64,000 nt of DNA, from NCBI GenBank assembly GCA_028716245.1, contig JAQUQW010000002.1, forward strand, positions 72,947 through 136,946. Reading direction: 5' to 3'. Below are positions 1 through 64,000 of the stretch, piece after piece. The position numbers and the translations under genes are program-made. Every line of letters begins with the position of its first letter. Positions within the stretch are counted from its first letter, which is position 1. The notes under the pieces are model-generated. The model made no database searches, was not told the origin of the DNA, and saw only the letters and a list, made by a program, of their open reading frames with translations. The stretch is from Candidatus Omnitrophota bacterium (GTDB lineage: Bacteria; Omnitrophota; Gorgyraeia; Gygaellales; Profunditerraquicolaceae).

Positions 1-611
1 AAGTTATCCTGTTTGATTTAGGAAGGGTTTTAGTGGATTTTGACCACCAGCGCGCGGCACAAAGAATATCAGCTTTTTGCCCGAAGACCGCGGTTGAGAT
101 CTACAATCTTTTTTTTGAATCCCAGGTAACGGTAGCTTTTGAAGCGGGAAAAATAACCCCGGAAAATTTTTATCGGGAAGTTAAAAACACGCTGAATTTA
201 AAACTCAGCTATGCATCGTTTGTGCCGATCTGGAATGACATTTTTTTCTTAAGCCCTAAGAACCGCTCGGTTTTCCGGTTAGCTAATTCCCTGCGCGCTT
301 ATTACAAAACAGCCCTGCTTTCCAATATTAATGTCCTGCACTATGAATACGTAAAGAAAAACTTTCCGGTATTGGGGGTTTTCGATGAAATTTTTCTTTC
401 TTTTGAACTGGGAGCCATTAAACCGGACAGAAAAATCTACGAACAGGTTATCGGCCAACTGCAGGTTAGCCCGCAGGAAATATTTTATACCGATGACCGG
501 GCGGAATTAGTGGAAAGCGCCAAATCCCTGGGTGTCAGAGGCTGCGTATTTACTAATTTCCAACAGTTGGTAAACGATATTGCCCAGGCCGGAATAACTT
601 TTAAAAAATAA
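1..611 (+). CDS. HAD-superfamily hydrolase (IA-like), 5' end outside window
   Basis: Frame is open back to base 1. N-terminal VILFDLGRVLVDFD resembles the HAD motif I region and C-terminal YTDDRAELVESAKSLGV resembles HAD motif III/IV. The ORF track starts it at a GTG at 33. Confidence 0.55.
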   Translation, partial: VILFDLGRVLVDFDHQRAAQRISAFCPKTAVEIYNLFFESQVTVAFEAGKITPENFYREVKNTLNLKLSYASFVPIWNDIFFLSPKNRSVFRLANSLRAYYKTALLSNINVLHYEYVKKNFPVLGVFDEIFLSFELGAIKPDRKIYEQVIGQLQVSPQEIFYTDDRAELVESAKSLGVRGCVFTNFQQLVNDIAQAGITFKK

Positions 612-665
612 CATTTCCCGACGGTAATCCTAATGGCTATTCCCTGCTTTTTGAGCAAAAAATGC

Positions 666-700
666 TTGACAATGACAATATATTGTGGTAAAAAATTAAC
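666..700 (+). promoter_or_regulatory. candidate sigma70-type promoter (TTGACA, 17 nt, TAAAAA) upstream of the ATP-grasp/KamA cluster
   Basis: TTGACA at 666-671 followed 17 nt later by TAAAAA. It lies in a 295-nt intergenic leader. Confidence 0.25.
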
Positions 701-906
701 ATAGACACAATATTTTGCATAAATTTTTGGAGGTTGATAAACTAAGTTGGAAAAAATTGGATAGATTCCTAAAGGGCTTGCGGCATAAGTAATTTAAACC
801 GGGCCCTTTTTTTATAATGCGGGGTTAAATTATCAAGGATTTCATTAAAAAATTACGGCAAGAAAGTTAAATCCGCGGATTAATGGCGGTAAAATGAGAT
901 AAAATT

Positions 907-1896
907 ATGAAAACTGTGGGATTAACCTACGATTTAAAAACCGATTATAAATTCAAAGAAGGGGATCCGCTGGACGCCAATGCGGAATTTGATGCTCCTT
1001 CGACAATCAATGTTATTGCCGAGGCTATTGTCGCCAACGGCTTTAAAGTAAAGAAAATAGGCAATGCCAATAATCTGTTGGAAAAAATTGATAATCTGGG
1101 AGTGGATATTGTTTTTAATATCTCCGAAGGCCTAACCGGCAGGAATCGCGAGTCCCAGGTGCCGATTTTACTGGAAATGGCCGGTATTCCTTTTGTCGGA
1201 GCCGATGCCTTGACTTTAGGCTTGACTTTGGATAAGGTTATGGCTAAAAAAATTTTTATCGCTGAAAAAATCCCCACTCCTAAGTTTTTTGAAGTAAGCT
1301 CGGCGGAGGCCTTAATTAATCAGGATCATTGCCGGTTCCCATTGATTGTTAAACCGCGCTTTGAGGGTTCCTCAAAAGGCTTGAGTGAAAGTTCTCGCGT
1401 AGAAAGTACCGATGAACTTAAAAAGCAGGTGGATTTTATTACTAAAACCTACAAACAGCCGGCTTTAGTTGAGGAGTTTATCTCGGGGCAGGAGTTTACC
1501 GTGGCTATCGTCGGTAACGAAAACCCCGAAGTTATGCCGGTAGTCCAGATAAAGATAGACGGAAAATTAAAATTAAATGACAAATTTTATACTTTCGCGC
1601 GGATCACTTCCGACAGGTTAGAGTATATTTGCCCGGCAAAAATAACCAATGATTTAAAGAATAAACTGGACGATCTGGCTTTAAAGGTTTATCGCAGTGT
1701 TGAGTGCCGGGATTTTGGCAGGGTGGATTTTAGGGTTGATAATGACGGCAACCCTTATGTGCTGGAGATAAATCCGCTGCCTTCTTTATCTACCGAAGAT
1801 GTTTTTATGCTCATTGCCAAAAATATCGGCATTACTTATGACCAGATGGTCGGCAAGATTTTAAACAGCGCCATTGCGCGCAACGGGTTAAACTAG
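907..1896 (+). CDS. ATP-grasp ligase, D-alanine--D-alanine ligase family (paralog 1)
   Basis: 329 aa with Ddl-like N-terminal and ATP-grasp regions (LIVKP..EGSSKG.., EEFISGQEFTVAIVGNE). It abuts paralog 2 with no gap. Confidence 0.75.
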   Translation: MKTVGLTYDLKTDYKFKEGDPLDANAEFDAPSTINVIAEAIVANGFKVKKIGNANNLLEKIDNLGVDIVFNISEGLTGRNRESQVPILLEMAGIPFVGADALTLGLTLDKVMAKKIFIAEKIPTPKFFEVSSAEALINQDHCRFPLIVKPRFEGSSKGLSESSRVESTDELKKQVDFITKTYKQPALVEEFISGQEFTVAIVGNENPEVMPVVQIKIDGKLKLNDKFYTFARITSDRLEYICPAKITNDLKNKLDDLALKVYRSVECRDFGRVDFRVDNDGNPYVLEINPLPSLSTEDVFMLIAKNIGITYDQMVGKILNSAIARNGLN

Positions 1897-2895
1897 ATGA
1901 AAGTTGCCTTGACCTATAATTTAAAAAAGAAGGATCCGCAAAAGCCGGCGGATTATTTCTCCGAATGCGATTCGCAAGAGACGATTAATTCCGTGGTTTG
2001 TGCCCTCAAAACCAAGGGCCATTCCGTCGAGGCAATCGACGTGGAGTATCCGGCCTTATTTTCATATTTTCGGAAAAACCGCGTCGATATGGTCTTTAAT
2101 ATCGCTGAAGGAAAGCACGGCAGATTTCGTGAATCCGAAGTGCCGGCAGTGCTGGATTATTTAAACATACCTTATACCGGTTCGGACACCTTCTCTTTAG
2201 CCCTGGCCTTAAATAAGGGGCTGACTAAAAAAATATTACAGGCGGAGAATATCCCCACTCCCAATTTTCAGCTTTTCGTGAAAGGGGATGAACCGCTGGA
2301 TGCGCAGCTGCGGTTTCCATTAATTGTCAAGCCTAATTGCGAAGGATCGGCAAAAGGGATAAACAAGACCAATGTAGTTGAGAATAAAGAAGATCTTTTT
2401 AAGAAGGTTAGGGAATCTATAGATGTGTATCAGCAGGAAGCCCTGGTTGAAGAATTTATCGAAGGCAAAGAGTTGACCGTGGGGATCTTAGAAAACGGAA
2501 AAACCCACGTGCTTCCGATTTTAGAGATCGATTTTTCCAACTGTAAAAAAAGCGGAGAATATTTTTATTCCTGGAAGATGAAAGAGTTCCAAGGCAATAG
2601 CGAATTGGGGTTGGTGCCTGAATTCCATTGCCCGGCCAGGCTGGATAAAGAGGTAGAGGCCAAGGTAAAAGATGTGGCTTTGCGCACGCACCGGGCCGTA
2701 GGCTGTTTGGATATTTCCCGCACCGATATCCGTTTGGATAAATTTAATGTGCCGTATGTCTTGGAGATTAACCCTTTACCGGGGTTAGACCCCAAAGAAT
2801 CCAATTTTCCGCTAATGGCATATGCCGCAGGGATGAAGTATGAGGATCTTATTGAGGCAATACTAATGAGTGCCTCAGAAAGGAAAAAGGCTTAA
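1897..2895 (+). CDS. ATP-grasp ligase, D-alanine--D-alanine ligase family (paralog 2)
   Basis: 332 aa with the same architecture as the upstream paralog (LIVKPNCEGSAKG, EEFIEGKELTVGILENG). Confidence 0.75.
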   Translation: MKVALTYNLKKKDPQKPADYFSECDSQETINSVVCALKTKGHSVEAIDVEYPALFSYFRKNRVDMVFNIAEGKHGRFRESEVPAVLDYLNIPYTGSDTFSLALALNKGLTKKILQAENIPTPNFQLFVKGDEPLDAQLRFPLIVKPNCEGSAKGINKTNVVENKEDLFKKVRESIDVYQQEALVEEFIEGKELTVGILENGKTHVLPILEIDFSNCKKSGEYFYSWKMKEFQGNSELGLVPEFHCPARLDKEVEAKVKDVALRTHRAVGCLDISRTDIRLDKFNVPYVLEINPLPGLDPKESNFPLMAYAAGMKYEDLIEAILMSASERKKA

Positions 2896-4084
2896 ATTGA
2901 ATAACCCCGAAGGTTTAGAAAACCAAAAAGGACAGGTTGAAACGCCGGTTATGCCGCGGCCTCCAAGGCGTTGGCGCGATTATCAGCAAATTCCCCTTTT
3001 TAAAGATGTTAACCCGCTGGATTGGGAAGATTGGCATTGGCAGCTCAAACACAGGATCCGCACCAAGGAAGAATTAGCCCAGATTATTAAGCTTACTCCC
3101 CAGGAGGAAAAAGGAATTGATAAAGCCAAAGGCAGGTTGGCCATGGCCATTACCCCTTATTGGGCAAGCCTGATTGATATTGAAGATCCGGATTGCCCCA
3201 TCCGCAGGCAGTCTGTGCCGGTCGGCGATGAATTCTCGATTTCCCCGCACGAAATGGCTGATCCTTGCGCCGAGGACCGCGATTCTCCGGCGCCGCATTT
3301 GGTGCACCGCTATCCGGACAGGGTCCTGTTGTTGGCTACGGAGCATTGCGCGATGTATTGCCGGCATTGTACCCGCCGCAGGCTCGTGGGTGATCATGAA
3401 GAAAAAGAAACAAACCCTGAAACTAAATTTGACGCGGCCATAGAGTATATCAAAGCTAACCGTAAGATAAGGGATGTGTTGATTTCCGGCGGGGATCCGC
3501 TTACCTTAGAGGATGAGGCATTGGAATCCCTGATTGCCAAGATCCGCGACATATCGCATGTTGAATTATTAAGGATCGGTACGCGTATTCCGGCAACTTT
3601 ACCGCAGCGCGTTACTGAAAATCTGGTAAACATGATCAAGAAATATTCTCCGATCTGGATGAGCATTCATTTTAATCATCCCAAGGAGATCACCAAGCGC
3701 TGTAAGAATGCCTGCGATATGCTTTCTGAAAGCGGCATACCTTTAGGCAGCCAGTCGGTGCTTCTTAAGGGCATCAACGACCGGCCATTCATTATGAAGC
3801 GCCTGATGCATGACCTTCTGCAAATGAGAGTAAGGCCGTATTATATTTACCAGTGCGATCCGGTAAGGGGCACGCAGCATTTTCGCACCCCGGTAGCCGT
3901 GGGGATAAATATTATCGAGAAATTACGCGGGCACACTTCCGGTTATGCCGTTCCGACCTATGTTATCGACGGGCCCGGCGGCGGCGGAAAGATCCCTGTG
4001 GGGCCGAATTATATTCTTTCCCAGGCCAAGGGTAAATATGTGTTGCGTAATTATAAGGGTAAGATCTATACCTACCTGGAATAA
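2870..4084 (+). CDS. lysine 2,3-aminomutase family radical SAM protein (KamA/EpmB family)
   Basis: CAMYCRHCTRRR CxxxCxxC motif, LFKDVNPLDWEDWHWQLKHRI N-terminal signature and a KamA-like C-terminal tail. The ORF track uses a GTG start at 2870. An in-frame ATG at 2951 is a more likely start. Confidence 0.85.
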   Translation: MPQKGKRLKLNNPEGLENQKGQVETPVMPRPPRRWRDYQQIPLFKDVNPLDWEDWHWQLKHRIRTKEELAQIIKLTPQEEKGIDKAKGRLAMAITPYWASLIDIEDPDCPIRRQSVPVGDEFSISPHEMADPCAEDRDSPAPHLVHRYPDRVLLLATEHCAMYCRHCTRRRLVGDHEEKETNPETKFDAAIEYIKANRKIRDVLISGGDPLTLEDEALESLIAKIRDISHVELLRIGTRIPATLPQRVTENLVNMIKKYSPIWMSIHFNHPKEITKRCKNACDMLSESGIPLGSQSVLLKGINDRPFIMKRLMHDLLQMRVRPYYIYQCDPVRGTQHFRTPVAVGINIIEKLRGHTSGYAVPTYVIDGPGGGGKIPVGPNYILSQAKGKYVLRNYKGKIYTYLE

Positions 4085-4094
4085 TCTTTAAAAT

Positions 4095-4153
4095 AAAGGG
4101 ACAGTTTCTATTTTTCTTTTGTTTAATTTGATTGAAAAATAGAAACGGTCCCT
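4095..4153. repeat. family-3 long inverted repeat (AAAGGGAC[A/C]GTTTCTATTTTT arm, loop, reverse complement)
   Basis: Left arm at 4095-4115 and right arm at 4135-4153 match in 17 of 19 positions as reverse complements. It lies directly after the KamA stop and overlaps the annotated start of the next ORF. Confidence 0.8.
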
Positions 4154-4863
4154 GGATTCCTATGAAAATAAGCGCTTTTGCCATACCCGAAGTTGTTTTG
4201 GGAAAACATAACGTTAAAAACGATAAACTGGACCAGGCGGATAAACTGGTTAAGGCCAAGAAAAAAACTTATCCTCAGGTAGAGTTGGCCGGCGAGGACG
4301 CGGCAGCCGAAGCAGACGCTATAATTATTCCCAAAGACGCCAAGATGGATTTAATTCTTCGCGATTTGGATTTTGTGGAAACCCGCCTGAGTAAATCTCC
4401 GGAAGAAAAAGAAAAAATTATATTGAATAAAATGAAGGCAGCCCTGGAGAAAGAGGAGCTTATTTCCGGAATCGGATTAACCAATCAGGAAAAAGAAGTT
4501 ATCTCAGGGTATGGCTTGCTTACGCTTAAGCCGGTGGTGGTGATAAATAAAGAAGAACTGGAGAATTTGGGTGTTTTGTTGGCCAGGGTATTGGCAGAGA
4601 GCGGTTTTATAAGTTTTCTCACTGTCGGCGATAAAGAAAATCGCGCCTGGTTAATTAAGCAAGGCACTACTGCCTGGGAGGCAGCCGGAGTAATCCATTC
4701 CGATATCCAGCAGGGTTTTATCCGCGCTGAAATCATAAGTTTCGCCGATTTTATTGCCTGCGGCGGAGAAACCGGAGCCAAGCAGGCGGGTAAAATGCGG
4801 CTTGAGCAAAAAGAATACGTTATGCAGGACGCCGATTTAGTTAATTTCCGGTTCAACAAATAA
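4132..4863 (+). CDS. YchF-like protein consisting only of the helical and TGS (C-terminal) domains, with no GTPase G domain
   Basis: C-terminus ENRAWLIKQGTTAWEAAGVIHSDIQQGFIRAEIISFADFIACGGETGAKQAGKMRLEQKEYVMQDADLVNFRFN aligns to the YchF TGS domain. No P-loop or G1-G4 motifs are present. The likely real start is the ATG at 4162 (MKISAF). The first ~10 annotated codons are the right arm of the family-3 repeat. Confidence 0.65.
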   Translation: MKNRNGPWIPMKISAFAIPEVVLGKHNVKNDKLDQADKLVKAKKKTYPQVELAGEDAAAEADAIIIPKDAKMDLILRDLDFVETRLSKSPEEKEKIILNKMKAALEKEELISGIGLTNQEKEVISGYGLLTLKPVVVINKEELENLGVLLARVLAESGFISFLTVGDKENRAWLIKQGTTAWEAAGVIHSDIQQGFIRAEIISFADFIACGGETGAKQAGKMRLEQKEYVMQDADLVNFRFNK

Positions 4864-4871
4864 TTTCAAAA

Positions 4872-6428
4872 ATGGTTAAAATCAAAAGGGCCCTGATTAG
4901 TCTATCGGATAAAACCGGCATTGTGGAATTAGCCGGGCAGTTGCGGAATTTCGGCGTGGAGATTATTTCTACCGGCGGCACGGCAAAACTTTTACGCCAA
5001 AATGATATCGTAGTAACCGAAGTTTCTGAGTATACGGGGTTCCCGGAAATACTCGATGGAAGGGTAAAAACCCTGCATCCCAAGATTCACGCCGGCCTGC
5101 TTGCCCTGCGCAATAATCCTGAACATTTGCGGACATTAGCTGAGCATAATATCTTCCCCATTGATATGGTCGTAGTTAATTTATACCCTTTTGAAAAGAC
5201 TGCGCAGAAACCCGGGGCAAGTATTGAAGAGGTTATTGAGAATATCGATATCGGCGGGCCTTCCATGCTGCGTTCAGCCGCTAAAAACCATCAGTCGGTA
5301 GCGGTAATTTGTAATCCGCAGCGTTATGCGCAGGTAATCGCTGAACTTAAAAAATATAACGGCGCTTTATCCGAGGATTTAATGCGTCAATTAGGCGTGG
5401 AAGTTTACGGGCACACCAGTAAATATGACGCGGCAATTTATAATTACTTATCTAATTTTTATCAAACTAAAAAAGAAGCAGAAAATTTTCCGCAAGAGCT
5501 AGACTTAGCTTTTGAAAAAATTCAAGATTTGCGTTACGGGGAAAATCCGCATCAAAAGGCAGCTTTCTACAGGGAAAAAGGAAAATCCTCCGGCTTAATT
5601 AATTTAAAACAACTGCAAGGCAAAGAGCTTTCTTTTAACAATATCCTGGATCTTGACTCCGCGCTGGAATTGGTCAAGGAGTTTAAAAATCCGGCGGCGG
5701 TAATCGTTAAACACAATAACCCTTGCGGAGCCGCGGAAGATAAAAAATTGGACCGGGCATATTTAAATGCCTGGAAAACCGATAAGCTTTCGGCTTTTGG
5801 CGGTATTGTGGCCTTAAACCGAAAAATGGATTTGGCAACCGCCAAAGTCATACTCAAGAGCGGATTCCTAGAATGCATTATCGCTCCCGGTTTTGATCAA
5901 GAAGCGATAAATTTATTTAAAGAAAAGAAAAATTTACGCCTGCTTGAGCTAAAGGATTTGAATATTATCGATGAGCCGCAGGTCAAACGCGTCAGCGGCG
6001 GCATGCTTTTGCAGGGGAAAGATTTAGCAACCCTGGATTTGAATAACCTGAAGGTTGTCACTAAAAAGAAGCCTAGTAAAAAAGAGTTGGCAACTTTAAT
6101 TTTTGCCTGGAAGGTAGCCAAGCATGTAAAATCAAACGCCATTGTTTTGGCTTGCGGAACCAGGACCGTCGGTATTGGCGCCGGGCAGATGTCCCGCGTA
6201 GATTCGGTAATGATCGCCAAAAATAAAGCCGGAACTTTAAGTAAAAATTGCTGTTTGGCTTCGGATGCCTTTTTCCCCAAAGCAGACGCCATCTCCTGGG
6301 CGCATAAAGCCGGGGCCAAGGCGATAATCCAGCCCGGAGGCTCTATCGCCGATCAAGAAATTATCGCTGCCTGCGATAAATATAAGATTGCCATGGTTAC
6401 TACCGGCCTGCGGCACTTCAAGCATTAA
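4872..6428 (+). CDS. purH: bifunctional AICAR formyltransferase / IMP cyclohydrolase
   Basis: 518 aa with the full-length PurH pattern (ALISLSDKTG..LHPKIHAGLLA..VVVNLYPF..; C-terminal AICARFT domain). Confidence 0.92.
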   Translation: MVKIKRALISLSDKTGIVELAGQLRNFGVEIISTGGTAKLLRQNDIVVTEVSEYTGFPEILDGRVKTLHPKIHAGLLALRNNPEHLRTLAEHNIFPIDMVVVNLYPFEKTAQKPGASIEEVIENIDIGGPSMLRSAAKNHQSVAVICNPQRYAQVIAELKKYNGALSEDLMRQLGVEVYGHTSKYDAAIYNYLSNFYQTKKEAENFPQELDLAFEKIQDLRYGENPHQKAAFYREKGKSSGLINLKQLQGKELSFNNILDLDSALELVKEFKNPAAVIVKHNNPCGAAEDKKLDRAYLNAWKTDKLSAFGGIVALNRKMDLATAKVILKSGFLECIIAPGFDQEAINLFKEKKNLRLLELKDLNIIDEPQVKRVSGGMLLQGKDLATLDLNNLKVVTKKKPSKKELATLIFAWKVAKHVKSNAIVLACGTRTVGIGAGQMSRVDSVMIAKNKAGTLSKNCCLASDAFFPKADAISWAHKAGAKAIIQPGGSIADQEIIAACDKYKIAMVTTGLRHFKH

Positions 6429-6431
6429 GGT

Positions 6432-7781
6432 ATGCCCTACCCACAAGTTTTAGAATACCTGAATTCTTTCGCTAACTACGAAAAAAACACAAACTATTCC
6501 TATAAAGAAACAATCCGGCTGGCCCGTATGCGGGATTTTTTGTCTTTAATCGGGGATCCCCAAAATTCTTTGCGCGTGATTCATGTTGCCGGCACCAAAG
6601 GCAAAGGCTCGACTTGCGCTTTCACGGCCTACATTCTCAGGGAAGCGGGTTTTTCCGTCGGGCTCTATACTTCCCCCCACCTGGATGATTTTAGAGAAAG
6701 AGTAAGAATTTTGATCCCCATAAAGCCGTCATTGCGAGGGCACAAAGTGTCCGAAGCAATCTCGTCCCTTGATTTTGAAGGCATGATCTCTAAAAATGAA
6801 CTAATCGGTTTAGTCCAGGAATTAAAACCGGTAATAAATAAATACAACCGCCATTCAAAATACGGGAGGCTTTCTTTTTTTGAAGTATATACCGCGCTGG
6901 CTTTCCTGCATTTTTTGCGCAAGCAGGTTGATTTTGCAATTTTAGAAACCGGCATGGGCGGCAGGTTAGACGCTACCAATACTGCCGACTCCCTTGCCTG
7001 CGGGATTGCCCCGCTTAGCCTTGAGCATACGCAGAAACTGGGTAAAACTCTGGCCAAGATCAGCGCGGAAAAAGCAGGGATCATCAAAAGCAAAGGGGCA
7101 ATCGTAGTTTCCGCCCGGCAAGATAAAGAAGCGGCAAAAGTTATTTATAATCGGTGCAAAAAATTCCGGGCCAGGTTTTTTGAAGTGGGCAGGCAGATTA
7201 AATATTTTAAGTCCGGCCGGGAGTTTACCATCAAAGGTTTGCATAAAATTTATAAGCATCTGCGCCTGCGCCTTTTGGGAGCTCATCAAATGGCCAATGC
7301 TTCCCTGGCTGTTGGATTAGTTGAGGTTTTGAGTTTTTACGGTTTTCATATCGGCAGCTGGGAAATCCGCAGGGGCCTCTATAACACAATTTGGCCCGGC
7401 AGGTGCGAAGTGATTCAAAACAACCCCCGGATTGTTTTGGACGGGGCGCAAAATTTTTCCTCCGTGGATGTTTTAAAGAAAGCGATAAAAGAGAACTTTA
7501 AATATAAAAAACTTGTTTTGGTCTTGGGAATCTCGGATGATAAGGATATCGCCGGAATATGCAGGGTACTTAGCTCTCTGGCGGATGAGGTTATCTTGAC
7601 GGCTGCCGCAACCCCCCGGGCGCTTGACCCTGTGAAATTATCCGGCTATTTTAAGAAAAAAGTATATTTGACGCAAAGCGTAAAAGAGGCTAAAATTTTA
7701 GCTAGGAAAATAGCGCGCAAAGAGGATTTAATTTTAGTGACCGGTTCATTATTTGTGGTTGGAGAATTCAGGGATGTTTAA
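6432..7781 (+). CDS. folC: folylpolyglutamate synthase / dihydrofolate synthase
   Basis: HVAGTKGKGST Mur-ligase P-loop, 449 aa, FolC-like length and order. Confidence 0.88.
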   Translation: MPYPQVLEYLNSFANYEKNTNYSYKETIRLARMRDFLSLIGDPQNSLRVIHVAGTKGKGSTCAFTAYILREAGFSVGLYTSPHLDDFRERVRILIPIKPSLRGHKVSEAISSLDFEGMISKNELIGLVQELKPVINKYNRHSKYGRLSFFEVYTALAFLHFLRKQVDFAILETGMGGRLDATNTADSLACGIAPLSLEHTQKLGKTLAKISAEKAGIIKSKGAIVVSARQDKEAAKVIYNRCKKFRARFFEVGRQIKYFKSGREFTIKGLHKIYKHLRLRLLGAHQMANASLAVGLVEVLSFYGFHIGSWEIRRGLYNTIWPGRCEVIQNNPRIVLDGAQNFSSVDVLKKAIKENFKYKKLVLVLGISDDKDIAGICRVLSSLADEVILTAAATPRALDPVKLSGYFKKKVYLTQSVKEAKILARKIARKEDLILVTGSLFVVGEFRDV

Positions 7782-9156
7782 AGATGATTTAGAAGATACG
7801 ATTTCTGCGATTTCAACCGCTCAAGGCGAAGGCGGTATTGGTATCGTGCGTATCAGCGGCCGCAAGGCCTTGTCTATCGCCGATAAAATATTTGTTCCCG
7901 CCGGCAAAAAAAAGGCGGTAGATTTTAAGAGCTACACCATGCATTATGGAAAAATCATTGATAACGGTAAGATCGCCGATGAGGTTATCCTTTCAGTTAT
8001 GCGCAAGCCCCGGTCTTATACCCGCCAAGATGTTGTGGAGATAAATTGCCATGGGGGAATTTTGGCCCTGCGCGAAGTTTTGGATTTAACTTTAAAGAAG
8101 GGGGCCCGGCTTGCCTGGCCCGGCGAATTTACCCGGCGCGCTTTTTTAAACGGCAGGATTGACCTAGCCCAGGCAGAAGCGGTAATCGATATAATCCGGG
8201 CGAAAACCGATTCGGCGCTTAAGGTTAGCTTAGGGCAGCTAAGCGGCGGCCTGTCAAAAGAAATAAATAAGCTGCGCAAGAAGCTGCTGGATATTTTAGT
8301 AACGATGGAGGCAAATATCGATTTTCCCGATGAGTCGATCCCGCAACAGGATGCCGCGGGGATGCTTCAGGGGTTTAGAGCTATTGAGGCGCAGTTAAAT
8401 AAATTGTTGGAAGGCGCTTCCTGCGGCAGGATATTGCGCGAAGGTATCCATGTGGTCATTTGCGGAAAACCCAACGTCGGCAAATCCTCCCTTTTAAATG
8501 TTTTGCTTAAAAAAGAACGCTCGATCGTTACTCCTATTGCCGGCACTACCCGCGATGCCATCGAAGAGACGCTTGATATTAAAGGCATACCGGTAAAAAT
8601 TGTCGATACCGCCGGTATTCTTAAGCCGCGCGATCTAATCGAGAAGAAAGCCGTCCAGCGTTCAAGGGAGCATATTAAATTAGCGGACCTGGTAATTATT
8701 TTATTTGATGCAAGCCATCGGCTGGATGAAGGAGACCGGAGATTAATCAAAGAAATAAAAAATAAACCGGCGATCGCGGTAATCAATAAAATCGACCTAA
8801 AAGTCCGCATTGAAAGAGATCAAATTAGCCGGGTATTTCAGAACGTAGTTGAGATTTGCGCCAGGAGCGCAAAAAATATCAATTTACTGGAAGATGCCCT
8901 TTGCAGCCTTGTCTATAAAGGTAAACTGCACAGCCCGGAGTTCACGTTAGTGAGTAATCTGCGCCATGCGCGCGCGCTTAAAAGCGCCCAGAAGCTAATC
9001 AATCAAGCCAGGGATGCTTTAACCGGTGGACTGCCGCCGGAATTCATCGCCCAGAACCTTAAGGATGCCTGTGTTTATTTAGATGAGATATTGGGCAGGA
9101 GTTTCTCGGAAGACCTTTTAGAGAGAATTTTTACTGATTTTTGTATCGGAAAATAA
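7753..9156 (+). CDS. mnmE: tRNA modification GTPase MnmE (TrmE)
   Basis: N-terminal AISTAQGEGGIGIVRISG, G domain GKPNVGKSSLLN..DTAG, C-terminal CIGK. The real start is probably the ATG at 7774 (MFKDD). Confidence 0.9.
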   Translation: MWLENSGMFKDDLEDTISAISTAQGEGGIGIVRISGRKALSIADKIFVPAGKKKAVDFKSYTMHYGKIIDNGKIADEVILSVMRKPRSYTRQDVVEINCHGGILALREVLDLTLKKGARLAWPGEFTRRAFLNGRIDLAQAEAVIDIIRAKTDSALKVSLGQLSGGLSKEINKLRKKLLDILVTMEANIDFPDESIPQQDAAGMLQGFRAIEAQLNKLLEGASCGRILREGIHVVICGKPNVGKSSLLNVLLKKERSIVTPIAGTTRDAIEETLDIKGIPVKIVDTAGILKPRDLIEKKAVQRSREHIKLADLVIILFDASHRLDEGDRRLIKEIKNKPAIAVINKIDLKVRIERDQISRVFQNVVEICARSAKNINLLEDALCSLVYKGKLHSPEFTLVSNLRHARALKSAQKLINQARDALTGGLPPEFIAQNLKDACVYLDEILGRSFSEDLLERIFTDFCIGK

Positions 9157-9168
9157 AGCTTTAAAAGC

Positions 9169-9564
9169 TCAAAACAGGTTTTCTTTATTGGTAAGGGCTT
9201 TGGATATTTCCTTGGATAGGCTGGCTAAGGAAAAAGGCTTGACCAGGTAACCGACCACCCCTAACGCGGAGGCCTTCTTTATATCCACCGAGTCACCAAG
9301 GCCGGAGATAATGATTATCGGGATAGCTTGGGTTTGCGGGTCATTATTTAAAATCTCGCAGATTTCAAATCCCCCAAGATCCGGCATAAGCAAATCTAGC
9401 AGTATAAGGTCGGGTTTAAATGAATTAATGGAACTTGAGACATCCTTGGATTCTTTACAAACCATGACTTCAAAACCCGAACCGCTTAGATAGTCTTTTA
9501 ATAGGGAGAGGACTTCTTCCTGATCGTCAACGACGAATATTCTTTTTTTCGGAGCCTTATCCAT
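9169..9564 (-). CDS. single-domain response regulator (CheY-like receiver)
   Basis: 131 aa with VVDD acidic pair, phospho-acceptor in LILLDLLMPDLGG and a conserved Lys in LVKPF. Confidence 0.8.
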   Translation of the reverse strand: MDKAPKKRIFVVDDQEEVLSLLKDYLSGSGFEVMVCKESKDVSSSINSFKPDLILLDLLMPDLGGFEICEILNNDPQTQAIPIIIISGLGDSVDIKKASALGVVGYLVKPFSLASLSKEISKALTNKENLF

Positions 9565-9676
9565 AATTAATAAAAGTTTATTTTATAGGGGTATTCAACT
9601 TTGCTTATTAGTATAATTATTTTTGGGCAATAGTCAATAAAACTTATTGCAGAAAGCCAATTTTCATTAGATAATA

Positions 9677-10270
9677 ATGGATAACTTTACTGTTTTATTG
9701 GCTTTAGGAAACGCGATGAATAAAATAAAAATTGAAAAAGCCGTGCGTCAGATTTTAGAAGCTATCGGTGAAGATCCCAAAAGGAAGGATCTTTTGGACA
9801 CTCCGCGCCGGGTTGCTCAAATGTACGAAGAGATATTCTCCGGGATTAAGCAGGATCCGGAAAAAGAGCTGGAGGTTATTCTTGACCAGAAGCACCATGA
9901 GATTATCCTTCTGCGCGACATACCGTTGTATTCTGTTTGCGAACACCATCTTTTGCCTTTTTTAGGCAAGGCAAATATCGCTTATATTCCCAAGAACGGT
10001 CGGGTAACCGGGTTAAGCAAGCTTGCCCGCATAGTGGATATTTTGGCCCGCCGGCCGCAGGTTCAGGAAAGGTTAACCACGCAAATTGCCGAGATCGTGA
10101 TGAGCAAGTTAAAGCCGCTGGGAGTAATGGTGGTTATCGAAGCTGAGCATTTATGTATGTCTATGCGCGGGGTAAGGAAACCCGGGACGATGACGGTAAC
10201 CAGCGCGGTGCGCGGGATCTTTAAAGAGAATGAGAAGACCCGTTCTGAAGCGCTGGCTTTAATGCGGTAA
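9677..10270 (+). CDS. folE: GTP cyclohydrolase I
   Basis: CEHHLLPF zinc-binding motif and FolE-like length. The start is probably the ATG at 9716 (MNKIKIE). Confidence 0.9.
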
Positions 10271-11271
10271 TGAAAGGAAAGGAAGAAAGAGCTTTGAGAA
10301 AAATTCTGATTTTGTTATTTTTCGCGTTTATTTTATCCGGCTGCGCTACTTATAAATTTCAGAAATCCGTTTCATCCGGAAATCAGGGTTATTTGGTTAC
10401 TTATGATGGGGATCCTATTTTGGAATATACCATTGGGAAAGAAAAAACCCTGCCGGATTTAGCTTTAGCCAAGGAGCGTTTTAAGCGCCGCCGGTCGACA
10501 ATTGAGTATTATTATAAGCAGAGCGGCCAGATTGAGTCCCGATTTAAAGAATTCCTCTGGGATGTGCCGGCAATGTGCATGGATTTTGTGAGCGGTGTTT
10601 TACGTTGGCCGTTTATTGCCGTATCCGATTATAAATACAACCATAATCCTAAATATAAAGAAAGAATGGACAGGCTGGATCAAGAGAGGGAGGCATTGGA
10701 GAAAGCCCGGATAAACAGCTTAAAAGAAAAACTTACTGCCTATATCGCTCAAGATCTAGCCAAAGAACATTTACCACAAAGTAAAGTTGTTGAAACCCCC
10801 GTTACGCCTAAATCTCCTGAGCCGGTTGTTTTGCCGTTTGCTCAGGGGGCCTTGCCGCCAGCCCCACCGGTATCTTTGGCAGTTCAGACGCAAGTTCCTA
10901 AAAAAATAGAAACACCTAAGACCGAAACACCAGTTATAAAAGAACCAATTTCTCCGGTCTTGGCCACCGCACCGGCACCAATCAAAACAGTATTGGAGCC
11001 TCCGGTTGCCGTGATTACTGCAAAACCCATAAAAGGTTATTCTCCGCTTACGGTAAAATTTTCCGGGCAGAAATCATATTCTAAAAACGGCAAAATCGTT
11101 TCTTATAATTGGGATTTTGGCGACGGAGATACCTCATCCAAGAAAAATCCCGAGAACACTTATTGGAGTACTGTTTATGGAGCGCGTAATTTTACCGTAA
11201 CCCTTACAGTCAAGGACGCAGCAGGCTCAACCTCCAGCGCCACTTCAATAATCGAAGTATCCACCCCCTAA
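10270..11271 (+). CDS. lipoprotein with proline-rich linker and C-terminal PKD domain
   Basis: Lipobox LSGC, a Pro/Thr/Val-rich spacer, and a PKD-like domain (YNWDFGDGDTS...FTVTLTVKDAAG). Confidence 0.7.
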   Translation: MKGKEERALRKILILLFFAFILSGCATYKFQKSVSSGNQGYLVTYDGDPILEYTIGKEKTLPDLALAKERFKRRRSTIEYYYKQSGQIESRFKEFLWDVPAMCMDFVSGVLRWPFIAVSDYKYNHNPKYKERMDRLDQEREALEKARINSLKEKLTAYIAQDLAKEHLPQSKVVETPVTPKSPEPVVLPFAQGALPPAPPVSLAVQTQVPKKIETPKTETPVIKEPISPVLATAPAPIKTVLEPPVAVITAKPIKGYSPLTVKFSGQKSYSKNGKIVSYNWDFGDGDTSSKKNPENTYWSTVYGARNFTVTLTVKDAAGSTSSATSIIEVSTP

Positions 11272-11311
11272 AGGCGAAACAGTTTCCCAGCTAATCGGGA
11301 AACAGGGTTAA
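11272..11311. repeat. family-2 repeat unit (CGAAACAGTTTCC + GCTAATCGGGAAACAG modules) flanking transposase 2
   Basis: Contains the near-palindrome GAAACAGTTTC and the AATCGGG module. Its inverted counterpart is at 11801-11847 on the other side of the transposase gene. Confidence 0.7.
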
Positions 11312-11788
11312 CTAAAGTAAAAATTTATTCAAAAGCCCGTAATTATTACCAAGATTTCTTTCCGTGTAACTGCAAAAAGTATAATCTTTGGGGCTGTTTA
11401 CTAATTTTGCCCTTACAGGGTTTGTTTCGATATAGGAAATACAGTCTAGCACATACCGATTTTTAACAATCAATTTCGCTTTAAATTTACCCTGCCAAAG
11501 ATGGCCAACCTTGTTGTATTTTTTATTATAATAAGCAGTATAGGAACGTTGCAGGCATTGCATAAAATTAGATAATTTTTCCGGCACGACCGGTTGCCCC
11601 ATCAAATGGACATGATTAGGCATTAAGCAGTAACCATATAGATGGAAAGAATACTTCATTTTGTAATGTTTTAGTTGTCCAAGGTAGAACCCGAAGTCAC
11701 TTTTTTCAATAAAAACTATTTGTTTCTGATTTCCTCTTGCATAAATATGATAACAGGCGTTTTCGATTAATATTCTTGTTTTTGTCAT
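11312..11788 (-). CDS. IS200-like Y1 (HUH) transposase, RAYT-like (copy 2)
   Basis: 158 aa with HUH motif (PNHVHLM), conserved YHIYARG N-terminus and the Tyr-containing C-terminal helix region (YIETNPVRAKLV). It has family-2 repeats on both sides. Confidence 0.8.
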   Translation of the reverse strand: MTKTRILIENACYHIYARGNQKQIVFIEKSDFGFYLGQLKHYKMKYSFHLYGYCLMPNHVHLMGQPVVPEKLSNFMQCLQRSYTAYYNKKYNKVGHLWQGKFKAKLIVKNRYVLDCISYIETNPVRAKLVNSPKDYTFCSYTERNLGNNYGLLNKFLL

Positions 11789-11800
11789 TTCTCCTCCTTA

Positions 11801-11847
11801 GCCCCCGTTTCCCGATTGGGTCGGAAACAGTTTCGGGTTTTGGGTTT
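11801..11847. repeat. family-2 repeat unit (CCCGATTGGG + GGAAACAGTTTCG modules)
   Basis: GCCCCCGTTTCCCGATTGGGTCGGAAACAGTTTCGGG is an inverted copy of the element at 11272-11311. Confidence 0.7.
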
Positions 11848-13375
11848 AATTTAGTAGTTTATCCAGGCTTCGGTATTGCACTGCCTCCGCAACATGCTCG
11901 GCGCAAATTATTTCCTCTTGGTTTAAATCCGCAATCGTCCGGGCAACTTTCAGTATTTTATCATAAGCCCTGGCGGAGAACCCTAATTCGGACATCGCCA
12001 TCCGTATCAACTTTTGCGCGTTCTCATCCAGAAGACAATGTTCCTTGATTAATTTACTCTGCATTTGGGCATTGCAAAATATTCCCGTTGATTTAAATCT
12101 TTCCCGTTGAATGGCGCGCGCATTTTCCACGCGCTGCCTGATTGCTTGCGAGGTTTCCGTGTTTTTTATCTCGGATAATTCCCGGTATTTTACCTGCGGA
12201 ACTTCAATATGTATATCAATCCGGTCAAGCAGGGGGCCGGAAATCTTGCCTAAATAATTCCTGATTTTTGTGGTATTGCAATGGCAGGTTTTCTGCGGGC
12301 TAAAATAATTCCCGCAGGGGCAAGGGTTAAGGGCTGCGGCCAAAATAAAATTAGCCGGAAAAACCAAAGTCCCTTTTAAGCGGCTGACGCAAATTAAATT
12401 ATCTTCCAGCGGTTGCCTCAATGCTTCCAAGGCCTTACGGCTGAACTCCGGTAATTCATCCAGAAATAAAACTCCATGATGAGACAGGCTTATTTCTCCC
12501 GGCTTAGGAATGCTGCCTCCGCCAATTAATGCGATATCTGAAATACTGTGGTGGGGAAAGCGGAAAGGCCGGGTTCCGATAAAACCATCCTTGTTTAACA
12601 ATGCCTTTGCTACTGAATGGATCCGGGTTATTTCCAGGGCTTCTTGTAAGCTGAGGCTGGGCATAATGGTGGGGATTCTTTTGGCAAGCATAGTTTTACC
12701 GCTGCCCGGCGGCCCCAGCAAAACAATATTGTGCCCGCCTGAGACAGCTACCTCAATAGCTCGCTTAGCAAAATATTGGCCTTTGACTTCGGAAAAATCC
12801 AGGCTGTAATTCGCGTTTGTCTTAAGGATTTCTTCGGGAGCCAGTTTAAATGGCTGCCTGAGGCCGGGGTCGGCTAAGAATTGCACGACTTCTTTTAAAG
12901 TTCTTAAAGGCCAGGCAGATATTTCCGGTATAATCCCGGCTTCTTTGGCATTTTCTTCGGGAAGTATAAGGTTCTTCAGCGGTAATTTTGCCATGGTTAA
13001 ACTTATTGCCAGGACTCCGTGAACTGGCCGTAGCTGCCCGTCCAGAGATAGCTCTCCCAGAAAAGAGTAATTTTTAATAAGATCCTCATTAATTTGTTTG
13101 GTTGCCGCCAGAATGCCTAAAGCAATGGCTAAGTCAAAGCATGCCCCCTCTTTTTTGATGTTGGAAGGGGCCAGGTTCACGGTTATTCTCTCCGCGGGCC
13201 ACTGGAAACCCGAATTTTTGATTGCCGAGCGCACCCTCTCTTTGCTTTCTTTTATCGCCGTGTCGGCTAAACCGACCAAGGTAACTACCGGAAGCCCCCT
13301 GGCAACATCGATTTCTATTTCAACCGGGTAGGCTTCCAGGCCCAAGAGGCCAAAGCTGTAAATTTTTGAGATCAT
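11846..13375 (-). CDS. comM: Mg-chelatase-like AAA+ ATPase ComM/YifB
   Basis: 509 aa with N-terminal Lon-like S5 fold domain, Walker A GPPGSGKT and a C-terminal ChlI/YifB region. Confidence 0.88.
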   Translation of the reverse strand: MISKIYSFGLLGLEAYPVEIEIDVARGLPVVTLVGLADTAIKESKERVRSAIKNSGFQWPAERITVNLAPSNIKKEGACFDLAIALGILAATKQINEDLIKNYSFLGELSLDGQLRPVHGVLAISLTMAKLPLKNLILPEENAKEAGIIPEISAWPLRTLKEVVQFLADPGLRQPFKLAPEEILKTNANYSLDFSEVKGQYFAKRAIEVAVSGGHNIVLLGPPGSGKTMLAKRIPTIMPSLSLQEALEITRIHSVAKALLNKDGFIGTRPFRFPHHSISDIALIGGGSIPKPGEISLSHHGVLFLDELPEFSRKALEALRQPLEDNLICVSRLKGTLVFPANFILAAALNPCPCGNYFSPQKTCHCNTTKIRNYLGKISGPLLDRIDIHIEVPQVKYRELSEIKNTETSQAIRQRVENARAIQRERFKSTGIFCNAQMQSKLIKEHCLLDENAQKLIRMAMSELGFSARAYDKILKVARTIADLNQEEIICAEHVAEAVQYRSLDKLLN

Positions 13376-13469
13376 CGTTTCTCCTTTCTAGGATAATAGA
13401 CGTATTGAACAGGGGAATCTAACCGAAAAAAGCTTGCTTTTTAGGCCGAGGATTATATAATATAGGCTT

Positions 13470-14048
13470 ATGAATAAGGATGCGGTTAAGAACATAGTGC
13501 TTATCTTATTACTGGGTATTACTGTTTTTAGTATGGTCAAGTACGTCAGTGAATTAAGGGAAAGATTTAGGCTCCAAGAAAGCTTGGTCCAAACCCAGGA
13601 CCAGGTTACCGTCTTAGCCCAAGAGAAGCAAAACCTATTGCAAGACTTAAAGAAAGAGAAAGAGTCCAAAGAGCAACTGGAGCTGAAAAACGCGAAACTT
13701 AAAGGATATCTACGGGCAGGCGGGAACAGGATTAGGCGCCTTTTTCGGGATAATGCCATAAGCCAGAATAATCTTGAGGACGCAAGCGCCAGGCTCTCCA
13801 TATTAAAGGCGGAGAATCGGGCTCTTATTGACAGCCATAAACGTATTTATATGGAAAATGAAGGATTTAAATTAAAATTAAGTTCGGTTGTTGAGTTAAA
13901 AAAAGCAATCAAAGAGTTAAAGGCCAAAAAGCGCAGAAGTCCCGATTCGGAAGCAGGAGGCAACCAGGGTTTTTTGATCAGGGATAGCCAGCCAACTGCT
14001 TTAGAGAAGGTTAAGATCGAAGTTCTTCCTGCCCAAACTAAAAAATAA
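13470..14048 (+). CDS. membrane-anchored coiled-coil protein (hypothetical)
   Basis: N-terminal TM segment followed by a Lys/Glu-rich heptad-like region. No recognised catalytic motif. Confidence 0.5.
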   Translation: MNKDAVKNIVLILLLGITVFSMVKYVSELRERFRLQESLVQTQDQVTVLAQEKQNLLQDLKKEKESKEQLELKNAKLKGYLRAGGNRIRRLFRDNAISQNNLEDASARLSILKAENRALIDSHKRIYMENEGFKLKLSSVVELKKAIKELKAKKRRSPDSEAGGNQGFLIRDSQPTALEKVKIEVLPAQTKK

Positions 14049-14503
14049 TGAGAGATTTTTTCGCGGAGATTTATAGGAACAAGGTTTTGATGACGACTAT
14101 CTCGGCTTGGTTGATTGCTCAGACGATTAAAGTGGCCATCGGAGTCATCCGGATGAAGAGGTTTGATTTCCGCTTATTTATCGGCAGCGGCGGGATGCCT
14201 TCTGCCCACGCGGCCGGGGCCGCATGTTTAGGGACAAGCATAGGAATTGAGCATGGATTTGACAGCGTTTATTTTGCTTTAGCGTTTGCTTTTGCCATTG
14301 TGGTTATGTTCGATGCTCAAGGAGTGCGCCGCTCAGCGGGTAAACAGGCCGGTATTTTAAATAAAATTATGGAGGATATATATTGGCAGGGCAAGATCCA
14401 GGAGTTGCGTTTGCGTGAACTTATCGGGCATACTCCCGTAGAAGTAATTGTGGGGTTATTTTTAGGTATTGTTATTGCTTTGGTATCTTACAGGAGGTCT
14501 TAA
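14048..14503 (+). CDS. divergent PAP2 family membrane protein (DUF212-like)
   Basis: GMPSAHAAGAACLGTSIG...MFDAQGVRRSAGKQ is characteristic of the acid-phosphatase/vanadium haloperoxidase-related DUF212 family. Confidence 0.7.
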   Translation: MRDFFAEIYRNKVLMTTISAWLIAQTIKVAIGVIRMKRFDFRLFIGSGGMPSAHAAGAACLGTSIGIEHGFDSVYFALAFAFAIVVMFDAQGVRRSAGKQAGILNKIMEDIYWQGKIQELRLRELIGHTPVEVIVGLFLGIVIALVSYRRS

Positions 14504-15312
14504 TGAATAAAAAATATTTGGTTATAATTATAGCGGTAGCGATAATCGCGGGAGTTTTGGTGGTTTTAGCCGGCAAAAAGATAAACAACCCGGTTGGCCC
14601 GGCCGGCCGTTCATCTGTGCGTATCTGGTTGAACCAAGCGCGCCAGTTTGAGGCCAAAGGCAACCTGCTTGAGGCAAAATTATTGTATCAGAAACTGGTG
14701 AATGATTTTCCGGAGTCCCCGGATGTAGCGTATTGGCAGAAGAAGGCTGAAGATATAAATATTAAATTATTATTTTCATCCGTGGTTACTCCGAAAAGCA
14801 TAGTCTATAAGATCAGGCCCGGAGACACCATCAATAAGATCGCCCGCGAACATAAAACCACTCCGGAGTTGATTATGAAGAGCAATAATATCAATGATGC
14901 GCTGATAATTCCGGGCCGGGCAATAAAGATTTGGAACGCGCCTTTTAGCGTCCTGGTTAATAAATCCCAGAACATACTTATGCTTAAAAGCGATGAAGAG
15001 ATATTCAAGACATACATCGTGTCCACCGGAAAAAATAACTGCACTCCCGTGGGCACATTTAAAATTGTCAATAAACTTACCAATCCCACCTGGTTTAAGG
15101 CCGGGGCGATAGTTCCGGCGCAAAGCGCGCAAAATGTGCTGGGTACCCGTTGGATGGGTTTTGATTTAGCCGGTTATGGCATCCACGGGACCACCGAGCC
15201 AAAAGAGCTGGGCAAACAGGTAACCCAGGGATGCGTGCGCTTGAATAATTCTGATGTTGAAGAACTTTACAATATTATCCCAGTCGGGACAGAAGTTACC
15301 GTCATTGATTAA
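14503..15312 (+). CDS. L,D-transpeptidase with LysM domain
   Basis: Signal anchor, LysM (DTINKIAREHKTTPELIMKSNNIND) and a YkuD catalytic domain (HGT...GCVRL). Confidence 0.85.
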   Translation: MNKKYLVIIIAVAIIAGVLVVLAGKKINNPVGPAGRSSVRIWLNQARQFEAKGNLLEAKLLYQKLVNDFPESPDVAYWQKKAEDINIKLLFSSVVTPKSIVYKIRPGDTINKIAREHKTTPELIMKSNNINDALIIPGRAIKIWNAPFSVLVNKSQNILMLKSDEEIFKTYIVSTGKNNCTPVGTFKIVNKLTNPTWFKAGAIVPAQSAQNVLGTRWMGFDLAGYGIHGTTEPKELGKQVTQGCVRLNNSDVEELYNIIPVGTEVTVID

Positions 15313-15317
15313 TCCTT

Positions 15318-16265
15318 ATGGCCGGACTAGATTTTGAAAAACCTATCCTAGAGCTAGAGAAAAAAATCCAAGAGCTTAAATCTTTTATGGCTGAAAAAAA
15401 GATTGATTTGTCTTCAGAAATCAAGAAGCTCGAAGAGAAGCTGGAGCATTTAAAAAAAGATACTTATATTAATCTTAGCGCTTGGCAAAAAGTGCAGCTT
15501 GCCCGCCATCCCAAGCGGCCTTATACATTGGATTATATCGGTATGATTATGTCGGACTTTGTGGAACTGCACGGCGACCGGCTTTTTAGCGATGATAAGG
15601 CGATGATTTGCGGTTTGGCAAAGCTGGATAAAATTAAGGTTATGGTCATCGGGCATCAAAAAGGCCGCGACACCAAGGAAAATTTAAAACGCAATTTTGG
15701 CTGCGCCCATCCGGAAGGATACCGCAAGGCCTTGCGGGTAATGCAATTGGCTGAAGAATTTGATTTGCCGATCGTAGTCCTTATTGATACCCCCGGAGCA
15801 TATCCGGGTATCGGGGCTGAAGAGCGCGGGCAGTCTCACGCGATCGCGCTGAATTTACGGGAGATGGCCTCGATTAGCGTGCCGATTATGGCGATTGTGA
15901 TTGGAGAAGGAGGCTCAGGAGGGGCTCTTGGGGTGGGGGTGGCTGACCGGGTGGCGGTTTTAGAAAATTCATATTATTCGGTTATTTCTCCGGAAGGATG
16001 CGCGGCAATCCTTTGGAAGGACGGGGCCAAGGCCCCTCAAGCGGCAGAGGTATTAAAACTTACCGGCCAGGATCTTTTAAAAATGGGCATTATCGACGAG
16101 GTAATCCCCGAACCCCTGGGCGGAGCGCATCGTGACGCGCAAAAAACCGCTTTAAACATCAAGGAAGCAATTTTAAGGAATTTTAAGGAATTAAGGCTTT
16201 TGGATAAAGAAGCATTGCTTAAATTAAGGTATAAGAAGTTCAGGTCAATGGGTGTTACCGGATGA
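15318..16265 (+). CDS. accA: acetyl-CoA carboxylase carboxyltransferase alpha subunit
   Basis: 315 aa, MAGLDFEKPILELEKKI start and carboxyltransferase domain (IDTPGAYPGIGAEERGQ). Confidence 0.9.
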   Translation: MAGLDFEKPILELEKKIQELKSFMAEKKIDLSSEIKKLEEKLEHLKKDTYINLSAWQKVQLARHPKRPYTLDYIGMIMSDFVELHGDRLFSDDKAMICGLAKLDKIKVMVIGHQKGRDTKENLKRNFGCAHPEGYRKALRVMQLAEEFDLPIVVLIDTPGAYPGIGAEERGQSHAIALNLREMASISVPIMAIVIGEGGSGGALGVGVADRVAVLENSYYSVISPEGCAAILWKDGAKAPQAAEVLKLTGQDLLKMGIIDEVIPEPLGGAHRDAQKTALNIKEAILRNFKELRLLDKEALLKLRYKKFRSMGVTG

Positions 16266-16777
16266 TTGAGCAGGAGCTAATTTTATTAGGCCTGTTACGC
16301 CAAAGCCCCAAGCACGGTTACGAAATTAAGGTAAAAGCGCGCGAAATCCTCTCCTCTTTTGCCGGAGTCCAGTTAAAGTCAATATATTACCCCCTAAGAA
16401 TTTTAGAAAAAAAAGGCCTGCTTACCAAGTGCGCGGATAAATTAGGCAGCAGGCCAAGGCGTTTTGTCTATTGCCTTACCGAAAAGGGTAAAGAGCGCTT
16501 TGAGATATTGCTTAATAAAAACCTGCTGGATTTTACGCGCCCCCAGTTTACTCTTGACCTAAGTTTATATTTCCTCAACTTCTTGAAACCAGCTTTAGCC
16601 CGGCGCCGGCTAAAGAAGAGGCTGGAAATTTTAGGAAAGATCTCCAGCGGCATAGAAAAGATGCTAAAAACCAAAGAATTAAAAGAATCCCTGGCGATTT
16701 CCCGGATTATGGAACATAATCTCTGCCTGCTGCGTGCCGAGTCTTCCTTCCTGAGTTCACTCCTCCAAAAAATTTAA
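16262..16777 (+). CDS. PadR-family transcriptional regulator
   Basis: PadR winged-helix signature (HGYEIKVKAREIL...YPLRILEKKGLL). The stop TAA at 16775-16777 overlaps the first bases of REPIN A. Confidence 0.75.
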   Translation: MIEQELILLGLLRQSPKHGYEIKVKAREILSSFAGVQLKSIYYPLRILEKKGLLTKCADKLGSRPRRFVYCLTEKGKERFEILLNKNLLDFTRPQFTLDLSLYFLNFLKPALARRRLKKRLEILGKISSGIEKMLKTKELKESLAISRIMEHNLCLLRAESSFLSSLLQKI

Positions 16778-16840
16778 ATAGGGACAGCGACCATTTTTCT
16801 CTAAGCTAAACTTCCAAAAAATGGTCGCTGTCCCTATTTA
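16776..16840. repeat. REPIN-like element A (family 1: AAATAGGGACAGCGACCATTTTT, 17-nt spacer, reverse complement)
   Basis: The left arm overlaps the PadR stop and the right arm AAAAAATGGTCGCTGTCCCTATTTA ends at 16840. Confidence 0.85.
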
Positions 16841-16896
16841 TTTAGGCATAAAAGACGTTGAAAATACTATGGTTAGAACAAGGTAACGGTTCAATA

Positions 16897-16949
16897 GGGG
16901 GACGTTTATATTTTTTTAAAGTTGAAGCTGTAAAAAATAGAAACGTCCC
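16897..16949. repeat. family-3 long inverted repeat (GGGACGTTT[A/C]TATTTTTT arms)
   Basis: Left arm at 16897-16917 and right arm at 16933-16949. It is itself bracketed by a 9-bp inverted repeat, GGCATAAAA at 16845-16853 and TTTTATGCC at 16976-16984. Confidence 0.7.
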
Positions 16950-17012
16950 ATTTCTTTTAAGGCGGACAGCAAGTTTTTATGCCCCCGTCGGCAAAATCAG
17001 TAAAAAAAGTAA

Positions 17013-17047
17013 AATAGTGCTTGACAAAACATATTATTTTATATATT
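17013..17047 (+). promoter_or_regulatory. candidate sigma70-type promoter in the AT-rich intergenic region upstream of the MerR-like/GspA-like/secretin operon
   Basis: TTGACA at 17013-17018 followed about 17 nt later by TATTAT/TATAAT-like sequences. Assigned by eye only. Confidence 0.3.
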
Positions 17048-17086
17048 ATTTCATATATAATATAGTAATTGCTATAACATACCATA

Positions 17087-17341
17087 ATGATTTTTTCAAA
17101 TGGAGGAAACATAATGGCTAAAATATTGATCTCACCGGGTGAAATCAGCAAAATCCACAATATCTCCTATCAGACGATAAACTACTATACAAATTTAGGC
17201 CTGTTGATGGTCAAGAAAAGGAACGCCAATAACCGGCTTTATAGTTCCCGGCAGGTAAGCGCCTGCTTAAAGAAGGTCAATGACCTTAAAAGCCGGGGGT
17301 ATTCCCTGAAACTTATCTGTGATCTGTTAAGAAAGGGTTAA
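17087..17341 (+). CDS. small MerR-type HTH DNA-binding protein
   Basis: HTH of MerR type (ISKIHNISYQTINYYTNLGLL). The likely start is the ATG at 17114 (MAKILISPGE). Confidence 0.6.
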   Translation: MIFSNGGNIMAKILISPGEISKIHNISYQTINYYTNLGLLMVKKRNANNRLYSSRQVSACLKKVNDLKSRGYSLKLICDLLRKG

Positions 17342-18166
17342 ATGAGCTATTATTCGGTCCTTGGACTAAAAAAAGAGCCTTTTTCCAACAGCCCTGACCC
17401 GGAATTTTTTTACGAGTCAAATGAGCATAAGGCGGCGCTGATGCGCCTGCTGGTTGAAATACGCCTGCGCCGGGGTTTGAGCGTCATCTTAGGCGATGTT
17501 GGAGTAGGCAAGACAACCCTTTCGCGTAAACTTTTTCAAATGCTCAAAGAGCGCCCGGATATGCTTTTTTATATGATTATGGACCCTACCGCCCAAAGCG
17601 AGGAGCTTTTTCTGGAATCATTAGTGCGCACATTCAATATCCAGGACCAGATCCAGGGCAAAGCAAGCATCCTTGATTATAAAGAGGCGATTAAAAAACA
17701 CCTTTTCCAAAAAGGGGTTGAAGAGAATAAAACCATAGTTTTGGTGGTGGATGAAGCGCAGAAGTTAAACGCCGATTCGCTGGAAATTTTACGCGTTTTA
17801 CTGAATTATGAAACAAATGAATTTAAATTACTGCAGTTGGTGCTTTTTGCGCAGATGGAACTTTTGCCGCGGATCAAGGAGATAAAAAACTTTTTTGACC
17901 GGATTGTGCTTAAATACGTGATCAATCCTTTGGATGAGCCGGAAACGCGGGATCTGATTAGTTTTCGCCTCAGGCAATCCGGGTTTAATACAGAGTTGAA
18001 ACTCTTTACAGACGAAGCAGTTAATGAAATCCAGCATTACAGCCAAGGGTATCCCCGCAGAATAAACCTGATTTGCCATAACGCGCTAAGAAACCTGATT
18101 ATGGGTAACAAAACGGTTATCGATGGGGCGCTTATCCGTGACTTAGTCGCAAGGAGCGTAGTGTAA
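17342..18166 (+). CDS. ExeA/GspA/MshM-like AAA+ ATPase (secretion system accessory)
   Basis: Walker A LGDVGVGKTTL, Walker B VVDEAQ, and ExeA-like length and context upstream of the secretins. Confidence 0.75.
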   Translation: MSYYSVLGLKKEPFSNSPDPEFFYESNEHKAALMRLLVEIRLRRGLSVILGDVGVGKTTLSRKLFQMLKERPDMLFYMIMDPTAQSEELFLESLVRTFNIQDQIQGKASILDYKEAIKKHLFQKGVEENKTIVLVVDEAQKLNADSLEILRVLLNYETNEFKLLQLVLFAQMELLPRIKEIKNFFDRIVLKYVINPLDEPETRDLISFRLRQSGFNTELKLFTDEAVNEIQHYSQGYPRRINLICHNALRNLIMGNKTVIDGALIRDLVARSVV

Positions 18167-18819
18167 TGATCGACAAGCAAACTTCTGACGAGAGGTTACT
18201 TAAACTTATTGAGGGCACCGGGGAACCTAAACACCCGGGAGCTATGTCCGTCGGGGCAAGAAGGCTGGCCGCCCATCCCCTGGCCGTTAAACTTAATTTT
18301 CTTGAACTAAAATCGAAGCTTAAAGACTTAAAGGTTAATTTACTCGTTTTAAATAAAGGCTTGATTGGTTTGGCAGTTTTCCTAACGTTTATGTTTTTGT
18401 ATATCCTTATCAGCGGTTCAATAATTTCTAAATCCAACTCTATTTCTTTTACCCCCAGGGATAGCTCGGCAATAATAAAATTAATATCCGCCGGAGAGGC
18501 TCAAGGGTTGATGCGCAAAAACATCGCCAATCAGAATATCACCAGGGATTTTTTTCTTCCCTTTGGCGAAAAACGCAGTGTTCCTGTGCAGGAGGAGGGC
18601 CCGGATATAACCGAAGAGGTCAAGGCCCTGAAACTTGTCGGCATTATCTGGTCGCGTAATCCTGAAGTGATGATTGAAAATTCCAAAGACTCTCGGACAT
18701 ATACTTTAAAAAAAGGCGAATCGCTTGGCGATAAGTTCAAGATTAAAGAGATTTCACGGACTTCGGCTATTTTGGTGGTAACCACCCCGGCCGGCTTAAA
18801 GGAATATGAGTTAAGATGA
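18166..18819 (+). CDS. single-pass membrane protein with C-terminal beta domain, GspC/PilP-like secretin partner (putative)
   Basis: One TM segment (LIGLAVFLTFMFLYILI) and a C-terminal TYTLKKGESLGDKFKIKEISRTSAILV resembling the HR domain of GspC/PilP. It lies between the GspA-like gene and the secretin. Confidence 0.4.
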   Translation: MIDKQTSDERLLKLIEGTGEPKHPGAMSVGARRLAAHPLAVKLNFLELKSKLKDLKVNLLVLNKGLIGLAVFLTFMFLYILISGSIISKSNSISFTPRDSSAIIKLISAGEAQGLMRKNIANQNITRDFFLPFGEKRSVPVQEEGPDITEEVKALKLVGIIWSRNPEVMIENSKDSRTYTLKKGESLGDKFKIKEISRTSAILVVTTPAGLKEYELR

Positions 18820-20327
18820 AGTTAGAAAAGCTTATTTTATGCGCGGTTTTTATTTTGTCCTTTGCAGGATTGGTTTTGGCCGAAGATATTATCGTTGAAG
18901 CTGCTAAAGCGTCTGAGCCGTCAGCAACATTTACCGATAAAGTTTCTTTGGATTTAAAGGGGGTTGATATTAACGAACTTTTTAAATTACTTTCCGCGAA
19001 AACCGGGATAACGATTATTCCGTCTCCGCAGGTCAGCGGGAGGATCACGGTATTTATGAATGATTTAAGCTTTTCCGATGCGCTGGATGTAATTGTTACC
19101 ATGCAGGATTTGGCTTATGAAAGAAAGGCAAATGTAGTCAAGGTAATGACTTTGGCAGAATATGAAAAGGCCTACGGAAAGAAATTCGGAGAGCGCAAGG
19201 AAACCCGCACCTTTAAGCTTGCTTATGCTAAGCCGGCAAACGTGCTCAATGTGATCAATTCCCTGAAATCCGAGCTGGGCAAGATTATTTCCGATGATTC
19301 AACCGGCACCGTCATTATTATAGATACTCCGCAATCCATGGAAGTTATGGCTAATACGATAAAAGAGCTTGACCGGCCCCTGGAGACGCTGGTCTTTGAT
19401 GTCAACTACGCGCGTTTTACCGATATAAAAAATTACCTTAATGAACTGATTACTCCGGGAGTCGGGCAGATAATCGTGGATGAAAGAAGCAGCAAGGTGG
19501 TTGTTTATGACCTGCCGCAGCGCTTAAACCGGATAAAGAAACTTATGCGGGAGTTTGACGAACAATCGCGCCAGGTGCTGATTACCGGCGAAATTATTGA
19601 AGTTACGATCGATGATAAATTCCAAAGCGGTATTGCCTGGGATAAGATTTTTAACCAAGCGGACCTGCATAACCTGGAGTTGGTGGGGAATTTTCCCATA
19701 AGCCCGGCGCTTTCCAATTATGGAAAGATCAGCTTAGGCACATTAGCCCAGGACCATTATAATATAGTAATGAATATGCTTAGTACTTACGGCTCTACGA
19801 AAGTGCTTACCCGGCCAAGGATTGTTGTGGTCAATAAGGAGGAAGCTAAAATACTTGTCGGTACGCGCGAGGCTTATGTAACCTCGACCCAAAGCCAGGG
19901 ACAATCCACGACCCTTACCGCGGAAAGCGTGCAGTTTATCGATGTTGGGTTAAAACTTGCGGTTGTGCCGACCATTGGCGCCGATGGTTTTATTACAATG
20001 AAGATAAAACCTGAAGTCAGTTCAGTGCAGAGCACATTAACCACAACTGCCGGCACGGTTGTGCCGATAGTGGAAACCTCGCAATCCGAGACAGTGGTTA
20101 AAGTAAAAGACGGCAATATGCTGATTATCGCCGGACTGCTTAGAGAAGAAAATGACAAAAGTGATTCAGGGTTGCCTGGCTTATCGCGCCTGCGCATCTT
20201 GGGCCATTTATTTTCTACGAGGGGAAGGGAAAAGAAAAGAAAAGAGTTGGTTATATTTATAACTCCTACAATAATAACCGGAACAAACAATATCAGCCGT
20301 GAGGTAAAGAGTGAAAGCAAACAATAA
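18816..20327 (+). CDS. gspD: secretin (GspD/PilQ family), paralog 1
   Basis: Signal peptide, N0/STN-like domain (LKGVDINELFKLLSAKTGITIIP), and a secretin C-domain (VLTRPRIVVVNKEEAKILVG...ITPTII). Confidence 0.85.
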   Translation: MKLEKLILCAVFILSFAGLVLAEDIIVEAAKASEPSATFTDKVSLDLKGVDINELFKLLSAKTGITIIPSPQVSGRITVFMNDLSFSDALDVIVTMQDLAYERKANVVKVMTLAEYEKAYGKKFGERKETRTFKLAYAKPANVLNVINSLKSELGKIISDDSTGTVIIIDTPQSMEVMANTIKELDRPLETLVFDVNYARFTDIKNYLNELITPGVGQIIVDERSSKVVVYDLPQRLNRIKKLMREFDEQSRQVLITGEIIEVTIDDKFQSGIAWDKIFNQADLHNLELVGNFPISPALSNYGKISLGTLAQDHYNIVMNMLSTYGSTKVLTRPRIVVVNKEEAKILVGTREAYVTSTQSQGQSTTLTAESVQFIDVGLKLAVVPTIGADGFITMKIKPEVSSVQSTLTTTAGTVVPIVETSQSETVVKVKDGNMLIIAGLLREENDKSDSGLPGLSRLRILGHLFSTRGREKKRKELVIFITPTIITGTNNISREVKSESKQ

Positions 20328-22524
20328 ACTCATAAATAGGGACAGCGACCATTTTTTCAAAAACCTTTGGATTCGTAAAAAATGGTCGCTGTCCCTATTT
20401 ATCCTGCTATCTTTAATCAGCCCGCTTGGCGCAAAAAGCGATTCCGCGCAGGAAGATCAGATAGTTGAAGAGAGTCCGAAGGATAAGATATCCTTGGACC
20501 TGAAAAATGTGGATATTGTTGAGTTATTGCGGATTGTCTCGCTTAAAACCGGAAGGACAATCGTTCCCAGCAAGGATGTTTCCGGCCGCATCACCATCTA
20601 TTTAAGCCAGGTTGCCTTTGATGACGTCCTGGATATTATCCTGCTTACTCAAGGGTTGGCCCTAAACAAAAAAGATAACGTGTATTATGTGATGAGTGAA
20701 GCCGAATACAAAAAAATGTATGGCCGGGATTATATTGACCAGAGAAAAATTGAAACAGTCAAGCTTTCCTACGCCAAGCCTTCCATAATTTTTAACGCGC
20801 TCGGCCAGCTTAAATCCGATGTCGGTAAAATCGTAGTTGATGAAGCCAGCGGCACGATAATCCTGATCGATATCCCGGAAAAGCTGGAACTGCTTCAAAA
20901 AACAATCAAAGAATTAGACCAGCCGTTGACTACCGCTATCTATGACCTTAATTACATTAAGCCTGCCGATGCCAAAACCCAGCTTAACGCCGCCATTACT
21001 CCGGGTACAGGCGAGGTAATTATCGATGAAAGAAACGGCAAGGCCATAATTTCGGACCTGCCCAGAAAAATAGATAAGTTAGGGATGCTGGTGCGTGAGA
21101 TAGACGAGGAATCCCGCCAGGTTTATATTGAAGCCGATATCGTCGAGCTTACTTTGGATAATCAATTCCAAAGGGGGATAGACTGGGAAAAGCTATGGAG
21201 TTCTGCGGCAATGAATGGATTGGATTTTTCCGGGAATTTTCCTTTAGCCGCTTTAACGGCAGTGGGGGCAATAACTCAGAAAATCTCAGTGGGTACCTTT
21301 GCCACCAATCATTACCAGGCGATCCTGAATTTTCTAAATACCTACGGAACTACGCATGTTGTTTCCCAGCCGAGGATTGCCGTAGTCAATAACGAAGAAG
21401 CCAATATTATGGTCGGTACGCGCGAGGCGTATATTACTCAGACGCAAAGCCAGGCAACCGCGACCACCGTAACTTCTGAAACCGTAGAGTTTATCGATGT
21501 TGGTGTTAAATTAAAAGTTGTACCTAAAATCAGCGCCGATGATTTTATTACGATGAAGATAAAACCTGAAGTCAGTTCTGTTACCAGGACGCTTACTACT
21601 TCTCTGGGTAGCGTTGTTCCAATAGTGCAAACTTCTCAGTCAGAAAGTGTCGTAAAAATAAAAGACGGGATGATGATTATGATCGCCGGAATGACTAAAG
21701 TTGAGAAGACCGACACAATCAACGGCTGGCCGGTATTGTCAAAAATCCCTTTCTTAGGAGTATTGTTTAGCAATCGCGTGAAGGATACCAAGAGGACCGA
21801 AGTAATTATTTTTCTTACCCCGCACCTGTCGCGCGGCGACGCGGGGTTAAGAGGGGATGAGATAACTAAAATATTGCCGATGGAGAATTTACCGGAGCGC
21901 TTGCAAAACAAGGTAGTCAGGGATAAAGCAATAGATAAGGGGCTATTTACTCCTGAAAAGATGAAGGAAGAATTGGCCAAGAAGCAGGCAATAGAGGTAG
22001 CTGCCGAAGAAACAGCCGAAAGGACCGCCGCAGACAAATTGGCAAAGGCGGCAGAAAAGGCAGAAAAGGCAGCGGTCAAACAAACAGTTGCCGCCGAAGT
22101 AAAGAAATCCAGCCCAAGAGAAGCCGCCAAAGAATATTACCAAAAAGGCCTGCGCGCGCAGGCGGATTCCGATAATGAAGAAGCAATCCGTAATTTTATA
22201 AGAGCCGCGCAGTTGGATAAAAAATACGCCGCCGCTTACAATAGTTTAGGGATTATTTATGAGCAGGAGAGTAAGCCCGAGAAATCCGAGGAGATGTATC
22301 TAAAGGCCGTTTCAGCTGACGAGCGTTATTGCCCGGCCTATTCAAATTTAGCTTTATTTAATGAAAATCGCAAAGATTTTACCAAAGCTTTAGAGTATTG
22401 GCGCAAACGCGTTTTATACGGCGATCAAAATAGCGAATGGACAAAAAAGGCTATACAGCGGATAAAAGAACTTGAGAGCAACAAAGGCGAAACTGTTTCC
22501 GATTCAATCGGGACAGGGGGGTAG
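20311..22524 (+). CDS. gspD: secretin (GspD/PilQ family), paralog 2, with C-terminal TPR extension
   Basis: N0-like domain (LKNVDIVELLRIVSLKTGRTIVP), secretin C-domain (VVSQPRIAVVNNEEANIMVG), then a Lys/Ala/Glu-rich linker and TPR repeats (AIRNFIRAAQLDKKYAAAYNSLGIIY...). Its ATG overlaps the paralog-1 stop by 17 nt. Confidence 0.85.
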   Translation: MKANNKLINRDSDHFFKNLWIRKKWSLSLFILLSLISPLGAKSDSAQEDQIVEESPKDKISLDLKNVDIVELLRIVSLKTGRTIVPSKDVSGRITIYLSQVAFDDVLDIILLTQGLALNKKDNVYYVMSEAEYKKMYGRDYIDQRKIETVKLSYAKPSIIFNALGQLKSDVGKIVVDEASGTIILIDIPEKLELLQKTIKELDQPLTTAIYDLNYIKPADAKTQLNAAITPGTGEVIIDERNGKAIISDLPRKIDKLGMLVREIDEESRQVYIEADIVELTLDNQFQRGIDWEKLWSSAAMNGLDFSGNFPLAALTAVGAITQKISVGTFATNHYQAILNFLNTYGTTHVVSQPRIAVVNNEEANIMVGTREAYITQTQSQATATTVTSETVEFIDVGVKLKVVPKISADDFITMKIKPEVSSVTRTLTTSLGSVVPIVQTSQSESVVKIKDGMMIMIAGMTKVEKTDTINGWPVLSKIPFLGVLFSNRVKDTKRTEVIIFLTPHLSRGDAGLRGDEITKILPMENLPERLQNKVVRDKAIDKGLFTPEKMKEELAKKQAIEVAAEETAERTAADKLAKAAEKAEKAAVKQTVAAEVKKSSPREAAKEYYQKGLRAQADSDNEEAIRNFIRAAQLDKKYAAAYNSLGIIYEQESKPEKSEEMYLKAVSADERYCPAYSNLALFNENRKDFTKALEYWRKRVLYGDQNSEWTKKAIQRIKELESNKGETVSDSIGTGG
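20334..20402. repeat. REPIN-like element B (family 1), 69 nt, lying in frame inside the 5' end of secretin paralog 2
   Basis: Arms are at 20334-20358 and 20378-20402. It is translated as INRDSDHFFKNLWIRKKWSLSLF within the predicted signal peptide. Confidence 0.85.
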
Positions 22525-22566
22525 GTATCATCCCCATGTCCCGAACAACTTGGAAACAGTTTCGAT
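22508..22566. repeat. GC-rich hairpin (CGGGACAGGGG...CCCCATGTCCCG) overlapping the secretin-2 stop, plus a family-2 core GGAAACAGTTTCG
   Basis: 12-bp stem with one mismatch at 22513-22548. The palindromic family-2 core is at 22551-22563. A likely terminator/REP-like site. Confidence 0.55.
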
Positions 22567-22571
22567 AAATA

Positions 22572-23924
22572 ATGAACATAAATTTTAAAGAAAAGAAATT
22601 GCTTCTGGCGTTTGCGTTTTTAATCCTGCTTACCTTTTTAATCGGCCTGTTTGGCATAGCCCAGATCCAGGGATTAAGCCGTAAGATCGAAGGTTTAGGC
22701 AGGTATAATTTAAAGCGGCAGAGCGCCGTGCTGGAGATGCGTATAAATAACGCGGTTTATGCCATGGGTATCCGCAATTATGTTTTTTGGCGCGCCTTCC
22801 GCTATTTGAACGCCATGCCGATAGCGGTAAACGTGGATAAAGTTTTTGCCGTAGGAGAAAATTTTAAAAACCAGCTTAAGATTTACCGCCAAAGCGCATA
22901 CTTAGGCCAGGAAAAAGAGTGGGCAAATCAAATTACTGTTTCATTCGATGAGGCTTTTACGCTTGGCAAAAAAATTATTCAATCAGCGGATAAAGAGGAA
23001 TCCGGAAAAATCAACGAGGCTACAAATAACCTGCTGATGAACTTTGAGAACCGTATTTATAAAATAGACGAGTTTTTGAATAATTTTATGGGTAAATCCA
23101 ATCTTGAAGATGTGCAGCGGCAGTTATTTTTGGCTAACGCGGATAAGCAGCAGGCGATTTTTTTCTTAAAAATCAGTTTAATCAGCGCGCTGATTGTGGG
23201 GATATTGATCGCGCTCTCTGTATATCGCCGAAGAATCAAGGAGCGCTCCTACCGCCAGCAAATTTTTAACCGGATGATTAATATTGAGGAGAACGAAAGG
23301 AAAAATCTTTCCGCGGCGGTGCATGATGAAATGGGCCAGGATTTAAGCGCGCTAAAAATTTACCTTGGGCTTGTTTCTCAGGAGCTGGCGGAAGCAAAAG
23401 AAGATTTGAAAGCAAAAGTCGAAGAATGCAAAAAGATAACCGCAGGACTTATTGACAAAAGCCACAACATTGCCTTTTTGCTCAGGCCTCCGGATTTGGA
23501 TGAAGTGGGATTGTTGGAAAGTTTAGAGTCGCTGCTTTTAGAATCCAGCCATCTCAGCGGCGTTGAATATATTTTTCAAAAACCCGCCGGCAGCCTTGCG
23601 TTGGCTCCGGAGTACAGCTTGTTAATTTACCGCATAGTGCAGGAACTGGTTACGAATATGATCAAGCACTCAAAAGCTAAAAATGTGGAAGTCAGTATCA
23701 ATAAAAACGCAAATTCCATAGAATTATTTTACCGCGATGACGGGCAGGGGTTTGATTACAATCAGGACGCCAGGAAATTCTTAAGGCGCAGGGAAGATAA
23801 ATTCCGGCTTGGGCTAATCGGCTTAAAAGAAAGGGTGGAGGTGCTCGACGGGTCAATGCAAATAAATTCATCTTCCGGAAAAGGGACGAGCATTACCGTA
23901 ACACTTCCGATAATATGCCCATAA
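22572..23924 (+). CDS. sensor histidine kinase (HisKA_3 / NarX-LiaS-type)
   Basis: Two TM segments, H-box AAVHDEMGQDLSALKIY (HisKA_3 type) and a HATPase_c domain (DDGQGFD...GLIGLKERVEVLDGSMQINS). Confidence 0.85.
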   Translation: MNINFKEKKLLLAFAFLILLTFLIGLFGIAQIQGLSRKIEGLGRYNLKRQSAVLEMRINNAVYAMGIRNYVFWRAFRYLNAMPIAVNVDKVFAVGENFKNQLKIYRQSAYLGQEKEWANQITVSFDEAFTLGKKIIQSADKEESGKINEATNNLLMNFENRIYKIDEFLNNFMGKSNLEDVQRQLFLANADKQQAIFFLKISLISALIVGILIALSVYRRRIKERSYRQQIFNRMINIEENERKNLSAAVHDEMGQDLSALKIYLGLVSQELAEAKEDLKAKVEECKKITAGLIDKSHNIAFLLRPPDLDEVGLLESLESLLLESSHLSGVEYIFQKPAGSLALAPEYSLLIYRIVQELVTNMIKHSKAKNVEVSINKNANSIELFYRDDGQGFDYNQDARKFLRRREDKFRLGLIGLKERVEVLDGSMQINSSSGKGTSITVTLPIICP

Positions 23925-24562
23925 AAATTGCGATCGTTGATGACCATGATATAATCCGCACCGGCGTAAAAAGCGTTTTGGAAAAACACACCCAGTATGA
24001 GGTTTGTGTTGAAGCAGCCAACGGAGAAGCGGCTTTAAAAGCCGCCGAAGACTTTAAACCGGACATTATGCTGTTGGACATTTCGATGCCCAAACTCAGC
24101 GGGCTGGATATAATCAGCCGGATAAAACGCCTCAGCCCACAGACAAAGATAATCATTATCTCGGTCTATAAATTAGGCACATATATCTTAAAGGCTTTAC
24201 GCTGCGGGGTTAACGGTTATATCAATAAAGATAATCTTGCCGAAGAGCTTATCCCGGCTTTATCGCGCATAAGTTCCGGAGGTTCTTATCTGGGTTCAGA
24301 AATCTCTGACTATTTGGCGCAGACAATGCAGGATTCCCAAAAAAAAGAAATACCAAAAGGGTTAAAGATTTTAAACGCGCGTGAACAGGATGTCCTGCGC
24401 CTGGTAGCGGAAGGTAAAACCGCCAGGGAGATCGCCGAAGTCATGTTCTTGAGCCGCCGCACAGTAGAAAATTACAAAAATAGCATACTTAAAAAGCTGA
24501 ATTTACATAAGACCAGCGACCTGATTAAATATTCATTGGAGAATAAATTTCTCGATGCTTAA
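23915..24562 (+). CDS. NarL/FixJ-family response regulator (REC + LuxR-type HTH)
   Basis: REC with VDDHD and DIMLLDISMPKLSG, and a C-terminal LuxR HTH (LNAREQDVLRLVAEGKTAREIAEVMFLSRRTVENYKNSILKKL). It overlaps the kinase gene by 10 nt. Confidence 0.88.
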   Translation: MPIKIAIVDDHDIIRTGVKSVLEKHTQYEVCVEAANGEAALKAAEDFKPDIMLLDISMPKLSGLDIISRIKRLSPQTKIIIISVYKLGTYILKALRCGVNGYINKDNLAEELIPALSRISSGGSYLGSEISDYLAQTMQDSQKKEIPKGLKILNAREQDVLRLVAEGKTAREIAEVMFLSRRTVENYKNSILKKLNLHKTSDLIKYSLENKFLDA

Positions 24563-24938
24563 GAAGGTAGATAAAATTTTGAAAATAGCACGGCAGGATG
24601 ATGAAATTCTGGCGGTATTTCTATTCGGCAGCCTAGCGCGGCGAGAAGGACATAAAACAAGTGATATAGATATTTGTTTAATATTGAAACCAGGCAGGTA
24701 TTCTTCTTTAGGCCTTTCTGAGAAAAGGTTTGAATATCTTAAGGTATTCGATTTAGATGTGCAGATTTTTCAACAGCTGCCTCTTTATATTAAAATGAGG
24801 GTGATAAAGGATGGGAAAAAACTTTTTTGCGCGAATGAAGATGAGTTATATCAAAGTGTTTTTAACACGATTACGGAATTTGAAGATTATAGAGATATTT
24901 ACCGTGATTATTTAATGGAGGTAGGAAATGTTAGATAA
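24555..24938 (+). CDS. MNT-type nucleotidyltransferase (antitoxin of a HepT/MNT pair)
   Basis: Pol-beta-type NTase motif GSLARREGHKTSDIDI, 127 aa. Confidence 0.8.
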   Translation: MLKKVDKILKIARQDDEILAVFLFGSLARREGHKTSDIDICLILKPGRYSSLGLSEKRFEYLKVFDLDVQIFQQLPLYIKMRVIKDGKKLFCANEDELYQSVFNTITEFEDYRDIYRDYLMEVGNVR

Positions 24939-25359
24939 AAATAGGATTTTGGTGAAAATTGATGAGCTTGATGGTTATCTTGATGAGCTTGAACAGATTG
25001 CCCCGGCAAAATTGAAATTTAAAGAATACCAGGTAATCGAAAAAAAACGCAGTTGTGAAAGGTTATTACAGCTTTCCATTGAAGCTGTAATCGATATTTG
25101 CAAATTTTTTGTTTCGGGGATGAGATTAGGATTGCCTGCTGAGGAGAATGACCTTTTTGATAAAATGCAAAAGAAAAAATTATTGTCTAAGGAGATGGCG
25201 GTGATTTTAAAAGAAATGAAAGGTTTTAGGAATATTTTGGTTCACGAATATGCAGCCGTGGATGACGAACTTGTATTTAAAGCAATAAAGACAAAATTAA
25301 AAGATTTTAGGAGATTTAAGAAAGAAATCTTAGCAGTATTGGCAAGAGTTAGCAGATAA
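24928..25359 (+). CDS. HepT-like HEPN toxin (DUF86)
   Basis: HEPN R-x4-HxY motif (FRNILVHEY). It overlaps the MNT gene by 11 nt. Confidence 0.8.
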   Translation: MLDKNRILVKIDELDGYLDELEQIAPAKLKFKEYQVIEKKRSCERLLQLSIEAVIDICKFFVSGMRLGLPAEENDLFDKMQKKKLLSKEMAVILKEMKGFRNILVHEYAAVDDELVFKAIKTKLKDFRRFKKEILAVLARVSR

Positions 25360-25423
25360 GGGGATATCATGTTTAAGATTAAAAATGTCCAATTTGAAAT
25401 GTCCAATGTGAATAAAATAGGGA

Positions 25424-25479
25424 CAGCGACCGTTTTTTGGTCGTTTTGCTTAGAGAAAAATGGTCGCTGTCCCTATTTA
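25424..25479. repeat. REPIN-like element C (family 1, CCG variant of the arm)
   Basis: AAAATAGGGACAGCGACCGTTTTTT, a 13-nt spacer, then AAAAATGGTCGCTGTCCCTATTTA. Confidence 0.85.
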
Positions 25480-25586
25480 AAAAAGAGTATAATGCGCAAT
25501 GAAAACGAGTAGTTTACCCATTGAAAGAATATATGATAAATAGTATATTATCTGTAGATGAAAGAAGGGCAGCAGAAGAGGATGAA

Positions 25587-26927
25587 ATGAATAAATATAC
25601 TGTTGGCATAATTCTGGGTATTTTAGGCGCGGGGTTAAATTGCCAGGCGCAGGCGAATCAGGTCTTAGAGCAGGCGCCTTTTGTCCTGGAAGATAATTTA
25701 GCCGGCCCGGCCACGGTAGAACCAGAGCCGATCTTTGCCACAGGAATAATCAAAACTATCTGTGTATCTTATGAGTTTACCGGCCAGGTGAGTTTAGAAG
25801 CCAGCACCAATGGAGGCGTTGATTACACAAAAATAATCAATGGCTCACCGCTTGTTGATGGATTTATTCCGGGAAACCAGCTGCGCTTTAGGGCAAATAT
25901 CGGACCGGCAAGCAGTTTAAAAAAATTAACCATTGGTTACACTGATTCATCAGGAGTATCCAGATTATACCGCAACCCCGATTTAGCAAATTATAAAAAT
26001 CACCGTGAAATTTATATTTCCGGAGGCAGCCAGGAAGTATTTAATTATCCCCTGGAAATAAAATTGGATCCTTTAGCAGCCGGCACTGAAATTTATTTTA
26101 CCGCGGCTGACGGTCAAACTCCGCTTTATTATTATTTAGAAGATCCCGCGCGCTGCTACGTGAAGGTTCTCCAGATCCCCAAAGAAGGCACAAAAATTTA
26201 TGTTTACTGGAAAAATAGGGACAGCGACCGTTTTTCTCCAAGTGAAACAACCAAAAAACGGTCGCTGTCCCTATTTTTAGACGGCAATAAAGTTTTTCCG
26301 TTTTTTGAGGATTTTAACGATGCCTCTTTAAACGCGGAAAAATGGGAAATAATTCCCGGGCTAAAAAAAGAATACAGCATTAAAGATGGATATTTACGGA
26401 TTAAAGATTGTTTAGTGGTAACGCGAAATTTTAAAACCCAACAGGGCATCCTGGAGTTCAAAGCCAAGGCGGAAGAGAACGCGGGGATCCAGGTAGTTGT
26501 GCGCACAAAAGTTTCCGCGGGGTTATCTCCTTACGAACAAATAGTTTACTCTTCGAATTATCCGGGAGCAGAACATACTATCGCGATCAATAACATTGCC
26601 AAGGTGAATATAAGTAATCCGATAAAACCGCTTACCTATTATATCTATCAAGCAACCATCAATTCCACCGGCATTCTTTTTGAAAGATACAGTGAAGACC
26701 GGAAGGAAAAACAGGCCGAGATAAAATTTTTGGATGTGGGGAATTTTAGTGAAGGTTATATTGGTTTAAAAGCGGATGCCGCGCCGTTTAATGCCGGCAG
26801 TGTTTATTTCGATTGGATCAGGGTCAGGCCGTATGTGGAAGTTGAACCAAAGGCGGTGATAAATAGGGACAGCGACCGTTTTTCTCTTCTAGGCGACCAT
26901 GAACCTGTTGCTGAGGTGATGAGATGA
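25587..26927 (+). CDS. secreted DUF2341-like + LamG/concanavalin-like domain protein, carrying an in-frame REPIN insertion
   Basis: Signal peptide MNKYTVGIILGILGAGLNCQAQA preceded by an AGAGGA RBS (the ORF track start at 25521 is probably too far upstream). PLEIKLDP...YYYLED...YVYW resembles DUF2341. NDASLNAEKWEII...GYLRI resembles LamG-like. The ORF is uninterrupted through REPIN D. Confidence 0.6.
   Translation: MNKYTVGIILGILGAGLNCQAQANQVLEQAPFVLEDNLAGPATVEPEPIFATGIIKTICVSYEFTGQVSLEASTNGGVDYTKIINGSPLVDGFIPGNQLRFRANIGPASSLKKLTIGYTDSSGVSRLYRNPDLANYKNHREIYISGGSQEVFNYPLEIKLDPLAAGTEIYFTAADGQTPLYYYLEDPARCYVKVLQIPKEGTKIYVYWKNRDSDRFSPSETTKKRSLSLFLDGNKVFPFFEDFNDASLNAEKWEIIPGLKKEYSIKDGYLRIKDCLVVTRNFKTQQGILEFKAKAEENAGIQVVVRTKVSAGLSPYEQIVYSSNYPGAEHTIAINNIAKVNISNPIKPLTYYIYQATINSTGILFERYSEDRKEKQAEIKFLDVGNFSEGYIGLKADAAPFNAGSVYFDWIRVRPYVEVEPKAVINRDSDRFSLLGDHEPVAEVMR
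26214..26277. repeat. REPIN-like element D (family 1, CCG variant) embedded in frame in a coding sequence
   Basis: Translated without a stop as NRDSDRFSPSETTKKRSLSLF between the DUF2341-like and LamG-like parts of the host ORF. Confidence 0.85.
26860..26886. repeat. solo family-1 REP arm (left arm only) forming the 3' end of the DUF2341/LamG ORF
   Basis: AAATAGGGACAGCGACCGTTTTTCTC with no intact right arm. It is translated as INRDSDRFSL at the C-terminus. Confidence 0.75.
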
Positions 26928-26932
26928 AAGCG

Positions 26933-26968
26933 GCCCTATTTCCCGATTGGGTTGGAAACTGTTTCGGA
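26933..26968. repeat. family-2 repeat unit (CCCGATTGGG + GGAAACTGTTTCGG) immediately upstream of the giant gene
   Basis: GGCCCTATTTCCCGATTGGGTTGGAAACTGTTTCGGAGG. Its 3' end supplies the GGAGG ribosome-binding site 9 nt before the ATG at 26980. Confidence 0.7.
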
Positions 26969-26979
26969 GGAGTGGTTAG

Positions 26980-29900
26980 ATGAGTAATCGGCAGAAAGCA
27001 AAAATAGCTACGCGGGTAATCCTGGTGATGCTCTTTACAGCCGCCTTCGGGATGTTCTTGTCTTACCTATATCATCACTCCATCGAAGCGGTAGAGACAA
27101 ACTCTGTTGTCATAAGTAACCCTACCGCCACCACGGCAAATGCCAGCCAGAGGAAATTAGCGCGCGCCACCAACGGAGATTTATACGCGGTTTATGCCCG
27201 TCTTGACGGGGCAAACCAGCAGATTTATTATGCCAAGTCCACGGATAACGGCGCAACCTGGATAGAACAGGGCAAGGCCCACGCCGATGTAGCGGCTGAG
27301 CAGAAAGAACCGGCAATCGCCATCGATTCTTCGGATAATCTTTACATTGCCTGGGCCGGCAAGGGCTGGGGAACCAACACCGCTAATTTTAATATTAAAT
27401 ACCGTAAATATAATAAAGCAACCGCGTTATGGGATACACAGGAATCCGTGACCGACGCTGCGTATGACCAATTCGCGCCGGCGTTAGCTTTGGACTCAAG
27501 CAATAACATTCATGTTGCCTGGTATGGCAAAGGCTGGGGAACCAACACCGCCAACAATAATATTCAATATCGCAAAAGGACAACCTCCTGGCAAACACAG
27601 GAATCCGTGACCGACGCTGCGTATGACCAATTCGCGCCGGCGTTAGCTTTGGACTCAAGCAATAACATTCATGTTGCCTGGTATGGCAAGGGCTGGGGAA
27701 CCAACACCGCCAACAATAATATTCAATATCGCAAAAAGACAGCCTCCTGGCAAAAACAGGAATCCGTAACCGACGCTGCTTACGATCAACTTTCGCCATC
27801 GCTTGCCCTGGACTCAGCAGATTACGTTTACGCGGTTTGGGCCGGCAAAGGCTGGGGAACCAACACCACTATTGATAACATTGAATATTCAAAACGCGCC
27901 ACTCTCAGCACTGACTGGGCAGCCAACCGTGAGTCAGTTACTGACAGCGCAAGCGCGCAACTTTCGCCATCGCTTGCCCTGGACTCAGCAGATTACGTTT
28001 ACGCGGTTTGGGCAGGCAAAGGCTGGGGAACCAACACCGCCAACAATAATATTCAATATCGCAAAAGGACAACCGCCTGGCAGGGGCAATCAGGAATTAC
28101 GGATTTGGCGTCAGACCAAACCAATCCCACGCTTTTTTGGCATCCACAGCCAACCATATTCACCAGCGTAAAAACAAACATTATTACCTCAGGCCACAGT
28201 TTTATCTGGACTACCGGTTCAGGAGTTAAATTCTACGCCAGCGACGGAATTATCTTCCCTAAGGTTTATTTTGTTTTGAGCCCGGCGAATTCCACGCCTA
28301 CTGTCGGCTCAAGCACGGATGTAACGATTACCGCCGCCAAAAAAGACGCGGCTAACGCCGATGTTACCGTAACCGATTATAATGTGGCAACCACAGTAAG
28401 TGTAAGCGCCGACGGGGCGGCTAAATTTACCGCGCCGAGTTCCGGAAACCCGATTTCTCTTCGGGATATTGATTGGAAAAGCGGCGCAGCCAGCGTAACG
28501 ATTACCGATGATACCGCCCAAAGCGTTACCGTTAAGGCGGCAGACCAGAATAATGCTTCGATCACCGGAACAACCTCAGTTTCCTTCCAGCCGACAGCGG
28601 CAGATAAATTACTCCTTAATCACCCCGCGGCTATTGATGCCGGCACCCGCGCCGCGTATATAGTAACCCTGGCGGATGCCCGTAACAATAACGTAAATGC
28701 CGGCTCAGGCGGACAGGTAATTTATCTGTTTACAACTTCCGCAAGCGCCAACGCGAAATTTTACAACGCGGCCTCCGGCGGCAAGGCGATTACCAGCGTA
28801 ACTATTCCCAGCGGCAGTTCTCTGGCGAGCGCCTGGTATTACGACGATACTGCCGGCACTTATACCATAACCGCTTCAGATGCTTCCCCTGCAAACGGCG
28901 CAATTGGGCTGGCTGACGCGCAGGATACAATCAAAGTTAACCCCGCAGCCGACCTGAGCAAAAAATATAAGATTAAATTTGACAATGATGAAGCGGAAAT
29001 CGGCGATTTCCGGGCCAAGGACTTCAAACCTCACGTAAAAATGAAACGCTGGGGCGAAGAATGTTACTTTAGCATCGAGTTTCCCGAGAGCAAAATACCC
29101 GCCAAGGATAAATCCGTAGGCGTAGAGGCAGACAAGATAAAATGGAAGTCACCGGATTCAGAGGCGCATTTTTACAAGAAGGGGAGCAAGCAAATCAGCG
29201 CCAAGGATAATAAAGGAAAAAGCCGCGGCTTTTTGAAGAATGAATCCGGCGCTTTGGAGTTTGAAGTGGTTTTGGATAAGAAACCGGCCTCCAATATAAT
29301 CAGCTTACCCATAGAAACCAAGGGCCTTAAATTCTATTATCAGGGGCCGTTAACTGCCGAAGAAATAAAGCAGGGAATAGTCCGGCCGGATGAGGTGGTG
29401 GGGTCTTACGCGGTGTATCATGAAAGTAAAAATGACGGCGCATATAACACCGGCAAGGCCTTCCATATTTACCGGCCAAAGGTCATCGATGCCACGGGGA
29501 ATACGATTTGGGGCCAGCTGGACATCGACGCAGTAAAAGGCGCCTTAACCATCACTATTGACCAGTCCTGGCTAAATAGCGCGGCTTATCCGGTAACCAT
29601 TGACCCTGAATTTGGTTATATGTCGATAGGTTCAAGCTCTATCCCTTTGAACAATATAACCCGCGGTTCAAAATTTACCGCCCTCGTAATGACGCCGGCT
29701 ACAATCGGAGCTTATTTGGGAAATACCGATGCCACTGCTTCTCACACCGCCAAGTTCGCTATTTATAAGGCGAGCGATTCATCCCTTGCAGGCCAGACCC
29801 AGGAAGTAACTATTCCCGCCTCATCTACAGGCTGGTATACGGGCGTCTATATTGTTGGCCCAAGCTTAACCGCCGTAGATTACGCCTTAGTGGCCAAAGC

Positions 29901-32900
29901 CAGCACCGCCGACATTATGATGTATTTTGACAGTGGCACTGCTAATCAGGGGGTTTCCCAGGCAAGCGTTTATTCGGATGCCTGGCCGCCAACCGCGAGT
30001 TTTACCAGTGATAATTATAAATATTCTATTTATGATCCCGCGGATATTACTCCGCCAACTCTGAGCAATCTCATCCTTTACGGCAATGTCAGCGGCTCAT
30101 CTGCCTACGTCAATGGCACTGCGCAGGATAATCAGATGGCCAAAGCTAAAGTAACCCTCTCCGATGATACCTCTATTACCTTAGATATCCAGTTTTCAGA
30201 AGACGGCTCAACCTGGGGTATCTATAACGGAGTTGCAAATGGGGCAGGTTCCAATAGCACCACCGGCGGCTCAACCTGGACAGCCGGGACTTATGTAACG
30301 GTTCCCGGCATAACTACAACTCCCACTGCCACGAATATAAATGTAAATGCTTCGGGAGCGTATGCTGCTACCGGCAACGGTGTCTGGAAATTCACTACTG
30401 ATGGCGCAAAGACCCTGTATGTCAGGATAAGGGATGCATCAGGTAATGTGACCAGCGGCTATGTTACATTGCCGGCTGATGATCTTACAGGCGCGACAAG
30501 TTTAACTAGCGCCAACTGTGGAACTTTAAGCGGAGGTGTCTGGAACGCAACCACTAGTAAATGCGATTGGACTCCGGTTAATGGCGCCACAATTTCTGGG
30601 AATTACAGCAATGTCGGCGTTTTTACAGTTACCAGTGGCTATACAGTGAATCTTACGGCCGGTACACCCCTAAAAGTACATGGGGTTACAGCTAATATCG
30701 CCGGGAATTTGAATGGGGATTATGCCGGCTATACCGGCGGCGCCGGCGGTTTAAAAACGAATTGGCCGACTGGCGCTACTGGCGGCTATGGTGGTATTAA
30801 TGGTGGCGGTATTGGTGGCACTGCCAATTCCAGTCCTAATAGCAGTGGTGGTGGTGGTGGTGGTGGTGGTTATGGTACTGCTGCCGGCTCCGGTGGCTCC
30901 GGTGACGCCGCCGGTGGCGCCGCCGGTGGCGCCGGTGGCCCTATTCTTGCCAGTAGCACTTTAAATGGTATCGATATTAATATGGGTGCTGGCGCAGGCG
31001 GAGGCGGAGGCGGAGGCGGAGGAGATACTTTATTAGGCATTAATGGTTATCAAGGTAATTCTGGCGGCGGAGCAGTTTATCTATACGCTTCAACCACTGC
31101 AACCGTGAGCGGAACTATTTCTATGAATGGCGGCGCCGGTGGCGCAGGTGGAGCCGGAGGAGGTTCTACGGATGGTTGTTATAGTAATAGGGCTGGCAAC
31201 GGTGGTGGTGGTGGTGGTGGTGGTGCCGGCGGCGGAATACTTATTAATGGAAATGCAGTCACGGTAAGCGGTACTTTAAGAACTAACGGCGGCGCCGGCG
31301 GCGCCGGCGGCGCCGGCGGCGATGTTGGTTGTTCCACCGGCGGCGCCGGCGGCAACCTTGGCGGCAGCGGAAGGATAAAGGTGTTTGGCGGTTCCTATAC
31401 CATTACCAACGCGACTTTTAGCGCCACCGGTTATAATACTACCTATAATTGCACTAGCACCAATAGTATCTGTAATAGCGGCACTATTTATACTCAGAAT
31501 CTTCCTGTCCTTGCTTCTATTACCTTAGATAGCACCGCGCCCGCAGGCGGAAGCATAACCTATGCGGATGGAAAAACGTCTTCTACCTCAACTACTATCA
31601 CATTGGTTGACGGCACTGACGCTCTTTCCGGCATAAGCTCAAAAATTTTACAAAGGGCATCAGCAACTTACACAAATGACAGCGTAGGCGTTTATTCAAG
31701 TTTTAGCATGCTTGCGACAAATCCCGTTTCACCCTATACCGACAGCACTATAACAGCGGGCAACGCTTATAAATACCAGTATGTAGTAACTGATGCCGCG
31801 GGTAACTCCGCTGTTTATGCATCAGCCAGCGTGGTCAAGGTATTTGGCGCCATCAATAATTATCTGGTAAGCGCCACTACGCCCCAGGCCGGAGGCATTG
31901 GCTGGAGTGAGACCGTAACCGCCAAGGACATCTCCGGCAATATAGTTACTACCGCCGCAAACACAGCGACAATGTCTTCATCCTCGGCAAATGTTAAGTT
32001 TTATACCAATAATACTTATACTACGCAAACCACCACTTACACCCTTTCTTCAGGCGCGGTAACGATTTATGTCCAGGATACCCCAGCCGTGCCGGAAACC
32101 ATAACTTTGACCGCAACAGATGCTGCTCTTAAAACCGGGACCAGCGGAAACATTACCGTAAATTATCCTTCTCCCGCGCCCGTAGCTCCTCCTGCGGGCT
32201 ACACTACTAAATACGCCCAGCCGATGTTTGTCTGGAACGCTCCTTCAGGATATACTGTTCAGCAGTATGCTTTATCCATAGACGGCGGCGCTGATATTAC
32301 CGGCATCACCAATACCTATTATCGCTATACCGGCGTAAACCTGAGCAATGCCGCGCACACCTGGCAAGTAAAAGCACAAATCGGCGGACTCTGGACTAGT
32401 TATTGCGCTACGGTTAATTTCACGGTAAATACCGCTTCAACCGCAAATGATATCACCGTCTCTACAGCAGTAACCTGGGACGGCACAAAAATATATGATG
32501 ATGTTACCATAACCGGCACTGGTTCGATAACACATAGCGCCAATACTGCTACGAAAACAAATTGGCTTAATCTGATTAGTATGGGAAGCGTAATGATTAA
32601 CTCGGGCGGCTTTATTGATGTTTCCGGAAAAGGGTATTCGGGGGGAAACGGCCCTGGCCCGGGAGTTACTTGGTTGGGTTATCCGACTGGCGGCGGAGCC
32701 CATGGGGGTAACGGCGGAGCCAGCGCTTCGGCGGGCGGCGTTGCTTACGATAACGTATTAATACCGGCTGATATGGGAAGCAGCGGTGGTAGCGATAATA
32801 TCTCGAATTCGAATGGGCCGGCCGGAGGAGGATTCATTAAGTTAAATGTTTCGGGAACTCTTACTAATAACGGATCAATTATCGCTAATGGCAATAATGG

Positions 32901-35900
32901 CGTTATTCAGACTTCTGTTTACGGGACCGGCGCGGGCGCCGGAGGCGGTATGTATCTTTTAACCGGCACGCTTGCGGGTTCCGGAGCATTTGCCGCAAAC
33001 GGAGGCAATGGTTATGTTGGAACAGGTTATGTAGGCGGCGGCGGCGGCGGCGGAAGGATCGCGGCTTATTATACTACTTATTCTTATACCGGAAGCGCAA
33101 CTGCTACCGGCGGCACAGGCGCTAATGCCGGCGGCACAGGCACCATTTACGGCTTAATTGACCATTATGTGTTTACGGTTACCAGCCCGCAGAGCGCAGG
33201 CACTGGCTTCACCGCCACAGTAACCGCCAAGGATGTCAACAATACCACTATTCCTTCCGGCGCTAACATTACTCTGACCACTACCGGCTCAGCTAAATTC
33301 TATACCGATAATACCTATATTACCGAGAAGATCCCGGCAACTTATACGCTTGTTTCAGGCGTAAGCCCGACTATTTACATCAAAGATAACGTAGTCCAAA
33401 ACATCATTTTAACCGCTACCGGAAACGGCATAAGCACTGCATCAAGCGCGATTACGGTTAATCCGGGCAACTTAGACCATTTTACAATTACCAGTTACCC
33501 AACAAGCACAACTGCCGGAGATAATTTCGGAGCAAACAATGTCGTGGTAACCGCCTATGATGCCGTTAATAACGTCAAGACTAACTATACCGGAAGCGTT
33601 TATTTTACCTCAACCGATGCCCAGGCAGTTTTGCCTTATACCAGCGCGTCTAAATATACCTTTATAGGCGGAGATAACGGAACGCACACCTTCGCCGGCA
33701 CAGGGTTTACTTTAAAGACAACACCATCTGAGACAATCACGGTTACCGACGGGACAATTTCCCAGGTATCAAGCGCGATTACGGTTAACCCTGCGGCAAC
33801 ACTCGGTTCTTTTACTATTGCGGGTTTTCCTGCAACCACTACGGCCGGCGTTCCTTTCGCCTCACCGGCTAATGATGTTGTAGTTACCGCTAAAGATACC
33901 TATAATAACGTCAAGACTAACTATACCGGAAGCGTTTATTTTACCTCAACCGATGCCCAGGCAGTTTTGCCTTATACCAGCGCGTCTAAATATACCTTTA
34001 TAGGCGGAGATAACGGAACGCACACCTTCGCCGGCACAGGGTTTACTTTAAAGACAACACCATCTGAGACAATCACGGTTACCGACGGGACAATTTCCCA
34101 GGTATCAAGCGCGATTACGGTTAACCCTGCGGCGATTGCTTCTTATGTAATTTCCGCCACTAGCCCGCAGACTGCAGGCGTGGGCTGGAGCGGAAGCGTA
34201 ACTGCCAAGGATGCCTTTGGGAATACGGTGACTACAGATCCGGGAACAGTTGTAACGCTGAGCAGTGCAAGCTCAGCCAAATTCTATGCTTCTCTAACAA
34301 ACGCGAATAGCGATACCGGCGGCAGCGCGACATTGTCATATACTTTATCTTCCGGTGTTATTCCTATATATGTTAGAGATAACAAGGTTGAAGCTATTGC
34401 TTTAACCGCTACGGATGCTCTAACTAAGACCGGAACCTCCAGCGCAATTAGCATTAACGTTGCCCCGGCTAATAAAATCGTCTTTACTTCTGCCGCGCAA
34501 ACTCTGGTCGCCGGAACTGTTTCAACCGCCTATACCGTTCAGGTGCAGGACCAGTATGGAAACTTAAGAACCAGCGACGCGCTGGCGCTAACACTTGGCT
34601 CTAATTCCACAACCGGTGCGTTTGATACCTCCGCGGCCGGAGCCTTTAACGGAACAGTTACCTCCATAACCACAGTAAACGGCATCGGCACCTTCTACTA
34701 CAAAGACACAGTTACCGGCTCGCCTGCAATTACCGTAGCCTACACCGGTCTGACTTCCGGCACCCAAACCCAGACCATTACTGCCGGCGCGATAACGCCA
34801 ACAATAACCTCTGCCTCTTACAAAGCAGGCGCAACCCCCAACACTACCGTTGCTTTTACCGCCGCTAACCCTATACCGATTGGCGGCAAGATCAAGGTAA
34901 CCTTTGACCAGGATTATGATTTAAGCGGAGTACTGGGAGTGGTTTCAGGTAATACCGGAGCAACTGTAACCGTCTCTGACCAGACCTTGATTATTAACGT
35001 CGGCACCGCAATCAGCGCAGGCAGCCCGGTGAGTATCGTTGTCTCAGGGATAAAGAATCCGCTGATCCTTGGTATAACCGGAACCTATGCGGTAAAAACC
35101 TATACCGTAGCTGATGTCTTAATTGACCAAGGCACAGCCGCGGTCAATACCATAGTTGCGCCAATCATAACTCTGCTTACACCTTCAGCCGCGGGAATTA
35201 CCTTAGGCGATACCCAGAGCTACCCGATTACCTGGAGTTATGATGGTGCAATATCCAACAACCTTTCCTTATATTATGCCAATGAGGGCGGATTGGTTTA
35301 TCCGGCAACGCCGAATATTGCTTCAGCAGTAACTAATAGCGGTACCTATACCTGGGTAGTTCCCGATGACCCGCGTTTAGCAACTAAGGTAAAAATAGAA
35401 GATATATTTTATCAGATAATGAAAGACACCACGGACACGCAGTTTAATGCCGGTACGCAGAGTAATACCGTTGTTTCGGGGACCGGCAATGCGGCGGGGG
35501 TAGTTTTATTACCTGGATCTGCACCATATTCTTCCTCTGGTATCTATACTTCCCGTTCTTTGGATACCGGTACCGGCGGAGCGCAGAGCTTTGGAAAATT
35601 AGAGTGGACTGCTAATGTTCCGGCGCAATGCGGAGCAAACGCGGTGAAATTCCAGGTTGCCGCAAACAACGATAATGCCACCTGGAACTTTGTCGGCCCT
35701 GACGGCACAGCGGCTACCTACTTTACTGTTTCCGGCACCAGCATTTCATCCACTCTTAACGGCTTACGTTATATTAAATATAAAGCGTATTTAGCCACTG
35801 CCGATATAAATTACACGCCTACATTACAGGAAGTAAAAGTCGGTTTTGCCAGCCCGACCAGCGCAAACCGCGTAATCTCCAGTGAATCGGCCAATACCTT

Positions 35901-38900
35901 TGTTATGGCAGGTAGGACCAGCGTTTATTATTTGAGCGCACCGGCGGATATCGTTGCCGGGACCACTGCCCAATACACACTCACGCGCAAAGATTCCAAC
36001 GGCACATTGGTAACCGTGGGGAATGAAGCGGCTACTCTGGCTTCCACCTCTACCGGCGCCAATAAGCAGTTCAGGGCCACTGCAGGCGGGGCGGCATTAA
36101 GCCCGTCTCAGATAACCATCCCCGACGGAAGTTCGGCGGTAACTTTCTACTATTACGACGAGAAGATGGGTACTTATAGTATAACTGCTTCGCGCACAGG
36201 CGTAACTTCGGCAACCGACAGCATTAATGTCCTGCACGCAGCCGCCGACCACTTAAGGTTCCAGAGTAATATTACCACTCCGCAGAAGGCCGGCGCTTCT
36301 TTTATGCTGCCCTTGCTTGAGGCGGTGGACCAATACGGGAATATCCTCACCGGCGACTACGGCGCCACTGCTTACGCCGGAACAAAAACGATTTCTTATT
36401 CTCTAAGCGGGCTGGCAAACGCGCCTAACGGGACTCCGAATGATTCCTGGACCACCAGCGTGCCTTTTACCAACGGCACTTCTAACGTAGCTACGAATTT
36501 AATTACTACCTTATACCGGGCGCAGACGACCAGCATCATTCCTAATGACCCGCTGCTTCCGGCATTAACCGCTAATGTCGCCTCTAATGCCATTGTGGTT
36601 AATCCTGAGTTGGCAGTCACCCTTAAATTTACGCAGCAGCCTTCAGCTACTTCATTGATAAATGTGGCGCTGGCCGTGCAGCCGAAAGTAAACATCCAGG
36701 ATACTTACGGCAACCAGACGCATGATACGACCGCAGTTACGCTTTATGATTCTACTCTCAATACCAGTTATCTGGACGGGACAGGCACGATCTCTGCCGT
36801 TGCTAATCCGGTTTCTGCGGTGGATGGCTTGGTAAGCTTTAGCGGGGTTAAATACAGCGGTTTCCCTACCAGCGCATCCAGCACTATTTACCTTTACGCG
36901 CAGGCAGCAGGCCTGGCGCCGGCTTATTCCACTGCCATTACCTTTAACGTTGCCAGCACCTCTACAGTTTCCGCGGTAACTGTGCCGGTGGCTAATTTCA
37001 ATCTTATACCTACCAATGATACTCAAGCGAAGAAATTCGCCGTGTTGAAATTTAGAGTGAATGATACCGGGGATGACGGCATTCCCACTTTAATTGACGG
37101 GATTAAGGTGGACATAGGAGGCACAGGGTTGAATGCTTCCACGGATATTGCTTGGGCCGAACTTTATGATGATACCGCTGCGGCCAGTGTTTCTTCGGTG
37201 ACCGGCGCTGCCATTACCAATACCCAGATACTCTTTGGTGCGGCGGCAAACAATGATTCCCTGGCCGGTTTAACAAGTATTGCCAGCGGGACAAGCCGCA
37301 ATTACACGGTTTATATCTATATGAAGCCGAGCAAGCTTACGGCAGTCGAGGGCAATACCTATACCTTTAATATTAATGAGACAGGGGTTTACGCGGATTT
37401 AGGCTATTCTTCCAAGATGGCCGGCAATAGCGCGGCGGTTACTCCGGTTATCGGGACTATCCAGGTAGACACATCGCATATTGAGGTAGTTAGCGATACA
37501 GGCGCCTCTTCTTTGAGCCTGACTGCCGGGGTGGGCGCCAATATTATCCTGCGCGCCACCGATGCCAATAAGAATATAGACAGCAATTATACCGGCAACC
37601 ACACATTTGTATTTTCAGGGTTAAATCCTGTAACCACTTATAACCCCATGGTGGATGCGACGAATTTTGGCGTGAATAAGACAATCGGTTTTACTAATGG
37701 CGTTTCTACCACGGCCCTTCTGAAAGCCTACAAGAAGGAAACAGGCACGGTATCTGTTACAGAATCCGGACAGAGTTATCTGTGCCATACGCTTTCTGCT
37801 AATGTGGCCGCTGCTTCTGTTAGCAAAATATCCATTGCCAGCGGGAACAGCCAGACTACTGCCATTAACACAGCCCTGTTGCAGCCGTATGTGGCGTTTA
37901 TTTCTGATCTTTATGGCAACCCTGTAAGCGCGGTAAGCGCGACTTTTGGCATCGCCAGCGTTCCTAGCGGAGCAACCGGCCAGTTATTAAGCGTTGTTCC
38001 AGCCTCAAGCGATGTCAACGGCCAGATATCTACTATTTTGACTACAGGTAATCTTGCCGGGACCTACGTGGTTTCCGCGACTTCTGTGGGCCTTACCGGT
38101 TCACCGCTCAGTTTTACTTCCAACGTTCTGGCACCGACGGCAATGAGCAAGATAAGCGGAGATAACCCGTTAGGAAAGAAAGTTACGGAAATCCTGGCTC
38201 CTTTTGTTATCCAGGTAGTTGATGCCACCAGCACGCCTATTCCTAATGTTACGGTGAATTTTGCCATAACCAGCACGCCTTCAGGCGCCACTGGCGCGCT
38301 TTCCGCTGCGCAAGCGGTAACGGATAACAACGGCCAGGCTTCGACTATTTTGACTTTAGGAAATAAAACCGGCACATATACTGTAACCGCTTCATACCTT
38401 TCTTACACTCAAACATTTACCGTAACCGCGAATCCGCAGCCGCCTTATAAAGTTGTTTTAAGCGGGCCCAGTTCCGTCAATGCCGGGGATGCCTCAACAG
38501 TATTTACGCTGAATATCCAGGATCAATATAGTAATGCCAGCCCTGTTTCTGCCAACACAGTGTTTAATTTAACCAATTCGCCTTCTACTACCGGCGGTTT
38601 CTATAGCGATAGCGGGGCAACAATCAGTTTAGGCACGCAGATCACTGTGGCCGGCGCCGCAAGCAGCAATACTTTTTATTACAAAGATACGGTTACCGGC
38701 GCGCCCGTGATTACGGCTGCCCGTTTTAGCGGAGATACGCTTACTACTGTAAGCGCATCGGTTCCTTTAAGCGTGGTGCCCGCGGGATTAAGTTACTTCA
38801 AGGTTAGCGCAGCCGATACCTCGGTAATGACCACCGGCGGTTCGCGCGCAATCACCGTTACCGCCTATGATCTGCAAAATAATATCAAGACAGATGTTAG

Positions 38901-41900
38901 CACAGTGAACGTGGTTTTCTCCGGAGCCAATTCTTCTCCTTCGGCTAGCGCTCCTACCTGCACGAATAACCTGGCAGCAGATACCGCTTTTGGCACAAGC
39001 ACGGCGCTTAATTTTGTAAACGGTGTGGCAACTACTACCTTTAAGGCGTATAAAGCGGAAGTCACGCATATCAAGGCTACTGCCGGCGCAGCGACTACTT
39101 CGGATATCAATGCTTTAAATATCACGGTTAAACATGGGGCAGCCAACCACCTGAAATTCAGCGCGGCATTTACCGAGCCGCAGGGCGGTTTTCAGGCAGG
39201 CGTGGGATTTACTTTAAGCGTGTTGAACGGGGTAGATTTATACGACAATATCTGTGACGGAGCAAATGGCGCGACTGCTTACAGCGGGACAAAGGCAATT
39301 ACCTATGCTTTGAGCGGGACAGCCAATGCGCCGGATGGTTCTGCCCAGGATACCTATACTAACAGCGTTGTATTCAATGCCGGCCTTTCCACTTCAACTT
39401 TAAATACCACTTTGTATCGTGCGCAGACTACCAGTATCACTGCCAGCGATGCGCTTCTAACCGGCATAAACGCCGCTTCAGGTTCAATCATGGTTAATCC
39501 CAAGCCGGTTTCCAAGCTTTTCTTTACGCAGCAGCCTTCGACCGCTTCATTGACAAACGTGGCGCTGACGCAGCAGCCGATAGTTTCCGTAGCGGATATG
39601 TATGGTAATGCCGTAACCTCGGCCGTCGACCAGGTCACCCTGAAGGCTTCCACTACCACCGGCATTTATACCGCGGCAACCAATGGCACTCTTTCCGGCA
39701 CAGCCCTATCGGTAAATCTTGTCAACGGCAAGGCAGTGTTTAGCGGCATAAAATATAGCTACCCTGAAACCATATACCTTAAAGCCTCGGCTGCCAATGC
39801 CGCTGTGGTGGATATATATTCTTTTGGCATCGCCTTTGGCACGGCTACCGACGGGACTCTTACTGCCGGGCCGTTAGTCGAGCCGGCAGAGATATCTTCT
39901 ACGGTCGATTCCGATGGTGCAAGGGTAAATATTTTTGATTTTAAAGTCAGCGATGCCGGCACGGACGGTTATGGCATACCGATAAAACAAATCAGGATTA
40001 ACCGCAATACACTGGCGGATACAACCGGCGGCTGGTCAACTTATATTGCCGGAGCCAAGATTTCCGACGGCACCACCACTCTCTTAGGTACGATTACGGA
40101 TAATGTCCTGACTTTTGGCGCCGGCACCAGCACGATTTACACGGTTGCCGACGCAGGTAATAAGACATTTACCTTAAGCATCTACCTGAAACAAAGCCTG
40201 CCTGTGGGCGCGGACGGAAAGTTCCTCGGCTTCAGTATTAACCCGAATACCGATATAACCGTGGATGCAGTAGGTTCCCAGTTTACCACCGCCACCGCCT
40301 TGACCAGTTCTACTAAGGTGCAGGTAACCATAACCAAATTTATGGTTAGCGCAAGCGCAAGCAGTATGCTGGCGGGTAATGGGATTGCCATCAACATTAA
40401 GGGCACGGACATCAACGGTAACATCGATACCGATTACATCGGAGACAAAGAGATAATCTTTAGCGGGGCAAGCGTTGCTTCAACCGGCACAAACCCTACC
40501 TGTACTAACTATTCCGCAGTAGGCATAAATTTTGGCGGCATAACCCTGGTAAGCTTTGCTGCAGGCCAGAGTTCCTCTACCATAACAATGAAACTATACA
40601 AAGCGGAGACCGCTGTCATTAAAGCCACTACCTCTGATTCTTTGTTTACTACTTCCGCCGCCGATGCTTTGAATATTACGGTTACCGGCGGCGTTGCAAG
40701 CAAGCTTTCCTGGAATACTCAGCCGGTGGCTACAGTAGCAGCTAATGCCCCGTGGTCTGCGTTTAAAGTGAGCGTAGTTGATGCTTATGGAAATACTGCT
40801 TCCAGCGCAATTAATGTAACGGTTGCCCCTACCGGAGGCACTTTGAGTGCGGCAGCAACTGCTCAAGTTGCAGCGGTATCCGGCATAGCGACCTTCGATA
40901 ATTTTGCGGTGTATTGCGCAGCTTATCCGGGGACAGTTACCTTAAATGCTACTGCTGCTGGAGTTACCGCCAGCGGCGCATCTAATAATGTAACCGTAGG
41001 AGAAAAATATGCGATTACAATGAAAGCATTTGATTCGGTAAACGGCAGCCCATTGACCGAAGTCACGCTTAAGATTATCGATTCAAACACCGGCCTACTG
41101 GTTTCCGGCCTTACTAACCCGATAATCGGTAATAGCCCGTTTTCGTTTAATCTGCCTTACGGAAAATATAGTTTTAATTTTAATAAAACCGCCTACGTAG
41201 AGAGCACGGTTAATAAGACTGCGGATGTTCCTGCGGATGCGGTTGACGGCGCCTACGACAATAATATCAGCTGGACGGTGTTTCTGATGTCCACTGCTGA
41301 ATCTCTGGCGGATTACCGGGTATTAAGTAACTTTGTCTATGATGAAACTAATGACCGGATAACCGGCTTGGTGCGGCTGGAGAAAAGAGGTAAGCAGATT
41401 ACCAGCGATGCCATAAATACCCTAAGAACCAGCGCTTTAAATATCTTCGATAGTTCCGACGCGGTTAACCCTAAATATACCGCTTCATTGGCTACCTCCG
41501 ATGCAAACGGCAATTATTATTTTAATATTGATAATGCCGTAGCAGCAAAGGGTTTTGTCAAGGGCAGGGATTATTTTGCCAAGATGACTATTCTCTACGG
41601 CGGAGTTGATTTATCAACGAATGTAACGTATTCGGCGGCTAATGATTTTACGATCTCGGTAATGTCAACTTTAAATACCCTAGCCAACCAGATTGTGGCC
41701 TCGGTTGCATCCGAAGGGGCTCTTACCAGATCACAACTGACCTCGACAATAGAATCTACGGCCGCGGCTACTCAGGCACAGGTTGCCCAGGTAAGTACTC
41801 AGGCAGCGCAGATCTTAACCGCTACAGGCACTACCATACCTGCGCAGATCACTACAGCACAAACAGCGGTAACCGATACCATTGCTACCAAGGTTGAGCC

Positions 41901-42603
41901 GCATGTTGAGTCCGGTATCCTTACCCGTCAAAATACGGTCAAACAGGGCGGAACAGCCACTATCCGTTATCGCGCCGCCGGCAGCGGGCTTGCGCCGGTC
42001 TTAAACGTTTATAACCCTAAGGATGTTTTGCTTCTTGCGAATAAGCCGATGAAAGAAATAGGTGCGACCGGTGTTTATGAATATGACCTGACTTTCCCGA
42101 TTTCCTGGGGCACGGGTGATTTCTCGGTAATCTGTTCTGAATCCACCAAAGGCACGGCAGACGCCTTGGTCATGACCGTTACCCAGTACGATATAGAAAC
42201 CGTCTCCAATAATGTTGCGGCTGTGTTGGGTAATACCGGAGGATTAACTAACTTAAAGGACGTTACTGCTACATTAAGCAGCCAATTTGATAGTATGGAT
42301 AAAATACTGGCCCAGATCAGCAAAGATGTTGCCGGTAAGCTCGGAGAAGCCAAGGGCGCGGTCAATGACCTGGCCGTTGCCTTTAAACAGCTGGAGGACA
42401 TGAGCAAGCAGATTAAGAATATCGGCGGGACAAAAGGCATCAATTTGGAAAAACTTTATGAAGTTTCCAAGGATAAGAAAGCGGACCTCGAGTATTTGAA
42501 GAATAAGAGCGAAGAATTAAAGGCGACCATGGAATTGAATCAGAAGATGCTGGAAAATGCCGGCAAGAAACCGGTAGTGCAGACCTGGTTTGAATTTAAG
42601 TAA
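26980..42603 (+). CDS. giant (5,207 aa) cell-surface protein with signal anchor, BNR/beta-propeller repeats, Gly-rich beta-helix-like regions, FN3-like and many Ig-like domains, and a C-terminal coiled coil
   Basis: Single uninterrupted 15,624-nt ORF with a GGAGG RBS. It has an N-terminal TM anchor and an Asp-box (STDNGATW) with 53-aa propeller-blade repeats. Long Gly/Ala-rich stretches resemble parallel beta-helix/GLUG-like repeats. Dozens of ~100-aa Ig-like (Big-type) units carry recurring TITLTATDA / VTAKD motifs. Confidence 0.85.
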   Translation: MSNRQKAKIATRVILVMLFTAAFGMFLSYLYHHSIEAVETNSVVISNPTATTANASQRKLARATNGDLYAVYARLDGANQQIYYAKSTDNGATWIEQGKAHADVAAEQKEPAIAIDSSDNLYIAWAGKGWGTNTANFNIKYRKYNKATALWDTQESVTDAAYDQFAPALALDSSNNIHVAWYGKGWGTNTANNNIQYRKRTTSWQTQESVTDAAYDQFAPALALDSSNNIHVAWYGKGWGTNTANNNIQYRKKTASWQKQESVTDAAYDQLSPSLALDSADYVYAVWAGKGWGTNTTIDNIEYSKRATLSTDWAANRESVTDSASAQLSPSLALDSADYVYAVWAGKGWGTNTANNNIQYRKRTTAWQGQSGITDLASDQTNPTLFWHPQPTIFTSVKTNIITSGHSFIWTTGSGVKFYASDGIIFPKVYFVLSPANSTPTVGSSTDVTITAAKKDAANADVTVTDYNVATTVSVSADGAAKFTAPSSGNPISLRDIDWKSGAASVTITDDTAQSVTVKAADQNNASITGTTSVSFQPTAADKLLLNHPAAIDAGTRAAYIVTLADARNNNVNAGSGGQVIYLFTTSASANAKFYNAASGGKAITSVTIPSGSSLASAWYYDDTAGTYTITASDASPANGAIGLADAQDTIKVNPAADLSKKYKIKFDNDEAEIGDFRAKDFKPHVKMKRWGEECYFSIEFPESKIPAKDKSVGVEADKIKWKSPDSEAHFYKKGSKQISAKDNKGKSRGFLKNESGALEFEVVLDKKPASNIISLPIETKGLKFYYQGPLTAEEIKQGIVRPDEVVGSYAVYHESKNDGAYNTGKAFHIYRPKVIDATGNTIWGQLDIDAVKGALTITIDQSWLNSAAYPVTIDPEFGYMSIGSSSIPLNNITRGSKFTALVMTPATIGAYLGNTDATASHTAKFAIYKASDSSLAGQTQEVTIPASSTGWYTGVYIVGPSLTAVDYALVAKASTADIMMYFDSGTANQGVSQASVYSDAWPPTASFTSDNYKYSIYDPADITPPTLSNLILYGNVSGSSAYVNGTAQDNQMAKAKVTLSDDTSITLDIQFSEDGSTWGIYNGVANGAGSNSTTGGSTWTAGTYVTVPGITTTPTATNINVNASGAYAATGNGVWKFTTDGAKTLYVRIRDASGNVTSGYVTLPADDLTGATSLTSANCGTLSGGVWNATTSKCDWTPVNGATISGNYSNVGVFTVTSGYTVNLTAGTPLKVHGVTANIAGNLNGDYAGYTGGAGGLKTNWPTGATGGYGGINGGGIGGTANSSPNSSGGGGGGGGYGTAAGSGGSGDAAGGAAGGAGGPILASSTLNGIDINMGAGAGGGGGGGGGDTLLGINGYQGNSGGGAVYLYASTTATVSGTISMNGGAGGAGGAGGGSTDGCYSNRAGNGGGGGGGGAGGGILINGNAVTVSGTLRTNGGAGGAGGAGGDVGCSTGGAGGNLGGSGRIKVFGGSYTITNATFSATGYNTTYNCTSTNSICNSGTIYTQNLPVLASITLDSTAPAGGSITYADGKTSSTSTTITLVDGTDALSGISSKILQRASATYTNDSVGVYSSFSMLATNPVSPYTDSTITAGNAYKYQYVVTDAAGNSAVYASASVVKVFGAINNYLVSATTPQAGGIGWSETVTAKDISGNIVTTAANTATMSSSSANVKFYTNNTYTTQTTTYTLSSGAVTIYVQDTPAVPETITLTATDAALKTGTSGNITVNYPSPAPVAPPAGYTTKYAQPMFVWNAPSGYTVQQYALSIDGGADITGITNTYYRYTGVNLSNAAHTWQVKAQIGGLWTSYCATVNFTVNTASTANDITVSTAVTWDGTKIYDDVTITGTGSITHSANTATKTNWLNLISMGSVMINSGGFIDVSGKGYSGGNGPGPGVTWLGYPTGGGAHGGNGGASASAGGVAYDNVLIPADMGSSGGSDNISNSNGPAGGGFIKLNVSGTLTNNGSIIANGNNGVIQTSVYGTGAGAGGGMYLLTGTLAGSGAFAANGGNGYVGTGYVGGGGGGGRIAAYYTTYSYTGSATATGGTGANAGGTGTIYGLIDHYVFTVTSPQSAGTGFTATVTAKDVNNTTIPSGANITLTTTGSAKFYTDNTYITEKIPATYTLVSGVSPTIYIKDNVVQNIILTATGNGISTASSAITVNPGNLDHFTITSYPTSTTAGDNFGANNVVVTAYDAVNNVKTNYTGSVYFTSTDAQAVLPYTSASKYTFIGGDNGTHTFAGTGFTLKTTPSETITVTDGTISQVSSAITVNPAATLGSFTIAGFPATTTAGVPFASPANDVVVTAKDTYNNVKTNYTGSVYFTSTDAQAVLPYTSASKYTFIGGDNGTHTFAGTGFTLKTTPSETITVTDGTISQVSSAITVNPAAIASYVISATSPQTAGVGWSGSVTAKDAFGNTVTTDPGTVVTLSSASSAKFYASLTNANSDTGGSATLSYTLSSGVIPIYVRDNKVEAIALTATDALTKTGTSSAISINVAPANKIVFTSAAQTLVAGTVSTAYTVQVQDQYGNLRTSDALALTLGSNSTTGAFDTSAAGAFNGTVTSITTVNGIGTFYYKDTVTGSPAITVAYTGLTSGTQTQTITAGAITPTITSASYKAGATPNTTVAFTAANPIPIGGKIKVTFDQDYDLSGVLGVVSGNTGATVTVSDQTLIINVGTAISAGSPVSIVVSGIKNPLILGITGTYAVKTYTVADVLIDQGTAAVNTIVAPIITLLTPSAAGITLGDTQSYPITWSYDGAISNNLSLYYANEGGLVYPATPNIASAVTNSGTYTWVVPDDPRLATKVKIEDIFYQIMKDTTDTQFNAGTQSNTVVSGTGNAAGVVLLPGSAPYSSSGIYTSRSLDTGTGGAQSFGKLEWTANVPAQCGANAVKFQVAANNDNATWNFVGPDGTAATYFTVSGTSISSTLNGLRYIKYKAYLATADINYTPTLQEVKVGFASPTSANRVISSESANTFVMAGRTSVYYLSAPADIVAGTTAQYTLTRKDSNGTLVTVGNEAATLASTSTGANKQFRATAGGAALSPSQITIPDGSSAVTFYYYDEKMGTYSITASRTGVTSATDSINVLHAAADHLRFQSNITTPQKAGASFMLPLLEAVDQYGNILTGDYGATAYAGTKTISYSLSGLANAPNGTPNDSWTTSVPFTNGTSNVATNLITTLYRAQTTSIIPNDPLLPALTANVASNAIVVNPELAVTLKFTQQPSATSLINVALAVQPKVNIQDTYGNQTHDTTAVTLYDSTLNTSYLDGTGTISAVANPVSAVDGLVSFSGVKYSGFPTSASSTIYLYAQAAGLAPAYSTAITFNVASTSTVSAVTVPVANFNLIPTNDTQAKKFAVLKFRVNDTGDDGIPTLIDGIKVDIGGTGLNASTDIAWAELYDDTAAASVSSVTGAAITNTQILFGAAANNDSLAGLTSIASGTSRNYTVYIYMKPSKLTAVEGNTYTFNINETGVYADLGYSSKMAGNSAAVTPVIGTIQVDTSHIEVVSDTGASSLSLTAGVGANIILRATDANKNIDSNYTGNHTFVFSGLNPVTTYNPMVDATNFGVNKTIGFTNGVSTTALLKAYKKETGTVSVTESGQSYLCHTLSANVAAASVSKISIASGNSQTTAINTALLQPYVAFISDLYGNPVSAVSATFGIASVPSGATGQLLSVVPASSDVNGQISTILTTGNLAGTYVVSATSVGLTGSPLSFTSNVLAPTAMSKISGDNPLGKKVTEILAPFVIQVVDATSTPIPNVTVNFAITSTPSGATGALSAAQAVTDNNGQASTILTLGNKTGTYTVTASYLSYTQTFTVTANPQPPYKVVLSGPSSVNAGDASTVFTLNIQDQYSNASPVSANTVFNLTNSPSTTGGFYSDSGATISLGTQITVAGAASSNTFYYKDTVTGAPVITAARFSGDTLTTVSASVPLSVVPAGLSYFKVSAADTSVMTTGGSRAITVTAYDLQNNIKTDVSTVNVVFSGANSSPSASAPTCTNNLAADTAFGTSTALNFVNGVATTTFKAYKAEVTHIKATAGAATTSDINALNITVKHGAANHLKFSAAFTEPQGGFQAGVGFTLSVLNGVDLYDNICDGANGATAYSGTKAITYALSGTANAPDGSAQDTYTNSVVFNAGLSTSTLNTTLYRAQTTSITASDALLTGINAASGSIMVNPKPVSKLFFTQQPSTASLTNVALTQQPIVSVADMYGNAVTSAVDQVTLKASTTTGIYTAATNGTLSGTALSVNLVNGKAVFSGIKYSYPETIYLKASAANAAVVDIYSFGIAFGTATDGTLTAGPLVEPAEISSTVDSDGARVNIFDFKVSDAGTDGYGIPIKQIRINRNTLADTTGGWSTYIAGAKISDGTTTLLGTITDNVLTFGAGTSTIYTVADAGNKTFTLSIYLKQSLPVGADGKFLGFSINPNTDITVDAVGSQFTTATALTSSTKVQVTITKFMVSASASSMLAGNGIAINIKGTDINGNIDTDYIGDKEIIFSGASVASTGTNPTCTNYSAVGINFGGITLVSFAAGQSSSTITMKLYKAETAVIKATTSDSLFTTSAADALNITVTGGVASKLSWNTQPVATVAANAPWSAFKVSVVDAYGNTASSAINVTVAPTGGTLSAAATAQVAAVSGIATFDNFAVYCAAYPGTVTLNATAAGVTASGASNNVTVGEKYAITMKAFDSVNGSPLTEVTLKIIDSNTGLLVSGLTNPIIGNSPFSFNLPYGKYSFNFNKTAYVESTVNKTADVPADAVDGAYDNNISWTVFLMSTAESLADYRVLSNFVYDETNDRITGLVRLEKRGKQITSDAINTLRTSALNIFDSSDAVNPKYTASLATSDANGNYYFNIDNAVAAKGFVKGRDYFAKMTILYGGVDLSTNVTYSAANDFTISVMSTLNTLANQIVASVASEGALTRSQLTSTIESTAAATQAQVAQVSTQAAQILTATGTTIPAQITTAQTAVTDTIATKVEPHVESGILTRQNTVKQGGTATIRYRAAGSGLAPVLNVYNPKDVLLLANKPMKEIGATGVYEYDLTFPISWGTGDFSVICSESTKGTADALVMTVTQYDIETVSNNVAAVLGNTGGLTNLKDVTATLSSQFDSMDKILAQISKDVAGKLGEAKGAVNDLAVAFKQLEDMSKQIKNIGGTKGINLEKLYEVSKDKKADLEYLKNKSEELKATMELNQKMLENAGKKPVVQTWFEFK
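27439..28086 (+). repeat. intragenic tandem repeat array (159-174-nt units encoding propeller-blade repeats), copies 1 and 2 near-identical
   Basis: CAGGAATCCGTGACCGACGCTGCGTATGACCAATTCGCGCCG... recurs at 27439, 27598 and 27757 with a 159-nt period. Copies 3 and 4 share a further near-identical ~78-nt segment (27788-27866 vs 27959-28037). Confidence 0.9.
30847..30870 (+). repeat. (GGT)8 triplet microsatellite encoding poly-Gly inside the giant gene
   Basis: Perfect GGT x8 run. Similar runs occur at 31201-31221 (GGT x7), 31291-31320 (GGCGGCGCC units) and 33037-33054 (GGC x6). Confidence 0.9.
33571..34130 (+). repeat. 333-nt tandem duplication of an Ig-like domain unit with a 227-nt block that is 100% identical
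   Basis: 33571-33797 is identical to 33904-34130. The encoded peptide VKTNYTGSVYFTSTDAQAVLPYTSASKYTFIGGDNGTHTFAGTGFTLKTTPSETITVTDGTISQVSSAITVNPA occurs twice. Confidence 0.9.
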
Positions 42604-42610
42604 GGACAGG

Positions 42611-42680
42611 AATAAAGGGACCGTTTCTATTTTTTAATAATAGAAACGAAGAAAAAAATAGAAGCGGTCCCTTTATTTTA
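42611..42680. repeat. family-3 long inverted repeat immediately after the giant-gene stop
   Basis: AATAAAGGGACCGTTTCTATTTTTT at 42611-42636, a 19-nt spacer, then AAAAAAATAGAAGCGGTCCCTTTATTTT. The spacer contains a partial extra arm copy (ATAGAAACG). Confidence 0.8.
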
Positions 42681-42735
42681 GAAACTTATTGAATATAGAA
42701 AGTTTCCTTGGTAAAATAAGCCTTGGAGGATTATT

Positions 42736-43422
42736 ATGAAAATTGGGAAGCTTGCTTTCCTATTTTTTGTTTTGGGCCTGTTATTATGCCAACCCGCGCA
42801 GGCAGGGATCTCAATGCGCCTTATGGCGTTAAATCCCGCGGATTCGGTACAGACGGTTACGATTAAAGCTTATCTTCCCCTGGAGGTAAAACCCGAGGAT
42901 GTAATTTATAAAGACGATCTGGAGGTTATTTACGATACTCAACAGGGCAGTTATTATGTTTACGGAGAATATGAGCTTAAGCCCAAAGAGGTCCTGGAAA
43001 AAGAAATAGAGTTAAGGGATATCTGGGTAATCGATGCTTCCCAGATAGCGATGATCCGCCAGGAGGCCAAAGAGATCCTGGAAGGTTTTAAGAAAACAGA
43101 TTCCATGGAGCGGGCAACGGTTCTTTACAATGGCATAGATAAGAAATTAAAAGATGTGGAACAGATGCAAGCCATCGCATCTGCCAGCCCGGGCTACAAG
43201 ATATCGAATTACCGCAATAGCATGACTCTTTTAAATTCCGCAAAAGCCGACCTGCTGGCGGCAAAGACGCTGTTAGCCGAAGTTACGCCCAAGGGAATGG
43301 CCAAGCTTACCTGGAAGATTATTTTATTTATCATTATATTTCTGGGTATTTTGGCCGCCGGGTTCTTTTTTGTCTGGCAGCGCCAGAGCAAACTGGAAGC
43401 GGAACAAAAACCCCCCGAATAA
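42736..43422 (+). CDS. exported protein with C-terminal membrane anchor (hypothetical)
   Basis: Signal peptide (LLCQPAQAGIS), a soluble domain and a C-terminal TM segment (LTWKIILFIIIFLGILAAGFFFVW). No recognisable catalytic motif. Confidence 0.5.
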   Translation: MKIGKLAFLFFVLGLLLCQPAQAGISMRLMALNPADSVQTVTIKAYLPLEVKPEDVIYKDDLEVIYDTQQGSYYVYGEYELKPKEVLEKEIELRDIWVIDASQIAMIRQEAKEILEGFKKTDSMERATVLYNGIDKKLKDVEQMQAIASASPGYKISNYRNSMTLLNSAKADLLAAKTLLAEVTPKGMAKLTWKIILFIIIFLGILAAGFFFVWQRQSKLEAEQKPPE

Positions 43423-43435
43423 ATATCATGAGAAT

Positions 43436-43551
43436 AAATAGGGACAGCGACCATTTTTCCCATTCTTTCCGTCATTCCCGCGTAAGTGGGAATCTGATCC
43501 CCGCTTTTGCGGATATGACAATTTTGAAAAAATGGTCGCTGTCCCTATTTA
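43436..43551. repeat. REPIN-like element F (family 1) with an extended 65-nt spacer containing two additional small hairpins
   Basis: Left arm at 43436-43460 and right arm at 43526-43550. The spacer has ATTCCCGCGTAAGTGGGAAT and CCGCTTTTGCGG hairpins. The right arm encodes residues KKWSLSLFI of the downstream signal peptide. Confidence 0.8.
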
Positions 43552-44297
43552 TTTTGTTTTTTATCCCAGCCTGTGCCTGGGCTGAAGTGAGCACTTCGCT
43601 TTGGCAGACCAAAAAATCCCAGCATTTTATTATTTATTATCAGGAAAGCGCCGATGATTTTGTCAATGAGCTGGATGTTTCAGCGGAAAATTATTATAAC
43701 AGCATCGTCGAAGAATTAGGTTTCCGCCGGATGGATTTCTGGAGCTGGGATGACCGGGCAAAGATATATTTATTCAATAACAGCGCCGATTATTTAAATG
43801 AGACCGGCGGCTTGGCCTGGAGCGGGGCGCAGGTTTCGGTAAAGCTACGCACGATCAAGACCTTTATCGGCCAGGAGACTTTTTTCGATTCTATACTTCC
43901 GCATGAGCTGACGCATATAATCTTCCGGGAATTTATCGGTACCAAAACAGAGCTGCCGCTTTGGCTGGATGAAGGTATCGCCTGTTCTCAGGAAAAAAGC
44001 AGCCTGATTTCGCGGATGGATTCAGCCAGGGCGCTGGTTAAGCAGGATACATATTTAAAATTTGATAAACTCTTCCAGATATATAACTCCACGCTTATCG
44101 TGCCGAATGTATTTTATTCCGAGTCCGCATCGATTATCGTTTTTTTGCTAAAAAAATATGACCGGGAATTATTTTTGGATTTCAGCCGGAAGCTTCGCGA
44201 CGGCATGCAGTGGAAAAACGCCCTTTTAAACACGTATCATTTTTCAAATTTTGAAGAAATGGAATCTGCCTGGAAGGATTTTATGTTGAATAAATAG
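43515..44297 (+). CDS. secreted putative zinc metallopeptidase (HExxH ... E)
   Basis: Signal peptide MTILKKWSLSLFILFFIPACAWA. HELTH plus a downstream LDEGIA is consistent with a gluzincin-like fold, but family assignment is uncertain. The stop TAG at 44295-44297 lies inside the REP arm. The ORF track start at 43428 would include the whole of REPIN F. Confidence 0.5.
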   Translation: MTILKKWSLSLFILFFIPACAWAEVSTSLWQTKKSQHFIIYYQESADDFVNELDVSAENYYNSIVEELGFRRMDFWSWDDRAKIYLFNNSADYLNETGGLAWSGAQVSVKLRTIKTFIGQETFFDSILPHELTHIIFREFIGTKTELPLWLDEGIACSQEKSSLISRMDSARALVKQDTYLKFDKLFQIYNSTLIVPNVFYSESASIIVFLLKKYDRELFLDFSRKLRDGMQWKNALLNTYHFSNFEEMESAWKDFMLNK

Positions 44298-44315
44298 GGA
44301 CAGCGACCATTTTTC
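44292..44315. repeat. family-1 REP arm (left) upstream of the RAYT gene
   Basis: AAATAGGGACAGCGACCATTTTTCC. It has no local partner; its inverted partner lies 3' of the transposase gene. Confidence 0.85.
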
Positions 44316-44412
44316 CTTCAGTCGTTCTTTGATAGATTAGCTTAAATATTTTAGTTAGATTTCCTTTTTTCTGGCGTCTATTGATAATAGAAGAAAGGGA
44401 GGAAAAACTAAT

Positions 44413-45084
44413 ATGCCTAGAATTGCCAGAGTTGTAGCGATAGGTCAACCTCACCACATTACACAAAGAGGTAACTATCGGCAAGACGTATTCCTTAACG
44501 CGGATAACCGAAAACAATACCTTGCCTGGATTAATGAATATAGCGTAAAATACGGGGTTCTCGTTTTGGCCCATTGCCTGATGGCAAATCATGTTCACTT
44601 TATCGCTATTCCTAATGAAAGCGATTCGCTGGCTAAAACATTCAATACCGCTCATATGCGTTATTCCCAGTATTTTAATAAAAAGTTGAAGCAGAGCGGG
44701 CATCTTTGGCAGGGACGTTTTTATTCTTGTGTGTTGGATCAATCTCATCTTATACTTGCCGCTCGTTATATTGAAAGGAATCCTGTGCGCGCAGGACGCG
44801 TAGAGAAACCTTGGCAGTGGCCATGGTCAAGCGCCGCCGCCCATACGAATAGGAAGGATAATAAATCGATTGAGTTTGGGGATCTTCTCGGGATTATCGG
44901 CATGTCAAGCACCGCGTGGGAAAAATACATTGATTCCGCGGAAGAGGACAATTTTTTACAGGATATAAGAAAGCATACGTATGCCGGTCGTCCCCTCGGG
45001 GCGCCGGAATTTACTATAGGTTTAGAGGAAAAATGTGGTAGAAGGTTATGCGCGTTACCGATAGGGAGGCCAAGAAAAAGCTAG
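44413..45084 (+). CDS. REP-associated tyrosine transposase (RAYT; IS200-like Y1 HUH transposase), copy 1
   Basis: 223 aa with HUH motif (ANHVHFIAI) and a conserved C-terminal Tyr-helix region (YIERNPVRAGRV). Inverted family-1 REP arms lie 97 nt upstream and directly after the stop. Confidence 0.85.
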   Translation: MPRIARVVAIGQPHHITQRGNYRQDVFLNADNRKQYLAWINEYSVKYGVLVLAHCLMANHVHFIAIPNESDSLAKTFNTAHMRYSQYFNKKLKQSGHLWQGRFYSCVLDQSHLILAARYIERNPVRAGRVEKPWQWPWSSAAAHTNRKDNKSIEFGDLLGIIGMSSTAWEKYIDSAEEDNFLQDIRKHTYAGRPLGAPEFTIGLEEKCGRRLCALPIGRPRKS

Positions 45085-45108
45085 AAAAATGGTCGCTGTC
45101 CCTATTTA
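45085..45108. repeat. family-1 REP arm (right) directly after the RAYT stop codon
   Basis: AAAAATGGTCGCTGTCCCTATTTA, the reverse complement of the arm at 44292-44315. Confidence 0.85.
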
Positions 45109-45123
45109 TTAAAGGAGGATTAG

Positions 45124-46002
45124 ATGCAGCAGGAGATTAATATTTTAGTAGTTGAGGATGACCCGTCCGCGGCCAGTTGTTTAGAGGCAGCTTTAAAACT
45201 CGCGGATTACCACGTTTGGCTAGCCGCCACTCCGCAGGAAGGCCTGGAACTCCTGCATTCAAATACATTTCCCGTGGCAATCACGGAGTTACGTTCACCA
45301 AAGATGAACGGGATCCAGTTTACCCGCCAAGCGCATAAAATTTCCGCGGGGACAAATATTTTGGTTTTAACGCCCTACTCTTTTGTCGGTTCAGCCATAG
45401 AAGCAATGGAGGAAGGGGCTTACGGTTATATCACCAAGCCTTTAAACAATTCAGAGATACGCATTGTAGTCGAGCGGGCGGTAGAAAGGTATTTTTTGCT
45501 TTCCACCAGTGATGAAAAAGACTATTTTGTGGACCTGGCCGTGCGCGACGGGCTCACCGGTTTGTTTAACCGACGGTATTTCAATGAGTTAATTAACGTG
45601 GAAGTCAACCGCGTAAAACGGTTCCCGACGGCATTATCCTTACTAATGCTTGACATCGATAATTTTAAAAACTATAATGATACCCAAGGCCATCAGGCCG
45701 GAGACGAATTGCTTAAGAGCGCGGCAAAAGTATTTAGGAATTCCGTGCGCGCGGTAGATATCGTCAGCCGTTACGGCGGAGAAGAATTTATTATTATACT
45801 TCCTCAGGCCGATAAAAAAGCCGCGCAGATTATCGCCGAACGCCTGCGGGTGCAGGTAAGTCTCTATCTTCCGACAACGGTAAGTATCGGCATTGCTACT
45901 TTGCCGGATGACGCCAGCGAAGTAGAACAGTTGATTGAAAAAGCGGACAACGCTCTTTATCAGGCAAAAAAAACCGGTAAAAACAAGTGGTGCGTAGCTT
46001 AA
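45124..46002 (+). CDS. REC-GGDEF protein (diguanylate cyclase) with Glu at the phospho-acceptor position
   Basis: GGDEF active site RYGGEEF with an upstream RxxD I-site (RAVD). The receiver has the acidic pair VVEDD, but the position aligned to CheY D57 reads VAITELRSPKMNG (E, not D). Confidence 0.8.
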   Translation: MQQEINILVVEDDPSAASCLEAALKLADYHVWLAATPQEGLELLHSNTFPVAITELRSPKMNGIQFTRQAHKISAGTNILVLTPYSFVGSAIEAMEEGAYGYITKPLNNSEIRIVVERAVERYFLLSTSDEKDYFVDLAVRDGLTGLFNRRYFNELINVEVNRVKRFPTALSLLMLDIDNFKNYNDTQGHQAGDELLKSAAKVFRNSVRAVDIVSRYGGEEFIIILPQADKKAAQIIAERLRVQVSLYLPTTVSIGIATLPDDASEVEQLIEKADNALYQAKKTGKNKWCVA

Positions 46003-46008
46003 AAAATT

Positions 46009-46233
46009 ATGCGTTTTGCGATTTTAGAGCCTAAAGGGGCAATCTGGCGGGGAATGGCTAAAAAAGTAAATCTGCCGGCGGCGGAGGGAGAAATGTGCGT
46101 GCTGGATTTTCACCAGCCTTTTGTAGCCCGGCTTAAAAAAGGCAATATTGTTTTTTCCAATACGCGTATCGCGATAAAAGACGGAATCGCCTTTATGCGT
46201 TCGAATAACCTGACGGTTTTTGCGAATAAATAG
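46009..46233 (+). CDS. atpC: F-type ATPase epsilon subunit, N-terminal beta-sandwich domain only
   Basis: 74 aa. AEGEMCVLDFHQPFVARLKKGNIVF matches the epsilon GE.GILPGHAPL...L.PG core. The C-terminal helical hairpin is absent. Confidence 0.6.
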   Translation: MRFAILEPKGAIWRGMAKKVNLPAAEGEMCVLDFHQPFVARLKKGNIVFSNTRIAIKDGIAFMRSNNLTVFANK

Positions 46234-46235
46234 AT

Positions 46236-46299
46236 AAATAGGGACAGCGACCATTTTTTCTTGGTCGTTTAGATAAAAAATGGTCGCTGTCCCTATTTA
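46236..46299. repeat. REPIN-like element H (family 1) between epsilon and c subunit genes
   Basis: Arms are at 46236-46260 and 46275-46299. The spacer contains the inner mini-hairpin CGACCA...TGGTCG. Confidence 0.85.
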
Positions 46300-46307
46300 A
46301 TTAACCT

Positions 46308-46520
46308 ATGTCCACACTGGCATTAACAATCCTGATGTTTTTAAGCACTGCCGGCCCTTCCGCGGTGATTGCCTTTGTGGGATATTCCGCTGTTAAATCT
46401 ATTGCCCGTAATCCTTCCGCAAGCCCAAAAATATTTATTGTCATGATTTTATCTTTTATTTTTGCCGAAGCAATCGCGATTTTAGCGCTTTTGATTTTAT
46501 ATAACCTGTTCTCTAAATAG
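46308..46520 (+). CDS. atpE: F-type ATPase c subunit (proteolipid)
   Basis: 70 aa with two TM helices, an ARNP loop and a conserved carboxylate in FAEAIAILALL. Confidence 0.8.
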   Translation: MSTLALTILMFLSTAGPSAVIAFVGYSAVKSIARNPSASPKIFIVMILSFIFAEAIAILALLILYNLFSK

Positions 46521-46532
46521 GGCCAATATATA

Positions 46533-47246
46533 ATGCTTATCCAGCTTTTAATTCTCCAGTTCATTACTTTTATTGGAATTATTTTCCTTCTGCGTTTTTT
46601 ATTTGCCCGCCAGCTGAAATCAGCCCTTGAGAGGCTGAATATCCTGCACGAAGAGAATCTATCTAAAGAAGAGGAACTTAAAGAAGAGTTGCGCCGGGCT
46701 AAGGAAGAAAGCCAGGTGCAGATCCAGCAGGGTAAGGATGAAGCGGAACTGATTATTGAAGAGGCAGGCAAGGAGGCCCAGCGTATACGGATGAATATGG
46801 AAGTTCAGGCCAAACAGCAGGCAGAGAAAATTATTGCCGACAGCCACCTAGAAGTTGAAAAGCTTAAAGTAAGCGTAATTAAGGATGTTCAGGCGCAAAG
46901 CGTTGAGCTTGCCTCCCGGATGATTGCCGAACTGCTTACGGAAACCGATAAGATTGCCCTGCAGTATGAGTTTGCCAATGGTGTTATCGAAGAGATCTCC
47001 CGCCTGCCGAAAGAACAGTTTAATGTGCGGGGAAATCAAGTTAAGGTTGTTTCCAGCTTTCTGCTTTTAGACAGGCAAAAAAACGCGATTAAGCGCGTTT
47101 TAGCAGAGAAGATCGGCAAGGAGATAGAATTAAATGAGCAGATAGATCCCAAGCTTATCGGGGGCCTGACCATAGAGCTGGGCGGTATGGTTATCGACGG
47201 AACGCTAAAGAGCAAGCTCCAGAGAATCATTCCTCATCTTAAATAA
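46533..47246 (+). CDS. F-type ATPase b subunit fused to delta (OSCP) subunit
   Basis: N-terminal TM plus a long charged coiled coil (b-like). The C-terminal IDPKLIGGLTIELGGMVIDGTLKSKLQRI matches the conserved delta C-terminus. Confidence 0.7.
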   Translation: MLIQLLILQFITFIGIIFLLRFLFARQLKSALERLNILHEENLSKEEELKEELRRAKEESQVQIQQGKDEAELIIEEAGKEAQRIRMNMEVQAKQQAEKIIADSHLEVEKLKVSVIKDVQAQSVELASRMIAELLTETDKIALQYEFANGVIEEISRLPKEQFNVRGNQVKVVSSFLLLDRQKNAIKRVLAEKIGKEIELNEQIDPKLIGGLTIELGGMVIDGTLKSKLQRIIPHLK

Positions 47247-47250
47247 AAAA

Positions 47251-48708
47251 ATGAAGATTGAAGCCTTAGACATAAAAGAAATCGGAAGGATCGAAGAGCT
47301 TAAGCAGGGGATTGTGAAAATCAGCGGTTTGCCTAATTGCGCCTATGGGGCTGTAATCGAATTCGATAATGGATTAAAAGGAATGATCGTTGAATTTGAC
47401 GCGCAATTTGCCTTTGGGATTGTTTTTGGGGATGAACGCAGGATTAAGGTCGGCGATACGGTTTCCACCCGCGGCCAGCTGCTTAATGTTCCGGTAGGGG
47501 ATAATTTTATCGGCAGAGTGGTTGATCCTTTGGGTAACCCGATAGACGCAAAAGGTAAAATTGAGCCGGCAGCGGTAAATCCGGTCTTCCATCAGGCATC
47601 CGGGGTTATGGAGCGCGAGCCAATAAGCCATCCTTTGCATACTGGGATAAAAATTATCGATATGCTTATCCCGCTGGGCAAAGGCCAGCGGGAATTGATC
47701 GTCGGAGACCGGCAGATCGGCAAAACCAGCATCAGTTTGGATATGATCATCAATCAAAAAGGCAAAAATGTTATCTGCATTTACTGTTGGATCGGAGGAA
47801 GCAGCGCGGCTTTTAATAAGATTATCCAGGTGCTTAACCAACAGGGTTGTATGGACTTTTGCCTTGCTGTCTGCGCCTCGGCAAGCGCCTCGGCAAGCGA
47901 ACAATATATTTGTCCTTATACCGCCGCGGCATTAGGTGAATATTTTATGTATAATGGTAAGGATGTCCTGGTAATTTTTGACGATTTGACTAAGCACAGC
48001 TGGGTTTACCGGCAGATGTCTTTGCTGCTTGAGCGGGCCCCGGGAAGGGAAGCGTATCCGGGAGATATCTTTTTCTTACATTCACAGCTTATGGAGCGCG
48101 CCGGCCGCCTGAAGAAAGAATTCGGAGGCGGGACAATGACATTCTTGCCGTTAGCCGAAACACTGCAAGGTGATATTACCGGTTATATCTGCTCGAATAT
48201 CGTTTCGATGACCGACGGGCAGATTTATTTAAACTCCGGGCTTTTTCAGGAAGGTTTCAAACCGGCGATCGATTTGGAACTTTCAGTTTCGCGTATCGGA
48301 AGCAAGGTGCAATGCCCGGCCATCCGTAAATTAAGTGAAGGCCTGCGTTATGAATACGTGCAATACCGTTCTTTACTGCGTTTGACCCGCCTGCGCACCA
48401 AACTTAGCCCGGAGAGCGCCCAGCAACTGCAGCGGGGCCGGGCCCTTTATGAGCTTTTGATTCAGGAAAACGGTTCTCCTTTATCTCAGGCAGAGGAGAT
48501 CGCTGTTTTTTTTGCCTTTCGCCAGAAGATACTTGAGTCAATCAGTATCGAGCAGGTAAAATTGTTTAAAAATAATTTCTTTGCCTATTTAGGCAAGCAT
48601 CAGCAGAATTTAGTGGGGCAACTGGATAGCAAAGGTGAGCTTACGGAAGAAATTAAACTGCTTTTGGATAAAACGATAAAAGATTTTTTCCGCAGCCAGG
48701 ATAAATAG
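47251..48708 (+). CDS. atpA: F-type ATPase alpha subunit (divergent)
   Basis: Walker A GDRQIGKTS and alpha-like N-terminal beta-barrel and C-terminal helical domains. It contains a 12-nt exact tandem duplication (47875-47898) encoding ASASASAS. The stop TAG overlaps the REPIN I arm. Confidence 0.8.
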   Translation: MKIEALDIKEIGRIEELKQGIVKISGLPNCAYGAVIEFDNGLKGMIVEFDAQFAFGIVFGDERRIKVGDTVSTRGQLLNVPVGDNFIGRVVDPLGNPIDAKGKIEPAAVNPVFHQASGVMEREPISHPLHTGIKIIDMLIPLGKGQRELIVGDRQIGKTSISLDMIINQKGKNVICIYCWIGGSSAAFNKIIQVLNQQGCMDFCLAVCASASASASEQYICPYTAAALGEYFMYNGKDVLVIFDDLTKHSWVYRQMSLLLERAPGREAYPGDIFFLHSQLMERAGRLKKEFGGGTMTFLPLAETLQGDITGYICSNIVSMTDGQIYLNSGLFQEGFKPAIDLELSVSRIGSKVQCPAIRKLSEGLRYEYVQYRSLLRLTRLRTKLSPESAQQLQRGRALYELLIQENGSPLSQAEEIAVFFAFRQKILESISIEQVKLFKNNFFAYLGKHQQNLVGQLDSKGELTEEIKLLLDKTIKDFFRSQDK

Positions 48709-48768
48709 GGACAGCGACCATTTTTTTGGCCGCTACACTTAGAGAAAAATGGTCGCTGTCCCTATTTT
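48703..48768. repeat. REPIN-like element I (family 1) between alpha and gamma subunit genes
   Basis: Arms are at 48703-48727 and 48745-48768. The first arm contains the atpA stop codon. Confidence 0.85.
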
Positions 48769-48780
48769 ATTTATTATTAA

Positions 48781-49623
48781 ATGATACCCGTAGGAAAGTT
48801 AAAATCAAACCTGCAATTTAATAAAAACCTCGGGGATTTAATTGAGGTAATGAAGTTGGCGGCAACCCTGCAGTTTAACCAGTTCCGCCTGAAACAGGAG
48901 CCTTCCGAAGATTCTGTCCGGTTTTTGGAAGAGATCCTTGGCATATTGTTTTCTTCGGGGGTAAAAGATGGCTTGCTGCAGCCGAAGGAGAACCTGCCTT
49001 CGCTTTTGCTTTTGATAAGTTCCGACGAAGGATTTTTAGGCGAACTAAACTTTCTTCTGGTAAATAAGCTGCTTTCTGGCCGAAGGCAGCAGGATAGAAT
49101 CGTCTGCTCAGGCCAGCAGGGGGCCAATTATCTAAGAGAGATCCAGATAGATTTTTCTTTTTTTGATTCACCGGGCGAAAAAATAGAAACTCAGCCATTG
49201 GCCAAGATAAGGGATTATCTCTTACGCCAGTATTTTGACCGTAAGGTCGGCAGGATTTATGTCGTTTATTCGCGTTTCACCAACATTACCCAGCAGCAGG
49301 CAGAGTTTGAAATCCTGCTGCCTTTGCCCCTAACTCCCGGTGCTTCCGGAAAGGGGCTGGCGCATCTTTTGATTGAGCCTGATTCTCGAGAGGTAATCAA
49401 AGGATGGATTAAATGCTGGTTGGATTTTCGCCTTTATCAAATATTCTGGTCAAGCAAGCTGGCGGAGTTTGCCGCCCGGGTTATGCATTTAGAAGGCAGC
49501 GTGCAGGAATTAGGCAAGATCAACAGCCATTTGCGCATGGAGTATTTTAAATACCTGCACGGTTTATCTGATAAATCAGTGCGTGAATTGACTGCGGCCC
49601 GGCTAATCGGGAAAGAAAGATAA
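48781..49623 (+). CDS. atpG: F-type ATPase gamma subunit (divergent)
   Basis: 280 aa. The N-terminal helix GKLKSNLQFNKNLGDLIEVMKLAATLQF and the C-terminal helix are gamma-like. Confidence 0.65.
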   Translation: MIPVGKLKSNLQFNKNLGDLIEVMKLAATLQFNQFRLKQEPSEDSVRFLEEILGILFSSGVKDGLLQPKENLPSLLLLISSDEGFLGELNFLLVNKLLSGRRQQDRIVCSGQQGANYLREIQIDFSFFDSPGEKIETQPLAKIRDYLLRQYFDRKVGRIYVVYSRFTNITQQQAEFEILLPLPLTPGASGKGLAHLLIEPDSREVIKGWIKCWLDFRLYQIFWSSKLAEFAARVMHLEGSVQELGKINSHLRMEYFKYLHGLSDKSVRELTAARLIGKER

Positions 49624-51021
<1,398 letters not shown>

Positions 51022-51023
51022 AT

Positions 51024-52643
51024 ATGTCGACGAATAAATTATTAGGGGAGATGCTGGTAAAAAGAAATTGTATTACCCAGGAGCAGCTTGATCAGGTGCT
51101 TAAGGACTCTGTCTGCCAGGAGGATATGCTTGGGGCTATTCTGGTGAACAAGGGCCTGTTAAAAGAAGAGGATTTGCTCAAAGCGCTTTCTGAACAGTTC
51201 AATTTACCGTTTTTTGCCCGCTTAAAAGACGCCCATATCTCTACGGAGGCGATTAAAGCCGTGCCGGCAAAATTCGTCAAGCACTATGGTTTTATGCCGA
51301 TTAGTTTGGAGGGTGAGGCTTTGACTGTGGCGGTATTTAATCCCATGGATGTTTGGCTGGCGGAAAATATCAAATTGAACCTGGGGTTTAGGGTCAGCCG
51401 GATTTTAACTTCCCGCCGCGAGGTGGAGGCGGCGATACATAAATATTACGGGGCAGTGGCCGGAACCGTCGATAAGATCATGGAAGAGAAGATCGGCCAG
51501 GGCACAAAGTTAGCCAAGGATGAGAGCGTTGAAGATATTGAAAAAAACGCGGGCGAAGCATCGGTGATCGAGCTGGTTAACCAGATAATCAGCGAGGCAA
51601 TCAAGATGCGCGCCACGGATATCCATATTGAGATATACGTGGACAAGGTAGTCTTACGTTACCGTATTGACGGGGTCCTTCGGGAAATGAAGATGCCCCA
51701 GGACGCTTATTATATAGAGCCGGCGATTGTTTCGCGGATTAAAATTATGTGCCATTTGGATGTTGTCGAACACCGCATTCCGCAGGACGGCCGGGCAAAG
51801 GTGCGCTTGCTTGACGGGCAGGAAGTAGATTTAAGGGTTTCGATATTACAGGGGTATTTCGGAGAAAATGTGGTTATCCGGATCCTTCCTTCCCAGGTGT
51901 TGTTAGATTTAGATAAAATTGGGTTTGCCCCCGAAGATTTAAAAACGATCGTGAAGCTTTTGCAAAAACCGCACGGGATTATCTTAATTACCGGGCCTAC
52001 CGGAAGCGGTAAGACCACCACGCTTTATACCTGTTTAAGCCGCCTGAACCGTAAGGAGGTAAAAATTATCAGTATTGAAGACCCGGTTGAATACGCCATT
52101 GAAGGGATAACCCAGATCCATGTTAATCCCAAGGTGGGCTTAACTTTTGCCAGCGCCTTGAGAAGCGTCTTAAGGCATGACCCGGATATTATGATGATCG
52201 GTGAGATTCGTGATTCTGAGACCGCCGACCTGGCAATCCGCTCATCCCTTACCGGGCATTTGGTTTTCTCCACCTTGCATACTAATGATTCTGCCAGTGG
52301 TATTGCCCGGCTTATGGATATGGGTATTGAGCCCTACCTTTTAGCTTCTTCGGTTGAGGTAATTATCGCCCAGCGCCTGGTGCGCCTGCTCTGCCCGTTG
52401 TGTAAAGGCAAGGGGTGCGAATCTTGCAGTGAGACGGGATTTAAAGGGAGAAAGCCGATATATGAAATTATGCTTATCGATAATGAAATCCGCGGGATGA
52501 TTACCGAACATAAGAACGCCCAGGATATTAAGGCCAAAGCCAGGGAAAAAGGCATGCGCACGCTTATGGAGAATGGTATGCTTTTGGTCCAAGAAGGTTT
52601 AACGACTAAGGAAGAGATCATGCGCGTGGTGGAGTTGGAATAA
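51024..52643 (+). CDS. gspE: type II secretion / type IV pilus assembly ATPase GspE/PilB
   Basis: N-terminal T2SSE_N-like domain, Walker A GPTGSGKTT and the tetracysteine motif CPLCKGKGCESC. The ATG at 51024 follows a GGAGAG RBS. The ORF track start at 50997 overlaps atpD. Confidence 0.9.
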   Translation: MSTNKLLGEMLVKRNCITQEQLDQVLKDSVCQEDMLGAILVNKGLLKEEDLLKALSEQFNLPFFARLKDAHISTEAIKAVPAKFVKHYGFMPISLEGEALTVAVFNPMDVWLAENIKLNLGFRVSRILTSRREVEAAIHKYYGAVAGTVDKIMEEKIGQGTKLAKDESVEDIEKNAGEASVIELVNQIISEAIKMRATDIHIEIYVDKVVLRYRIDGVLREMKMPQDAYYIEPAIVSRIKIMCHLDVVEHRIPQDGRAKVRLLDGQEVDLRVSILQGYFGENVVIRILPSQVLLDLDKIGFAPEDLKTIVKLLQKPHGIILITGPTGSGKTTTLYTCLSRLNRKEVKIISIEDPVEYAIEGITQIHVNPKVGLTFASALRSVLRHDPDIMMIGEIRDSETADLAIRSSLTGHLVFSTLHTNDSASGIARLMDMGIEPYLLASSVEVIIAQRLVRLLCPLCKGKGCESCSETGFKGRKPIYEIMLIDNEIRGMITEHKNAQDIKAKAREKGMRTLMENGMLLVQEGLTTKEEIMRVVELE

Positions 52644-52644
52644 A

Positions 52645-53883
52645 ATGATATTTTTATATAAGGCTAAGAAAAACCTTAAGGAGGTTGTCGAGGGCAAAAT
52701 CGACGGGGGCAGTGTCGAGCAGGTGCTTGAAGATCTGCAGGCAAAAGGGCTTGTGCCGATTTCCGTCGAGCCGTTAATCGGCCCGCCTGTTTCCGCAGCG
52801 GCATCCGCAAAAACTTCCCCCAAACCCGAAACAGTTTCCAACCCAATCGGGAAATGGGGTTTAAAAAACCTAGTTTTGTTCACCCAGAAACTTTACAATC
52901 TGGTTAATTCCCGCGTAGAGTTACTTAGCGCCTTAAGGCTTTTAGAAAAGGACTGCCAAAATCAGACCGAAAAATTATTACTTTCCGATATCATAAAGAA
53001 TATTAAAGACGGTGTTTCATTTTCCAATTGCCTTAGCCGCTACCCGCAGTATTTCCCGCAATTTTACGTCAATATTGTCCACACCGGCGAGGCAACCGGC
53101 AAGCTCAAAGATTCCCTGATCCAACTTTTGGACTATCTGCGCCGGTTTGAAGATTTAAGGACCAAGGTAAAACAGGCGCTTGCTTATCCAATATTTATGA
53201 CTTTGGTTGGCGTAGGCACGATATTTGTAATGCTTACTTTTGTCCTGCCGAGGCTGGCCGGGATGTTTGAAGATTTTCAGGCGCAGCTGCCCTTACCCAC
53301 ACTTATTTTACTCAATATCGCGAATTTCCTTAAAGCTTATTGGGTATTTGTAATCGGATTTATTGTTATTCTTGTCTTTGCGTTTAAGGTCAACGGCGCA
53401 GGCAAGGAAAGTGTTTTTAGCCGCCTGAAATATCATATTCCCATTGCCAAAGATATTGTTTATAAACAGTCGGTGGCCAACTTTTCCAGAAGTTTATCCC
53501 TGCTTTTGCAAAGCGGAGTGAACCTGCTTTCCGCCTTGGCCGACGCCGGTCCGATAATCGGCAATCCGGTTTATGTCAGCCAACTTGAACAGGTGCGCCG
53601 TGATATCAGCCAAGGCATGCCTTTTTCAGACTCCTTGGCCAAATTCAAAATCTTCCCGGATTTTTTTGTGCAGATGATCCGCGTCGGCGAAGAAGGCGGC
53701 AGGCTGGACAGCGTACTGGCGGATATCGCCGAGTCTTATGAAAAAGAGATTGAGGCAGATTTAAAGGTCGTCAGTTCCCTTATTGAACCGGCGATAATTT
53801 TGGTCCTGGGCCTGGTGATCGGGGCGATGGTTATTGCCATGCTCCTGCCGATATTTAATATGAACAGCCTTGTCGGTGGCTAA
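52645..53883 (+). CDS. gspF: platform protein GspF/PilC
   Basis: 412 aa. The N-terminal FLYKAKKNLKEVVEGKIDGGSVEQVLEDLQAKGLVPISVEP is the typical GspF/PilC start, followed by two T2SSF domains with three TM segments. It carries a family-2 repeat in frame at 52825-52859. Confidence 0.85.
   Translation: MIFLYKAKKNLKEVVEGKIDGGSVEQVLEDLQAKGLVPISVEPLIGPPVSAAASAKTSPKPETVSNPIGKWGLKNLVLFTQKLYNLVNSRVELLSALRLLEKDCQNQTEKLLLSDIIKNIKDGVSFSNCLSRYPQYFPQFYVNIVHTGEATGKLKDSLIQLLDYLRRFEDLRTKVKQALAYPIFMTLVGVGTIFVMLTFVLPRLAGMFEDFQAQLPLPTLILLNIANFLKAYWVFVIGFIVILVFAFKVNGAGKESVFSRLKYHIPIAKDIVYKQSVANFSRSLSLLLQSGVNLLSALADAGPIIGNPVYVSQLEQVRRDISQGMPFSDSLAKFKIFPDFFVQMIRVGEEGGRLDSVLADIAESYEKEIEADLKVVSSLIEPAIILVLGLVIGAMVIAMLLPIFNMNSLVGG
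52825..52859. repeat. family-2 repeat unit (CGAAACAGTTTCC + CCCAATCGGG + GGAAATGGGG modules) embedded in frame in gspF
   Basis: Translated as PKPETVSNPIGKWG in the linker after the N-terminal cytoplasmic domain. The ORF stays open. Confidence 0.75.
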
Positions 53884-53884
53884 T

Positions 53885-53950
53885 AAATAGGGACAGCGAC
53901 CATTTTTTGTTCGCTATCCCTATTAAAAAAATGGTCGCTGTCCCTATTTA
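53885..53950. repeat. REPIN-like element J (family 1) directly after the gspF stop
   Basis: Arms are at 53885-53908 and 53925-53950. The spacer contains a partial extra arm copy (TCGCTATCCCTATT). Confidence 0.85.
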
Positions 53951-53961
53951 TTAAGATAATT

Positions 53962-55335
53962 ATGAGAACTAAAGTAATCATAGAGCTTGCGGAGTCCTGC
54001 CTTAAGGTTGTTATCGGCCGTAAGGTTGCGGTTGAGCCTCTGGCCAGCACTGAACCGGCGGTTATTTCCAACACTTTAAGCTTGATATTAAAACAAAATA
54101 AATGCGGCAAAAATTTTGATGTTTTCGTGGTGTTTAACCGCAATAAAATAACTGTGCGCCGCCTAGACCTGCCCTCCCAAGACCCCAAGGAACTCGAACA
54201 GATGCTGGGCCTCTGCCTCGTGCGCCAGATCCCCTATCATAAAGAAGAGGTTTGCTGGGCATATCAGAATTTAGGGTTTGACGGCACAAGCAACAGCCAC
54301 CTGATTTTGGCCATTGCCTTAAAAAATGTTTTTAAAAATGTGGTCAACGCTTTTATTCCCATAAATATCCTTCCGGAAGCCATATTAATGAGCTCGCAAG
54401 GTCTCCTGCATTATGTGGCTGAAGCATGCAAAGATAAATCTTTACTGCAGGGTTCATACCTGATCCTGGATATTGACGCAAACTATAGCGACCTGGTGCT
54501 GGTGGATGAGCGTAAGTTAGGCTCAAGCGTGGTGATACCGCAGGGGGCAGTCCAGTTAAAAAACGAGCAGGAAAAAGAAAAATTTGCCATTGAATTGAAG
54601 CAGGCGCTGGTTGCCTTGAATAACGAAATCCCCGATGCCAAATGCGACAGATTATTCTTAACCGGCGCCTCAGCAGCGTATCTTACCCTTATCGAGTCAG
54701 CCCTGGCCAGGGATTTTAATTTGAAGGCGCAGTATATCTCTTCCAAGGAGTACGATAATTTCATCTCCGGAGGCTTAAAGGATATTTCTTTATCCGCGGT
54801 GCTGGGGTTTAGTTCGCAGATAGCCAAAGATGATATTAAATTTGTTGTCCCCGAGCTGCAGGTAAAAAAAGAAATGAAATCCAAGGTGCAGCAACTGATG
54901 ATCCTGGGGGTGGTCCTGGTTTATATCCTGATTTCTTTAGGCGGAATTGCTTTGCTCAGGCTTATTCAGCAGCAGCTTTATTCAGCCAGCCTTAAGGAGA
55001 GGGTCGTTTCTTTAGGTAAAAAAACCAAGGACCTGGAGGATATTACCGAAAAATTAAAAATTGCCAAACAATACGCGGATCCCAAGTCTTCGGTATTATC
55101 TTCCCTGTATTCGCTAAATAGGTTGTGCCCGGAGAGCGTAACCATTACCAATTTTAATTGGGAACTTCAAAAGAGCCTGTCTTTTAGAGGATACGCTCAA
55201 CAGATACCCGATATTTTAACTTTTACCAATACTCTTAGTAATTCCGAATCTTTTAAGGGCGCGCAAAACCGTTACACCCGCAGGCGTAAATTAAAAGATA
55301 AAGATGTGGTTGATTTTGAGGTGGTCGTAAAATGA
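53962..55335 (+). CDS. PilM-PilN fusion (GspL-like inner-membrane assembly protein)
   Basis: 457 aa. The N-terminal ~300 aa is an actin-like PilM/GspL cytoplasmic domain. This is followed by a TM segment (LMILGVVLVYILISLGGIALL) and a PilN-like periplasmic domain. Confidence 0.6.
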   Translation: MRTKVIIELAESCLKVVIGRKVAVEPLASTEPAVISNTLSLILKQNKCGKNFDVFVVFNRNKITVRRLDLPSQDPKELEQMLGLCLVRQIPYHKEEVCWAYQNLGFDGTSNSHLILAIALKNVFKNVVNAFIPINILPEAILMSSQGLLHYVAEACKDKSLLQGSYLILDIDANYSDLVLVDERKLGSSVVIPQGAVQLKNEQEKEKFAIELKQALVALNNEIPDAKCDRLFLTGASAAYLTLIESALARDFNLKAQYISSKEYDNFISGGLKDISLSAVLGFSSQIAKDDIKFVVPELQVKKEMKSKVQQLMILGVVLVYILISLGGIALLRLIQQQLYSASLKERVVSLGKKTKDLEDITEKLKIAKQYADPKSSVLSSLYSLNRLCPESVTITNFNWELQKSLSFRGYAQQIPDILTFTNTLSNSESFKGAQNRYTRRRKLKDKDVVDFEVVVK

Positions 55336-55865
55336 GAAAACTAACCACCAAGGAAAAAATATTATCGCTATGTATCGGTTTATTGTTAGGGTTATTTGCG
55401 GTTAAAAGTTTTGTCCTGGGCCCGATATATGAAAAAACCGCTGTTTTTTCCGCAGAGATCGAACAGTCTAAAATGGCCATCCATAAATACCTGGCCTTGG
55501 AACATAATCGCCCGGGAATTCTTAAGGCGCAGAAACAAATCGAAGGTTATTCCAGCCTTCGGGGCTCTGATGAAGAGAAATCAGCGATGGTGATGAGCAA
55601 AGTTGAGGCTGAGGCCAGGAAATCCAAACTGCAAATATTAGATATGAATGTTATCGGTTCCACCAAGGTAAAAGGCGGAGTAGTGACGCTTTACCGCGTT
55701 TCCTTGCGCGCCGAAGGCCAGCTGAAAAATATTTTGGATTTTATTTCCGGTATTGAAGGGGCCAACATTTTGTTGCAAGTTGAGAAAATCACTTTGTCTG
55801 CCAAGGATGAAACTGGGAGCGTCTTAAAAATAGACACCACTATATTAGGAGTTTCATTTTCATAG
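55332..55865 (+). CDS. PilO/GspM-like inner-membrane protein
   Basis: 177 aa with an N-terminal TM, a coiled-coil region and a periplasmic domain. Its position between the PilMN-like gene and the pseudopilin gene supports the call. Confidence 0.55.
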   Translation: MRKLTTKEKILSLCIGLLLGLFAVKSFVLGPIYEKTAVFSAEIEQSKMAIHKYLALEHNRPGILKAQKQIEGYSSLRGSDEEKSAMVMSKVEAEARKSKLQILDMNVIGSTKVKGGVVTLYRVSLRAEGQLKNILDFISGIEGANILLQVEKITLSAKDETGSVLKIDTTILGVSFS

Positions 55866-55866
55866 A

Positions 55867-55921
55867 CCCCATTTCCCCTTCAGGTCCGAAACAGTTTCGA
55901 TTCTAAAGAGGAAATGGGGCC
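55867..55921. repeat. family-2 repeat: 10-bp stem CCCCATTTCC/GGAAATGGGG enclosing the palindrome CGAAACAGTTTCG
   Basis: Perfect inverted repeat at 55867-55876 and 55912-55921, with the palindromic core at 55888-55900. It lies between the pilO-like and gspG genes. Confidence 0.8.
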
Positions 55922-55943
55922 ATAAAGCTATAAGGAGATTATC

Positions 55944-56369
55944 ATGAAAAAAGTTTTCGCTCCGTTAGGAATAAGACAAGGATTCACTTTGATTGAGTTA
56001 ATACTGGTAGTAATTATTATCGGAATTTTGTCGGCGATGGTCGTGCCGCGGCTTGCCGGCCGCTCCGAGCAGGCGCGCGCGCAGGCGGCAAAAACAGATA
56101 TTAATTCCAGCATCCCTCTTGCCCTGGATCTTTATGAAATGGATATGGGCCATTATCCCGAATCCCTGGATTACCTGAGGACGCGTCCGGCAGGGGACGC
56201 CGATAACTGGCATGGGCCATACTTAAAGAAGAAGCCGGTGGATCCCTGGAATAAGCCTTATCTATATAAAGCCCCGGGCGACCATAATCAGGAGGGCTAT
56301 GATCTTTCTTCTGCCGGCAAGGATGGGCAACCCGGCACAGCAGATGATATTGTAAATTGGAGTGAATAA
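55944..56369 (+). CDS. gspG: major pseudopilin GspG (type II secretion)
   Basis: Prepilin leader with QGFTLIELILV cleavage/methylation motif and the GspG signature DPWNKPYLYKAPGDHNQEGYDLSSAGKDGQPGTADDI. Confidence 0.88.
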   Translation: MKKVFAPLGIRQGFTLIELILVVIIIGILSAMVVPRLAGRSEQARAQAAKTDINSSIPLALDLYEMDMGHYPESLDYLRTRPAGDADNWHGPYLKKKPVDPWNKPYLYKAPGDHNQEGYDLSSAGKDGQPGTADDIVNWSE

Positions 56370-56778
56370 GGTGAATAATTTGAAAGGGTTCGCCCCTTCG
56401 GGGTTCACTTTAGTTGAGGTGATGATTAGCGTGCTGATACTGGGGGTTGGCTTGACCCTGGTAGCCAATTCTTATATCGTTGCCTTAAGGGGAGTAAACT
56501 CTACGGCTAACAATATCGGAGCTTTGCGCCTGGGGCGAGAAAAGTTGGATGAACTTGAGCTCTTAAGTTTAAAAGACGGCTTATCCGCTTCCGTTACCCA
56601 GGATATTTTAAAATCTCCTGCTAAAAGTTATGATTATAAACAGGAAATCATTGAAATAACCCAGCCAAAAGATTTGGCTAAATTCCTTGTACAGGCCTGC
56701 CTGAGCCTTAGTTGGCAGGAACAGAATGCCACAAAAAATGTCACTTTTTCCACATACCTGCCCAGGCAAAAACAATAA
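56362..56778 (+). CDS. minor pseudopilin (GspH/GspI-like)
   Basis: Prepilin-type N-terminus GFTLVEVMISVLILGVGL, 138 aa. Confidence 0.65.
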   Translation: MNKVNNLKGFAPSGFTLVEVMISVLILGVGLTLVANSYIVALRGVNSTANNIGALRLGREKLDELELLSLKDGLSASVTQDILKSPAKSYDYKQEIIEITQPKDLAKFLVQACLSLSWQEQNATKNVTFSTYLPRQKQ

Positions 56779-57334
56779 ACTAAGCGCTTTTACTTTAGTG
56801 GAACTGCTTATTGCGGTTTCTATATTTTCCGTCGTCAGCATCGCGATTTATTCGACTTTTAGTTCAGGAACTTCTGTTTTAGGCCGGGTAAAGAATATTG
56901 ATTTTATCCAACAGAGGATTTTACTTAAAACCGAGAGATTTTCCAGGGAATTAAGAGAGCTTCCCGCCTGTAGAAAACAGCTGTTTTCGGGTACGAAAAC
57001 AAAGATTAGTTTCCCCGGGAATCCAGATTATATCCCCTGCCGCATAACTTATTATTTTGACAGTTCCTCTTTTTGTCTTATGCGCGTAGTAGATAAACTC
57101 AGCCAGATCATTACGCCCGAGGGGAAAGTGGATGCGCAATTTAAATCAAAACCGGCGGTTTTTTTATCCAAGATTAAAGAAGTAAAATTTAGCTATCTTA
57201 ATTTAGATCTGATTAAGAATGAATATAACTGGATAGATGAGTGGAGGCAGGATTATTTGCCTGTTGCTGTTAAATTGACTGTTACCAGCCAAACCCAAGA
57301 ATATGTCTCGACAGTATTTTTACCTAAAGCGTAA
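56726..57334 (+). CDS. minor pseudopilin (GspJ-like)
   Basis: Prepilin-like N-terminus KLSAFTLVELLIAVSIF (Ala rather than Gly at -1), ~200 aa. The likely start is the ATG at 56738. Confidence 0.55.
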   Translation: MPQKMSLFPHTCPGKNNKLSAFTLVELLIAVSIFSVVSIAIYSTFSSGTSVLGRVKNIDFIQQRILLKTERFSRELRELPACRKQLFSGTKTKISFPGNPDYIPCRITYYFDSSSFCLMRVVDKLSQIITPEGKVDAQFKSKPAVFLSKIKEVKFSYLNLDLIKNEYNWIDEWRQDYLPVAVKLTVTSQTQEYVSTVFLPKA

Positions 57335-58241
57335 GCCGCAAGGCAATAAGAAAGCAAGCATCCTGGTGCTCTGCCTCTGGGCAATAATGATCCTCTCCAT
57401 ATTGGGCATGGGCTTAACCGGATTGGTTTTTCAGGAGATACGGTTTGCCAGAACTTACCAACGATTAAGTTTCTCTTTGCCTGCCGCCAGAGGGGCGCTA
57501 AAAACAGTGTTCTACTTAAGAGAAAAAGACGCCACACCTACTTTTGATACCTTTGGGGAATTAGCCGAAGAAAATGAGATGGCTTTATGCGGGAACAACT
57601 CTTATAAATACTATTTTGCGGATAAAAGTAATTCGGCTGATAAAAGCCTGGCTGTTACCAGCCAGATTATCGATGAGAGCGCGTTGATTAATTTAAACAC
57701 CGCTTCTAAGGACGTGCTGATGCGGCTGCCGGGGATGGATGAAGAGTTGGCGGAAAAAACAGTTAATTCCGGGTTGCGCCCTTTTAGCTCAATCAATGAA
57801 GTGCTTTTAGTTGAAGGCATGAGCCGCGATAATTTTATACTTTTTAAGGATTTGGTTACTGTGTATGGGGCAGGAAAAATAAACATTAATACCGCAAGCA
57901 AGGCAGTACTTTTAGCTTTAGGTTTAGATGACCAGCTGGTAGAGGCGATTTTGCGTTTTCGGCAAGAGCACAAAATCATCAATCCTGATCCGGTAGCTAT
58001 TCCCCAAGTGCTGGGCTATGGTTTTTCCAGCACTGATAAGATACTTGATGATTTAAGGGCATTTACTTTTTTGAGTTTAAAGCAGGAGCAGGATCTCCTG
58101 GCGCTGGTTTCTATATTGGGTGTAAAATCAGAGTATCTGCGTTTTAATATTATCCCTTACTCCGGTAGCAGGCAGGGGCTGCACTATAGCATTGTTATCC
58201 ATCCCGCAAGTAAGAAGATTCTCTCCTGGAACGAACAATAA
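57303..58241 (+). CDS. GspK-like pseudopilin with helix-hairpin-helix motifs
   Basis: N-terminal TM (ILVLCLWAIMILSILGM) without a prepilin cleavage motif, and tandem HhH-like motifs (LINLNTASKDVLMRLPGM; ININTASKAVLLALGL) as in GspK. Confidence 0.65.
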   Translation: MSRQYFYLKRKPQGNKKASILVLCLWAIMILSILGMGLTGLVFQEIRFARTYQRLSFSLPAARGALKTVFYLREKDATPTFDTFGELAEENEMALCGNNSYKYYFADKSNSADKSLAVTSQIIDESALINLNTASKDVLMRLPGMDEELAEKTVNSGLRPFSSINEVLLVEGMSRDNFILFKDLVTVYGAGKININTASKAVLLALGLDDQLVEAILRFRQEHKIINPDPVAIPQVLGYGFSSTDKILDDLRAFTFLSLKQEQDLLALVSILGVKSEYLRFNIIPYSGSRQGLHYSIVIHPASKKILSWNEQ

Positions 58242-58246
58242 TTGAC

Positions 58247-58294
58247 TTGACAAAGAACCCTCTATTTACTAAAATTAAATAGTAAAATTTTACT
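58247..58294 (+). promoter_or_regulatory. candidate promoter (TTGACA, 16 nt, TAAAAT) followed by a perfect 16-bp palindrome TAGTAAAATTTTACTA (candidate operator)
   Basis: TTGACA at 58247-58252, TAAAAT at 58269-58274 and the palindrome at 58279-58294. It lies upstream of REPIN K and the small ORF / PanE / KS cluster. Confidence 0.3.
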
Positions 58295-58306
58295 ATATTA
58301 AATAGA

Positions 58307-58371
58307 TAAATAGGGACAGCGACCATTTTTTCTTGGTCGCGTAGATGAAAAAATGGTCGCTGTCCCTATTT
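58307..58371. repeat. REPIN-like element K (family 1)
   Basis: Arms are at 58307-58331 and 58347-58371, with the inner mini-hairpin CGACCA...TGGTCGC in the spacer. Confidence 0.85.
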
Positions 58372-58386
58372 AAATGAGGTTAAGTT

Positions 58387-58653
58387 ATGATTTGGGAAAC
58401 TAAGACTGAAAGTAAGTTCAAAACTCTGATTTCCAAAATACCCGTATTCCATCGGCGGATTACCGAATCAGTGGTCAGCCGTCAAGCCGAGAAAATCGCC
58501 GGTAATCGTAATTGCCGCCAGGTGGAAGATCAGGATGTAATTGCCGCTTTTTTCTCCGATGTCCCGTCGCCGTTCTACAGCATGATGGTCCGTCTTCTTG
58601 AGCAGAATGGTTTTGATTATAAAAAGTATGGTTTTCCAAAGGAGACTCGGTAA
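58387..58653 (+). CDS. small hypothetical protein (88 aa)
   Basis: ORF with an AGGT-rich RBS region. No recognised motif, and no DSL motif, so it is not an ACP. Its stop overlaps the next gene's start (ATGA). Confidence 0.4.
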   Translation: MIWETKTESKFKTLISKIPVFHRRITESVVSRQAEKIAGNRNCRQVEDQDVIAAFFSDVPSPFYSMMVRLLEQNGFDYKKYGFPKETR

Positions 58654-59657
58654 TGCGTATCGCCATCATTGGCGCCGGGGCCATCGGTTGTTTAGTTGCC
58701 GCTTATCTTAAGGAAAAGGGCGAAGAGGTAACCTTAGTCGGCCGCAGCGGGGCGGTCAAGGTGATCAGAGAAAACGGCATCGTTGTTTCGGGGGTCAGGG
58801 GCAATTTTCTGGCGCATATCGGTATTTCCGACACCCTAAATTATGTTCCGGATTTAGCCATCTTGGCTACTAAAACACAGGATATCAATTCTGTTTTGCA
58901 GGACAACTCCCATTTACTGCAGAATTCCCTCTTATTAACTGTGCAAAACGGCGTACGTGCGGATAACTTGGTTGCCCGATACGTCCCTGCGGAAAAGGTC
59001 ATTTCCAGTATAGTTATGTTCGGGGCAACTAGCTTAGAGCCGGGCAAAGTAGTGCATAATTTTGAAGGCAGCTGGGTATTGGGGAGCTTCTTTAATCCCA
59101 ATCCTTCCGAGTCCTTACTTTCCGTAAGCCTGGTTTTAGATAAGGCATTTCCGACAATAATAAGCAAAGACATAAAAGGGATGAAATATTTAAAGATTTT
59201 TGTCAATGCCAACAACTGCCTGCCGGCAATCATCGGCAAGAGTATGCAGGAGGTCTTTAGCGACCTGGCGATCAGCCGGATCAGTATTGCCATCTGGAGA
59301 GAAGCTTTCAGGATTATCGATTATATCGGGATAGATTTGGTTTCTCTCCCCGGATTCCCGCTGGAAAACCTTACCAAGCTTACGGCTATGCCCAGCGAGT
59401 TGGCAGCCCAGGTTTTTTCGGAGCGCATGAAAAACCTGAGCAAAGAACCGTTATACGGTTCGATATTGCAGAGTATAATGCGCGGTAACCTTTCGGAGAT
59501 TGATTATATTAATGGCGAATTTGTGCGTCTGGCCGAAGAAAATAATATGCCGGCGCCTTTAAATAAGATTTTAGTGGAGATGGTGCATCAGGTGGAAAAG
59601 AATAACCGGTTTTTCAGCAAAGAAGATTTGATCCAAAAGACCAGGGAACTAATTTAG
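58653..59657 (+). CDS. 2-dehydropantoate 2-reductase family (PanE/ApbA) NAD(P)-dependent oxidoreductase
   Basis: Rossmann N-terminus MRIAIIGAGAIGCLVAAYL, 334 aa, and an ApbA-like C-terminal helical domain. Confidence 0.7.
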   Translation: MRIAIIGAGAIGCLVAAYLKEKGEEVTLVGRSGAVKVIRENGIVVSGVRGNFLAHIGISDTLNYVPDLAILATKTQDINSVLQDNSHLLQNSLLLTVQNGVRADNLVARYVPAEKVISSIVMFGATSLEPGKVVHNFEGSWVLGSFFNPNPSESLLSVSLVLDKAFPTIISKDIKGMKYLKIFVNANNCLPAIIGKSMQEVFSDLAISRISIAIWREAFRIIDYIGIDLVSLPGFPLENLTKLTAMPSELAAQVFSERMKNLSKEPLYGSILQSIMRGNLSEIDYINGEFVRLAEENNMPAPLNKILVEMVHQVEKNNRFFSKEDLIQKTRELI

Positions 59658-59661
59658 AAAA

Positions 59662-60258
59662 ATGAAAGAAGTTAAAACCCCTTTTCCCCGCTTGAAACTT
59701 ACCGTAACGCAAGTTTTAGGAGATTGTTACCACGGTTATAAGAGCGGCGATGAAATCATTTTAGAAGATTTTACCCATGCCCCGGTCCATTTCTGTTTGG
59801 GGCTGGCGCACGCGCTTTTTCCGGTAATCTATGCTTTAAGTTTTGGGGCAAAATTCGGGTTCCGCGATAACCAGCGTTCTTTGCTGGTGACCTGTCCCGA
59901 CGGAGGAAAGCTGGAATTTAAAGCCGAAATTCTGGATAAGCAGGGCAAGCTTGAGGTTGTTCCAAGAGACCCCCAACATAAAGGGCCAAATCCTAAGAAG
60001 ATGATTATTGAGGTAGCTGAGGCAAAAGGAAAATGCGCCTTTGGATATAAAGTCGGGGATAAATGGGAAACGCAGGGTTTAAAATGTATCCCGGGTTTTT
60101 GCGGGGCGGCATTCCACACGGCATTCCCGGCTTTGTTTGCTTTAAATTTTGGAGCCAAGTTTTTCTTTGTGCCGGATCCGGATTCAATTGATACGGTTAC
60201 CTGTCCGGACGGGGGCAATATTGTTTTTAAGGTTACCAGAATTGGGGAGAAGAAATAA
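59662..60258 (+). CDS. tandem two-repeat Cys/His-containing protein (each ~95-aa half has GxC..GYKxGD ... FC..xH..FP..FGAKF ... VTCPDGG..FK)
   Basis: Internal duplication is visible by eye. Each half has three Cys in conserved positions. I recall an uncharacterised TIGR04076-like family with a CPDGG motif, but I cannot verify that assignment. Confidence 0.5.
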   Translation: MKEVKTPFPRLKLTVTQVLGDCYHGYKSGDEIILEDFTHAPVHFCLGLAHALFPVIYALSFGAKFGFRDNQRSLLVTCPDGGKLEFKAEILDKQGKLEVVPRDPQHKGPNPKKMIIEVAEAKGKCAFGYKVGDKWETQGLKCIPGFCGAAFHTAFPALFALNFGAKFFFVPDPDSIDTVTCPDGGNIVFKVTRIGEKK

Positions 60259-60262
60259 TTTT

Positions 60263-61525
60263 ATGGCTAAACGCAGAGTAGTAATAACCGGTATAGGAGT
60301 AATCTCGCCTAATGGCATCGGTAAACATAACGCCTGGGAAGGTTTTTCCAGCGGAAAAAGCGGGGTGCGTTTAGTTGACGGCTTTGATGTTTCTGTTTTT
60401 AATACCAAGATTGCCGCCGAAGTCAGGGATTTTGACCCTTTTAAATTGGGTCTGAATCACCAGGAGGCCATGCGCATGGATCGCTATGTGCAGTTTGGAG
60501 TGACTGCCGGCAAGATGGCAATAGAGGACAGTAAATTAGATTTTTCCCAAGAAGATACCCGGCGTATCGGGGTTTGTTTAGCCAATGCCATCTGCGGGAC
60601 AAAATATATGGAAGAGGAGTTTGCTTTAGTTACCGAGGACGGGAAAAAACCGATCAACCCGGCGCAGGTTAGGCCCGATCTCTATGACGCAGCGATGTTT
60701 AACACTCCTTCGATAGAAATCAGCGCGCGTTTTGGCTTAAAAGGGATTTGTAACACTATTTCTACGGGATGCACTGCCGGCACAGACTCATTGGGTTTTG
60801 GTTTAGAAAGCATTCAGGATGGGGAGCAGGATGTAATGATCTGCGGAGCTGCGGAAGCCCCGCTTACCCCGATTACCTTCGGCGCTTTTGATGTGGTCAA
60901 TGTTTTATCCGTGCGTAATGATGAGCCGCAGAAAGCCTCGCGTCCTTTTGATAATAAGCGTGACGGATTTGTGCTCGGAGAAGGAGCGGGAATCTTAATT
61001 CTTGAAGAATTAAATCACGCCTTAAAACGCAATGCCCCGATTTATTGCGAAGTTTTAGGTTTTGGCACCAGCTGTAATGCCTTTCACATGACCGACCTGC
61101 CTTCTGACGGACGGGCGATGGAAACCTGCATCAGTTTGGCCTTAAAAGATGCGCAGGTCAAGCCCGGCGAGATTGATTATATCAACGCGCACGGCTCAAG
61201 CACGCGGATGAACGATATCTTTGAGACCAATGCTTACAAGGCAATTTTTGGCCAGTATGCTTATAAGCTGCCGATCAGTTCGCTTAAATCCATGATCGGC
61301 CATCCTCTGGCCGCGGCAAACGCCATTGAGATGACCATGGTCTCGATGATTTTTGAGAAAAATATCCTTCCTCCGACGATAAATCAGGATGAAAAAGATC
61401 CGCAGTGCGATTTGTATTATATTCCCAACCAGGCAATCCAGAAAAAAGTTAACACAATTATAAAAACCAGCAGCGGTTTTTCGGGGATACATTCTTCGCT
61501 TATTTTAAGAAGGTTCGGTGGATAA
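60263..61525 (+). CDS. beta-ketoacyl-ACP synthase (KAS I/II family, FabF-like)
   Basis: Active-site Cys in ISTGCTAGTDSLG and the two His in NAHGSSTRMND and KSMIGHPLAAANA. A GGGGAGAAG RBS sits before the ATG at 60263. The ORF track start at 60149 overlaps the upstream gene. Confidence 0.88.
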   Translation: MAKRRVVITGIGVISPNGIGKHNAWEGFSSGKSGVRLVDGFDVSVFNTKIAAEVRDFDPFKLGLNHQEAMRMDRYVQFGVTAGKMAIEDSKLDFSQEDTRRIGVCLANAICGTKYMEEEFALVTEDGKKPINPAQVRPDLYDAAMFNTPSIEISARFGLKGICNTISTGCTAGTDSLGFGLESIQDGEQDVMICGAAEAPLTPITFGAFDVVNVLSVRNDEPQKASRPFDNKRDGFVLGEGAGILILEELNHALKRNAPIYCEVLGFGTSCNAFHMTDLPSDGRAMETCISLALKDAQVKPGEIDYINAHGSSTRMNDIFETNAYKAIFGQYAYKLPISSLKSMIGHPLAAANAIEMTMVSMIFEKNILPPTINQDEKDPQCDLYYIPNQAIQKKVNTIIKTSSGFSGIHSSLILRRFGG

Positions 61526-62754
61526 TGGAAAAAATCGCAATTACCGGTATTGGAGTTGTCAGTCCTTCGGGTATCGGAAAGCGGCAGTTTTGGGCAAACC
61601 TTAAAAGCGGTCGTTCATTTATTAAAGAGATTACCCGTTTTGACGCTTCACTATACGCTGCGCATATCGCCGGACAGATTGATGATTTGGAAAAATACAG
61701 CCATATCTCCGAAAGGCTTTTAAAAAAAATCGATGCTTTTTCGCATATGGCGCTGGTTGCTTCGGAGATGGCCCTGCAGGATGCCGGGATCGATATTAAA
61801 AATGAGGATCCCAATCTTGTGGGGATTTTTTTGGGCAACGCTATCGGCGGCTGGCTCTATGCCGAAACTGAATTAAGGGATTTATATTTAGAGGGCCGGG
61901 AAGGTGTTTCACCTTATATGGCCTCTGCCTGGTTTCCCGCCGCTCCCCAGGGACAGGTCTCCATTTATTATGGAATAAAAGGTTTTAGTAAGACCGTGGT
62001 CAGCGACCGGGCCAGTTCTTCGATGGCTTTAGGGTACGCCCGGAAAGTTTTAGCGAAAAATAAACTGAATATGATTTTGGCAGGCGGTATGGAGGCTCCG
62101 GTTACCCCTTATGCCTTATTATGCTGTAATACCTATGGGGCGCTATCCAAAAATAATCATAATCCCCAGGGGGCGTACCGGCCATTTGATAAACAGCGCA
62201 ATGGTTTTGTAATCGGCGAGGGCGCCGGAATTGTAGTCATGGAAAGTGTCCGGCGCGCCCAAAAAAGAGGCGCAAATATCTTGGGGGCAATCTGCGGATA
62301 CGGCACGACTTGCGACGGGGTGGACAGGATCAATTGTGCCAGCGACGGAAAAGAGCTGGCGCGGGCAATTAATATGGCGCTTAGTGACGCCAAGGTAAAT
62401 CCCGAAGAGATCGGTTATATTAGTTTAGATGGTTTAGCAGTTGATCTCTGGGATAATTCTGAAATCAAAGCTTTAAAGATGGTTTTCGGGGATAATTTAA
62501 AGAATATTCCGTTGAGTTGCCCCAAATCCATGTTTGGAAATTTGCTTGGAGCATCGGGTGTGCTGGATATGATTATCGCGCTTTTAACTATGAAGCATAG
62601 TTTAGTCGCCCCGACTTTAAATTTAGAGGTTCCGGCTTTAAATAATTTAAATTATGTGGCCAAGAAAGCCAGGGAATATAAAGTAAACAAGTCTTTGATC
62701 ATCTCGCGCGGCCGCGGCGGGATTAATGCGGTTTTAGTAGTTGAAAAAAACTAG
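61525..62754 (+). CDS. ketosynthase-like protein lacking the Cys-His-His triad (chain-length-factor-like partner)
   Basis: KS fold (ITGIGVVSP..., GGMEAPVTP), but the active-site Cys position reads SDRASSSMA, the first His position reads ISLDGLAV and the second reads KSMFGNLLGASG. Its start overlaps the upstream KS stop (ATAATGG). Confidence 0.75.
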   Translation: MEKIAITGIGVVSPSGIGKRQFWANLKSGRSFIKEITRFDASLYAAHIAGQIDDLEKYSHISERLLKKIDAFSHMALVASEMALQDAGIDIKNEDPNLVGIFLGNAIGGWLYAETELRDLYLEGREGVSPYMASAWFPAAPQGQVSIYYGIKGFSKTVVSDRASSSMALGYARKVLAKNKLNMILAGGMEAPVTPYALLCCNTYGALSKNNHNPQGAYRPFDKQRNGFVIGEGAGIVVMESVRRAQKRGANILGAICGYGTTCDGVDRINCASDGKELARAINMALSDAKVNPEEIGYISLDGLAVDLWDNSEIKALKMVFGDNLKNIPLSCPKSMFGNLLGASGVLDMIIALLTMKHSLVAPTLNLEVPALNNLNYVAKKAREYKVNKSLIISRGRGGINAVLVVEKN

Positions 62755-62840
62755 AAACAGTTTCCAAGCTAATCGGGAAACAGTTTCTGCTTTAACTTGG
62801 AAACAGTTTCGAAGTTAAAGAGGAAATGGGGGTAAAGGGA
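62754..62840. repeat. composite family-2 repeat cluster (three GAAACAGTTTC cores plus AATCGGG and GGAAATGGGG modules)
   Basis: AGAAACAGTTTCCAAGCTAATCGGGAAACAGTTTCTGCTTTAACTTGGAAACAGTTTCGAAGTTAAAGAGGAAATGGGGG. It includes the hairpin TTAACTTGGAAACAGTTTCGAAGTTAA. Confidence 0.8.
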
Positions 62841-62847
62841 GGGTAAA

Positions 62848-64000
62848 ATGAAGATATTATTTGTTATGCCCAGGGTCGGCGCATGGGCAACGCACGGCAT
62901 ACACCGGTCACCAAACCAGCTTTACGCGCACTGGGCTGCGTATGTGCGGGAGAGGGGTTATGAAGATGTCGCGGTCATCGACGGAAGAGCACTGGAAATA
63001 CCCATGGACCAGCTGGTGGAGCAGGTAAAGGCAAAAAACCCGGATGTCGTGGTTATGGGCGAGCAATTGCACGGTTATGGCGGCTACGGCGTATTACGGC
63101 ATTTTAAAGAGGCAGCGATCAACATTAAAAAAGCGCTGCCTAAAACAAAAATAATTCTCGGCGGGTTATGGTATTCGGCGATGCCGGTGCCGACATTAGA
63201 AGAGAACCCTGCGGTTGACTTTGTGGTTATGGGGGAAGAGGAATCTTTTGGAGATTTGATCGAAGCCATCGATAAAAAGAAAAATTTTAAGGATGTTGGC
63301 GGGGTAACTTCGCGGGTTGACGGACAAATCGTCATGGGCCCGCATAAGCCGCTGATGGAAGATCTAGACAAGCTTCCTTTACCGGCCTATGACTTATTTC
63401 CGATGGATAAATATGTCGGCCACACTTATTGGAAACCATTTGTGGATATGGTTACTTCGCGGGGCTGCCCTTCAGCATGCACCTTTTGTTATGAATGGGA
63501 CCAGTTTGATCCGCGTTCGCCTTCGGATTTCTTGAAATGGCGGGCTAAATCTCCGGAAAGAGTTATGGAAGAGATGAATCTTCTGCATAGAAAATACGGG
63601 GTTAAAGTCGCGGTTATCCAGGACGATAATTTTAATGTCGACCCCAAAAGAGTGCAGAAATTTTGTGAACTTAAAAAAGCATCGAATAATCCAATTAAAT
63701 GGGTATCTTTGGGCCGGGCTATTGATTGGGTTAATTGCGAATCGATCTTGCCCCTGATGAAAGAAAATGGTTTATTCATGGGTGTTTTTGGCATCGAGGT
63801 GACAACTCAGTCAGAGCTCAAGCGAATCGCTAAAGGTATTACTATCGACCAGATTAAGAAAACCATCGAGATCTTGCGTAAAAATGATATCGCGATTGTC
63901 GCGGATATCATGATGGGTTTTGATTATGATACCGAGGCCATTGTTAAGCAGCGTTTTGAGTTTACGGATCAGGTTGATCCGGATATCCTTTGGGTAGGCT
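62848..64000 (+). CDS. B12-binding domain radical SAM protein (3' end outside window)
   Basis: ATG at 62848 after a GGGAGGG RBS. The N-terminal B12-binding-like Rossmann region (KILFVMP..VVVMGEQ...KIILGG) is followed by TSRGCPSACTFC (CxxxCxxC). The frame is open to the end of the window. It is not in the ORF track because no stop codon falls in the window. Confidence 0.8.
   Translation, partial: MKILFVMPRVGAWATHGIHRSPNQLYAHWAAYVRERGYEDVAVIDGRALEIPMDQLVEQVKAKNPDVVVMGEQLHGYGGYGVLRHFKEAAINIKKALPKTKIILGGLWYSAMPVPTLEENPAVDFVVMGEEESFGDLIEAIDKKKNFKDVGGVTSRVDGQIVMGPHKPLMEDLDKLPLPAYDLFPMDKYVGHTYWKPFVDMVTSRGCPSACTFCYEWDQFDPRSPSDFLKWRAKSPERVMEEMNLLHRKYGVKVAVIQDDNFNVDPKRVQKFCELKKASNNPIKWVSLGRAIDWVNCESILPLMKENGLFMGVFGIEVTTQSELKRIAKGITIDQIKKTIEILRKNDIAIVADIMMGFDYDTEAIVKQRFEFTDQVDPDILWVG

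Follow-up and report, generated by a model that had tools for sequence, protein, structure and literature searches.

To our knowledge, beta-lysine has few known fates, in that it can be acetylated to give an osmolyte, attached to EF-P, fermented, or built by non-ribosomal synthetases into a handful of antibiotics. The AblA/AblB pathway produces N-epsilon-acetyl-beta-lysine, an osmolyte, in methanogens and in some bacteria, while beta-lysylation of EF-P by EpmA and EpmB is the one well-established macromolecular use of this amino acid. Beta-lysine oligomers occur in streptothricins. Among ATP-grasp enzymes, RimK, LysX and the tubulin-tyrosine ligases modify proteins, cyanophycin synthetase makes polymers, and the GNAT-ATP-grasp enzyme Ngg makes the osmolyte NAGGN. 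For the L-amino acid ligases we know of no link to beta-amino acids or to KamA. The product of Ngg, said to have been described by Sagot and colleagues in 2010, is reportedly the dipeptide N-acetylglutaminylglutamine amide.

The window, a 64-kb stretch of DNA from an Omnitrophota genome, carries two Ddl-like ATP-grasp genes (AG1 and AG2) followed by a gene of the KamA family. These genes and the elements upstream of them are as follows.

666-696, plus strand: promoter-like element, read from the sequence, with a putative function
729-764, plus strand: conserved leader segment, with GGAGG at 729-733, a 13-nt gap, and TTG GAA AAA ATT GGA TAG at 747-764
771-813, plus strand: GC-rich hairpin followed by 7 consecutive T, resembling an intrinsic terminator; putative attenuator lying between promoter and AG1
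907-1896, plus strand: AG1, predicted Ddl-like ATP-grasp amide ligase of the KamA-linked 'A-type' family, ATG start, 329 aa
1897-2895, plus strand: AG2, second predicted Ddl-like ATP-grasp ligase, ATG start, 332 aa
2870-4084, plus strand: predicted KamA/AblA-type L-lysine 2,3-aminomutase (radical SAM and PLP), GTG start, 404 aa

In the ORF listing of the window, AG1, AG2 and kamA are three co-directional ORFs. The stop codon of AG1 abuts the start of AG2 with zero gap (...TAG ATG...), and the ORFs of AG2 and kamA overlap by 26 nt. An alternative ATG of kamA is located at 2951; the residues encoded upstream of it are conserved in related genomes (KLNNPxSLENQKxQIETP). Since this N-terminal extension is conserved at the protein level, the GTG start and the overlap with AG2 are probably real. 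Such gene packing fits coupled translation. A sequence-only reading of this DNA had described two abutting or overlapping Ddl-like paralogues next to a KamA-family gene, and the ORFs along with domain matches far beyond chance bear this out.

The upstream neighbour of AG1 is a HAD hydrolase gene, and the downstream neighbour of kamA is a YchF-like gene (both by Pfam). The Pfam scan covered the window ORFs of at least 150 aa, minus a 5207-aa ORF and 11846-13375. No acetyltransferase, mur/ddl or fts gene was found among the ORFs scanned, and tblastn over all 64 kb of the window detected nothing efp-like; that neither an acetyltransferase nor efp is nearby had been stated from the sequence alone. 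The module carries no gene for a transporter, a carrier protein or a precursor peptide.

The KamA protein was ~62% identical to the crystallised Clostridium lysine 2,3-aminomutase (LAM) and matched PDB 2A5H with E=1e-144. The only curated model that it passed was TIGR03820 (AblA, lysine 2,3-aminomutase; E=1e-158), and the pass was narrow (528.1 bits vs the cutoff of 525.4), with model positions 361-417 left uncovered. The protein also matched Pfam Radical_SAM (E=2e-12) and has the CxxxCxxC motif for the [4Fe-4S] cluster and SAM (equivalents of C125, C129 and C132). The alignment to 2A5H showed that the PLP lysine K337 (in a GGGGK motif) and the carboxylate-binding R134 are kept. The ligands of the epsilon-ammonium group, D293 and D330, are both Asp in the window KamA and in all the Omnitrophota orthologues examined; in glutamate 2,3-aminomutase these two residues are replaced.

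Three other assignments were tried and rejected. Glutamate 2,3-aminomutase, which the sequence-only reading had named as the outcome that would tell against it, failed both by score (TIGR04368, 468.5 bits vs the cutoff of 650) and by the Asp residues at both the D293 and D330 positions. The score of the EpmB model TIGR03821 was 251.9 bits compared to the cutoff of 369.3, and KamA failed the arginine model as well.

We observed that KamA has no C-terminal zinc domain; it ends at the equivalent of LAM residue 367 and has R, not C, at position 268. The inter-subunit zinc site of the Clostridium enzyme is, as we take it, made of C268 and C375/C377/C380, and EpmB likewise has no C-terminal zinc domain. 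The domain is a trait of the clostridial enzyme and not a catalytic requirement. Judged by homology and by conserved residues, the window KamA is a predicted lysine 2,3-aminomutase of a short form.

The ligases AG1 and AG2 are paralogues (41% identity) and both matched Pfam Dala_Dala_lig_C (E=1e-39 and E=6e-37, respectively). All top PDB matches of the AlphaFold model of AG1 (pLDDT 89.7) were Ddl enzymes, with TM of 0.75-0.80 and 23-26% identity, while the L-amino acid ligase BL00235 (PDB 3VOT) was a weak match of the AG proteins (E=1e-4 to 1e-7). Still, both proteins scored below every Ddl and Van cutoff. For example, the best Ddl model, NF002378, gave 190.5 bits for AG1 and 203.1 bits for AG2 vs the cutoff of 243; for TIGR01205 the scores were 164 and 167 bits vs 245.65.

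In an alignment with E. coli DdlB, for which a manually entered sequence served as the reference, AG1 and AG2 both keep the counterparts of the residues for ATP, Mg and catalysis (K97, K144, E180, R255, D257, E270 and N272). The D-Ala site, as aligned, is changed in AG1 (H63->E, K215->I, Y216->T, S281->D, L282->V) and in AG2 (H63->E, Y216->E, L282->N). The same kind of comparison gave H63->E and E68->R throughout the family, as well as altered omega-loop and S281/L282 positions. Three motifs mark the family, AEFD on the N-terminal side, NIAEGxxGRxRES and LEINPLP, and their columns are invariant in A1 and A3; pairwise scores inside the family are 150-390 bits compared to 90-145 bits to DdlB. 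Both proteins are compact and Ddl-sized and have no extra protein-recognition domain. Sequence comparison places AG1 and AG2 in a KamA-linked Ddl-like ATP-grasp family, delimited here, with predicted catalytic residues intact, which is not ordinary Ddl. The possibility, raised in the sequence-only reading, that they are simply peptidoglycan Ddl is countered by the sub-cutoff scores, by the D-Ala-site changes and by repeated adjacency or fusion to KamA.

Across 80 Omnitrophota species AG1 was 57-96% identical. The sequence-only reading had proposed a search for co-occurrence of the three-gene arrangement, and the outcome was strongly positive: AG1 and kamA were present in the same order in all the Omnitrophota loci with enough sequence (64/64), and AG2 in 59 of the 64 complete loci. 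Median identities in these loci were 73-79% for the trio vs 68% for purH. The samples of origin were labelled groundwater, lake and marine in the record titles. The trio is surrounded by a housekeeping array (ychF-like, purH, folC, mnmE), often along with an EF-G-like gene, which is missing from the window and from its nearest relatives.

For more distant relatives, only ~40% identical, 21 metagenome loci were well flanked, and kamA was present in 17 of these. Gene fusions were found in several forms: AG-KamA (the P0198 family, at least 11 clusters), KamA-AG (P0244), AG-GNAT (L092), and AG-AG, a single polypeptide with two AG domains seen in dozens of 50%-identity cluster representatives. Another lineage (L086) has KamA, AG-AG and AG, while the order AG-AG-GNAT-KamA was seen in L091 and in cultured Desulfuromonadales (Desulfuromonas versatilis, L173). 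When neighbour ORFs of related loci were clustered, only GNAT and S58 peptidase recurred as partners, and neither a transporter nor a peptide substrate appeared; a targeted neighbour search added an HDAC-type deacetylase. The GNATs of modules in other lineages are small and match RimI-type models only. One related module adjoins Na+/H+ exchangers.

Some AG-AG fusions lack KamA and adjoin S58 peptidases, therefore not every member of the family needs beta-lysine. In P0198-type fusions, the KamA half has Q at D293, so its substrate may differ. The linkage of KamA and AG is functional, not accidental, and it is hard to dismiss because of the gene fusions. We found no paper in the literature that describes the AG1-AG2-KamA module, and the three genes apparently represent a widespread, unstudied pathway.

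The region upstream of AG1 showed conservation of its own. A putative -35 hexamer TTGACA (666-671) is followed by a 17-nt spacer and by TGG-TAAAAA (686-694), with a 12-nt palindrome ACAATATATTGT inside the spacer (675-686). The element TTGACA-N17-TGnGATAAAAAAT is kept upstream of AG1 in ~50 Omnitrophota loci. In the leader, TTG GAA AAA ATT GGA TAG is a possible 5-codon mini-ORF (putative MEKIG). Among relatives, the distance from GGAGG to TTG varied from 11 to 17 nt (12-14 nt in 28/31 loci), and the distance from TTG to the hairpin from 21 to 27 nt (23-27 nt in 29 of 30 scored loci). A leader ORF of 3-7 codons was present in 26 of 31 scored loci, and its third codon was most commonly AAA (20/31 loci). 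A search of the leader against Rfam gave no match.

The hairpin at 771-813 had a minimum free energy of -13.5 kcal/mol, and the terminator hairpin was the sole consensus structure predicted by RNAalifold from 40 aligned leaders. Since the stem is conserved in sequence, it shows little covariation. The T-run stops just 8-16 nt ahead of the AG1 ATG in many of the related loci, so that transcription must read through it to get to AG1. Promoter, leader and terminator, all conserved, would together gate expression of the module.

The reading that we favour, and hold to be probable to a modest degree, is that the trio ligates beta-lysine, in an ATP-dependent manner, into a small soluble peptide or amide. 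KamA would convert L-lysine to beta-lysine (3,6-diaminohexanoate), as its very close homology to known enzymes and its conserved active-site residues suggest. AG1 and AG2 would then use ATP to form amide bonds via an acyl-phosphate intermediate and join beta-lysine to one or two partners, either another amino acid or another beta-lysine. The two ligases probably pair up as a heterodimer or act one after the other; AG1 and KamA would make the minimal core, to which AG2 would add a second ligation. The product would most likely be a cytoplasmic small beta-lysine peptide or amide that resembles a compatible solute or a polyamine. Hints of a small molecule are the absence of transporter, carrier-protein and precursor-peptide genes from the module, the few recurrent neighbours (GNAT, S58 peptidase, HDAC-type deacetylase), the Na+/H+ exchangers beside one related module, and the osmolyte precedents of AblA/AblB and Ngg.

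As a counterpoint to an osmolyte, a beta-lysine peptide would be cationic unless its partner is acidic, because the Omnitrophota version of the module has no acetyltransferase; such a charge is unusual for a compatible solute. The near-universal and highly conserved presence of the trio in a housekeeping array agrees more with a core role in the cell than with adaptation to salt. A bolder version, to which we give only a small chance, is that the product is an undescribed beta-lysine molecule, a core constituent of this whole phylum of ultra-small bacteria, under a new lysine-related leader or attenuator. Two options can be named for such a constituent: an oligo-beta-lysine or beta-lysyl peptide, made by ATP-grasp enzymes, that serves as the main organic polycation, or a beta-lysyl mark placed by ATP-grasp enzymes on a translation factor.

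An unlikely alternative is that AG1 and AG2 link beta-lysine units to one another (epsilon-amino to carboxyl) to give oligo- or poly-beta-lysine. As a polycation, such a homopolymer might stand in for polyamines, serve as counter-ion to nucleic acids or have antimicrobial action. The family-wide acidic change H63->E in the first-substrate site, next to the conserved equivalent of E15, and S281->D in the acceptor site of AG1 would fit, at both sites, a substrate bearing two amino groups, though this view of the pocket comes from alignment. The trio has no linked gene for any second amino acid that might serve as substrate, and both the beta-lysine oligomers of streptothricins and the polymers of cyanophycin synthetase are precedents. 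On the other hand, genes for a primer, export or immunity are absent, and a pair of distinct ligases (a single one in the minimal form) is as compatible with defined ligations as with polymerisation. The GNAT and deacetylase neighbours in relatives suggest a small N-acetylated end product instead.

Attachment of beta-lysine to a protein is, in our view, clearly improbable. The target might be the conserved EF-P lysine, with AG1 and AG2 in place of EpmA, or a different translation factor, such as the EF-G-like or YchF-like one encoded just downstream. The precedent of EF-P, the protein-modifying ATP-grasp enzymes, and the RimI-like GNATs of related modules all agree with this explanation. The YchF-like gene follows the Omnitrophota trio, an EF-G-like GTPase gene is present in most loci, and the very high conservation of the trio suits a housekeeping role. 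However, neither the window nor any of 92 related loci (1.17 Mb total) gave an efp match in tblastn, which leaves the earlier idea of an EpmA replacement without support. The aminomutase is of LAM/AblA type and fails the EpmB model, the Ddl-sized ligases have no added domain for protein recognition, and the closest structural relatives of AG1 are all small-molecule enzymes. The window and its nearest relatives have no EF-G-like gene. Moreover, the module is also present in Desulfuromonadales, and an earlier comparative study (PMC2821294) reported that yjeK and efp form a separate cluster in Desulfuromonas acetoxidans.

We find it very unlikely that AG1 and AG2 are divergent peptidoglycan Ddl enzymes or builders of a beta-lysine stem-peptide end or cross-bridge. 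All their top sequence and structure matches are Ddl or Van ligases, public annotation labels their orthologues D-alanine--D-alanine ligase, and an L,D-transpeptidase encoded in the window means that the organism makes peptidoglycan. Against this stand the scores under every Ddl and Van cutoff and the residues altered, by alignment, in the D-Ala site (H63->E, K215/Y216, S281/L282). A mur/fts/ddl context was not seen, with related loci queried only with the window's own neighbours. Synthesis of D-Ala-D-Ala leaves the KamA and GNAT fusions unexplained, and the same AG family is present in Desulfuromonadales, ordinary Gram-negative bacteria in which a normal ddl is expected.

That the genes share nothing but housekeeping synteny, with KamA serving lysine catabolism or making free beta-lysine alone, is hardly credible: the trio does belong to an extended co-directional series of housekeeping genes, unrelated to each other, whose synteny holds across the phylum, but independent KamA/AG fusions exist in both orders, the association recurs in unrelated lineages amid different surrounding genes, and the lysine-fermentation genes kamDE, kdd, kce and kal were unrecognised among the Pfam-annotated neighbours in the few loci with gene tables.

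With beta-lysine ligation to a small product as the favoured reading, the module points to direct ATP-grasp ligation as a fifth route for beta-lysine; this putative route is encoded in all the Omnitrophota loci that were sampled adequately, among cultured Desulfuromonadales and across many lineages known from metagenomes. Routine annotation names these genes D-alanine--D-alanine ligase and lysine 2,3-aminomutase, and what is concluded from such names about the cell wall or osmolytes is therefore probably wrong for them. A beta-lysyl mark on a translation factor, if true, would mean that proteins can be beta-lysylated by a second route, one that does not depend on EpmA. S58 peptidases (DmpA/BapA type) are linked to the sister fusions of AG-AG form, and this link may indicate the natural substrates of those peptidases. 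The module has cultured carriers, among them Desulfuromonas versatilis and Geoalkalibacter, and its enzymes are small and soluble; its product should therefore be identifiable by standard biochemistry.

Compared to known systems, the L-amino acid ligases (BacD/YwfE, TabS, BL00235) are similar in that they are stand-alone ATP-grasp enzymes making free dipeptides; however, they are far more distant from AG than Ddl is. Ngg is a precedent in that an ATP-grasp fused or linked to a GNAT (cf. the AG-GNAT fusion of L092) makes a small N-acetylated peptide osmolyte, but it is set apart, by description, in ATP-grasp subfamily and substrates, and the Omnitrophota module has no GNAT. Ddl and VanA have the same three-domain fold (TM ~0.8) and the same ATP, Mg and catalytic residues, therefore the acyl-phosphate mechanism is presumably the same. 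Still, the identity of AG to Ddl is only 23-30%, the Ddl motifs GGxSxExxVS and HGxxGEDG are replaced by AEFD and EGxxGRxRES, and the AG genes come in two tandem copies in the context of KamA, not of mur/fts.

EpmB/EpmA and the module alike combine an aminomutase of the KamA family with a partner enzyme that would use ATP to activate the carboxylate of beta-lysine. The partner in the module, however, is an ATP-grasp (acyl-phosphate), while EpmA is a LysRS paralogue (adenylate); the module aminomutase fails the EpmB model and has no linkage to efp.

The AblA/AblB pathway has the same first enzyme, given that the window KamA passes the AblA equivalog model, and the modules of Desulfuromonadales and metagenomes carry an acetyltransferase adjoining KamA. 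In Pelobacter carbinolicus such a pair of KamA and acetyltransferase is annotated as ablA/ablB (PMC3543383). The GNAT of related modules, however, is small, RimI-like and unmatched to the AblB model. The window has no acetyltransferase among the ORFs scanned, and the Omnitrophota loci have AG2 or nothing between AG1 and kamA, with flanks made of the window's neighbour set. The module also adds one to three ATP-grasp ligases, which are foreign to AblAB. It is a real, uncharacterised variant of known chemistry.

Three co-directional ORFs, which a sequence-only reading had proposed to be an operon for a beta-lysine peptide or conjugate pathway, were found in the ORF listing at exactly the coordinates noted there:

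907-1896, + strand: AG1, the first Ddl-like ATP-grasp ligase, ORF of 329 aa
1897-2895, + strand: AG2, the second ligase, ORF of 332 aa, with ATG immediately 3' of the AG1 stop codon
2870-4084, + strand: KamA, the radical SAM protein, ORF of 404 aa, with GTG start and a 26-nt overlap with AG2

The Pfam and NCBIfam assignments agreed with the claim of a Ddl-like ATP-grasp pair followed by a KamA-family protein. The D-Ala-D-Ala ligase C-terminal ATP-grasp family was hit by AG1 at E=1e-39 and by AG2 at E=6e-37, and the third ORF matched the KamA family. The KamA gene has an alternative start, the ATG at 2951. Since the segment 5' of this ATG (KLNNPxSLENQKxQIETP) is kept as protein in related genomes, the longer form of KamA, with its overlap with AG2, is likely to be real.

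KamA could be aligned from end to end with the crystallised lysine 2,3-aminomutase (LAM) of Clostridium subterminale (PDB 2A5H, E=1e-144), whose residue numbering is used here. In the alignment, the CxxxCxxC cluster motif, R134 and the PLP lysine K337 were retained, as were D293 and D330, the aspartates that bind the epsilon-ammonium group of the lysine substrate; glutamate 2,3-aminomutase has other residues at these positions. The AblA lysine 2,3-aminomutase equivalog was the sole curated NCBIfam model that KamA passed, and it did so narrowly (528.1 vs 525.4). Identity as a glutamate aminomutase was ruled out by the score (468.5 vs the 650 cutoff) as well as by both aspartates, and identity as an arginine aminomutase by the score (415.3 vs 600); the NCBIfam EpmB model was also below its cutoff (251.9 vs 369.3). 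The earlier placement of KamA with the lysine-type enzymes, and not in the glutamate family, therefore stands. We infer that KamA would convert L-lysine to beta-lysine. The protein is a short form: its C-terminus corresponds to LAM residue 367 and C268 is missing, so that the clostridial inter-subunit zinc site is absent; the short form without C268 was also seen in all the Omnitrophota KamA orthologues examined. In AG-KamA fusions, with an AG-family ligase followed by KamA (P0198 and P0275), the KamA half had Gln for D293 and lacked two residues in the GGGGK loop; because of these changes, its substrate may be other than lysine.

The ligases AG1 and AG2 are paralogues with 41% identity. For the AlphaFold model of AG1 (pLDDT 89.7, pTM 0.89), the nearest solved structures were exclusively Ddl and Van ligases (TM ~0.8, 23-26% identity). 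Alignment of both proteins with E. coli DdlB, to which residue numbers refer, showed that each keeps K97, K144, E180, R255, D257, E270, N272 and the equivalent of E15, the residues for ATP, Mg and catalysis. Throughout the AG family, H63 is replaced by E and E68 by R, the motif NIAEGxxGRxRES stands where Ddl has HGxxGEDG, and AEFD takes the place of the Ddl motif GGxSxExxVS. The alignment also showed the substitutions K215 to I and S281 to D in AG1, and Y216 to E and L282 to N in AG2. Scores of 190.5 bits for AG1 and 203.1 for AG2, vs a cutoff of 243, left both below every curated Ddl/Van cutoff. Since the catalytic residues are kept while these cutoffs are missed and other pocket residues are changed, AG1 and AG2 are predicted to be active amide ligases with a differing substrate pocket, not peptidoglycan Ddl. 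Cutoffs, residues and genomic context together ruled out an ordinary Ddl, in line with the original supposition. Judging from the alignment, the additional acidic residues might accommodate a substrate that carries more than one amino group. No model specific to ligases of this type was present in the curated family libraries, and public annotation names them D-alanine--D-alanine ligase or generic ATP-grasp protein.

Pairwise scores separated an A-type (AG1, AG2, the KamA-fused domains and the first Desulfuromonadales ligase) from a B-type (the GNAT-fused domain and the second Desulfuromonadales ligase). As both AG1 and AG2 score as A-type, the Omnitrophota have two A-type paralogues; the type physically tied to KamA is the A-type.

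The association of ligases and aminomutase proposed for the window recurred in other genomes. The host belongs to the Omnitrophota, and AG1 orthologues (57-96% identity) were found in 80 species-level genomes, all labelled Omnitrophota or Planctomycetales, the latter label evidently being wrong. Of the Omnitrophota loci that extend 2.6 kb or more past AG1, all 64 had KamA in the same order and 59 had AG2; the other five (L058, L060, L061, L066, L073) had AG1-KamA without AG2, and in the shorter loci L059 and L063 KamA directly followed AG1. The median identity to the window proteins was 73% for AG1, 75% for AG2 and 79% for KamA, compared to lower values in the same loci for purH (68%), folC (53%) and mnmE (59%). 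The scan of genome contigs yielded Omnitrophota only, because matches were ordered by how closely they resemble the window protein; the breadth beyond this phylum comes from metagenome loci and the source names of one protein search.

When 1.84 billion representative proteins were searched exhaustively, many two-AG-domain proteins of 600-730 aa were found, along with Pfam-confirmed fusions in both orders, AG then KamA (P0198, of a type seen in at least 11 sequence clusters) and KamA then AG (P0244). Among the loci, L086 had KamA, an AG-AG fusion and a third AG; L091 had AG, AG, GNAT and KamA; and in L092, beside Na+/H+ exchanger genes, a KamA-AG fusion preceded an AG-GNAT fusion. The complete genome of Desulfuromonas versatilis carried AG-AG-GNAT-KamA (L173). 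For the ligase of a Desulfuromonadaceae MAG (L165) used as a query, the closest orthologues included Geoalkalibacter, Pelobacter seleniigenes and other Desulfuromonadales. In a sample of 80 metagenome loci, whose ligases were only ~40% identical to AG1 and AG2, KamA was found in 39; among the 21 loci whose flanks each reached at least 2.5 kb, KamA was found in 17 and GNAT in 11. One metagenome contig (L160) had a KamA-AG-AG module with a further AG copy ~1 kb downstream; it also had two adjacent, unusually long tRNA matches (137 and 168 nt; 3147-3461, - strand), possibly intron-containing tRNA genes.

All-against-all clustering of neighbour ORFs in 89 non-Omnitrophota loci returned only AG, KamA, GNAT and S58 peptidase, besides housekeeping genes of no relation to the module; no transporter, carrier protein or precursor peptide recurred. 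The module-linked GNAT is small and RimI-like, and no AblB model was matched by it. The S58 (DmpA/BapA-family aminopeptidase) genes repeatedly follow AG-AG fusions without KamA (L087, 8001-11116; L090, 7001-10126; L114, L138, L140 and L142), possibly as a synthesis/degradation pair for a peptide. A targeted search revealed a 581-aa protein, GNAT-like and HDAC-type deacetylase, beside the AG-AG-GNAT-KamA modules of Desulfuromonadales type (L173, 5891-7636; also L165, L149, L150 and L105); the HDAC-like deacetylase recurred in such loci only. This protein hints at a cycle of acetylation and deacetylation of the module product.

In Omnitrophota, the module is at the head of a long co-directional syntenic array of a YchF-like gene, purH, folC and mnmE. 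The YchF-like gene lies directly 3' of the module across the phylum (27-91% identity); in the window (4132-4863), only the C-terminal YchF domain of its product is recognisable, the P-loop GTPase domain being missing or degenerate. In most lineages, a gene for a short, 651-aa EF-G-like GTPase stands between KamA and the YchF-like gene (L001, 13232-15187, and ~37 other Omnitrophota loci); it is missing in the window and its closest relatives. The upstream M20 peptidase, PAC2, HAD, AIRS and 245-aa proteins were considered as partners and judged generic Omnitrophota synteny.

The stretch that separates AG1 from the HAD-hydrolase gene upstream contains a conserved control region (666-823) with the following elements:

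from 666, + strand: promoter-like element that looks strong, with TTGACA (666-671), then a 17-nt spacer that includes the palindrome ACAATATATTGT, then TGG-TAAAAA
729-733, + strand: GGAGG of the conserved leader
747-764, + strand: putative mini-ORF, TTG-GAA-AAA..., starting 13 nt after GGAGG
771-813, + strand: GC hairpin and T-run, -13.5 kcal/mol

The region, common to at least 40 Omnitrophota loci, looks like an attenuator in its anatomy, apparently a new one, and the spacer palindrome is a possible operator. The mini-ORF could be read with 3-7 codons in 26 of 31 loci, and its third codon was most often AAA (20/31). The T-run of many related loci stops just 8-16 nt 5' of the AG1 start codon, a gap too short for a second promoter; therefore, AG1 would have to be transcribed by read-through. 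An Rfam search of 560-960 with E up to 10 gave noise only, with no riboswitch family upstream of AG1, and a scan of 25 related loci (288 kb) at gathering thresholds gave tRNAs only. RNAalifold on 40 leaders found no structure beyond the terminator hairpin, for which covariation is unusable because the stem sequence itself is conserved; compared to shuffled sequences, the hairpin alone was not significant (z=-1.0).

Elsewhere in the window we observed a giant ORF of 5207 aa (26980-42603; G+C ~0.50 vs 0.44 around it), two tandem secretin genes (18816-22524), the second with C-terminal TPR repeats, and a type II secretion/type IV pilus cluster (50997-58241) with ATPase, platform protein, PilN-like, pseudopilin and GspK-like genes. 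An ATP synthase gene at 46533-47246, followed by those for alpha, gamma and beta, encodes a 237-aa product that matches the b and delta (OSCP) subunits and is apparently a b-delta fusion. An IS200/Y1-type transposase-like ORF (Pfam Y1_Tnp) lies at 44413-45084 (+ strand); a 158-aa ORF at 11312-11788 (- strand) resembles it by eye.

In the proposed mechanism, KamA would supply beta-lysine, and AG1, an A-type ligase, would form an acyl-phosphate and couple the acyl group to an amine, with beta-lysine as one of the partners. AG2 would carry out a second ligation or form a heterodimer with AG1; the latter idea fits the homodimeric state of Ddl, the frequent AG-AG fusions and the gapless junction of the AG1 and AG2 genes. 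The lack of export, carrier and substrate-peptide genes and the GNAT and deacetylase partners in other lineages suggest that the product is small and soluble. In Omnitrophota, the case against its being purely an osmolyte comes from the lack of an acetyltransferase in their module, which would leave the product cationic unless the partner is acidic, from the sample labels in record titles (groundwater, lake, marine) and from the conservation of the trio at housekeeping level. On these grounds, we moderately favour a beta-lysine-containing small peptide or amide.

Oligo-beta-lysine as the product is unlikely. Beta-lysylation of a protein is somewhat less likely again: for the EF-P route, with the EF-P proteins of E. 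coli and B. subtilis as queries, tblastn found no efp in the window, in line with the sequence-only reading, which saw no EF-P nearby, nor in 92 related loci. The host makes peptidoglycan, since the window encodes an L,D-transpeptidase; a cell-wall role of AG1 and AG2 is less likely still, given the missed Ddl/Van cutoffs, the altered pockets and the absence of a mur/ddl cluster among the Pfam-scanned window ORFs. That the members of the trio have no functional link is very improbable.

The enzymes are all members of well-known superfamilies and the proposed chemistry is conventional, while the combination appears to be new; in the open-access full-text literature we found no paper tying a 2,3-aminomutase or KamA to Ddl-like ATP-grasp ligases. 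The module is widespread and clearly delimited, and since a version of it occurs in cultured Desulfuromonadales, it is open to experiment. As a small peptide or amide, its product may be analogous to N-epsilon-acetyl-beta-lysine, or to NAGGN, a dipeptide osmolyte made by an ATP-grasp enzyme.

Follow-up and report, generated by a model that had tools for sequence, protein, structure and literature searches.

The window analysed here, a stretch of 64,000 nucleotides of Omnitrophota DNA, carries on its minus strand the RAYT2 gene (11312–11788), which encodes a 158 aa protein recognised as a Y1 HUH tyrosine transposase by its catalytic motifs and by a match to Pfam Y1_Tnp (E = 1e-10). An AAGGAGG ribosome-binding site lies ahead of the open reading frame, so that the minus-strand HUH transposase of 158 aa announced in a preliminary description of this DNA is recovered at the level of ORF, ribosome-binding site and domain match. 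The protein displays the motifs H59-V-H61 (NHVH), W98-Q99 and Y119-IET-N123-P124 (YIETNP), and with them the class 2 tyrosine signature Y---NP and the conserved W. All of the catalytic residues are present: H59, H61, Y119, N123 and P124 are invariant across 31 aligned sequences, as are W98-Q99. An F[SC]SY motif follows at residues 138–141, with S140 invariant, and the protein ends 17 residues past this Ser motif, the distal C-terminal HTH or Bac_DnaA_C-like domain being missing; close homologues are all 157–162 aa long.

The sole NCBIfam family matched by RAYT2 is REP_Tyr_transpos (NF047646, an equivalog), at 77.4 bits, which is 2.6 below the cutoff of 80, while no IS200 family match was obtained in the same search. 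An AF2 model of RAYT2 (pLDDT 85.5) has as its best PDB match 4ER8, the E. coli TnpA_REP (TM 0.78/0.75), when compared to about 0.53 for the IS608 and ISDra2 transposases; the HxH and YIxxNP motifs of the two proteins align, with an identity of 16% over the structural alignment. RAYT2 is under strong purifying selection, with a dN/dS of 0.07 at a dS of 0.68 against its orthologue in STD1_64, the closest of the scanned GTDB representatives, a set that lacks the species of the window (85–93% nucleotide identity to the window); the value for the neighbouring yifB is 0.05. This type of gene occurs once within the 64-kb window, and the exact protein is on record solely on a 1,068-bp Logan contig.

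Upstream of RAYT2, on the same strand and 57 nt away, lies a yifB/comM-like AAA+ gene of the Mg-chelatase family (11846–13375, minus strand; Pfam Mg_chelatase, ChlI and Mg_chelatase_C), which is the syntenic anchor of the slot. Two units of a short repeat, here called family B, bracket RAYT2 in inverted orientation. The 5'-side unit (11800–11840, plus strand; profile E = 4e-8) reads CCCCCGTTTCC-CGATTGGGTC-GGAAAC-A-GTTTCGGG, has its CCCC end beside RAYT2 and is located between the yifB stop codon and the RAYT2 ribosome-binding site; a counterpart is found in the same place in six other genomes (L003, L025, L030, L079, L081 and L083). The 3'-side unit (11270–11309, minus strand; profile E = 2e-8) begins directly after the stop codon of a convergent PKD-domain gene and has a 7-bp stem, GTTTCCC/GGGAAAC, with the loop GATTAGCT; its folding energy as ssDNA is -7.0 kcal/mol (z = -2.3). 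The flanking of the transposase by inverted repeat copies, as first described, is apparent from the two arms (11266–11307 and 11803–11844), which are 81% complementary over 42 nt.

Family B recurs at five further sites in the window. At 22483–22566 two units (22483–22522 on the minus and 22530–22566 on the plus strand) form a REPIN-like inverted doublet with CCCC ends facing; its left arm encodes the last codons and the stop of a secretin gene (20311–22524), it folds as ssDNA at -27.1 kcal/mol (z = -7.7), and it is kept at the orthologous STD1_64 site. A single unit at 26932–26968 (plus strand; profile E = 1.6e-7) lies in the 52-nt gap between the gene at 25521–26927 and a giant ORF (26980–42603). 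At 55864–55921, between the genes at 55332–55865 and 55944–56369, two head-to-head units recovered by the profile share one core in the layout CCCCATTTCC-N10-CGAAACAGTTTCG-N10-GGAAATGGGG, which folds at -13.5 kcal/mol (z = -4.1); the CG11 relative has just a shorter single unit at this site. An array of three hairpin modules occupies 62754–62833, with GAAACAGTTTC cores at 62754, 62777 and 62800; it starts at the stop codon of the gene at 61525–62754, folds at -17.6 kcal/mol (z = -6.0) and has a three-core counterpart at the orthologous site of CG11 (L038, about 75% nucleotide identity). The remaining single unit (52822–52862, minus strand, recovered by the profile) is embedded in frame within the T2SSF gene at 52645–53883 (GspF/PilC-like), which matches T2SSF in two stretches (2.6e-57); the unit encodes approximately residues 60–73, in an N-terminal linker, and is kept, still in frame, in STD1_64. 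This copy is not extragenic. All seven positions given in the preliminary description are genuine family-B members according to the unit profile, and the site at 62754 is indeed a composite with three cores, while the copy at 22551, although real, does not stand by itself and is one arm of the doublet whose partner lies at 22483. A partial match at 49598–49623 was discarded as a repeat remnant, being conserved coding sequence in both the window and STD1_64.

The family-B consensus is CCCCnTTTCC-CGATTnnnnn-GGAAAC-W-GTTTCG. Each basic module forms a short hairpin, in which a loop of about 10 nt starting with CGATT sits on a stem of 5–7 bp (GTTTCC/GGAAAC). Adjacent modules sit one base apart, and this is what generates the GGAAAC-W-GTTTCC palindrome. 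Accordingly, the three modules that had been placed around an odd palindrome are to be redrawn: the core palindrome is real but is a module junction, and GGAAATGGGG is simply the CCCCATTTCC (CCCC) end read on the opposite strand. The third proposed module, CCCGATTGGG, yields five one-mismatch matches when compared to 5.8 expected; because it is not enriched on its own, and was rejected as a module, it is assigned to the hairpin loop, its three exact copies each lying inside a family-B unit. Enrichment of the core is strong, with 10 exact matches to GAAACWGTTTC in the window against 0.03 expected, a count reached in 0 of 100 shuffles, and 8–9 matches to a 13-mer with one mismatch against 0.1 expected. 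A profile built from the units recovers all family-B sites in the window (E from 6e-9 to 6e-3). The units occur as singlets, inverted doublets and arrays, nearly always abutting stop or start codons, and none has a GTAG, GTGG or CGTC foot.

Strong folding as ssDNA is restricted to the doublets and arrays. Four single units gave z values from +0.6 to -2.3, no better than shuffled sequence, and a strong hairpin for each single unit was therefore rejected, the stretch 11266–11312 being marginal at z = -2.3. The stems vary by lineage around a constant CGATTG loop: TTTCC/GGAAA contrasts with TTCTC/GAGAA in L084 and L094 and with CCAGGTGC/GCACCTGG in L091, with double changes at stem pairs 2 and 3 (C-G to T-A and T-A to C-G). 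Since most stem positions are invariant, the support from stem covariation is limited to a few lineages. Rfam returned no match over the whole window, and a known RNA family was thus rejected for the repeats. Likewise, neither a terminator-like nor a promoter-like site falls on the two units that flank RAYT2, so that neither role was retained for them, and no terminator-type T tract was seen 3' of the family-B units.

Orthologues of RAYT2 (63–89% protein identity) occupy this slot, following the yifB/comM-like gene, in seven further genomes of Omnitrophota. These seven genomes with the gene-repeat bracket are L003, L025, L030, L079/L080, L081, L082 and L083; in all eight genomes the inverted family-B bracket is present with the CCCC end facing the gene, and the two genes are on the same strand about 57–120 nt apart. 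The upstream neighbours DUF212, YkuD, AccA and PadR are as syntenic as yifB, while the gene downstream of RAYT2 differs among genomes (PKD, QueC-like, RlmN or folE). In L083, yifB is split by a conjugative element and the RAYT gene stays beside the yifB 3' fragment; in C19 (L050), a different Y1 gene fills the slot and family-B units are still kept. Relatives at 61% identity or less are found in unrelated genomic contexts; thus, the linkage to yifB is limited to a single clade, and an ancestral insertion that was inherited vertically accounts for it. No tnpB is adjacent to RAYT2 or present in the fetched orthologous loci, and no close relatives were found on plasmids or phages: plasmid-borne relatives are all below 42% identity, and a single phage record has a match of 23% identity. 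With these plasmid identities and 0 matches to the family-B repeat in viral contigs, a phage or plasmid origin was rejected.

The distribution of family B was surveyed with a strict 25-nt pattern in 185,579 species genomes, for which the chance estimate is about 1e-4 per genome. Approximately 16 Omnitrophota MAGs carry 2–9 copies each, and the modules do therefore extend beyond the window. The family is confined to Omnitrophota-type MAGs, the other matches being non-Omnitrophota singletons that are within the roughly 35 matches estimated by chance. In STD1_64, seven of the nine strict-pattern matches fall in DNA orthologous to the window, unlike a genome-wide REP population; family-B copy number appears to be low and the copies clustered near RAYT2. 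Repeat copies are gained or lost at orthologous sites among close relatives: STD1_64 has a doublet between genes at window position ~49623 and E14 a three-core array at ~61525, both lacking in the window, while the site downstream of PadR is occupied by another repeat family, family A, in the window and by family B in STD1_64 and L079.

A second, different gene-repeat pair is present in the window. The ORF at 44359–45081 shares 34% identity with RAYT2, and the repeat at its flanks, TAGGGACAGCGACC, looks unrelated. The preliminary description had proposed two independent RAYT-REP pairs, each with a distinct cognate repeat; two different pairs do exist in the window, and the word "cognate" reflects their association. 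The window shows that one Omnitrophota genome keeps at least two RAYT/REP systems side by side.

Published motif tables place RAYT2 closest to a described group of Y1 proteins. Class 2 TnpA_Y1 proteins are defined by "Y---NP" and subclass 2.1 by "NHVH, W[EQ], YIELNP" (PMC6006769, Table 1), to which the NHVH, WQ and YIETNP core of RAYT2 corresponds by motif comparison. Subclass 2.1 (Quentin et al. 2018, PMC6006769) is equivalent to the TIRYTs and to Group 1 RAYTs (Bertels et al. 2017, PMC5581495), and TIRYT or "TIRtron" elements are defined by GGGGWSAS inverted repeats (Di Nocera et al. 2013, PMC3733652). RAYT2 relatives at 40–59% identity are flanked by inverted GGGGWSAS-type repeats, against a background of 2.8% of 200-nt segments, which suggests that RAYT2 is TIRYT-like, a RAYT of short form whose repeat is derived and not of the GTAG kind. 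Judged from motifs and the flanks of its relatives, RAYT2 would thus be nearest to TIRYT/subclass 2.1 and not to the canonical GTAG-REP RAYTs. With the TIRYTs it shares the core motifs (YIETNP for YIELNP), a conserved Ser-Ser motif after the core (F[SC]SY in RAYT2), a gene located between inverted repeats that are not GTAG REPs, and moderately abundant repeat families present as singles, dimers and clusters. It differs in its length (158 aa versus a median of 238 aa), in lacking the distal HTH/DnaA_C-like tail and in having no GGGGWSAS in its own flanks, where the nearest sequence is CGGGAAAC, or CGGGACAG in some copies. Family B itself also departs from the TIRYT repeats as a small, tandemly iterated hairpin with a conserved CGATT loop, and the host belongs to an uncultured phylum.

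The E. coli RayT/TnpA_REP (YafM; REPtron, REP/BIME; 4ER8, subclass 2.2) resembles RAYT2 in being its best structural match (TM 0.78), in the aligned HxH and YIxxNP motifs and in being a single-copy gene (for RAYT2, within the window) flanked by an inverted dispersed repeat. In contrast, the REPs of E. coli, present in hundreds of copies, are imperfect palindromes rich in GC with GTAG as their 5' foot, while family B has no GTAG, an AT-rich stem of 5–7 bp and few copies. Family B thus lacks the strong imperfect palindrome, the 5' GT[AG]G foot and the high copy number of canonical REPs; the REPtron arrangement is present, with RAYT2 between inverted repeats and five further sites in the window. 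Similarity to the REPIN-RAYT systems of P. fluorescens SBW25 (Bertels & Rainey 2011, PMC3116915) lies in the coexistence of two or more RAYTs in a genome, each paired with a separate repeat family. Inverted doublets folding into long hairpins (here 22483–22566), vertical inheritance and the persistence of copies at orthologous sites are further likenesses. In SBW25, REPIN populations comprise hundreds of members scattered over the whole genome, whereas family B is few in number, clustered near its RAYT and arranged in tandem module arrays besides doublets. With IS200/IS605 TnpA proteins (IS608, ISDra2) RAYT2 shares the Y1 HUH fold and the presumed recognition of subterminal ssDNA hairpins; these elements, however, are multi-copy and mobile, have a Y---Q motif and often tnpB, and their IS608 and ISDra2 transposases are structurally less similar to RAYT2 (TM ~0.53), which has no NCBIfam IS200 match. 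Finally, the in-frame unit at 52822–52862, which lies in a linker and leaves the gene undisrupted, recalls intragenic REPs such as the Rickettsia RPEs (cited in PMC3733652 and PMC6006769); RPEs, however, bear a CGTC tag and lack a transposase of their own, while here the unit is a single case in a RAYT-associated family.

We consider it probable that RAYT2 is a Y1 (HUH) ssDNA endonuclease/transposase of the RAYT type that has been domesticated, is inherited vertically and is accompanied by a cognate short repeat, and that its place is in an Omnitrophota branch of short proteins (~160 aa) within a TIRYT/TnpA_Y1 subclass 2.1-like lineage. For the published RAYT hallmarks of single copy, vertical inheritance and a housekeeping-like distribution (PMC5581495), the evidence from the window and from related loci is favourable: one copy in 64 kb, a conserved slot in eight genomes, a dN/dS of 0.07 and no close copies on plasmids or phages. 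The RAYT reading in the preliminary description is supported, and the two checks it had named as able to refute it, on the Y1 catalytic residues and on the occurrence of the repeat outside the window, both came out in its favour. From their co-location and co-inheritance, we infer that RAYT2 mobilises the family-B repeat. If it acts like the TnpA_REP of E. coli and the TnpA of IS608, RAYT2 would bind the family-B hairpin in ssDNA, for example at replication forks; Y119 would cleave beside the hairpin, with H59 and H61 holding the metal ion, and modules would be excised, copied or iterated while the gene itself stays put. Spread of family B would be slow and mostly local.

The alternative that RAYT2 is part of an autonomous, still-mobile insertion sequence of the IS200/IS605 type, which would have the flanking hairpins as its ends and would have left the dispersed copies behind as solo ends or as MITE-like derivatives, seems to us extremely improbable. 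Membership of the Y1_Tnp family, subterminal inverted hairpins at both ends and distant relatives on some plasmids would fit such an element, but a single chromosomal slot in eight genomes at 63–89% protein identity would not, nor would a dN/dS of 0.07 akin to that of the housekeeping neighbour. The class 2 Y---NP motif in place of the IS200 Y---Q, the lack of an NCBIfam IS200 match and of an adjacent tnpB, the single copy in the window and a structure nearer to TnpA_REP than to the IS608 and ISDra2 transposases argue in the same direction. A selected role of the Y1 protein tied to YifB/ComM, an AAA+ family linked to the processing of incoming ssDNA, with the repeats as side products, is likewise very unlikely. 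It would account for an adjacency kept in eight genomes while the downstream neighbour changes, for the different Y1 gene found in exactly that slot in C19 and for the RAYT gene remaining by the yifB 3' fragment in L083 after the conjugative element split it; yet relatives at 61% identity or less reside in unrelated contexts, and the upstream neighbours DUF212, YkuD, AccA and PadR are equally syntenic.

It is also unlikely, though somewhat easier to entertain, that the repeats are host elements with a function of their own (transcript 3'-end hairpins, attenuators or a dimeric-protein site on GGAAAC-W-GTTTCC), the Y1 protein not being the mover and its gene merely lying between two of them. Almost every copy sits in a very short intergenic gap, directly beside a stop or start codon, several persist at orthologous positions in relatives with as little as about 75% nucleotide identity, the 11-nt perfect palindrome with its 1-nt spacer resembles a binding site on double-stranded DNA, the hairpins of single units are weak, and C19 retains units with RAYT2 absent from the slot. 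However, the bracket is inverted in a fixed orientation at every orthologous locus, and a diverged form of it flanks relatives in other contexts. Clean presence/absence and variable module numbers among close relatives, one copy in frame within a coding sequence, the lack of a terminator-type T tract after units and the lack of an Rfam match also speak against it. Co-option by the host and RAYT-driven spread can coexist, and are not mutually exclusive. Within the RAYT explanation, we advance as a speculative and rather doubtful extension that the ~160 aa Omnitrophota proteins form a distinct RAYT lineage whose action is unlike REPIN doublet transposition. Such proteins would have long been anchored in a "Y1 slot" after yifB/comM and would work chiefly in cis, inserting or removing single 23-nt hairpin modules and so yielding tandem arrays and a low-copy family concentrated around the gene, within tens of kilobases; the slot would be an exchangeable cassette site for Y1 genes, as in C19.

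Most work on RAYT/REP systems concerns Proteobacteria and Cyanobacteria, and in the literature searched we found no report linking RAYT, REP or TIRYT with Omnitrophota. The locus adds an ordinary case, not described before, to the known RAYT/REP (TIRYT) type and leaves the established RAYT picture unchanged. At least two such systems are kept in a small-genome, uncultured phylum, and the TIRYT "TIR" elements are tied to REP-like hairpins in which the CGATT loop is constant while the stems covary and are remodelled. Orthologous gain and loss, and the occupation of one intergenic site by two families in different species, make the locus suited to the study of repeat turnover; the in-frame genic copy and the replacement of a Y1 gene in a fixed slot are further material. 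The family-B profile could serve in the annotation of these repeats, which may help to break metagenome assemblies.

RAYT2 (11312-11788, minus strand) encodes a 158 aa protein with a strong AAGGAGG ribosome-binding site in front, and the protein matches Pfam Y1_Tnp at 1e-10; a minus-strand 158 aa HUH transposase is therefore present within 11272-11847, as the preliminary description had it. In NCBIfam its sole match is REP_Tyr_transpos (77.4 bits, slightly below the 80-bit cutoff) and the IS200 model does not match. The HxH and YIxxNP motifs are in register when RAYT2 is aligned with Escherichia coli TnpA_REP, and H59, H61, W98, Q99, Y119, N123 and P124, including the Y1 catalytic residues H59, H61 and Y119, are invariant in an alignment of RAYT2, 29 homologues and the other Y1 protein of the window. 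The AlphaFold model of RAYT2 (mean pLDDT 85.5) resembles TnpA_REP bound to a REP hairpin (4ER8) with TM scores of 0.78/0.75, and the IS608, ISDra2 and IS200 transposases with only ~0.5. Judging from its motif triplet, NHVH / WQ / YIETNP, RAYT2 falls into TnpA_Y1 class 2 and is closest to subclass 2.1 (NHVH, W[EQ], YIELNP), the equivalent of Group 1 in Bertels' scheme and of the TIRYTs of Di Nocera; however, it does not have the distal HTH-like tail of that subclass.

The two 40-nt flanks of RAYT2 are inverted copies of each other, and their arms (11266-11307 and 11803-11844) are 81% complementary, in agreement with the proposed bracket of inverted repeats. Oriented alike, family-B units follow the consensus CCCCnTTTCC-CGATTnnnnn-GGAAAC-W-GTTTCG. 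A profile built from them recovered every position previously listed: the RAYT2 flanks at 11270-11309 (minus) and 11800-11840 (plus), a doublet at 22483-22522 (minus) and 22530-22566 (plus), units at 26932-26968 (plus) and 52822-52862 (minus), a two-armed copy at 55864-55921 and a three-core array at 62754-62833, with no further copy of convincing score in the whole 64 kb. Together with 10 exact occurrences of the 11-nt core GAAACWGTTTC in the window, versus 0.03 expected, this recovery establishes that the observation is real and far above chance. Site 22551, listed as a copy, is a genuine one but only half of an inverted doublet, its partner being 22483-22522; the copy at 52822-52862 is a family member too, but lies in frame within a T2SSF/GspF-like gene and is not intergenic. 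As for the modules first proposed, CCCGATTGGG is by itself not enriched in the window, and GGAAATGGGG is the reverse complement of the CCCCATTTCC end and not a separate module. In the T2SSF (GspF/PilC-like) gene (52645-53883), the unit codes for approximately residues 60-73, which come after the N-terminal segment and ahead of the first T2SSF domain. The secretin/TPR gene (20311-22524) takes its final six codons and stop (…GETVSDSIGTGG, then the stop) from the left arm of the doublet, and its end is likewise supplied by a doublet arm in STD1_64, a related MAG.

The repeat had been described as modules arranged around an odd palindrome; it is indeed modular, but the palindrome is a module junction and the hairpin is the module. 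In L083, the flanks of the RAYT2 orthologue form a short array, GGAAACTGTTTCC-CGATTGAGTC-GGAAACTGTTTCC, and short arrays are general in diverged genomes. As read from these flank arrays, the basic module is a hairpin, GTTTCC - CGATTnnnnn - GGAAAC. Neighbouring modules are spaced by one base, so that GGAAAC-W-GTTTCC, the odd palindrome, arises where two modules meet, and a 'single unit' comprises a complete module followed by the opening arm of its neighbour. Folded as ssDNA, the 22478-22570 doublet reaches -27.1 kcal/mol (z = -7.7), with z = -6.0 for the 62748-62836 array and z = -4.1 for 55862-55923; single units fold no better than shuffled controls. Among 24 units compared in fixed register, those of more distant homologues included, stem pairs 2 and 3 change jointly, C-G to T-A and T-A to C-G, which supports the hairpin as a probably constrained feature, few independent lineages contributing. 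The units have neither a GT[AG]G nor a CGTC foot, and family B is an atypical, weak REP similar to ones described in subclass 2.6 and class 3 (PMC6006769).

RAYT2 has at least 913 protein homologues. Nearly all of the best 120 are 157-163 aa long, the named ones are from Omnitrophota, and one carries the JGI annotation 'REP element-mobilizing transposase RayT'. In seven other genomes (L003, L025, L030, L079/L080, L081, L082 and L083; homologue identity 63-89%), the orthologue lies directly downstream of a co-oriented yifB/comM-like gene (Mg-chelatase family), and the gene on its other side differs among genomes. At every orthologous locus inverted family-B units bracket the gene, their CCCC ends towards it and their GAAACWGTTTC cores away from it. 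When the window is compared with STD1_64, dN/dS is 0.07 at dS 0.68 for RAYT2 and 0.05 for the neighbouring yifB. Plasmid and phage searches returned no close RAYT2 relative, and viral contigs searched for the family-B repeat gave zero matches. The fixed yifB slot, the low dN/dS and the lack of close relatives in the plasmid and phage searches are features expected of a domesticated RAYT rather than an insertion sequence.

At L083 (JACQXK01, 1-9905), a block of conjugative-transfer genes (TraC, TrbI, TraE, TraG, coupling protein) stands in place of the body of the yifB/comM gene, of which a 148 aa C-terminal fragment alone remains beside the RAYT, as though an integrative element had inserted into comM. 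In the MAG C19_metabat.bin.11_sub (C19; L050, JAUYBI01, 6564-7157), a third type of Y1 gene takes the place of RAYT2 in the slot downstream of yifB. Its product is 34% identical to RAYT2 (motifs NHIH / FWEDRF / YIDLNP), and the gene has its own flanking palindrome, TCTAACC-T-GGTTAGA, with a family-B 3' unit still behind it. The locus looks like a cassette replacement, in a genome otherwise near L079.

Scanning one genome per species with a strict 25-nt form of the repeat gave 77 loci, mostly in Omnitrophota MAGs, several of them deposited as 'uncultured Planctomycetia'. With 2-9 strict matches in each of these MAGs, the repeat does occur outside the window; the other matches are singletons in unrelated taxa, consistent with the ~35 chance matches estimated for the whole collection. 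The nearest relative, STD1_64 (JAQURC01), shares 85-93% nucleotide identity with 4885-26652 and 45483-53318. Its strict matches lie in window-orthologous DNA in 7 of 9 cases, where ~0.3 copies would be expected if scattered evenly over at least 941 kb, as do 4/7 in CG11 and 2/3 in E14, two further related genomes. Thus, in contrast to classical REPs, family B clusters near the gene. Copy number seems low, and local action, or younger and less-degraded copies, are possible causes of the clustering.

Several copies are shared between genomes. The doublet 22483-22566 is kept in STD1_64, as is the genic copy 52822-52862, in frame there too with a 12-nt in-frame length difference beside it, and the three-core array 62754-62833 is kept in CG11, a genome only ~75% identical. 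Other sites differ: at ~49623-49627 STD1_64 has a full doublet between stop and start codons where the window has none, at ~61525 E14 has a three-core array where genes abut in the window, and the two-armed site 55864-55921 is one truncated unit in CG11. These differences at orthologous sites indicate that family-B copies were gained, lost and resized over species-divergence time. Downstream of a PadR-family gene, a gap with conserved flanks is occupied in the window by a family-A doublet (16772-16853) and in STD1_64 and L079 by a family-B array (4631-4714 in the latter), indicating that a single site is used by both families or has seen one replace the other.

Homologues at 45-59% identity (~160 aa) have lost the yifB adjacency. 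Their flanks form longer hairpins, in which the CGATTG loop is kept and the stems are different but mutually complementary (GGGACACTTCTC / GAGAAGTGTCCC at L094, GGGACACCC / GGGTGTCCC at L087 and L088, CCAGGTGC / GCACCTGG at L091), and GGGGACAC is present in the 5' arms. In relatives of ~290-320 aa, which share 40-45% identity, GGGGWSAS (background 2.8% per 200 nt) is found 56-76 nt upstream and its complement 10-34 nt downstream, the arrangement defining TIRtrons (PMC3733652). The series of hairpins with CGATTG loops and GGGGACAC arms, together with the GGGGWSAS flanks, argues that family B is a derived, shortened TIRYT inverted repeat.

RAYT1 (44359-45081, plus strand; 241 aa from stop to stop, 223 aa from the first start codon) shares 34% identity with RAYT2, has a C-terminal extension and is bracketed by inverted family-A copies (TAGGGACAGCGACC). 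The window does hold two distinct RAYT-repeat pairs, as first suggested, RAYT1 with family A and RAYT2 with family B. Family A counts 22 arms in the window versus 0.2 expected, mostly as inverted doublets ~44 nt apart, with copies at 16779-16836, 20337-20397, 25418-25475, 26216-26273, 26864, 43439-43547, 44295, 45091, 46239-46295, 48706-48764, 53888-53946 and 58311-58368, and its AGGGACAG agrees with the TIRYT motif GGGGWSAS at 7/8 positions. A giant ORF (26980-42603, 5,207 aa) contains 159-nt tandem repeats (27319-28065), 336-nt repeats (33532-34133) and long Gly-rich GGN runs (30724-31357); DNA matching its two sides is on separate contigs in STD1_64. Genes from 13470 to 62754 are nearly all on the plus strand, and no tRNA or other Rfam family was detected in 1-64000 at gathering threshold.

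Altogether, these data demonstrate that RAYT2 is an intact, selected Y1 enzyme gene in a fixed slot, and that the hairpin repeat forms a conserved inverted bracket around it, disperses and turns over. That RAYT2 is an active IS200-like element is contradicted by synteny, selection, motif class and the single copy in the window. A purely host-functional repeat would leave the bracket, the arrays, the genic copy and the presence/absence differences unexplained, although a host function is possible as an additional role alongside RAYT spread. The conserved adjacency, together with the different Y1 gene in the same slot of C19, suggests a functional tie between RAYT2 and yifB/comM, but the linkage is gone in more distant relatives, and vertical inheritance therefore explains the adjacency.

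We consider it likely that RAYT2 is a domesticated RAYT-type Y1 enzyme with family B as its cognate repeat. With less confidence, conservation of the bracket points to RAYT2, and not the other Y1 protein of the window, as the enzyme acting on family B. By analogy with E. coli TnpA_REP and the IS608 family, RAYT2 would bind the hairpin in ssDNA, Y119 would cleave near it with the HUH pair holding the metal, and modules would be moved or iterated with the RAYT2 gene itself staying put.

Earlier work has already documented genomes with several RAYTs that each have a repeat family of their own (PMC6006769), inverted doublets and intragenic in-frame copies (PMC6006769, PMC3733652), and relatives of RAYTs that are flanked by TIRs and have moderately abundant repeat families (PMC3733652). 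Our literature search found no paper joining RAYT or REPIN to Omnitrophota. New here are this phylum for RAYT/REP systems, the family-B repeat itself, the short-form RAYT2 protein clade, and a visible transition from GGGGWSAS hairpins to the GTTTCC/GGAAAC module.

Follow-up and report, generated by a model that had tools for sequence, protein, structure and literature searches.

Short inverted repeats recur along this stretch of Omnitrophota DNA, and at several genes their first bases coincide with the stop codon. A preliminary description proposed that such repeats either insert preferentially at the 3′ ends of ORFs or truncate and replace the native C-termini. The questions are what these repeats are, whether they truly carry the stops and how they came to lie there. 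Here, the window is the whole 64-kb stretch analysed, and L numbers denote loci of other genomes.

The repeat family and its doublets

The repeat family is directly seen in the window as 21 arms matching (A)ATAAATAGGGACAGCGACC[A/G]TTTTT against 0.02 expected, or about one arm per 3 kb. The arm is 25 nt long, and most arms are paired as inverted doublets of 57–61 bp with a single 109-bp exception. Nine of the 11 elements are doublets, the REPIN trait, with loops of 18–30 nt and in one case a nested insert. A single arm is not self-complementary, and pairing is between two arms 18–30 nt apart. The predicted RNA hairpins of the doublets reach −38 to −43 kcal/mol, with the TAG paired to the CTA of the partner arm and only a degenerate third arm copy in the loop. 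No Rfam RNA family matched the window at the gathering score. The elements are as follows.

16775..16840, no strand: REP doublet 1, arms 16779-16798 and 16817-16836; predicted hairpin −38.1 kcal/mol, z −11
20334..20400, no strand: REP doublet 2, between two secretin genes; upstream stop TAA 20325-20327
25415..25478, no strand: REP doublet 3, intergenic, 55 nt past the stop of gene 24928-25359
26213..26276, + strand: REP doublet 4, within the DUF2341 gene (about 25587-26927), translated
26861..26883, + strand: solo arm within the last codons of the DUF2341 gene, read through
43436..43550, no strand: REP doublet 5, 109 bp, between gene 42736-43422 and pepMA
44292..44314, + strand: left-hand arm flanking the transposase; it gives pepMA its TAG stop
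44413..45084, + strand: Y1 (HUH) transposase of the RAYT/TIRYT type, 223 aa, with motifs NHVH, WQGRF and YIERNP
45085..45107, − strand: right arm of the transposase unit, directly after the transposase stop
46225..46298, no strand: REP doublet 6; its arm tip is partly duplicated (AATAAATAG, 46225-46233)
48703..48767, no strand: REP doublet 7, filling the atpA-atpG spacer; predicted hairpin −39.6 kcal/mol
53884..53950, no strand: REP doublet 8, three arms, the inner one degenerate (53909-53922); predicted hairpin −42.6 kcal/mol
58297..58371, no strand: REP doublet 9, of the doublet 6 subfamily (ATTAAATAGATAAATAGGG)

Doublets 6 and 9 (46239 and 58311) have loops and flanks in common and behave as a duplication unit, the duplicated tip being part of what was copied. 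Gene 57303-58241 has its stop 66 nt before doublet 9, and the next ATG is 18 nt beyond the doublet. The loop of doublet 5 has a second small palindrome nested inside, and its junction holds an orthologous doublet in L200, another REP family in L199 and none in L104. In L203, the two arms of the doublet orthologous to doublet 1 have changed in a compensatory way. At doublet 2, the upstream TAA sits 6 nt ahead of the arm's AAA and a stop-free frame crosses the whole doublet, so the called ORF 20311..22524 extends upstream through it.

Stop codons at the arm tip

The conserved outer tip of every arm is (A)ATAAATAG followed by GG. This stop-rich tip (AATAAATAG) plainly offers TAA and TAG in two frames and leaves the third frame open, and all three frames were checked in all nine doublets. 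The TAG of the arm's TAGGG is the stop of pepMA (44295-44297) and of atpA (48706-48708), and the TAA of the tip TAAATAGGG is that of PadR (16775-16777). The last residues NK of pepMA are encoded by the arm's AAT AAA.

The preliminary description had placed the stops of PadR, a metallopeptidase-like gene, atpA and gspF in the left arm. All four coordinates are correct, and Pfam confirms what the genes encode (PadR, Peptidase_MA_2, ATP-synt_ab and T2SSF). The arm indeed holds the stop of pepMA, atpA and PadR but not that of gspF, whose own TAA adjoins the arm. The gspF junction reads GGC TAA TAA ATAGGG, where the TAA at 53881-53883 occupies the native stop position one codon ahead of the arm's own TAA and thus outside AAATAGGG. 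The PadR stop, also assigned to AAATAGGG, does come from the arm tip but has its T one base outside that sequence. A fifth case had been overlooked: the TAG of atpC (46009-46233) at 46231-46233 lies inside the partial tip duplicate (AATAAATAG/ATAAATAGGG), which gives the last two codons (NK) together with the stop.

Arms acting as stops are already known for REP elements of other bacteria, of which the preliminary description was unaware. According to Di Nocera et al. (2013, PMC3733652), the TAG stop of a neighbouring ORF often comes from a REP terminus, and uni-REPs are found near the 3′ ends of upstream genes.

Near-native C-termini

Comparison with orthologues and REP-free sister loci leaves the C-termini of PadR, atpA and gspF native and those of pepMA and atpC slightly altered. 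Hence, the proposed truncation or replacement holds on a very small scale, of 1–3 terminal residues in the latter two, and fails for the other three. For PadR, 114 of 120 orthologues share the 171-aa length and the end LLKKI, which is LLQKI in the window. The atpA ending SQDK is also that of the REP-free sister locus L200, which reads CAG GAT AAA TGA with the TGA stop overlapping the atpG ATG (ATGA). A related ending, QNK, is common where no REP is present. The end GG of gspF is at the same position in REP-free loci.

In pepMA, the window has FMLNK versus FMLNQP (L199) and FILRNF (L104). In atpC, it has FANK versus FAQI and FAQT, and eight REP-free orthologous junctions read GCG CA[AG] xxx TAA. 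A foreign atpA (L164) has lost about six residues.

The open third frame is used in the DUF2341 gene. The solo arm (26864) had been assigned to the last codons of an ORF and this position is right, but the arm is translated in a stop-free frame (INRDSDRF...) and the ORF stops at 26925-26927. The C-terminus is EPKAV-INRDSDRFSLLGDH-EPVAEVMR, and orthologues end with EPKAVKNE, EPIAEVTR or EPVAEVIK. Doublet 4 (26216) is translated in a stop-free frame as NRDSDRFSPSETTKKRSLSLF inside a hypervariable linker. The 100% identical NCBI protein P0241 contains this peptide and so do the orthologues P0242 and P0243, while in other DUF2341 orthologues this spot of the linker is occupied by peptides from other repeat families.

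Placement at gene ends

The proposed preference for ORF 3′ ends is borne out. The elements lie on or just after stops far above random non-coding placement, and they do so too in other genomes and where a site was filled independently. In the window, five of the nine intergenic elements either overlap the upstream stop or lie at most 2 nt from it (P ≈ 9.5 × 10−5 for uniform placement in intergenic DNA, 6.2% per element). With only the three elements that fit the strict claim of a stop within the arm, P is about 0.015.

Across genomes, we tallied 182 arms of the window and 203 loci from many MAGs, taking open frames rather than curated genes as ORFs. An open frame of at least 100 codons runs into 102 of the 182 arms. 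The stops peak sharply at offsets 0 (10, all TAG), −4 (8, all TAA) and −7 (9, adjoining the arm), and each neighbouring offset has roughly one stop at most. The frames are about equally used (TAG 10, TAA 8 and read-through at most 12), which argues against codon-phase targeting.

Coincidence, by which an A/T-rich repeat end merely meets A/T-rich gene ends, is hardly credible. It would draw on the tiny spacers and on TAA being the commonest stop (29 of the 41 long frames in the window). However, it is opposed by the window's P of about 10−4, the sharpness of the three peaks in independent genomes and the same behaviour reported for other REP families.

The genome is compact. The REP-free spacers have a median of 4 nt, 34 of the 51 junctions measure at most 15 nt, and many genes overlap as ATGA. 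Most non-coding DNA is in long spacers, yet the elements favour the short junctions within operons, and REP-bearing operon junctions have only 11–22 nt of other DNA. At the junctions 46233/46308, 48708/48781 and 53883/53962, all the remaining DNA is on the start-codon side. Several copies are 6–66 nt from a stop. The 3′-end excess may come from either insertion preference or survival after selection.

The transposase and its flanking arms

The gene at 44413-45084 scores 4.1 × 10−14 with Pfam Y1_Tnp and 70.7 bits with NCBIfam REP_Tyr_transpos (below the curated cut-off of 80). Its 19.9 bits with the IS200 model (transpos_IS200) is under the latter score. It thus has the RAYT/TnpA-REP-like characters of an HUH motif, a catalytic Tyr and a RAYT model scoring above the IS200 model. 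NHVH and AARYIERNP are kept in six homologues. By Pfam at E ≤ 1e-3, no C-terminal HTH or DnaA_C domain was found.

Two ‘solo’ arms, 44295(+) and 45085-45104(−), bracket this gene in a REPtron arrangement, and the right arm is followed by the RBS and ATG of a GGDEF gene. The bracketing had not been noticed before. Homologues in five other MAGs have the same flanking arms (L039, L043, L041, L035 and L097), and the arm-gene-arm spacing is alike in L039, L043, L035 and L097 (53–55 nt upstream and 13–18 nt downstream). The gene has one copy in the window. Its synteny extends to L104, where the gene is degraded, and possibly to L158, and it is missing from that site in L199 and L200.

The arms flank a Y1/HUH gene of the RAYT/TIRYT kind and therefore make a REPtron/TIRtron-like system. 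As a part of the whole explanation preferred below and with the same moderate confidence, we take the repeat for a REP/REPIN-like family with a RAYT/TIRYT-type Y1/HUH tyrosine transposase gene bracketed by its arms. The outer tip (A)ATAAATAG plus GG is probably the counterpart of the transposase-recognised ‘xTAG’ tag of classical REPs, and TnpA-REP binds the GTAG tag base-specifically (PMC3479197). The TAG may then be conserved for transposase binding, and the doublets may be mobilised by the bracketed transposase.

It is very unlikely that the doublets are MITEs of a DDE transposon (Tc1/IS630-like), with true ends GGGACAG...CTGTCCC and a duplicated TA target. The TA next to the repeat, and with it the TAG, would then come from target site duplication. 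All copies do read TA-GGGACAG...CTGTCCC-TA, and the L177 pair fits a TA duplication (TTA/ATTT to TTA[GGG..CCC]TAATTT). Yet the sole arm-bracketed transposase is Y1/HUH, with fixed geometry in six genomes. The TA duplication test failed, as L177 alone fits and L133, atpA, L146 and atpC do not, and the AAA outside the TA is conserved too.

Why the doublets are at gene ends

The best explanation as a whole, which we hold with moderate confidence, is that mobile doublets persist at gene ends in an extremely compact genome. Because the host genome is this compact in its spacers and ATGA overlaps, doublets would persist only on or directly after a stop. A 60-bp hairpin would be tolerated only past the last important upstream codon and before the 12–19 nt initiation region of the next gene. 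A copy inserted slightly upstream of the native stop, by a few bases, would end the protein with the TAA or TAG of its arm at a cost of 0–3 residues, and in the third frame the copy would simply be translated. The A/T-rich tip resembles native gene ends and would assist selection in short spacers. We infer that such selection, so helped, generates the pattern.

Two observations stand apart. The exact abutment of stop and arm (offset −7, nine cases) has no obvious account in selection alone. The atpA insertions in the window and L163 are independent, and the native (G/A)ATAAAT there already matches the arm tip, which selection alone leaves unexplained; this pair looks like sequence targeting or microhomology. 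Among the filled and empty pairs, boundaries were inconsistent, and neither a cleavage site nor a target-site rule was found.

Sequence-targeted insertion as the main cause is possible but rather unlikely. The doublets would be placed next to TAAA or AATAAAT, typically a stop with its context, an in-arm TAA being the native stop as the target and TAG the first triplet of the element. Several sites fit: the native PadR stop position reads ATT TAA A/TAGGG, the empty atpA site GATAAA/TGA becomes GATAAA/TAGGG with L163 independently filled at the same AATAAAT, and the native AAT TAA of L177 becomes AAT TAG/GGACAG at an identical stop position. The native right flank TTTAA of L133 agrees with an insertion on the opposite strand, 3′ of TTAAA, and the surplus of adjoining stops and the favour for short operon junctions agree with targeting as well. 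However, AAATA is on both arms, even those facing no gene, and across phyla, so it is part of the moving element and not the target. Moreover, the duplicated tip was copied as part of the 46239/58311 unit, the L146 and atpC sites fit no single target rule, and the several copies away from stops do not follow it.

Functional placement under selection is improbable. A very stable hairpin with the stop in its foot would modulate expression where operon genes meet: it might, for instance, shield the upstream mRNA from 3′ decay, stall the terminating ribosome or make translation of the next gene independent (atpA versus atpG). When a REP of E. coli lies no more than about 15 nt from a stop codon, it reportedly lowers translation via ribosome stalling and tmRNA (Liang, Rudd & Deutscher 2015), and REPs are said to stabilise upstream mRNA (Newbury et al. 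1987). Here, the stop is base-paired in the predicted hairpins, the doublet breaks the atpA/atpG ATGA overlap seen in REP-free relatives, and the stem is preserved by a compensatory double change. Sister genomes also fill the same junctions with other REP families (gspF and pepMA in L199 and PadR in L201). Against this function, close relatives differ freely in whether a junction is filled (empty in L200, L126, L013 and L177), the same junctions take unrelated insertions, and copies are also within genes and long spacers.

We likewise give little credence to a broader idea, in which the arm tip is no mere by-product. The doublet, mobilised by the RAYT, would serve as a portable ‘stop cassette’ that works in both directions and two frames, is placed specifically at TAA(A) stops and re-tunes termination and translational coupling at streamlined Omnitrophota operon junctions such as atpA/atpG. 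The arm and transposase unit would also move between phyla (MAGs of Omnitrophota, Planctomycetota, Nitrospirota, Desulfobacterota-like and Clostridia). The same arm does occur in several other phyla. Such interphylum movement, if true, would be contrary to species-specific, vertically inherited REP/RAYT pairs.

Relation to known systems

IS200/IS605 elements insert 3′ of a fixed tetra- or pentanucleotide. Those such as IS608 and ISDra2 share the Y1/HUH catalytic family, and their manner of insertion would explain copies starting after TAAA, but the repeats here are long and perfectly inverted instead of dissimilar subterminal hairpins and have no consistent target rule.

The GTAG-tagged REPs and REPtrons of E. 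coli, Pseudomonas and Stenotrophomonas (PMC2817692, PMC3733652) are likewise short, abundant palindromic repeats with a conserved outer xTAG. Their cognate Y1 gene is bracketed by inverted copies, with a repeat directly after the transposase stop, and copies are mostly between co-directional genes near the upstream 3′ end. Here too, the termini give TAG stops and copies are near upstream 3′ ends. The tag differs in being ATAG (AAATAG) with a second-frame TAA added by the tip, and so does the distribution, in Omnitrophota and several other phyla. Membership of the GTAG-REP superfamily (a self-complementary stem-loop of 20–40 bp with unpaired GTAG) was rejected for the ATAG, the arm's lack of self-complementarity and the paired TAG.

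REPINs (Bertels & Rainey 2011; PMC3337134) share the inverted doublet as one long hairpin, the presence at orthologous sites in related genomes and the compensatory changes in both arms. Classical ones are two REPs, each an imperfect palindrome, unlike the present loop of a degenerate third arm. Intragenic palindromic elements (RPEs of Rickettsia, intragenic REPs of Opitutus terrae and others) also form in-frame doublets of about 20 aa in variable protein regions, whereas only one gene of the window does so, in a linker hosting different repeat families by species.

TIRtrons/TIRYT (Di Nocera 2013, PMC3733652) are equated with the TnpA-Y1 subclass 2.1 (Quentin et al. 2018, PMC6006769) and Bertels group 1. 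The subclass has NHVH, W[EQ] and YIELNP motifs, about 238 aa and a C-terminal HTH-type domain. The window's transposase shares NHVH, WQ and YIE[L/R]NP (here YIERNP) and, at 223 aa, the length of about 220–240 aa, but has no C-terminal HTH domain by Pfam. TIR families are described as ‘moderately abundant’, in contrast to the arm density here. Dispersed TIR copies, often dimers, with a patchy multi-phylum distribution are common to both, as is a RAYT-like gene flanked by long inverted repeats, which in TIRtrons contain GGGG[AT][CG]A[CG]. The arm's AGGGACAG agrees with this motif at 7 of 8 positions, the first G being A, and a related variant in L201 (GGGGACAG) matches it exactly.

A repeat arm with stop codons at its tip

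Allowing up to three mismatches, the window contains 21 copies of the motif TAGGGACAGCGACC[A/G]TTTTT, against 0.02 expected. Every copy is preceded by AAA, usually as (A)ATAAA, so the arm, the repeat unit of ~25 nt, reads (A)ATAAATAGGGACAGCGACC[A/G]TTTTT. Its AAATA tip belongs to the element because it is conserved across phyla and also where the arm faces no gene. Nine closely spaced inverted doublets account for eighteen of the arms and are named here by first-arm position: 16779, 20337, 25418, 26216, 43439, 46239, 48706, 53888 and 58311. The single solo arm is 26864; the other two seemingly solo arms (44295 and 45085-45104) flank a transposase ORF. An Rfam scan of the window matched no family, and our literature search found no report of the arm sequence.

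As RNA, the doublets are predicted to fold into stems of 24–29 bp with energies of -38 to -43 kcal/mol and z-scores of -7 to -12. Each loop (18–30 nt) is a degenerate right-arm copy, which in 53888 is almost intact, and the 43439 loop holds a nested second small palindrome. This nested element (43459-43527, with ..CGTCATTCCCGCGTAAGTGGGAATC..) translates as IPAFA[GD]MT, which is also found in the variable linker of the DUF2341 orthologues P0246 and P0247. At PadR, the window doublet (16779-16836) and its orthologue in the related locus L203 (6693-6753) differ by a compensatory pair, GCGACC/GGTCGC vs GCGGCC/GGCCGC, and the stem is kept.

Counted from the T of TAGGG, the tip carries TAA at offset -4 and TAG at offset 0, while the third frame is open (AAT AGG GAC AGC GAC, NRDSD..). 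The preliminary description had four genes ending inside an arm, and this holds for three, as pepMA (metallopeptidase-like) and atpA stop at the TAG and PadR at the TAA. The gspF stop only abuts the arm, its TAA lying outside, one codon upstream of the arm's own. A fifth case, missed there, is atpC (46009-46233), whose TAG falls within a partial tip duplicate, AATAAATAG joined to ATAAATAGGG.

The solo arm 26864 was described as lying in an ORF tail; the ORF is a DUF2341 gene, whose last codons indeed include the arm, translated in the open frame. The 26216 doublet sits mid-gene in the same ORF and is translated as 21–22 residues in a hypervariable linker. Both repeats are included in P0241, the source MAG's NCBI protein (100% identical).

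In this linker of the DUF2341 gene (25587-26927; columns ~290–330 of alignment A1), at least three repeat families are translated in frame and differ by species, giving the peptides NRDSDRF..KKRSLSLF, GTVSIF..KIETVPFF and IPAFAGMT. The linker is a recurrent intragenic landing site. The gene is followed by a 5,207-aa ORF (26980-42603); at the same place the related locus L200 has a gene of at least 3,845 aa with Laminin_G_3 and DUF2341 domains.

The open frame also spans entire doublets at 20311-20440 and 43428-43560. The mechanical ORFs 20311..22524 and 43428..44297 are thereby extended upstream through the repeat, with the true starts probably located 3′ of it.

Native and repeat-derived gene ends

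The preliminary description offered insertion preferring ORF 3′ ends or REP-driven truncation and replacement of native C-termini. Replacement is real but in the window confined to 0–3 residues, with PadR, atpA and gspF native and pepMA and atpC altered. Among the PadR orthologues, 114 of 120 have 171 aa and end in ..LLKKI, the window protein in ..LLQKI. For gspF, the REP-free L013, L177 and L143 have the same ..GG end and TAA at the same position.

The window atpA ends CAG GAT AAA TAG, running into GGACAG. In L200, a close relative with 92% aa identity, this junction is repeat-free and reads CAG GAT AAA TGA, the TGA overlapping the atpG ATG, and many more distant orthologues, likewise repeat-free, end in ..QNK with TGA, TAG or TAA. 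Hence the atpA protein end is native and just the stop triplet is repeat-derived. An independent insertion in L164 truncates atpA to ..EFVVK, a stronger effect than in the window.

The pepMA ends differ by 1–3 residues: ..FMLNK in the window, ..FMLNQP in L199 and ..FILRNF in L104. For atpC, eight REP-free junctions have ..FAQ[TI] with TAA vs ..FANK with TAG in the window, where the native TAA is retained directly after the doublet (CCCTATTTAAT TAA CCT ATG).

Placement relative to gene ends

Window genes were curated by hand with the gene calls of L199, L200, L201 and L203 as a guide; a greedy ORF-based map was set aside since it lost real overlapping genes. If the repeats are excised, neighbouring genes lie a median of 4 nt apart, and 34 of the 51 junctions measure 15 nt at most. 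Five of nine intergenic elements lie ≤2 nt from the upstream stop (P≈9.5e-5, with p=0.062 each under uniform placement), and a strict three-case version of the stop-placement claim gives P≈0.015. Short operon junctions are favoured over long spacers, though the latter contain most of the non-coding DNA. At junctions 46233/46308, 48708/48781 and 53883/53962, the 11–13 nt of non-repeat DNA is entirely on the start-codon side.

We pooled 182 arms from the window, 120 loci of a genome-collection scan using the core only (GGGACAGCGACCNTTTT, AAATA tip left out), 78 loci of an atpA-based metagenome scan and five contig look-up loci (L199-L203). An inbound open frame of ≥100 codons reaches 102 of them. 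It stops at offset 0 in ten (all TAG), at -4 in eight (all TAA) and at -7, abutting the arm, in nine; ~12 read through and the others are thinly scattered. These are open frames rather than curated genes and the read-through class includes spurious antisense frames, such as two minus-strand window entries, so the 10:8:12 frame ratio is only approximate. The TAG, TAA and open frames are used about equally, which suggests that the arm ends whatever frame enters it and that insertion is not phase-specific. Together, the elements near stops in the window and the offset peaks support the preference for ORF 3′ ends.

Insertion junctions

Filled and empty sites were compared between sister loci of relatives 4–25% diverged, so the junctions are blurred by later changes. 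Insertion directly 3′ of TAAA/AATAAAT fits PadR and atpA in the window, an independent atpA insertion in L163 and, on the other strand, L133. In L177, native AAT TAA became AAT TAG followed by GGACAG with the stop position unchanged, the only case that fits a TA duplication. No simple rule fits L146 and atpC. As a single rule for all pairs, insertion 3′ of TAAA, TA duplication and an element including AATAAATAG on both sides each fail some.

Two candidate empty sites were discarded. L126 does not serve as an unambiguous empty counterpart of L163, as it retains AATAAATAGG plus TA..AAAG and may have arisen from a doublet by deletion. L202, as the empty allele of L201, stops 17 nt past the stop codon.

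On the favoured reading, the tip's likeness to native A/T-rich gene ends, combined with selection in very short spacers, produces the observed pattern. A genuine target specificity of insertion is a live rival. In sister genomes other repeat families occupy the same junctions, GGGGACGGTTCT.. at gspF and pepMA in L199 and GGGGACAGCC.. at PadR in L201, and unrelated palindromes occupy atpA-atpG in many MAGs, which makes these junctions sites where repeats generally land or survive.

The atpA-atpG junction is a general hotspot. Unrelated insertions with gtcattgcgag...gaagcaatc palindromes occur there in many Omnitrophota MAGs (L123, L133, L134, L192, L185, L140, L152 and L175), and behind some of them lies a small ORF (MTNK... 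at its start) that looks like a GIY-YIG-type gene.

Transposase and occurrence in other phyla

Besides the doublets and the solo arm 26864, two arms bracket a transposase in the following unit.

44295 (+): arm
44413-45084: Y1/HUH transposase ORF (Pfam Y1_Tnp, 4e-14)
45085-45104 (-): arm

This is a REPtron arrangement. Against the NCBIfam model 'REP-associated tyrosine transposase' the protein reaches 70.7 bits, short of the cut-off (80) but far more than the 19.9 bits against IS200, and it has the motifs NHVH, WQGRF and AARYIERNP. Judged by motifs and length, it is a candidate member of TnpA-Y1 subclass 2.1, a group that Quentin et al. (PMC6006769) equated with the 'TIRYT' genes described by Di Nocera et al. 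(PMC3733652). Long inverted repeats with GGGG[AT][CG]A[CG] flank TIRYT genes; the window arm reads aGGGACAG.

L200 is without the whole unit (7840-7900 vs window 44270-45125). Its sequence resembles the product of a deletion between two TTTAT repeats, the first in the 3′ end of pepMA and the second at the right arm's outer end, by which pepMA is fused to a new tail (..EFIQKEDLDAERD) overlapping the GGDEF gene start.

The genome-contig scan (L001-L120) found the same arm in MAGs that carry the labels of several phyla; the AAATA tip, which the search pattern did not include, was present too. Example loci are as follows.

L039, 6965-7704
L097, 1653-2386
L061, 4590-4648
L093, 2681-2733
L062, 173-317
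L086, 2930-3048

Table. Scan loci whose arm has the AAATA tip
Omnitrophota: 30/36
Planctomycetota (including Kuenenia and Scalindua relatives): 10/20
Nitrospirota: 7/9
Deltaproteobacteria-type: 6/9
Clostridia: 5/12
Desantisbacteria: 3/3
Bacteroidota, other Proteobacteria, Actinomycetota, Chloroflexota, Verrucomicrobiota, Cloacimonadota, Aerophobetes and Altiarchaeota: 0/25

The 25 loci of the last row look like chance matches, as none has the tip. Several of the MAGs with the arm also have a transposase sharing 50–65% identity with that of the window. Since a REP/RAYT pair is usually specific to one species, the arm and transposase in several phyla suggest horizontal spread, or else binning errors.

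Relation to known systems

Di Nocera, De Gregorio & Rocco (2013, PMC3733652) placed REPs between co-directional genes close to the upstream 3′ end and described TAG stop codons from REP termini, and Messing et al. (2012, PMC3479197) showed base-specific binding of the GTAG tag by a RAYT. The window thus adds one more example to a phenomenon already on record and reveals no new principle. Unlike the known GTAG REPs, which are self-complementary hairpins, the present family has an ATAG tag, an extra TAA in the second frame, a TIR-type arm and an Omnitrophota host. With it, the known range of the REP/RAYT (TIRYT) system comes to include Omnitrophota.

For annotation, stop codons, the last 1–3 residues and some N-terminal extensions are repeat-derived in these genomes, as are ~20 aa of the DUF2341 protein. 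ORFs 20311.. and 43428.., which read through doublets upstream of the real starts, risk N-terminal mis-annotation. Such ends should be considered in gene calling and orthologue comparison. The filled and empty operon junctions also offer a clean natural series for the effect of a -40 kcal/mol hairpin at the stop on termination, mRNA stability and coupling.

Other repeat families in the window

A second doublet family, AATAAAGGGAC[A/C]GTTTCTATTTTT...AAAAATAGAAACGGTCCC, lies at 4098-4152, 42617-42671 and ~16885-16950, 7–12 nt past stop codons, and its tip has TAA and no TAG. The GGGGACGGTTCT repeats that take the first family's place at gspF and pepMA in L199, a close relative, are related to it. 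A third small repeat with an internal palindrome (CCCATTTCCCGATT...GAAACTGTTTCGG) sits in spacers immediately past stop codons at 26927-26980 and 55866-55943 in the window, ~7570-7640 in L199 and ~10570-10600 in L201.
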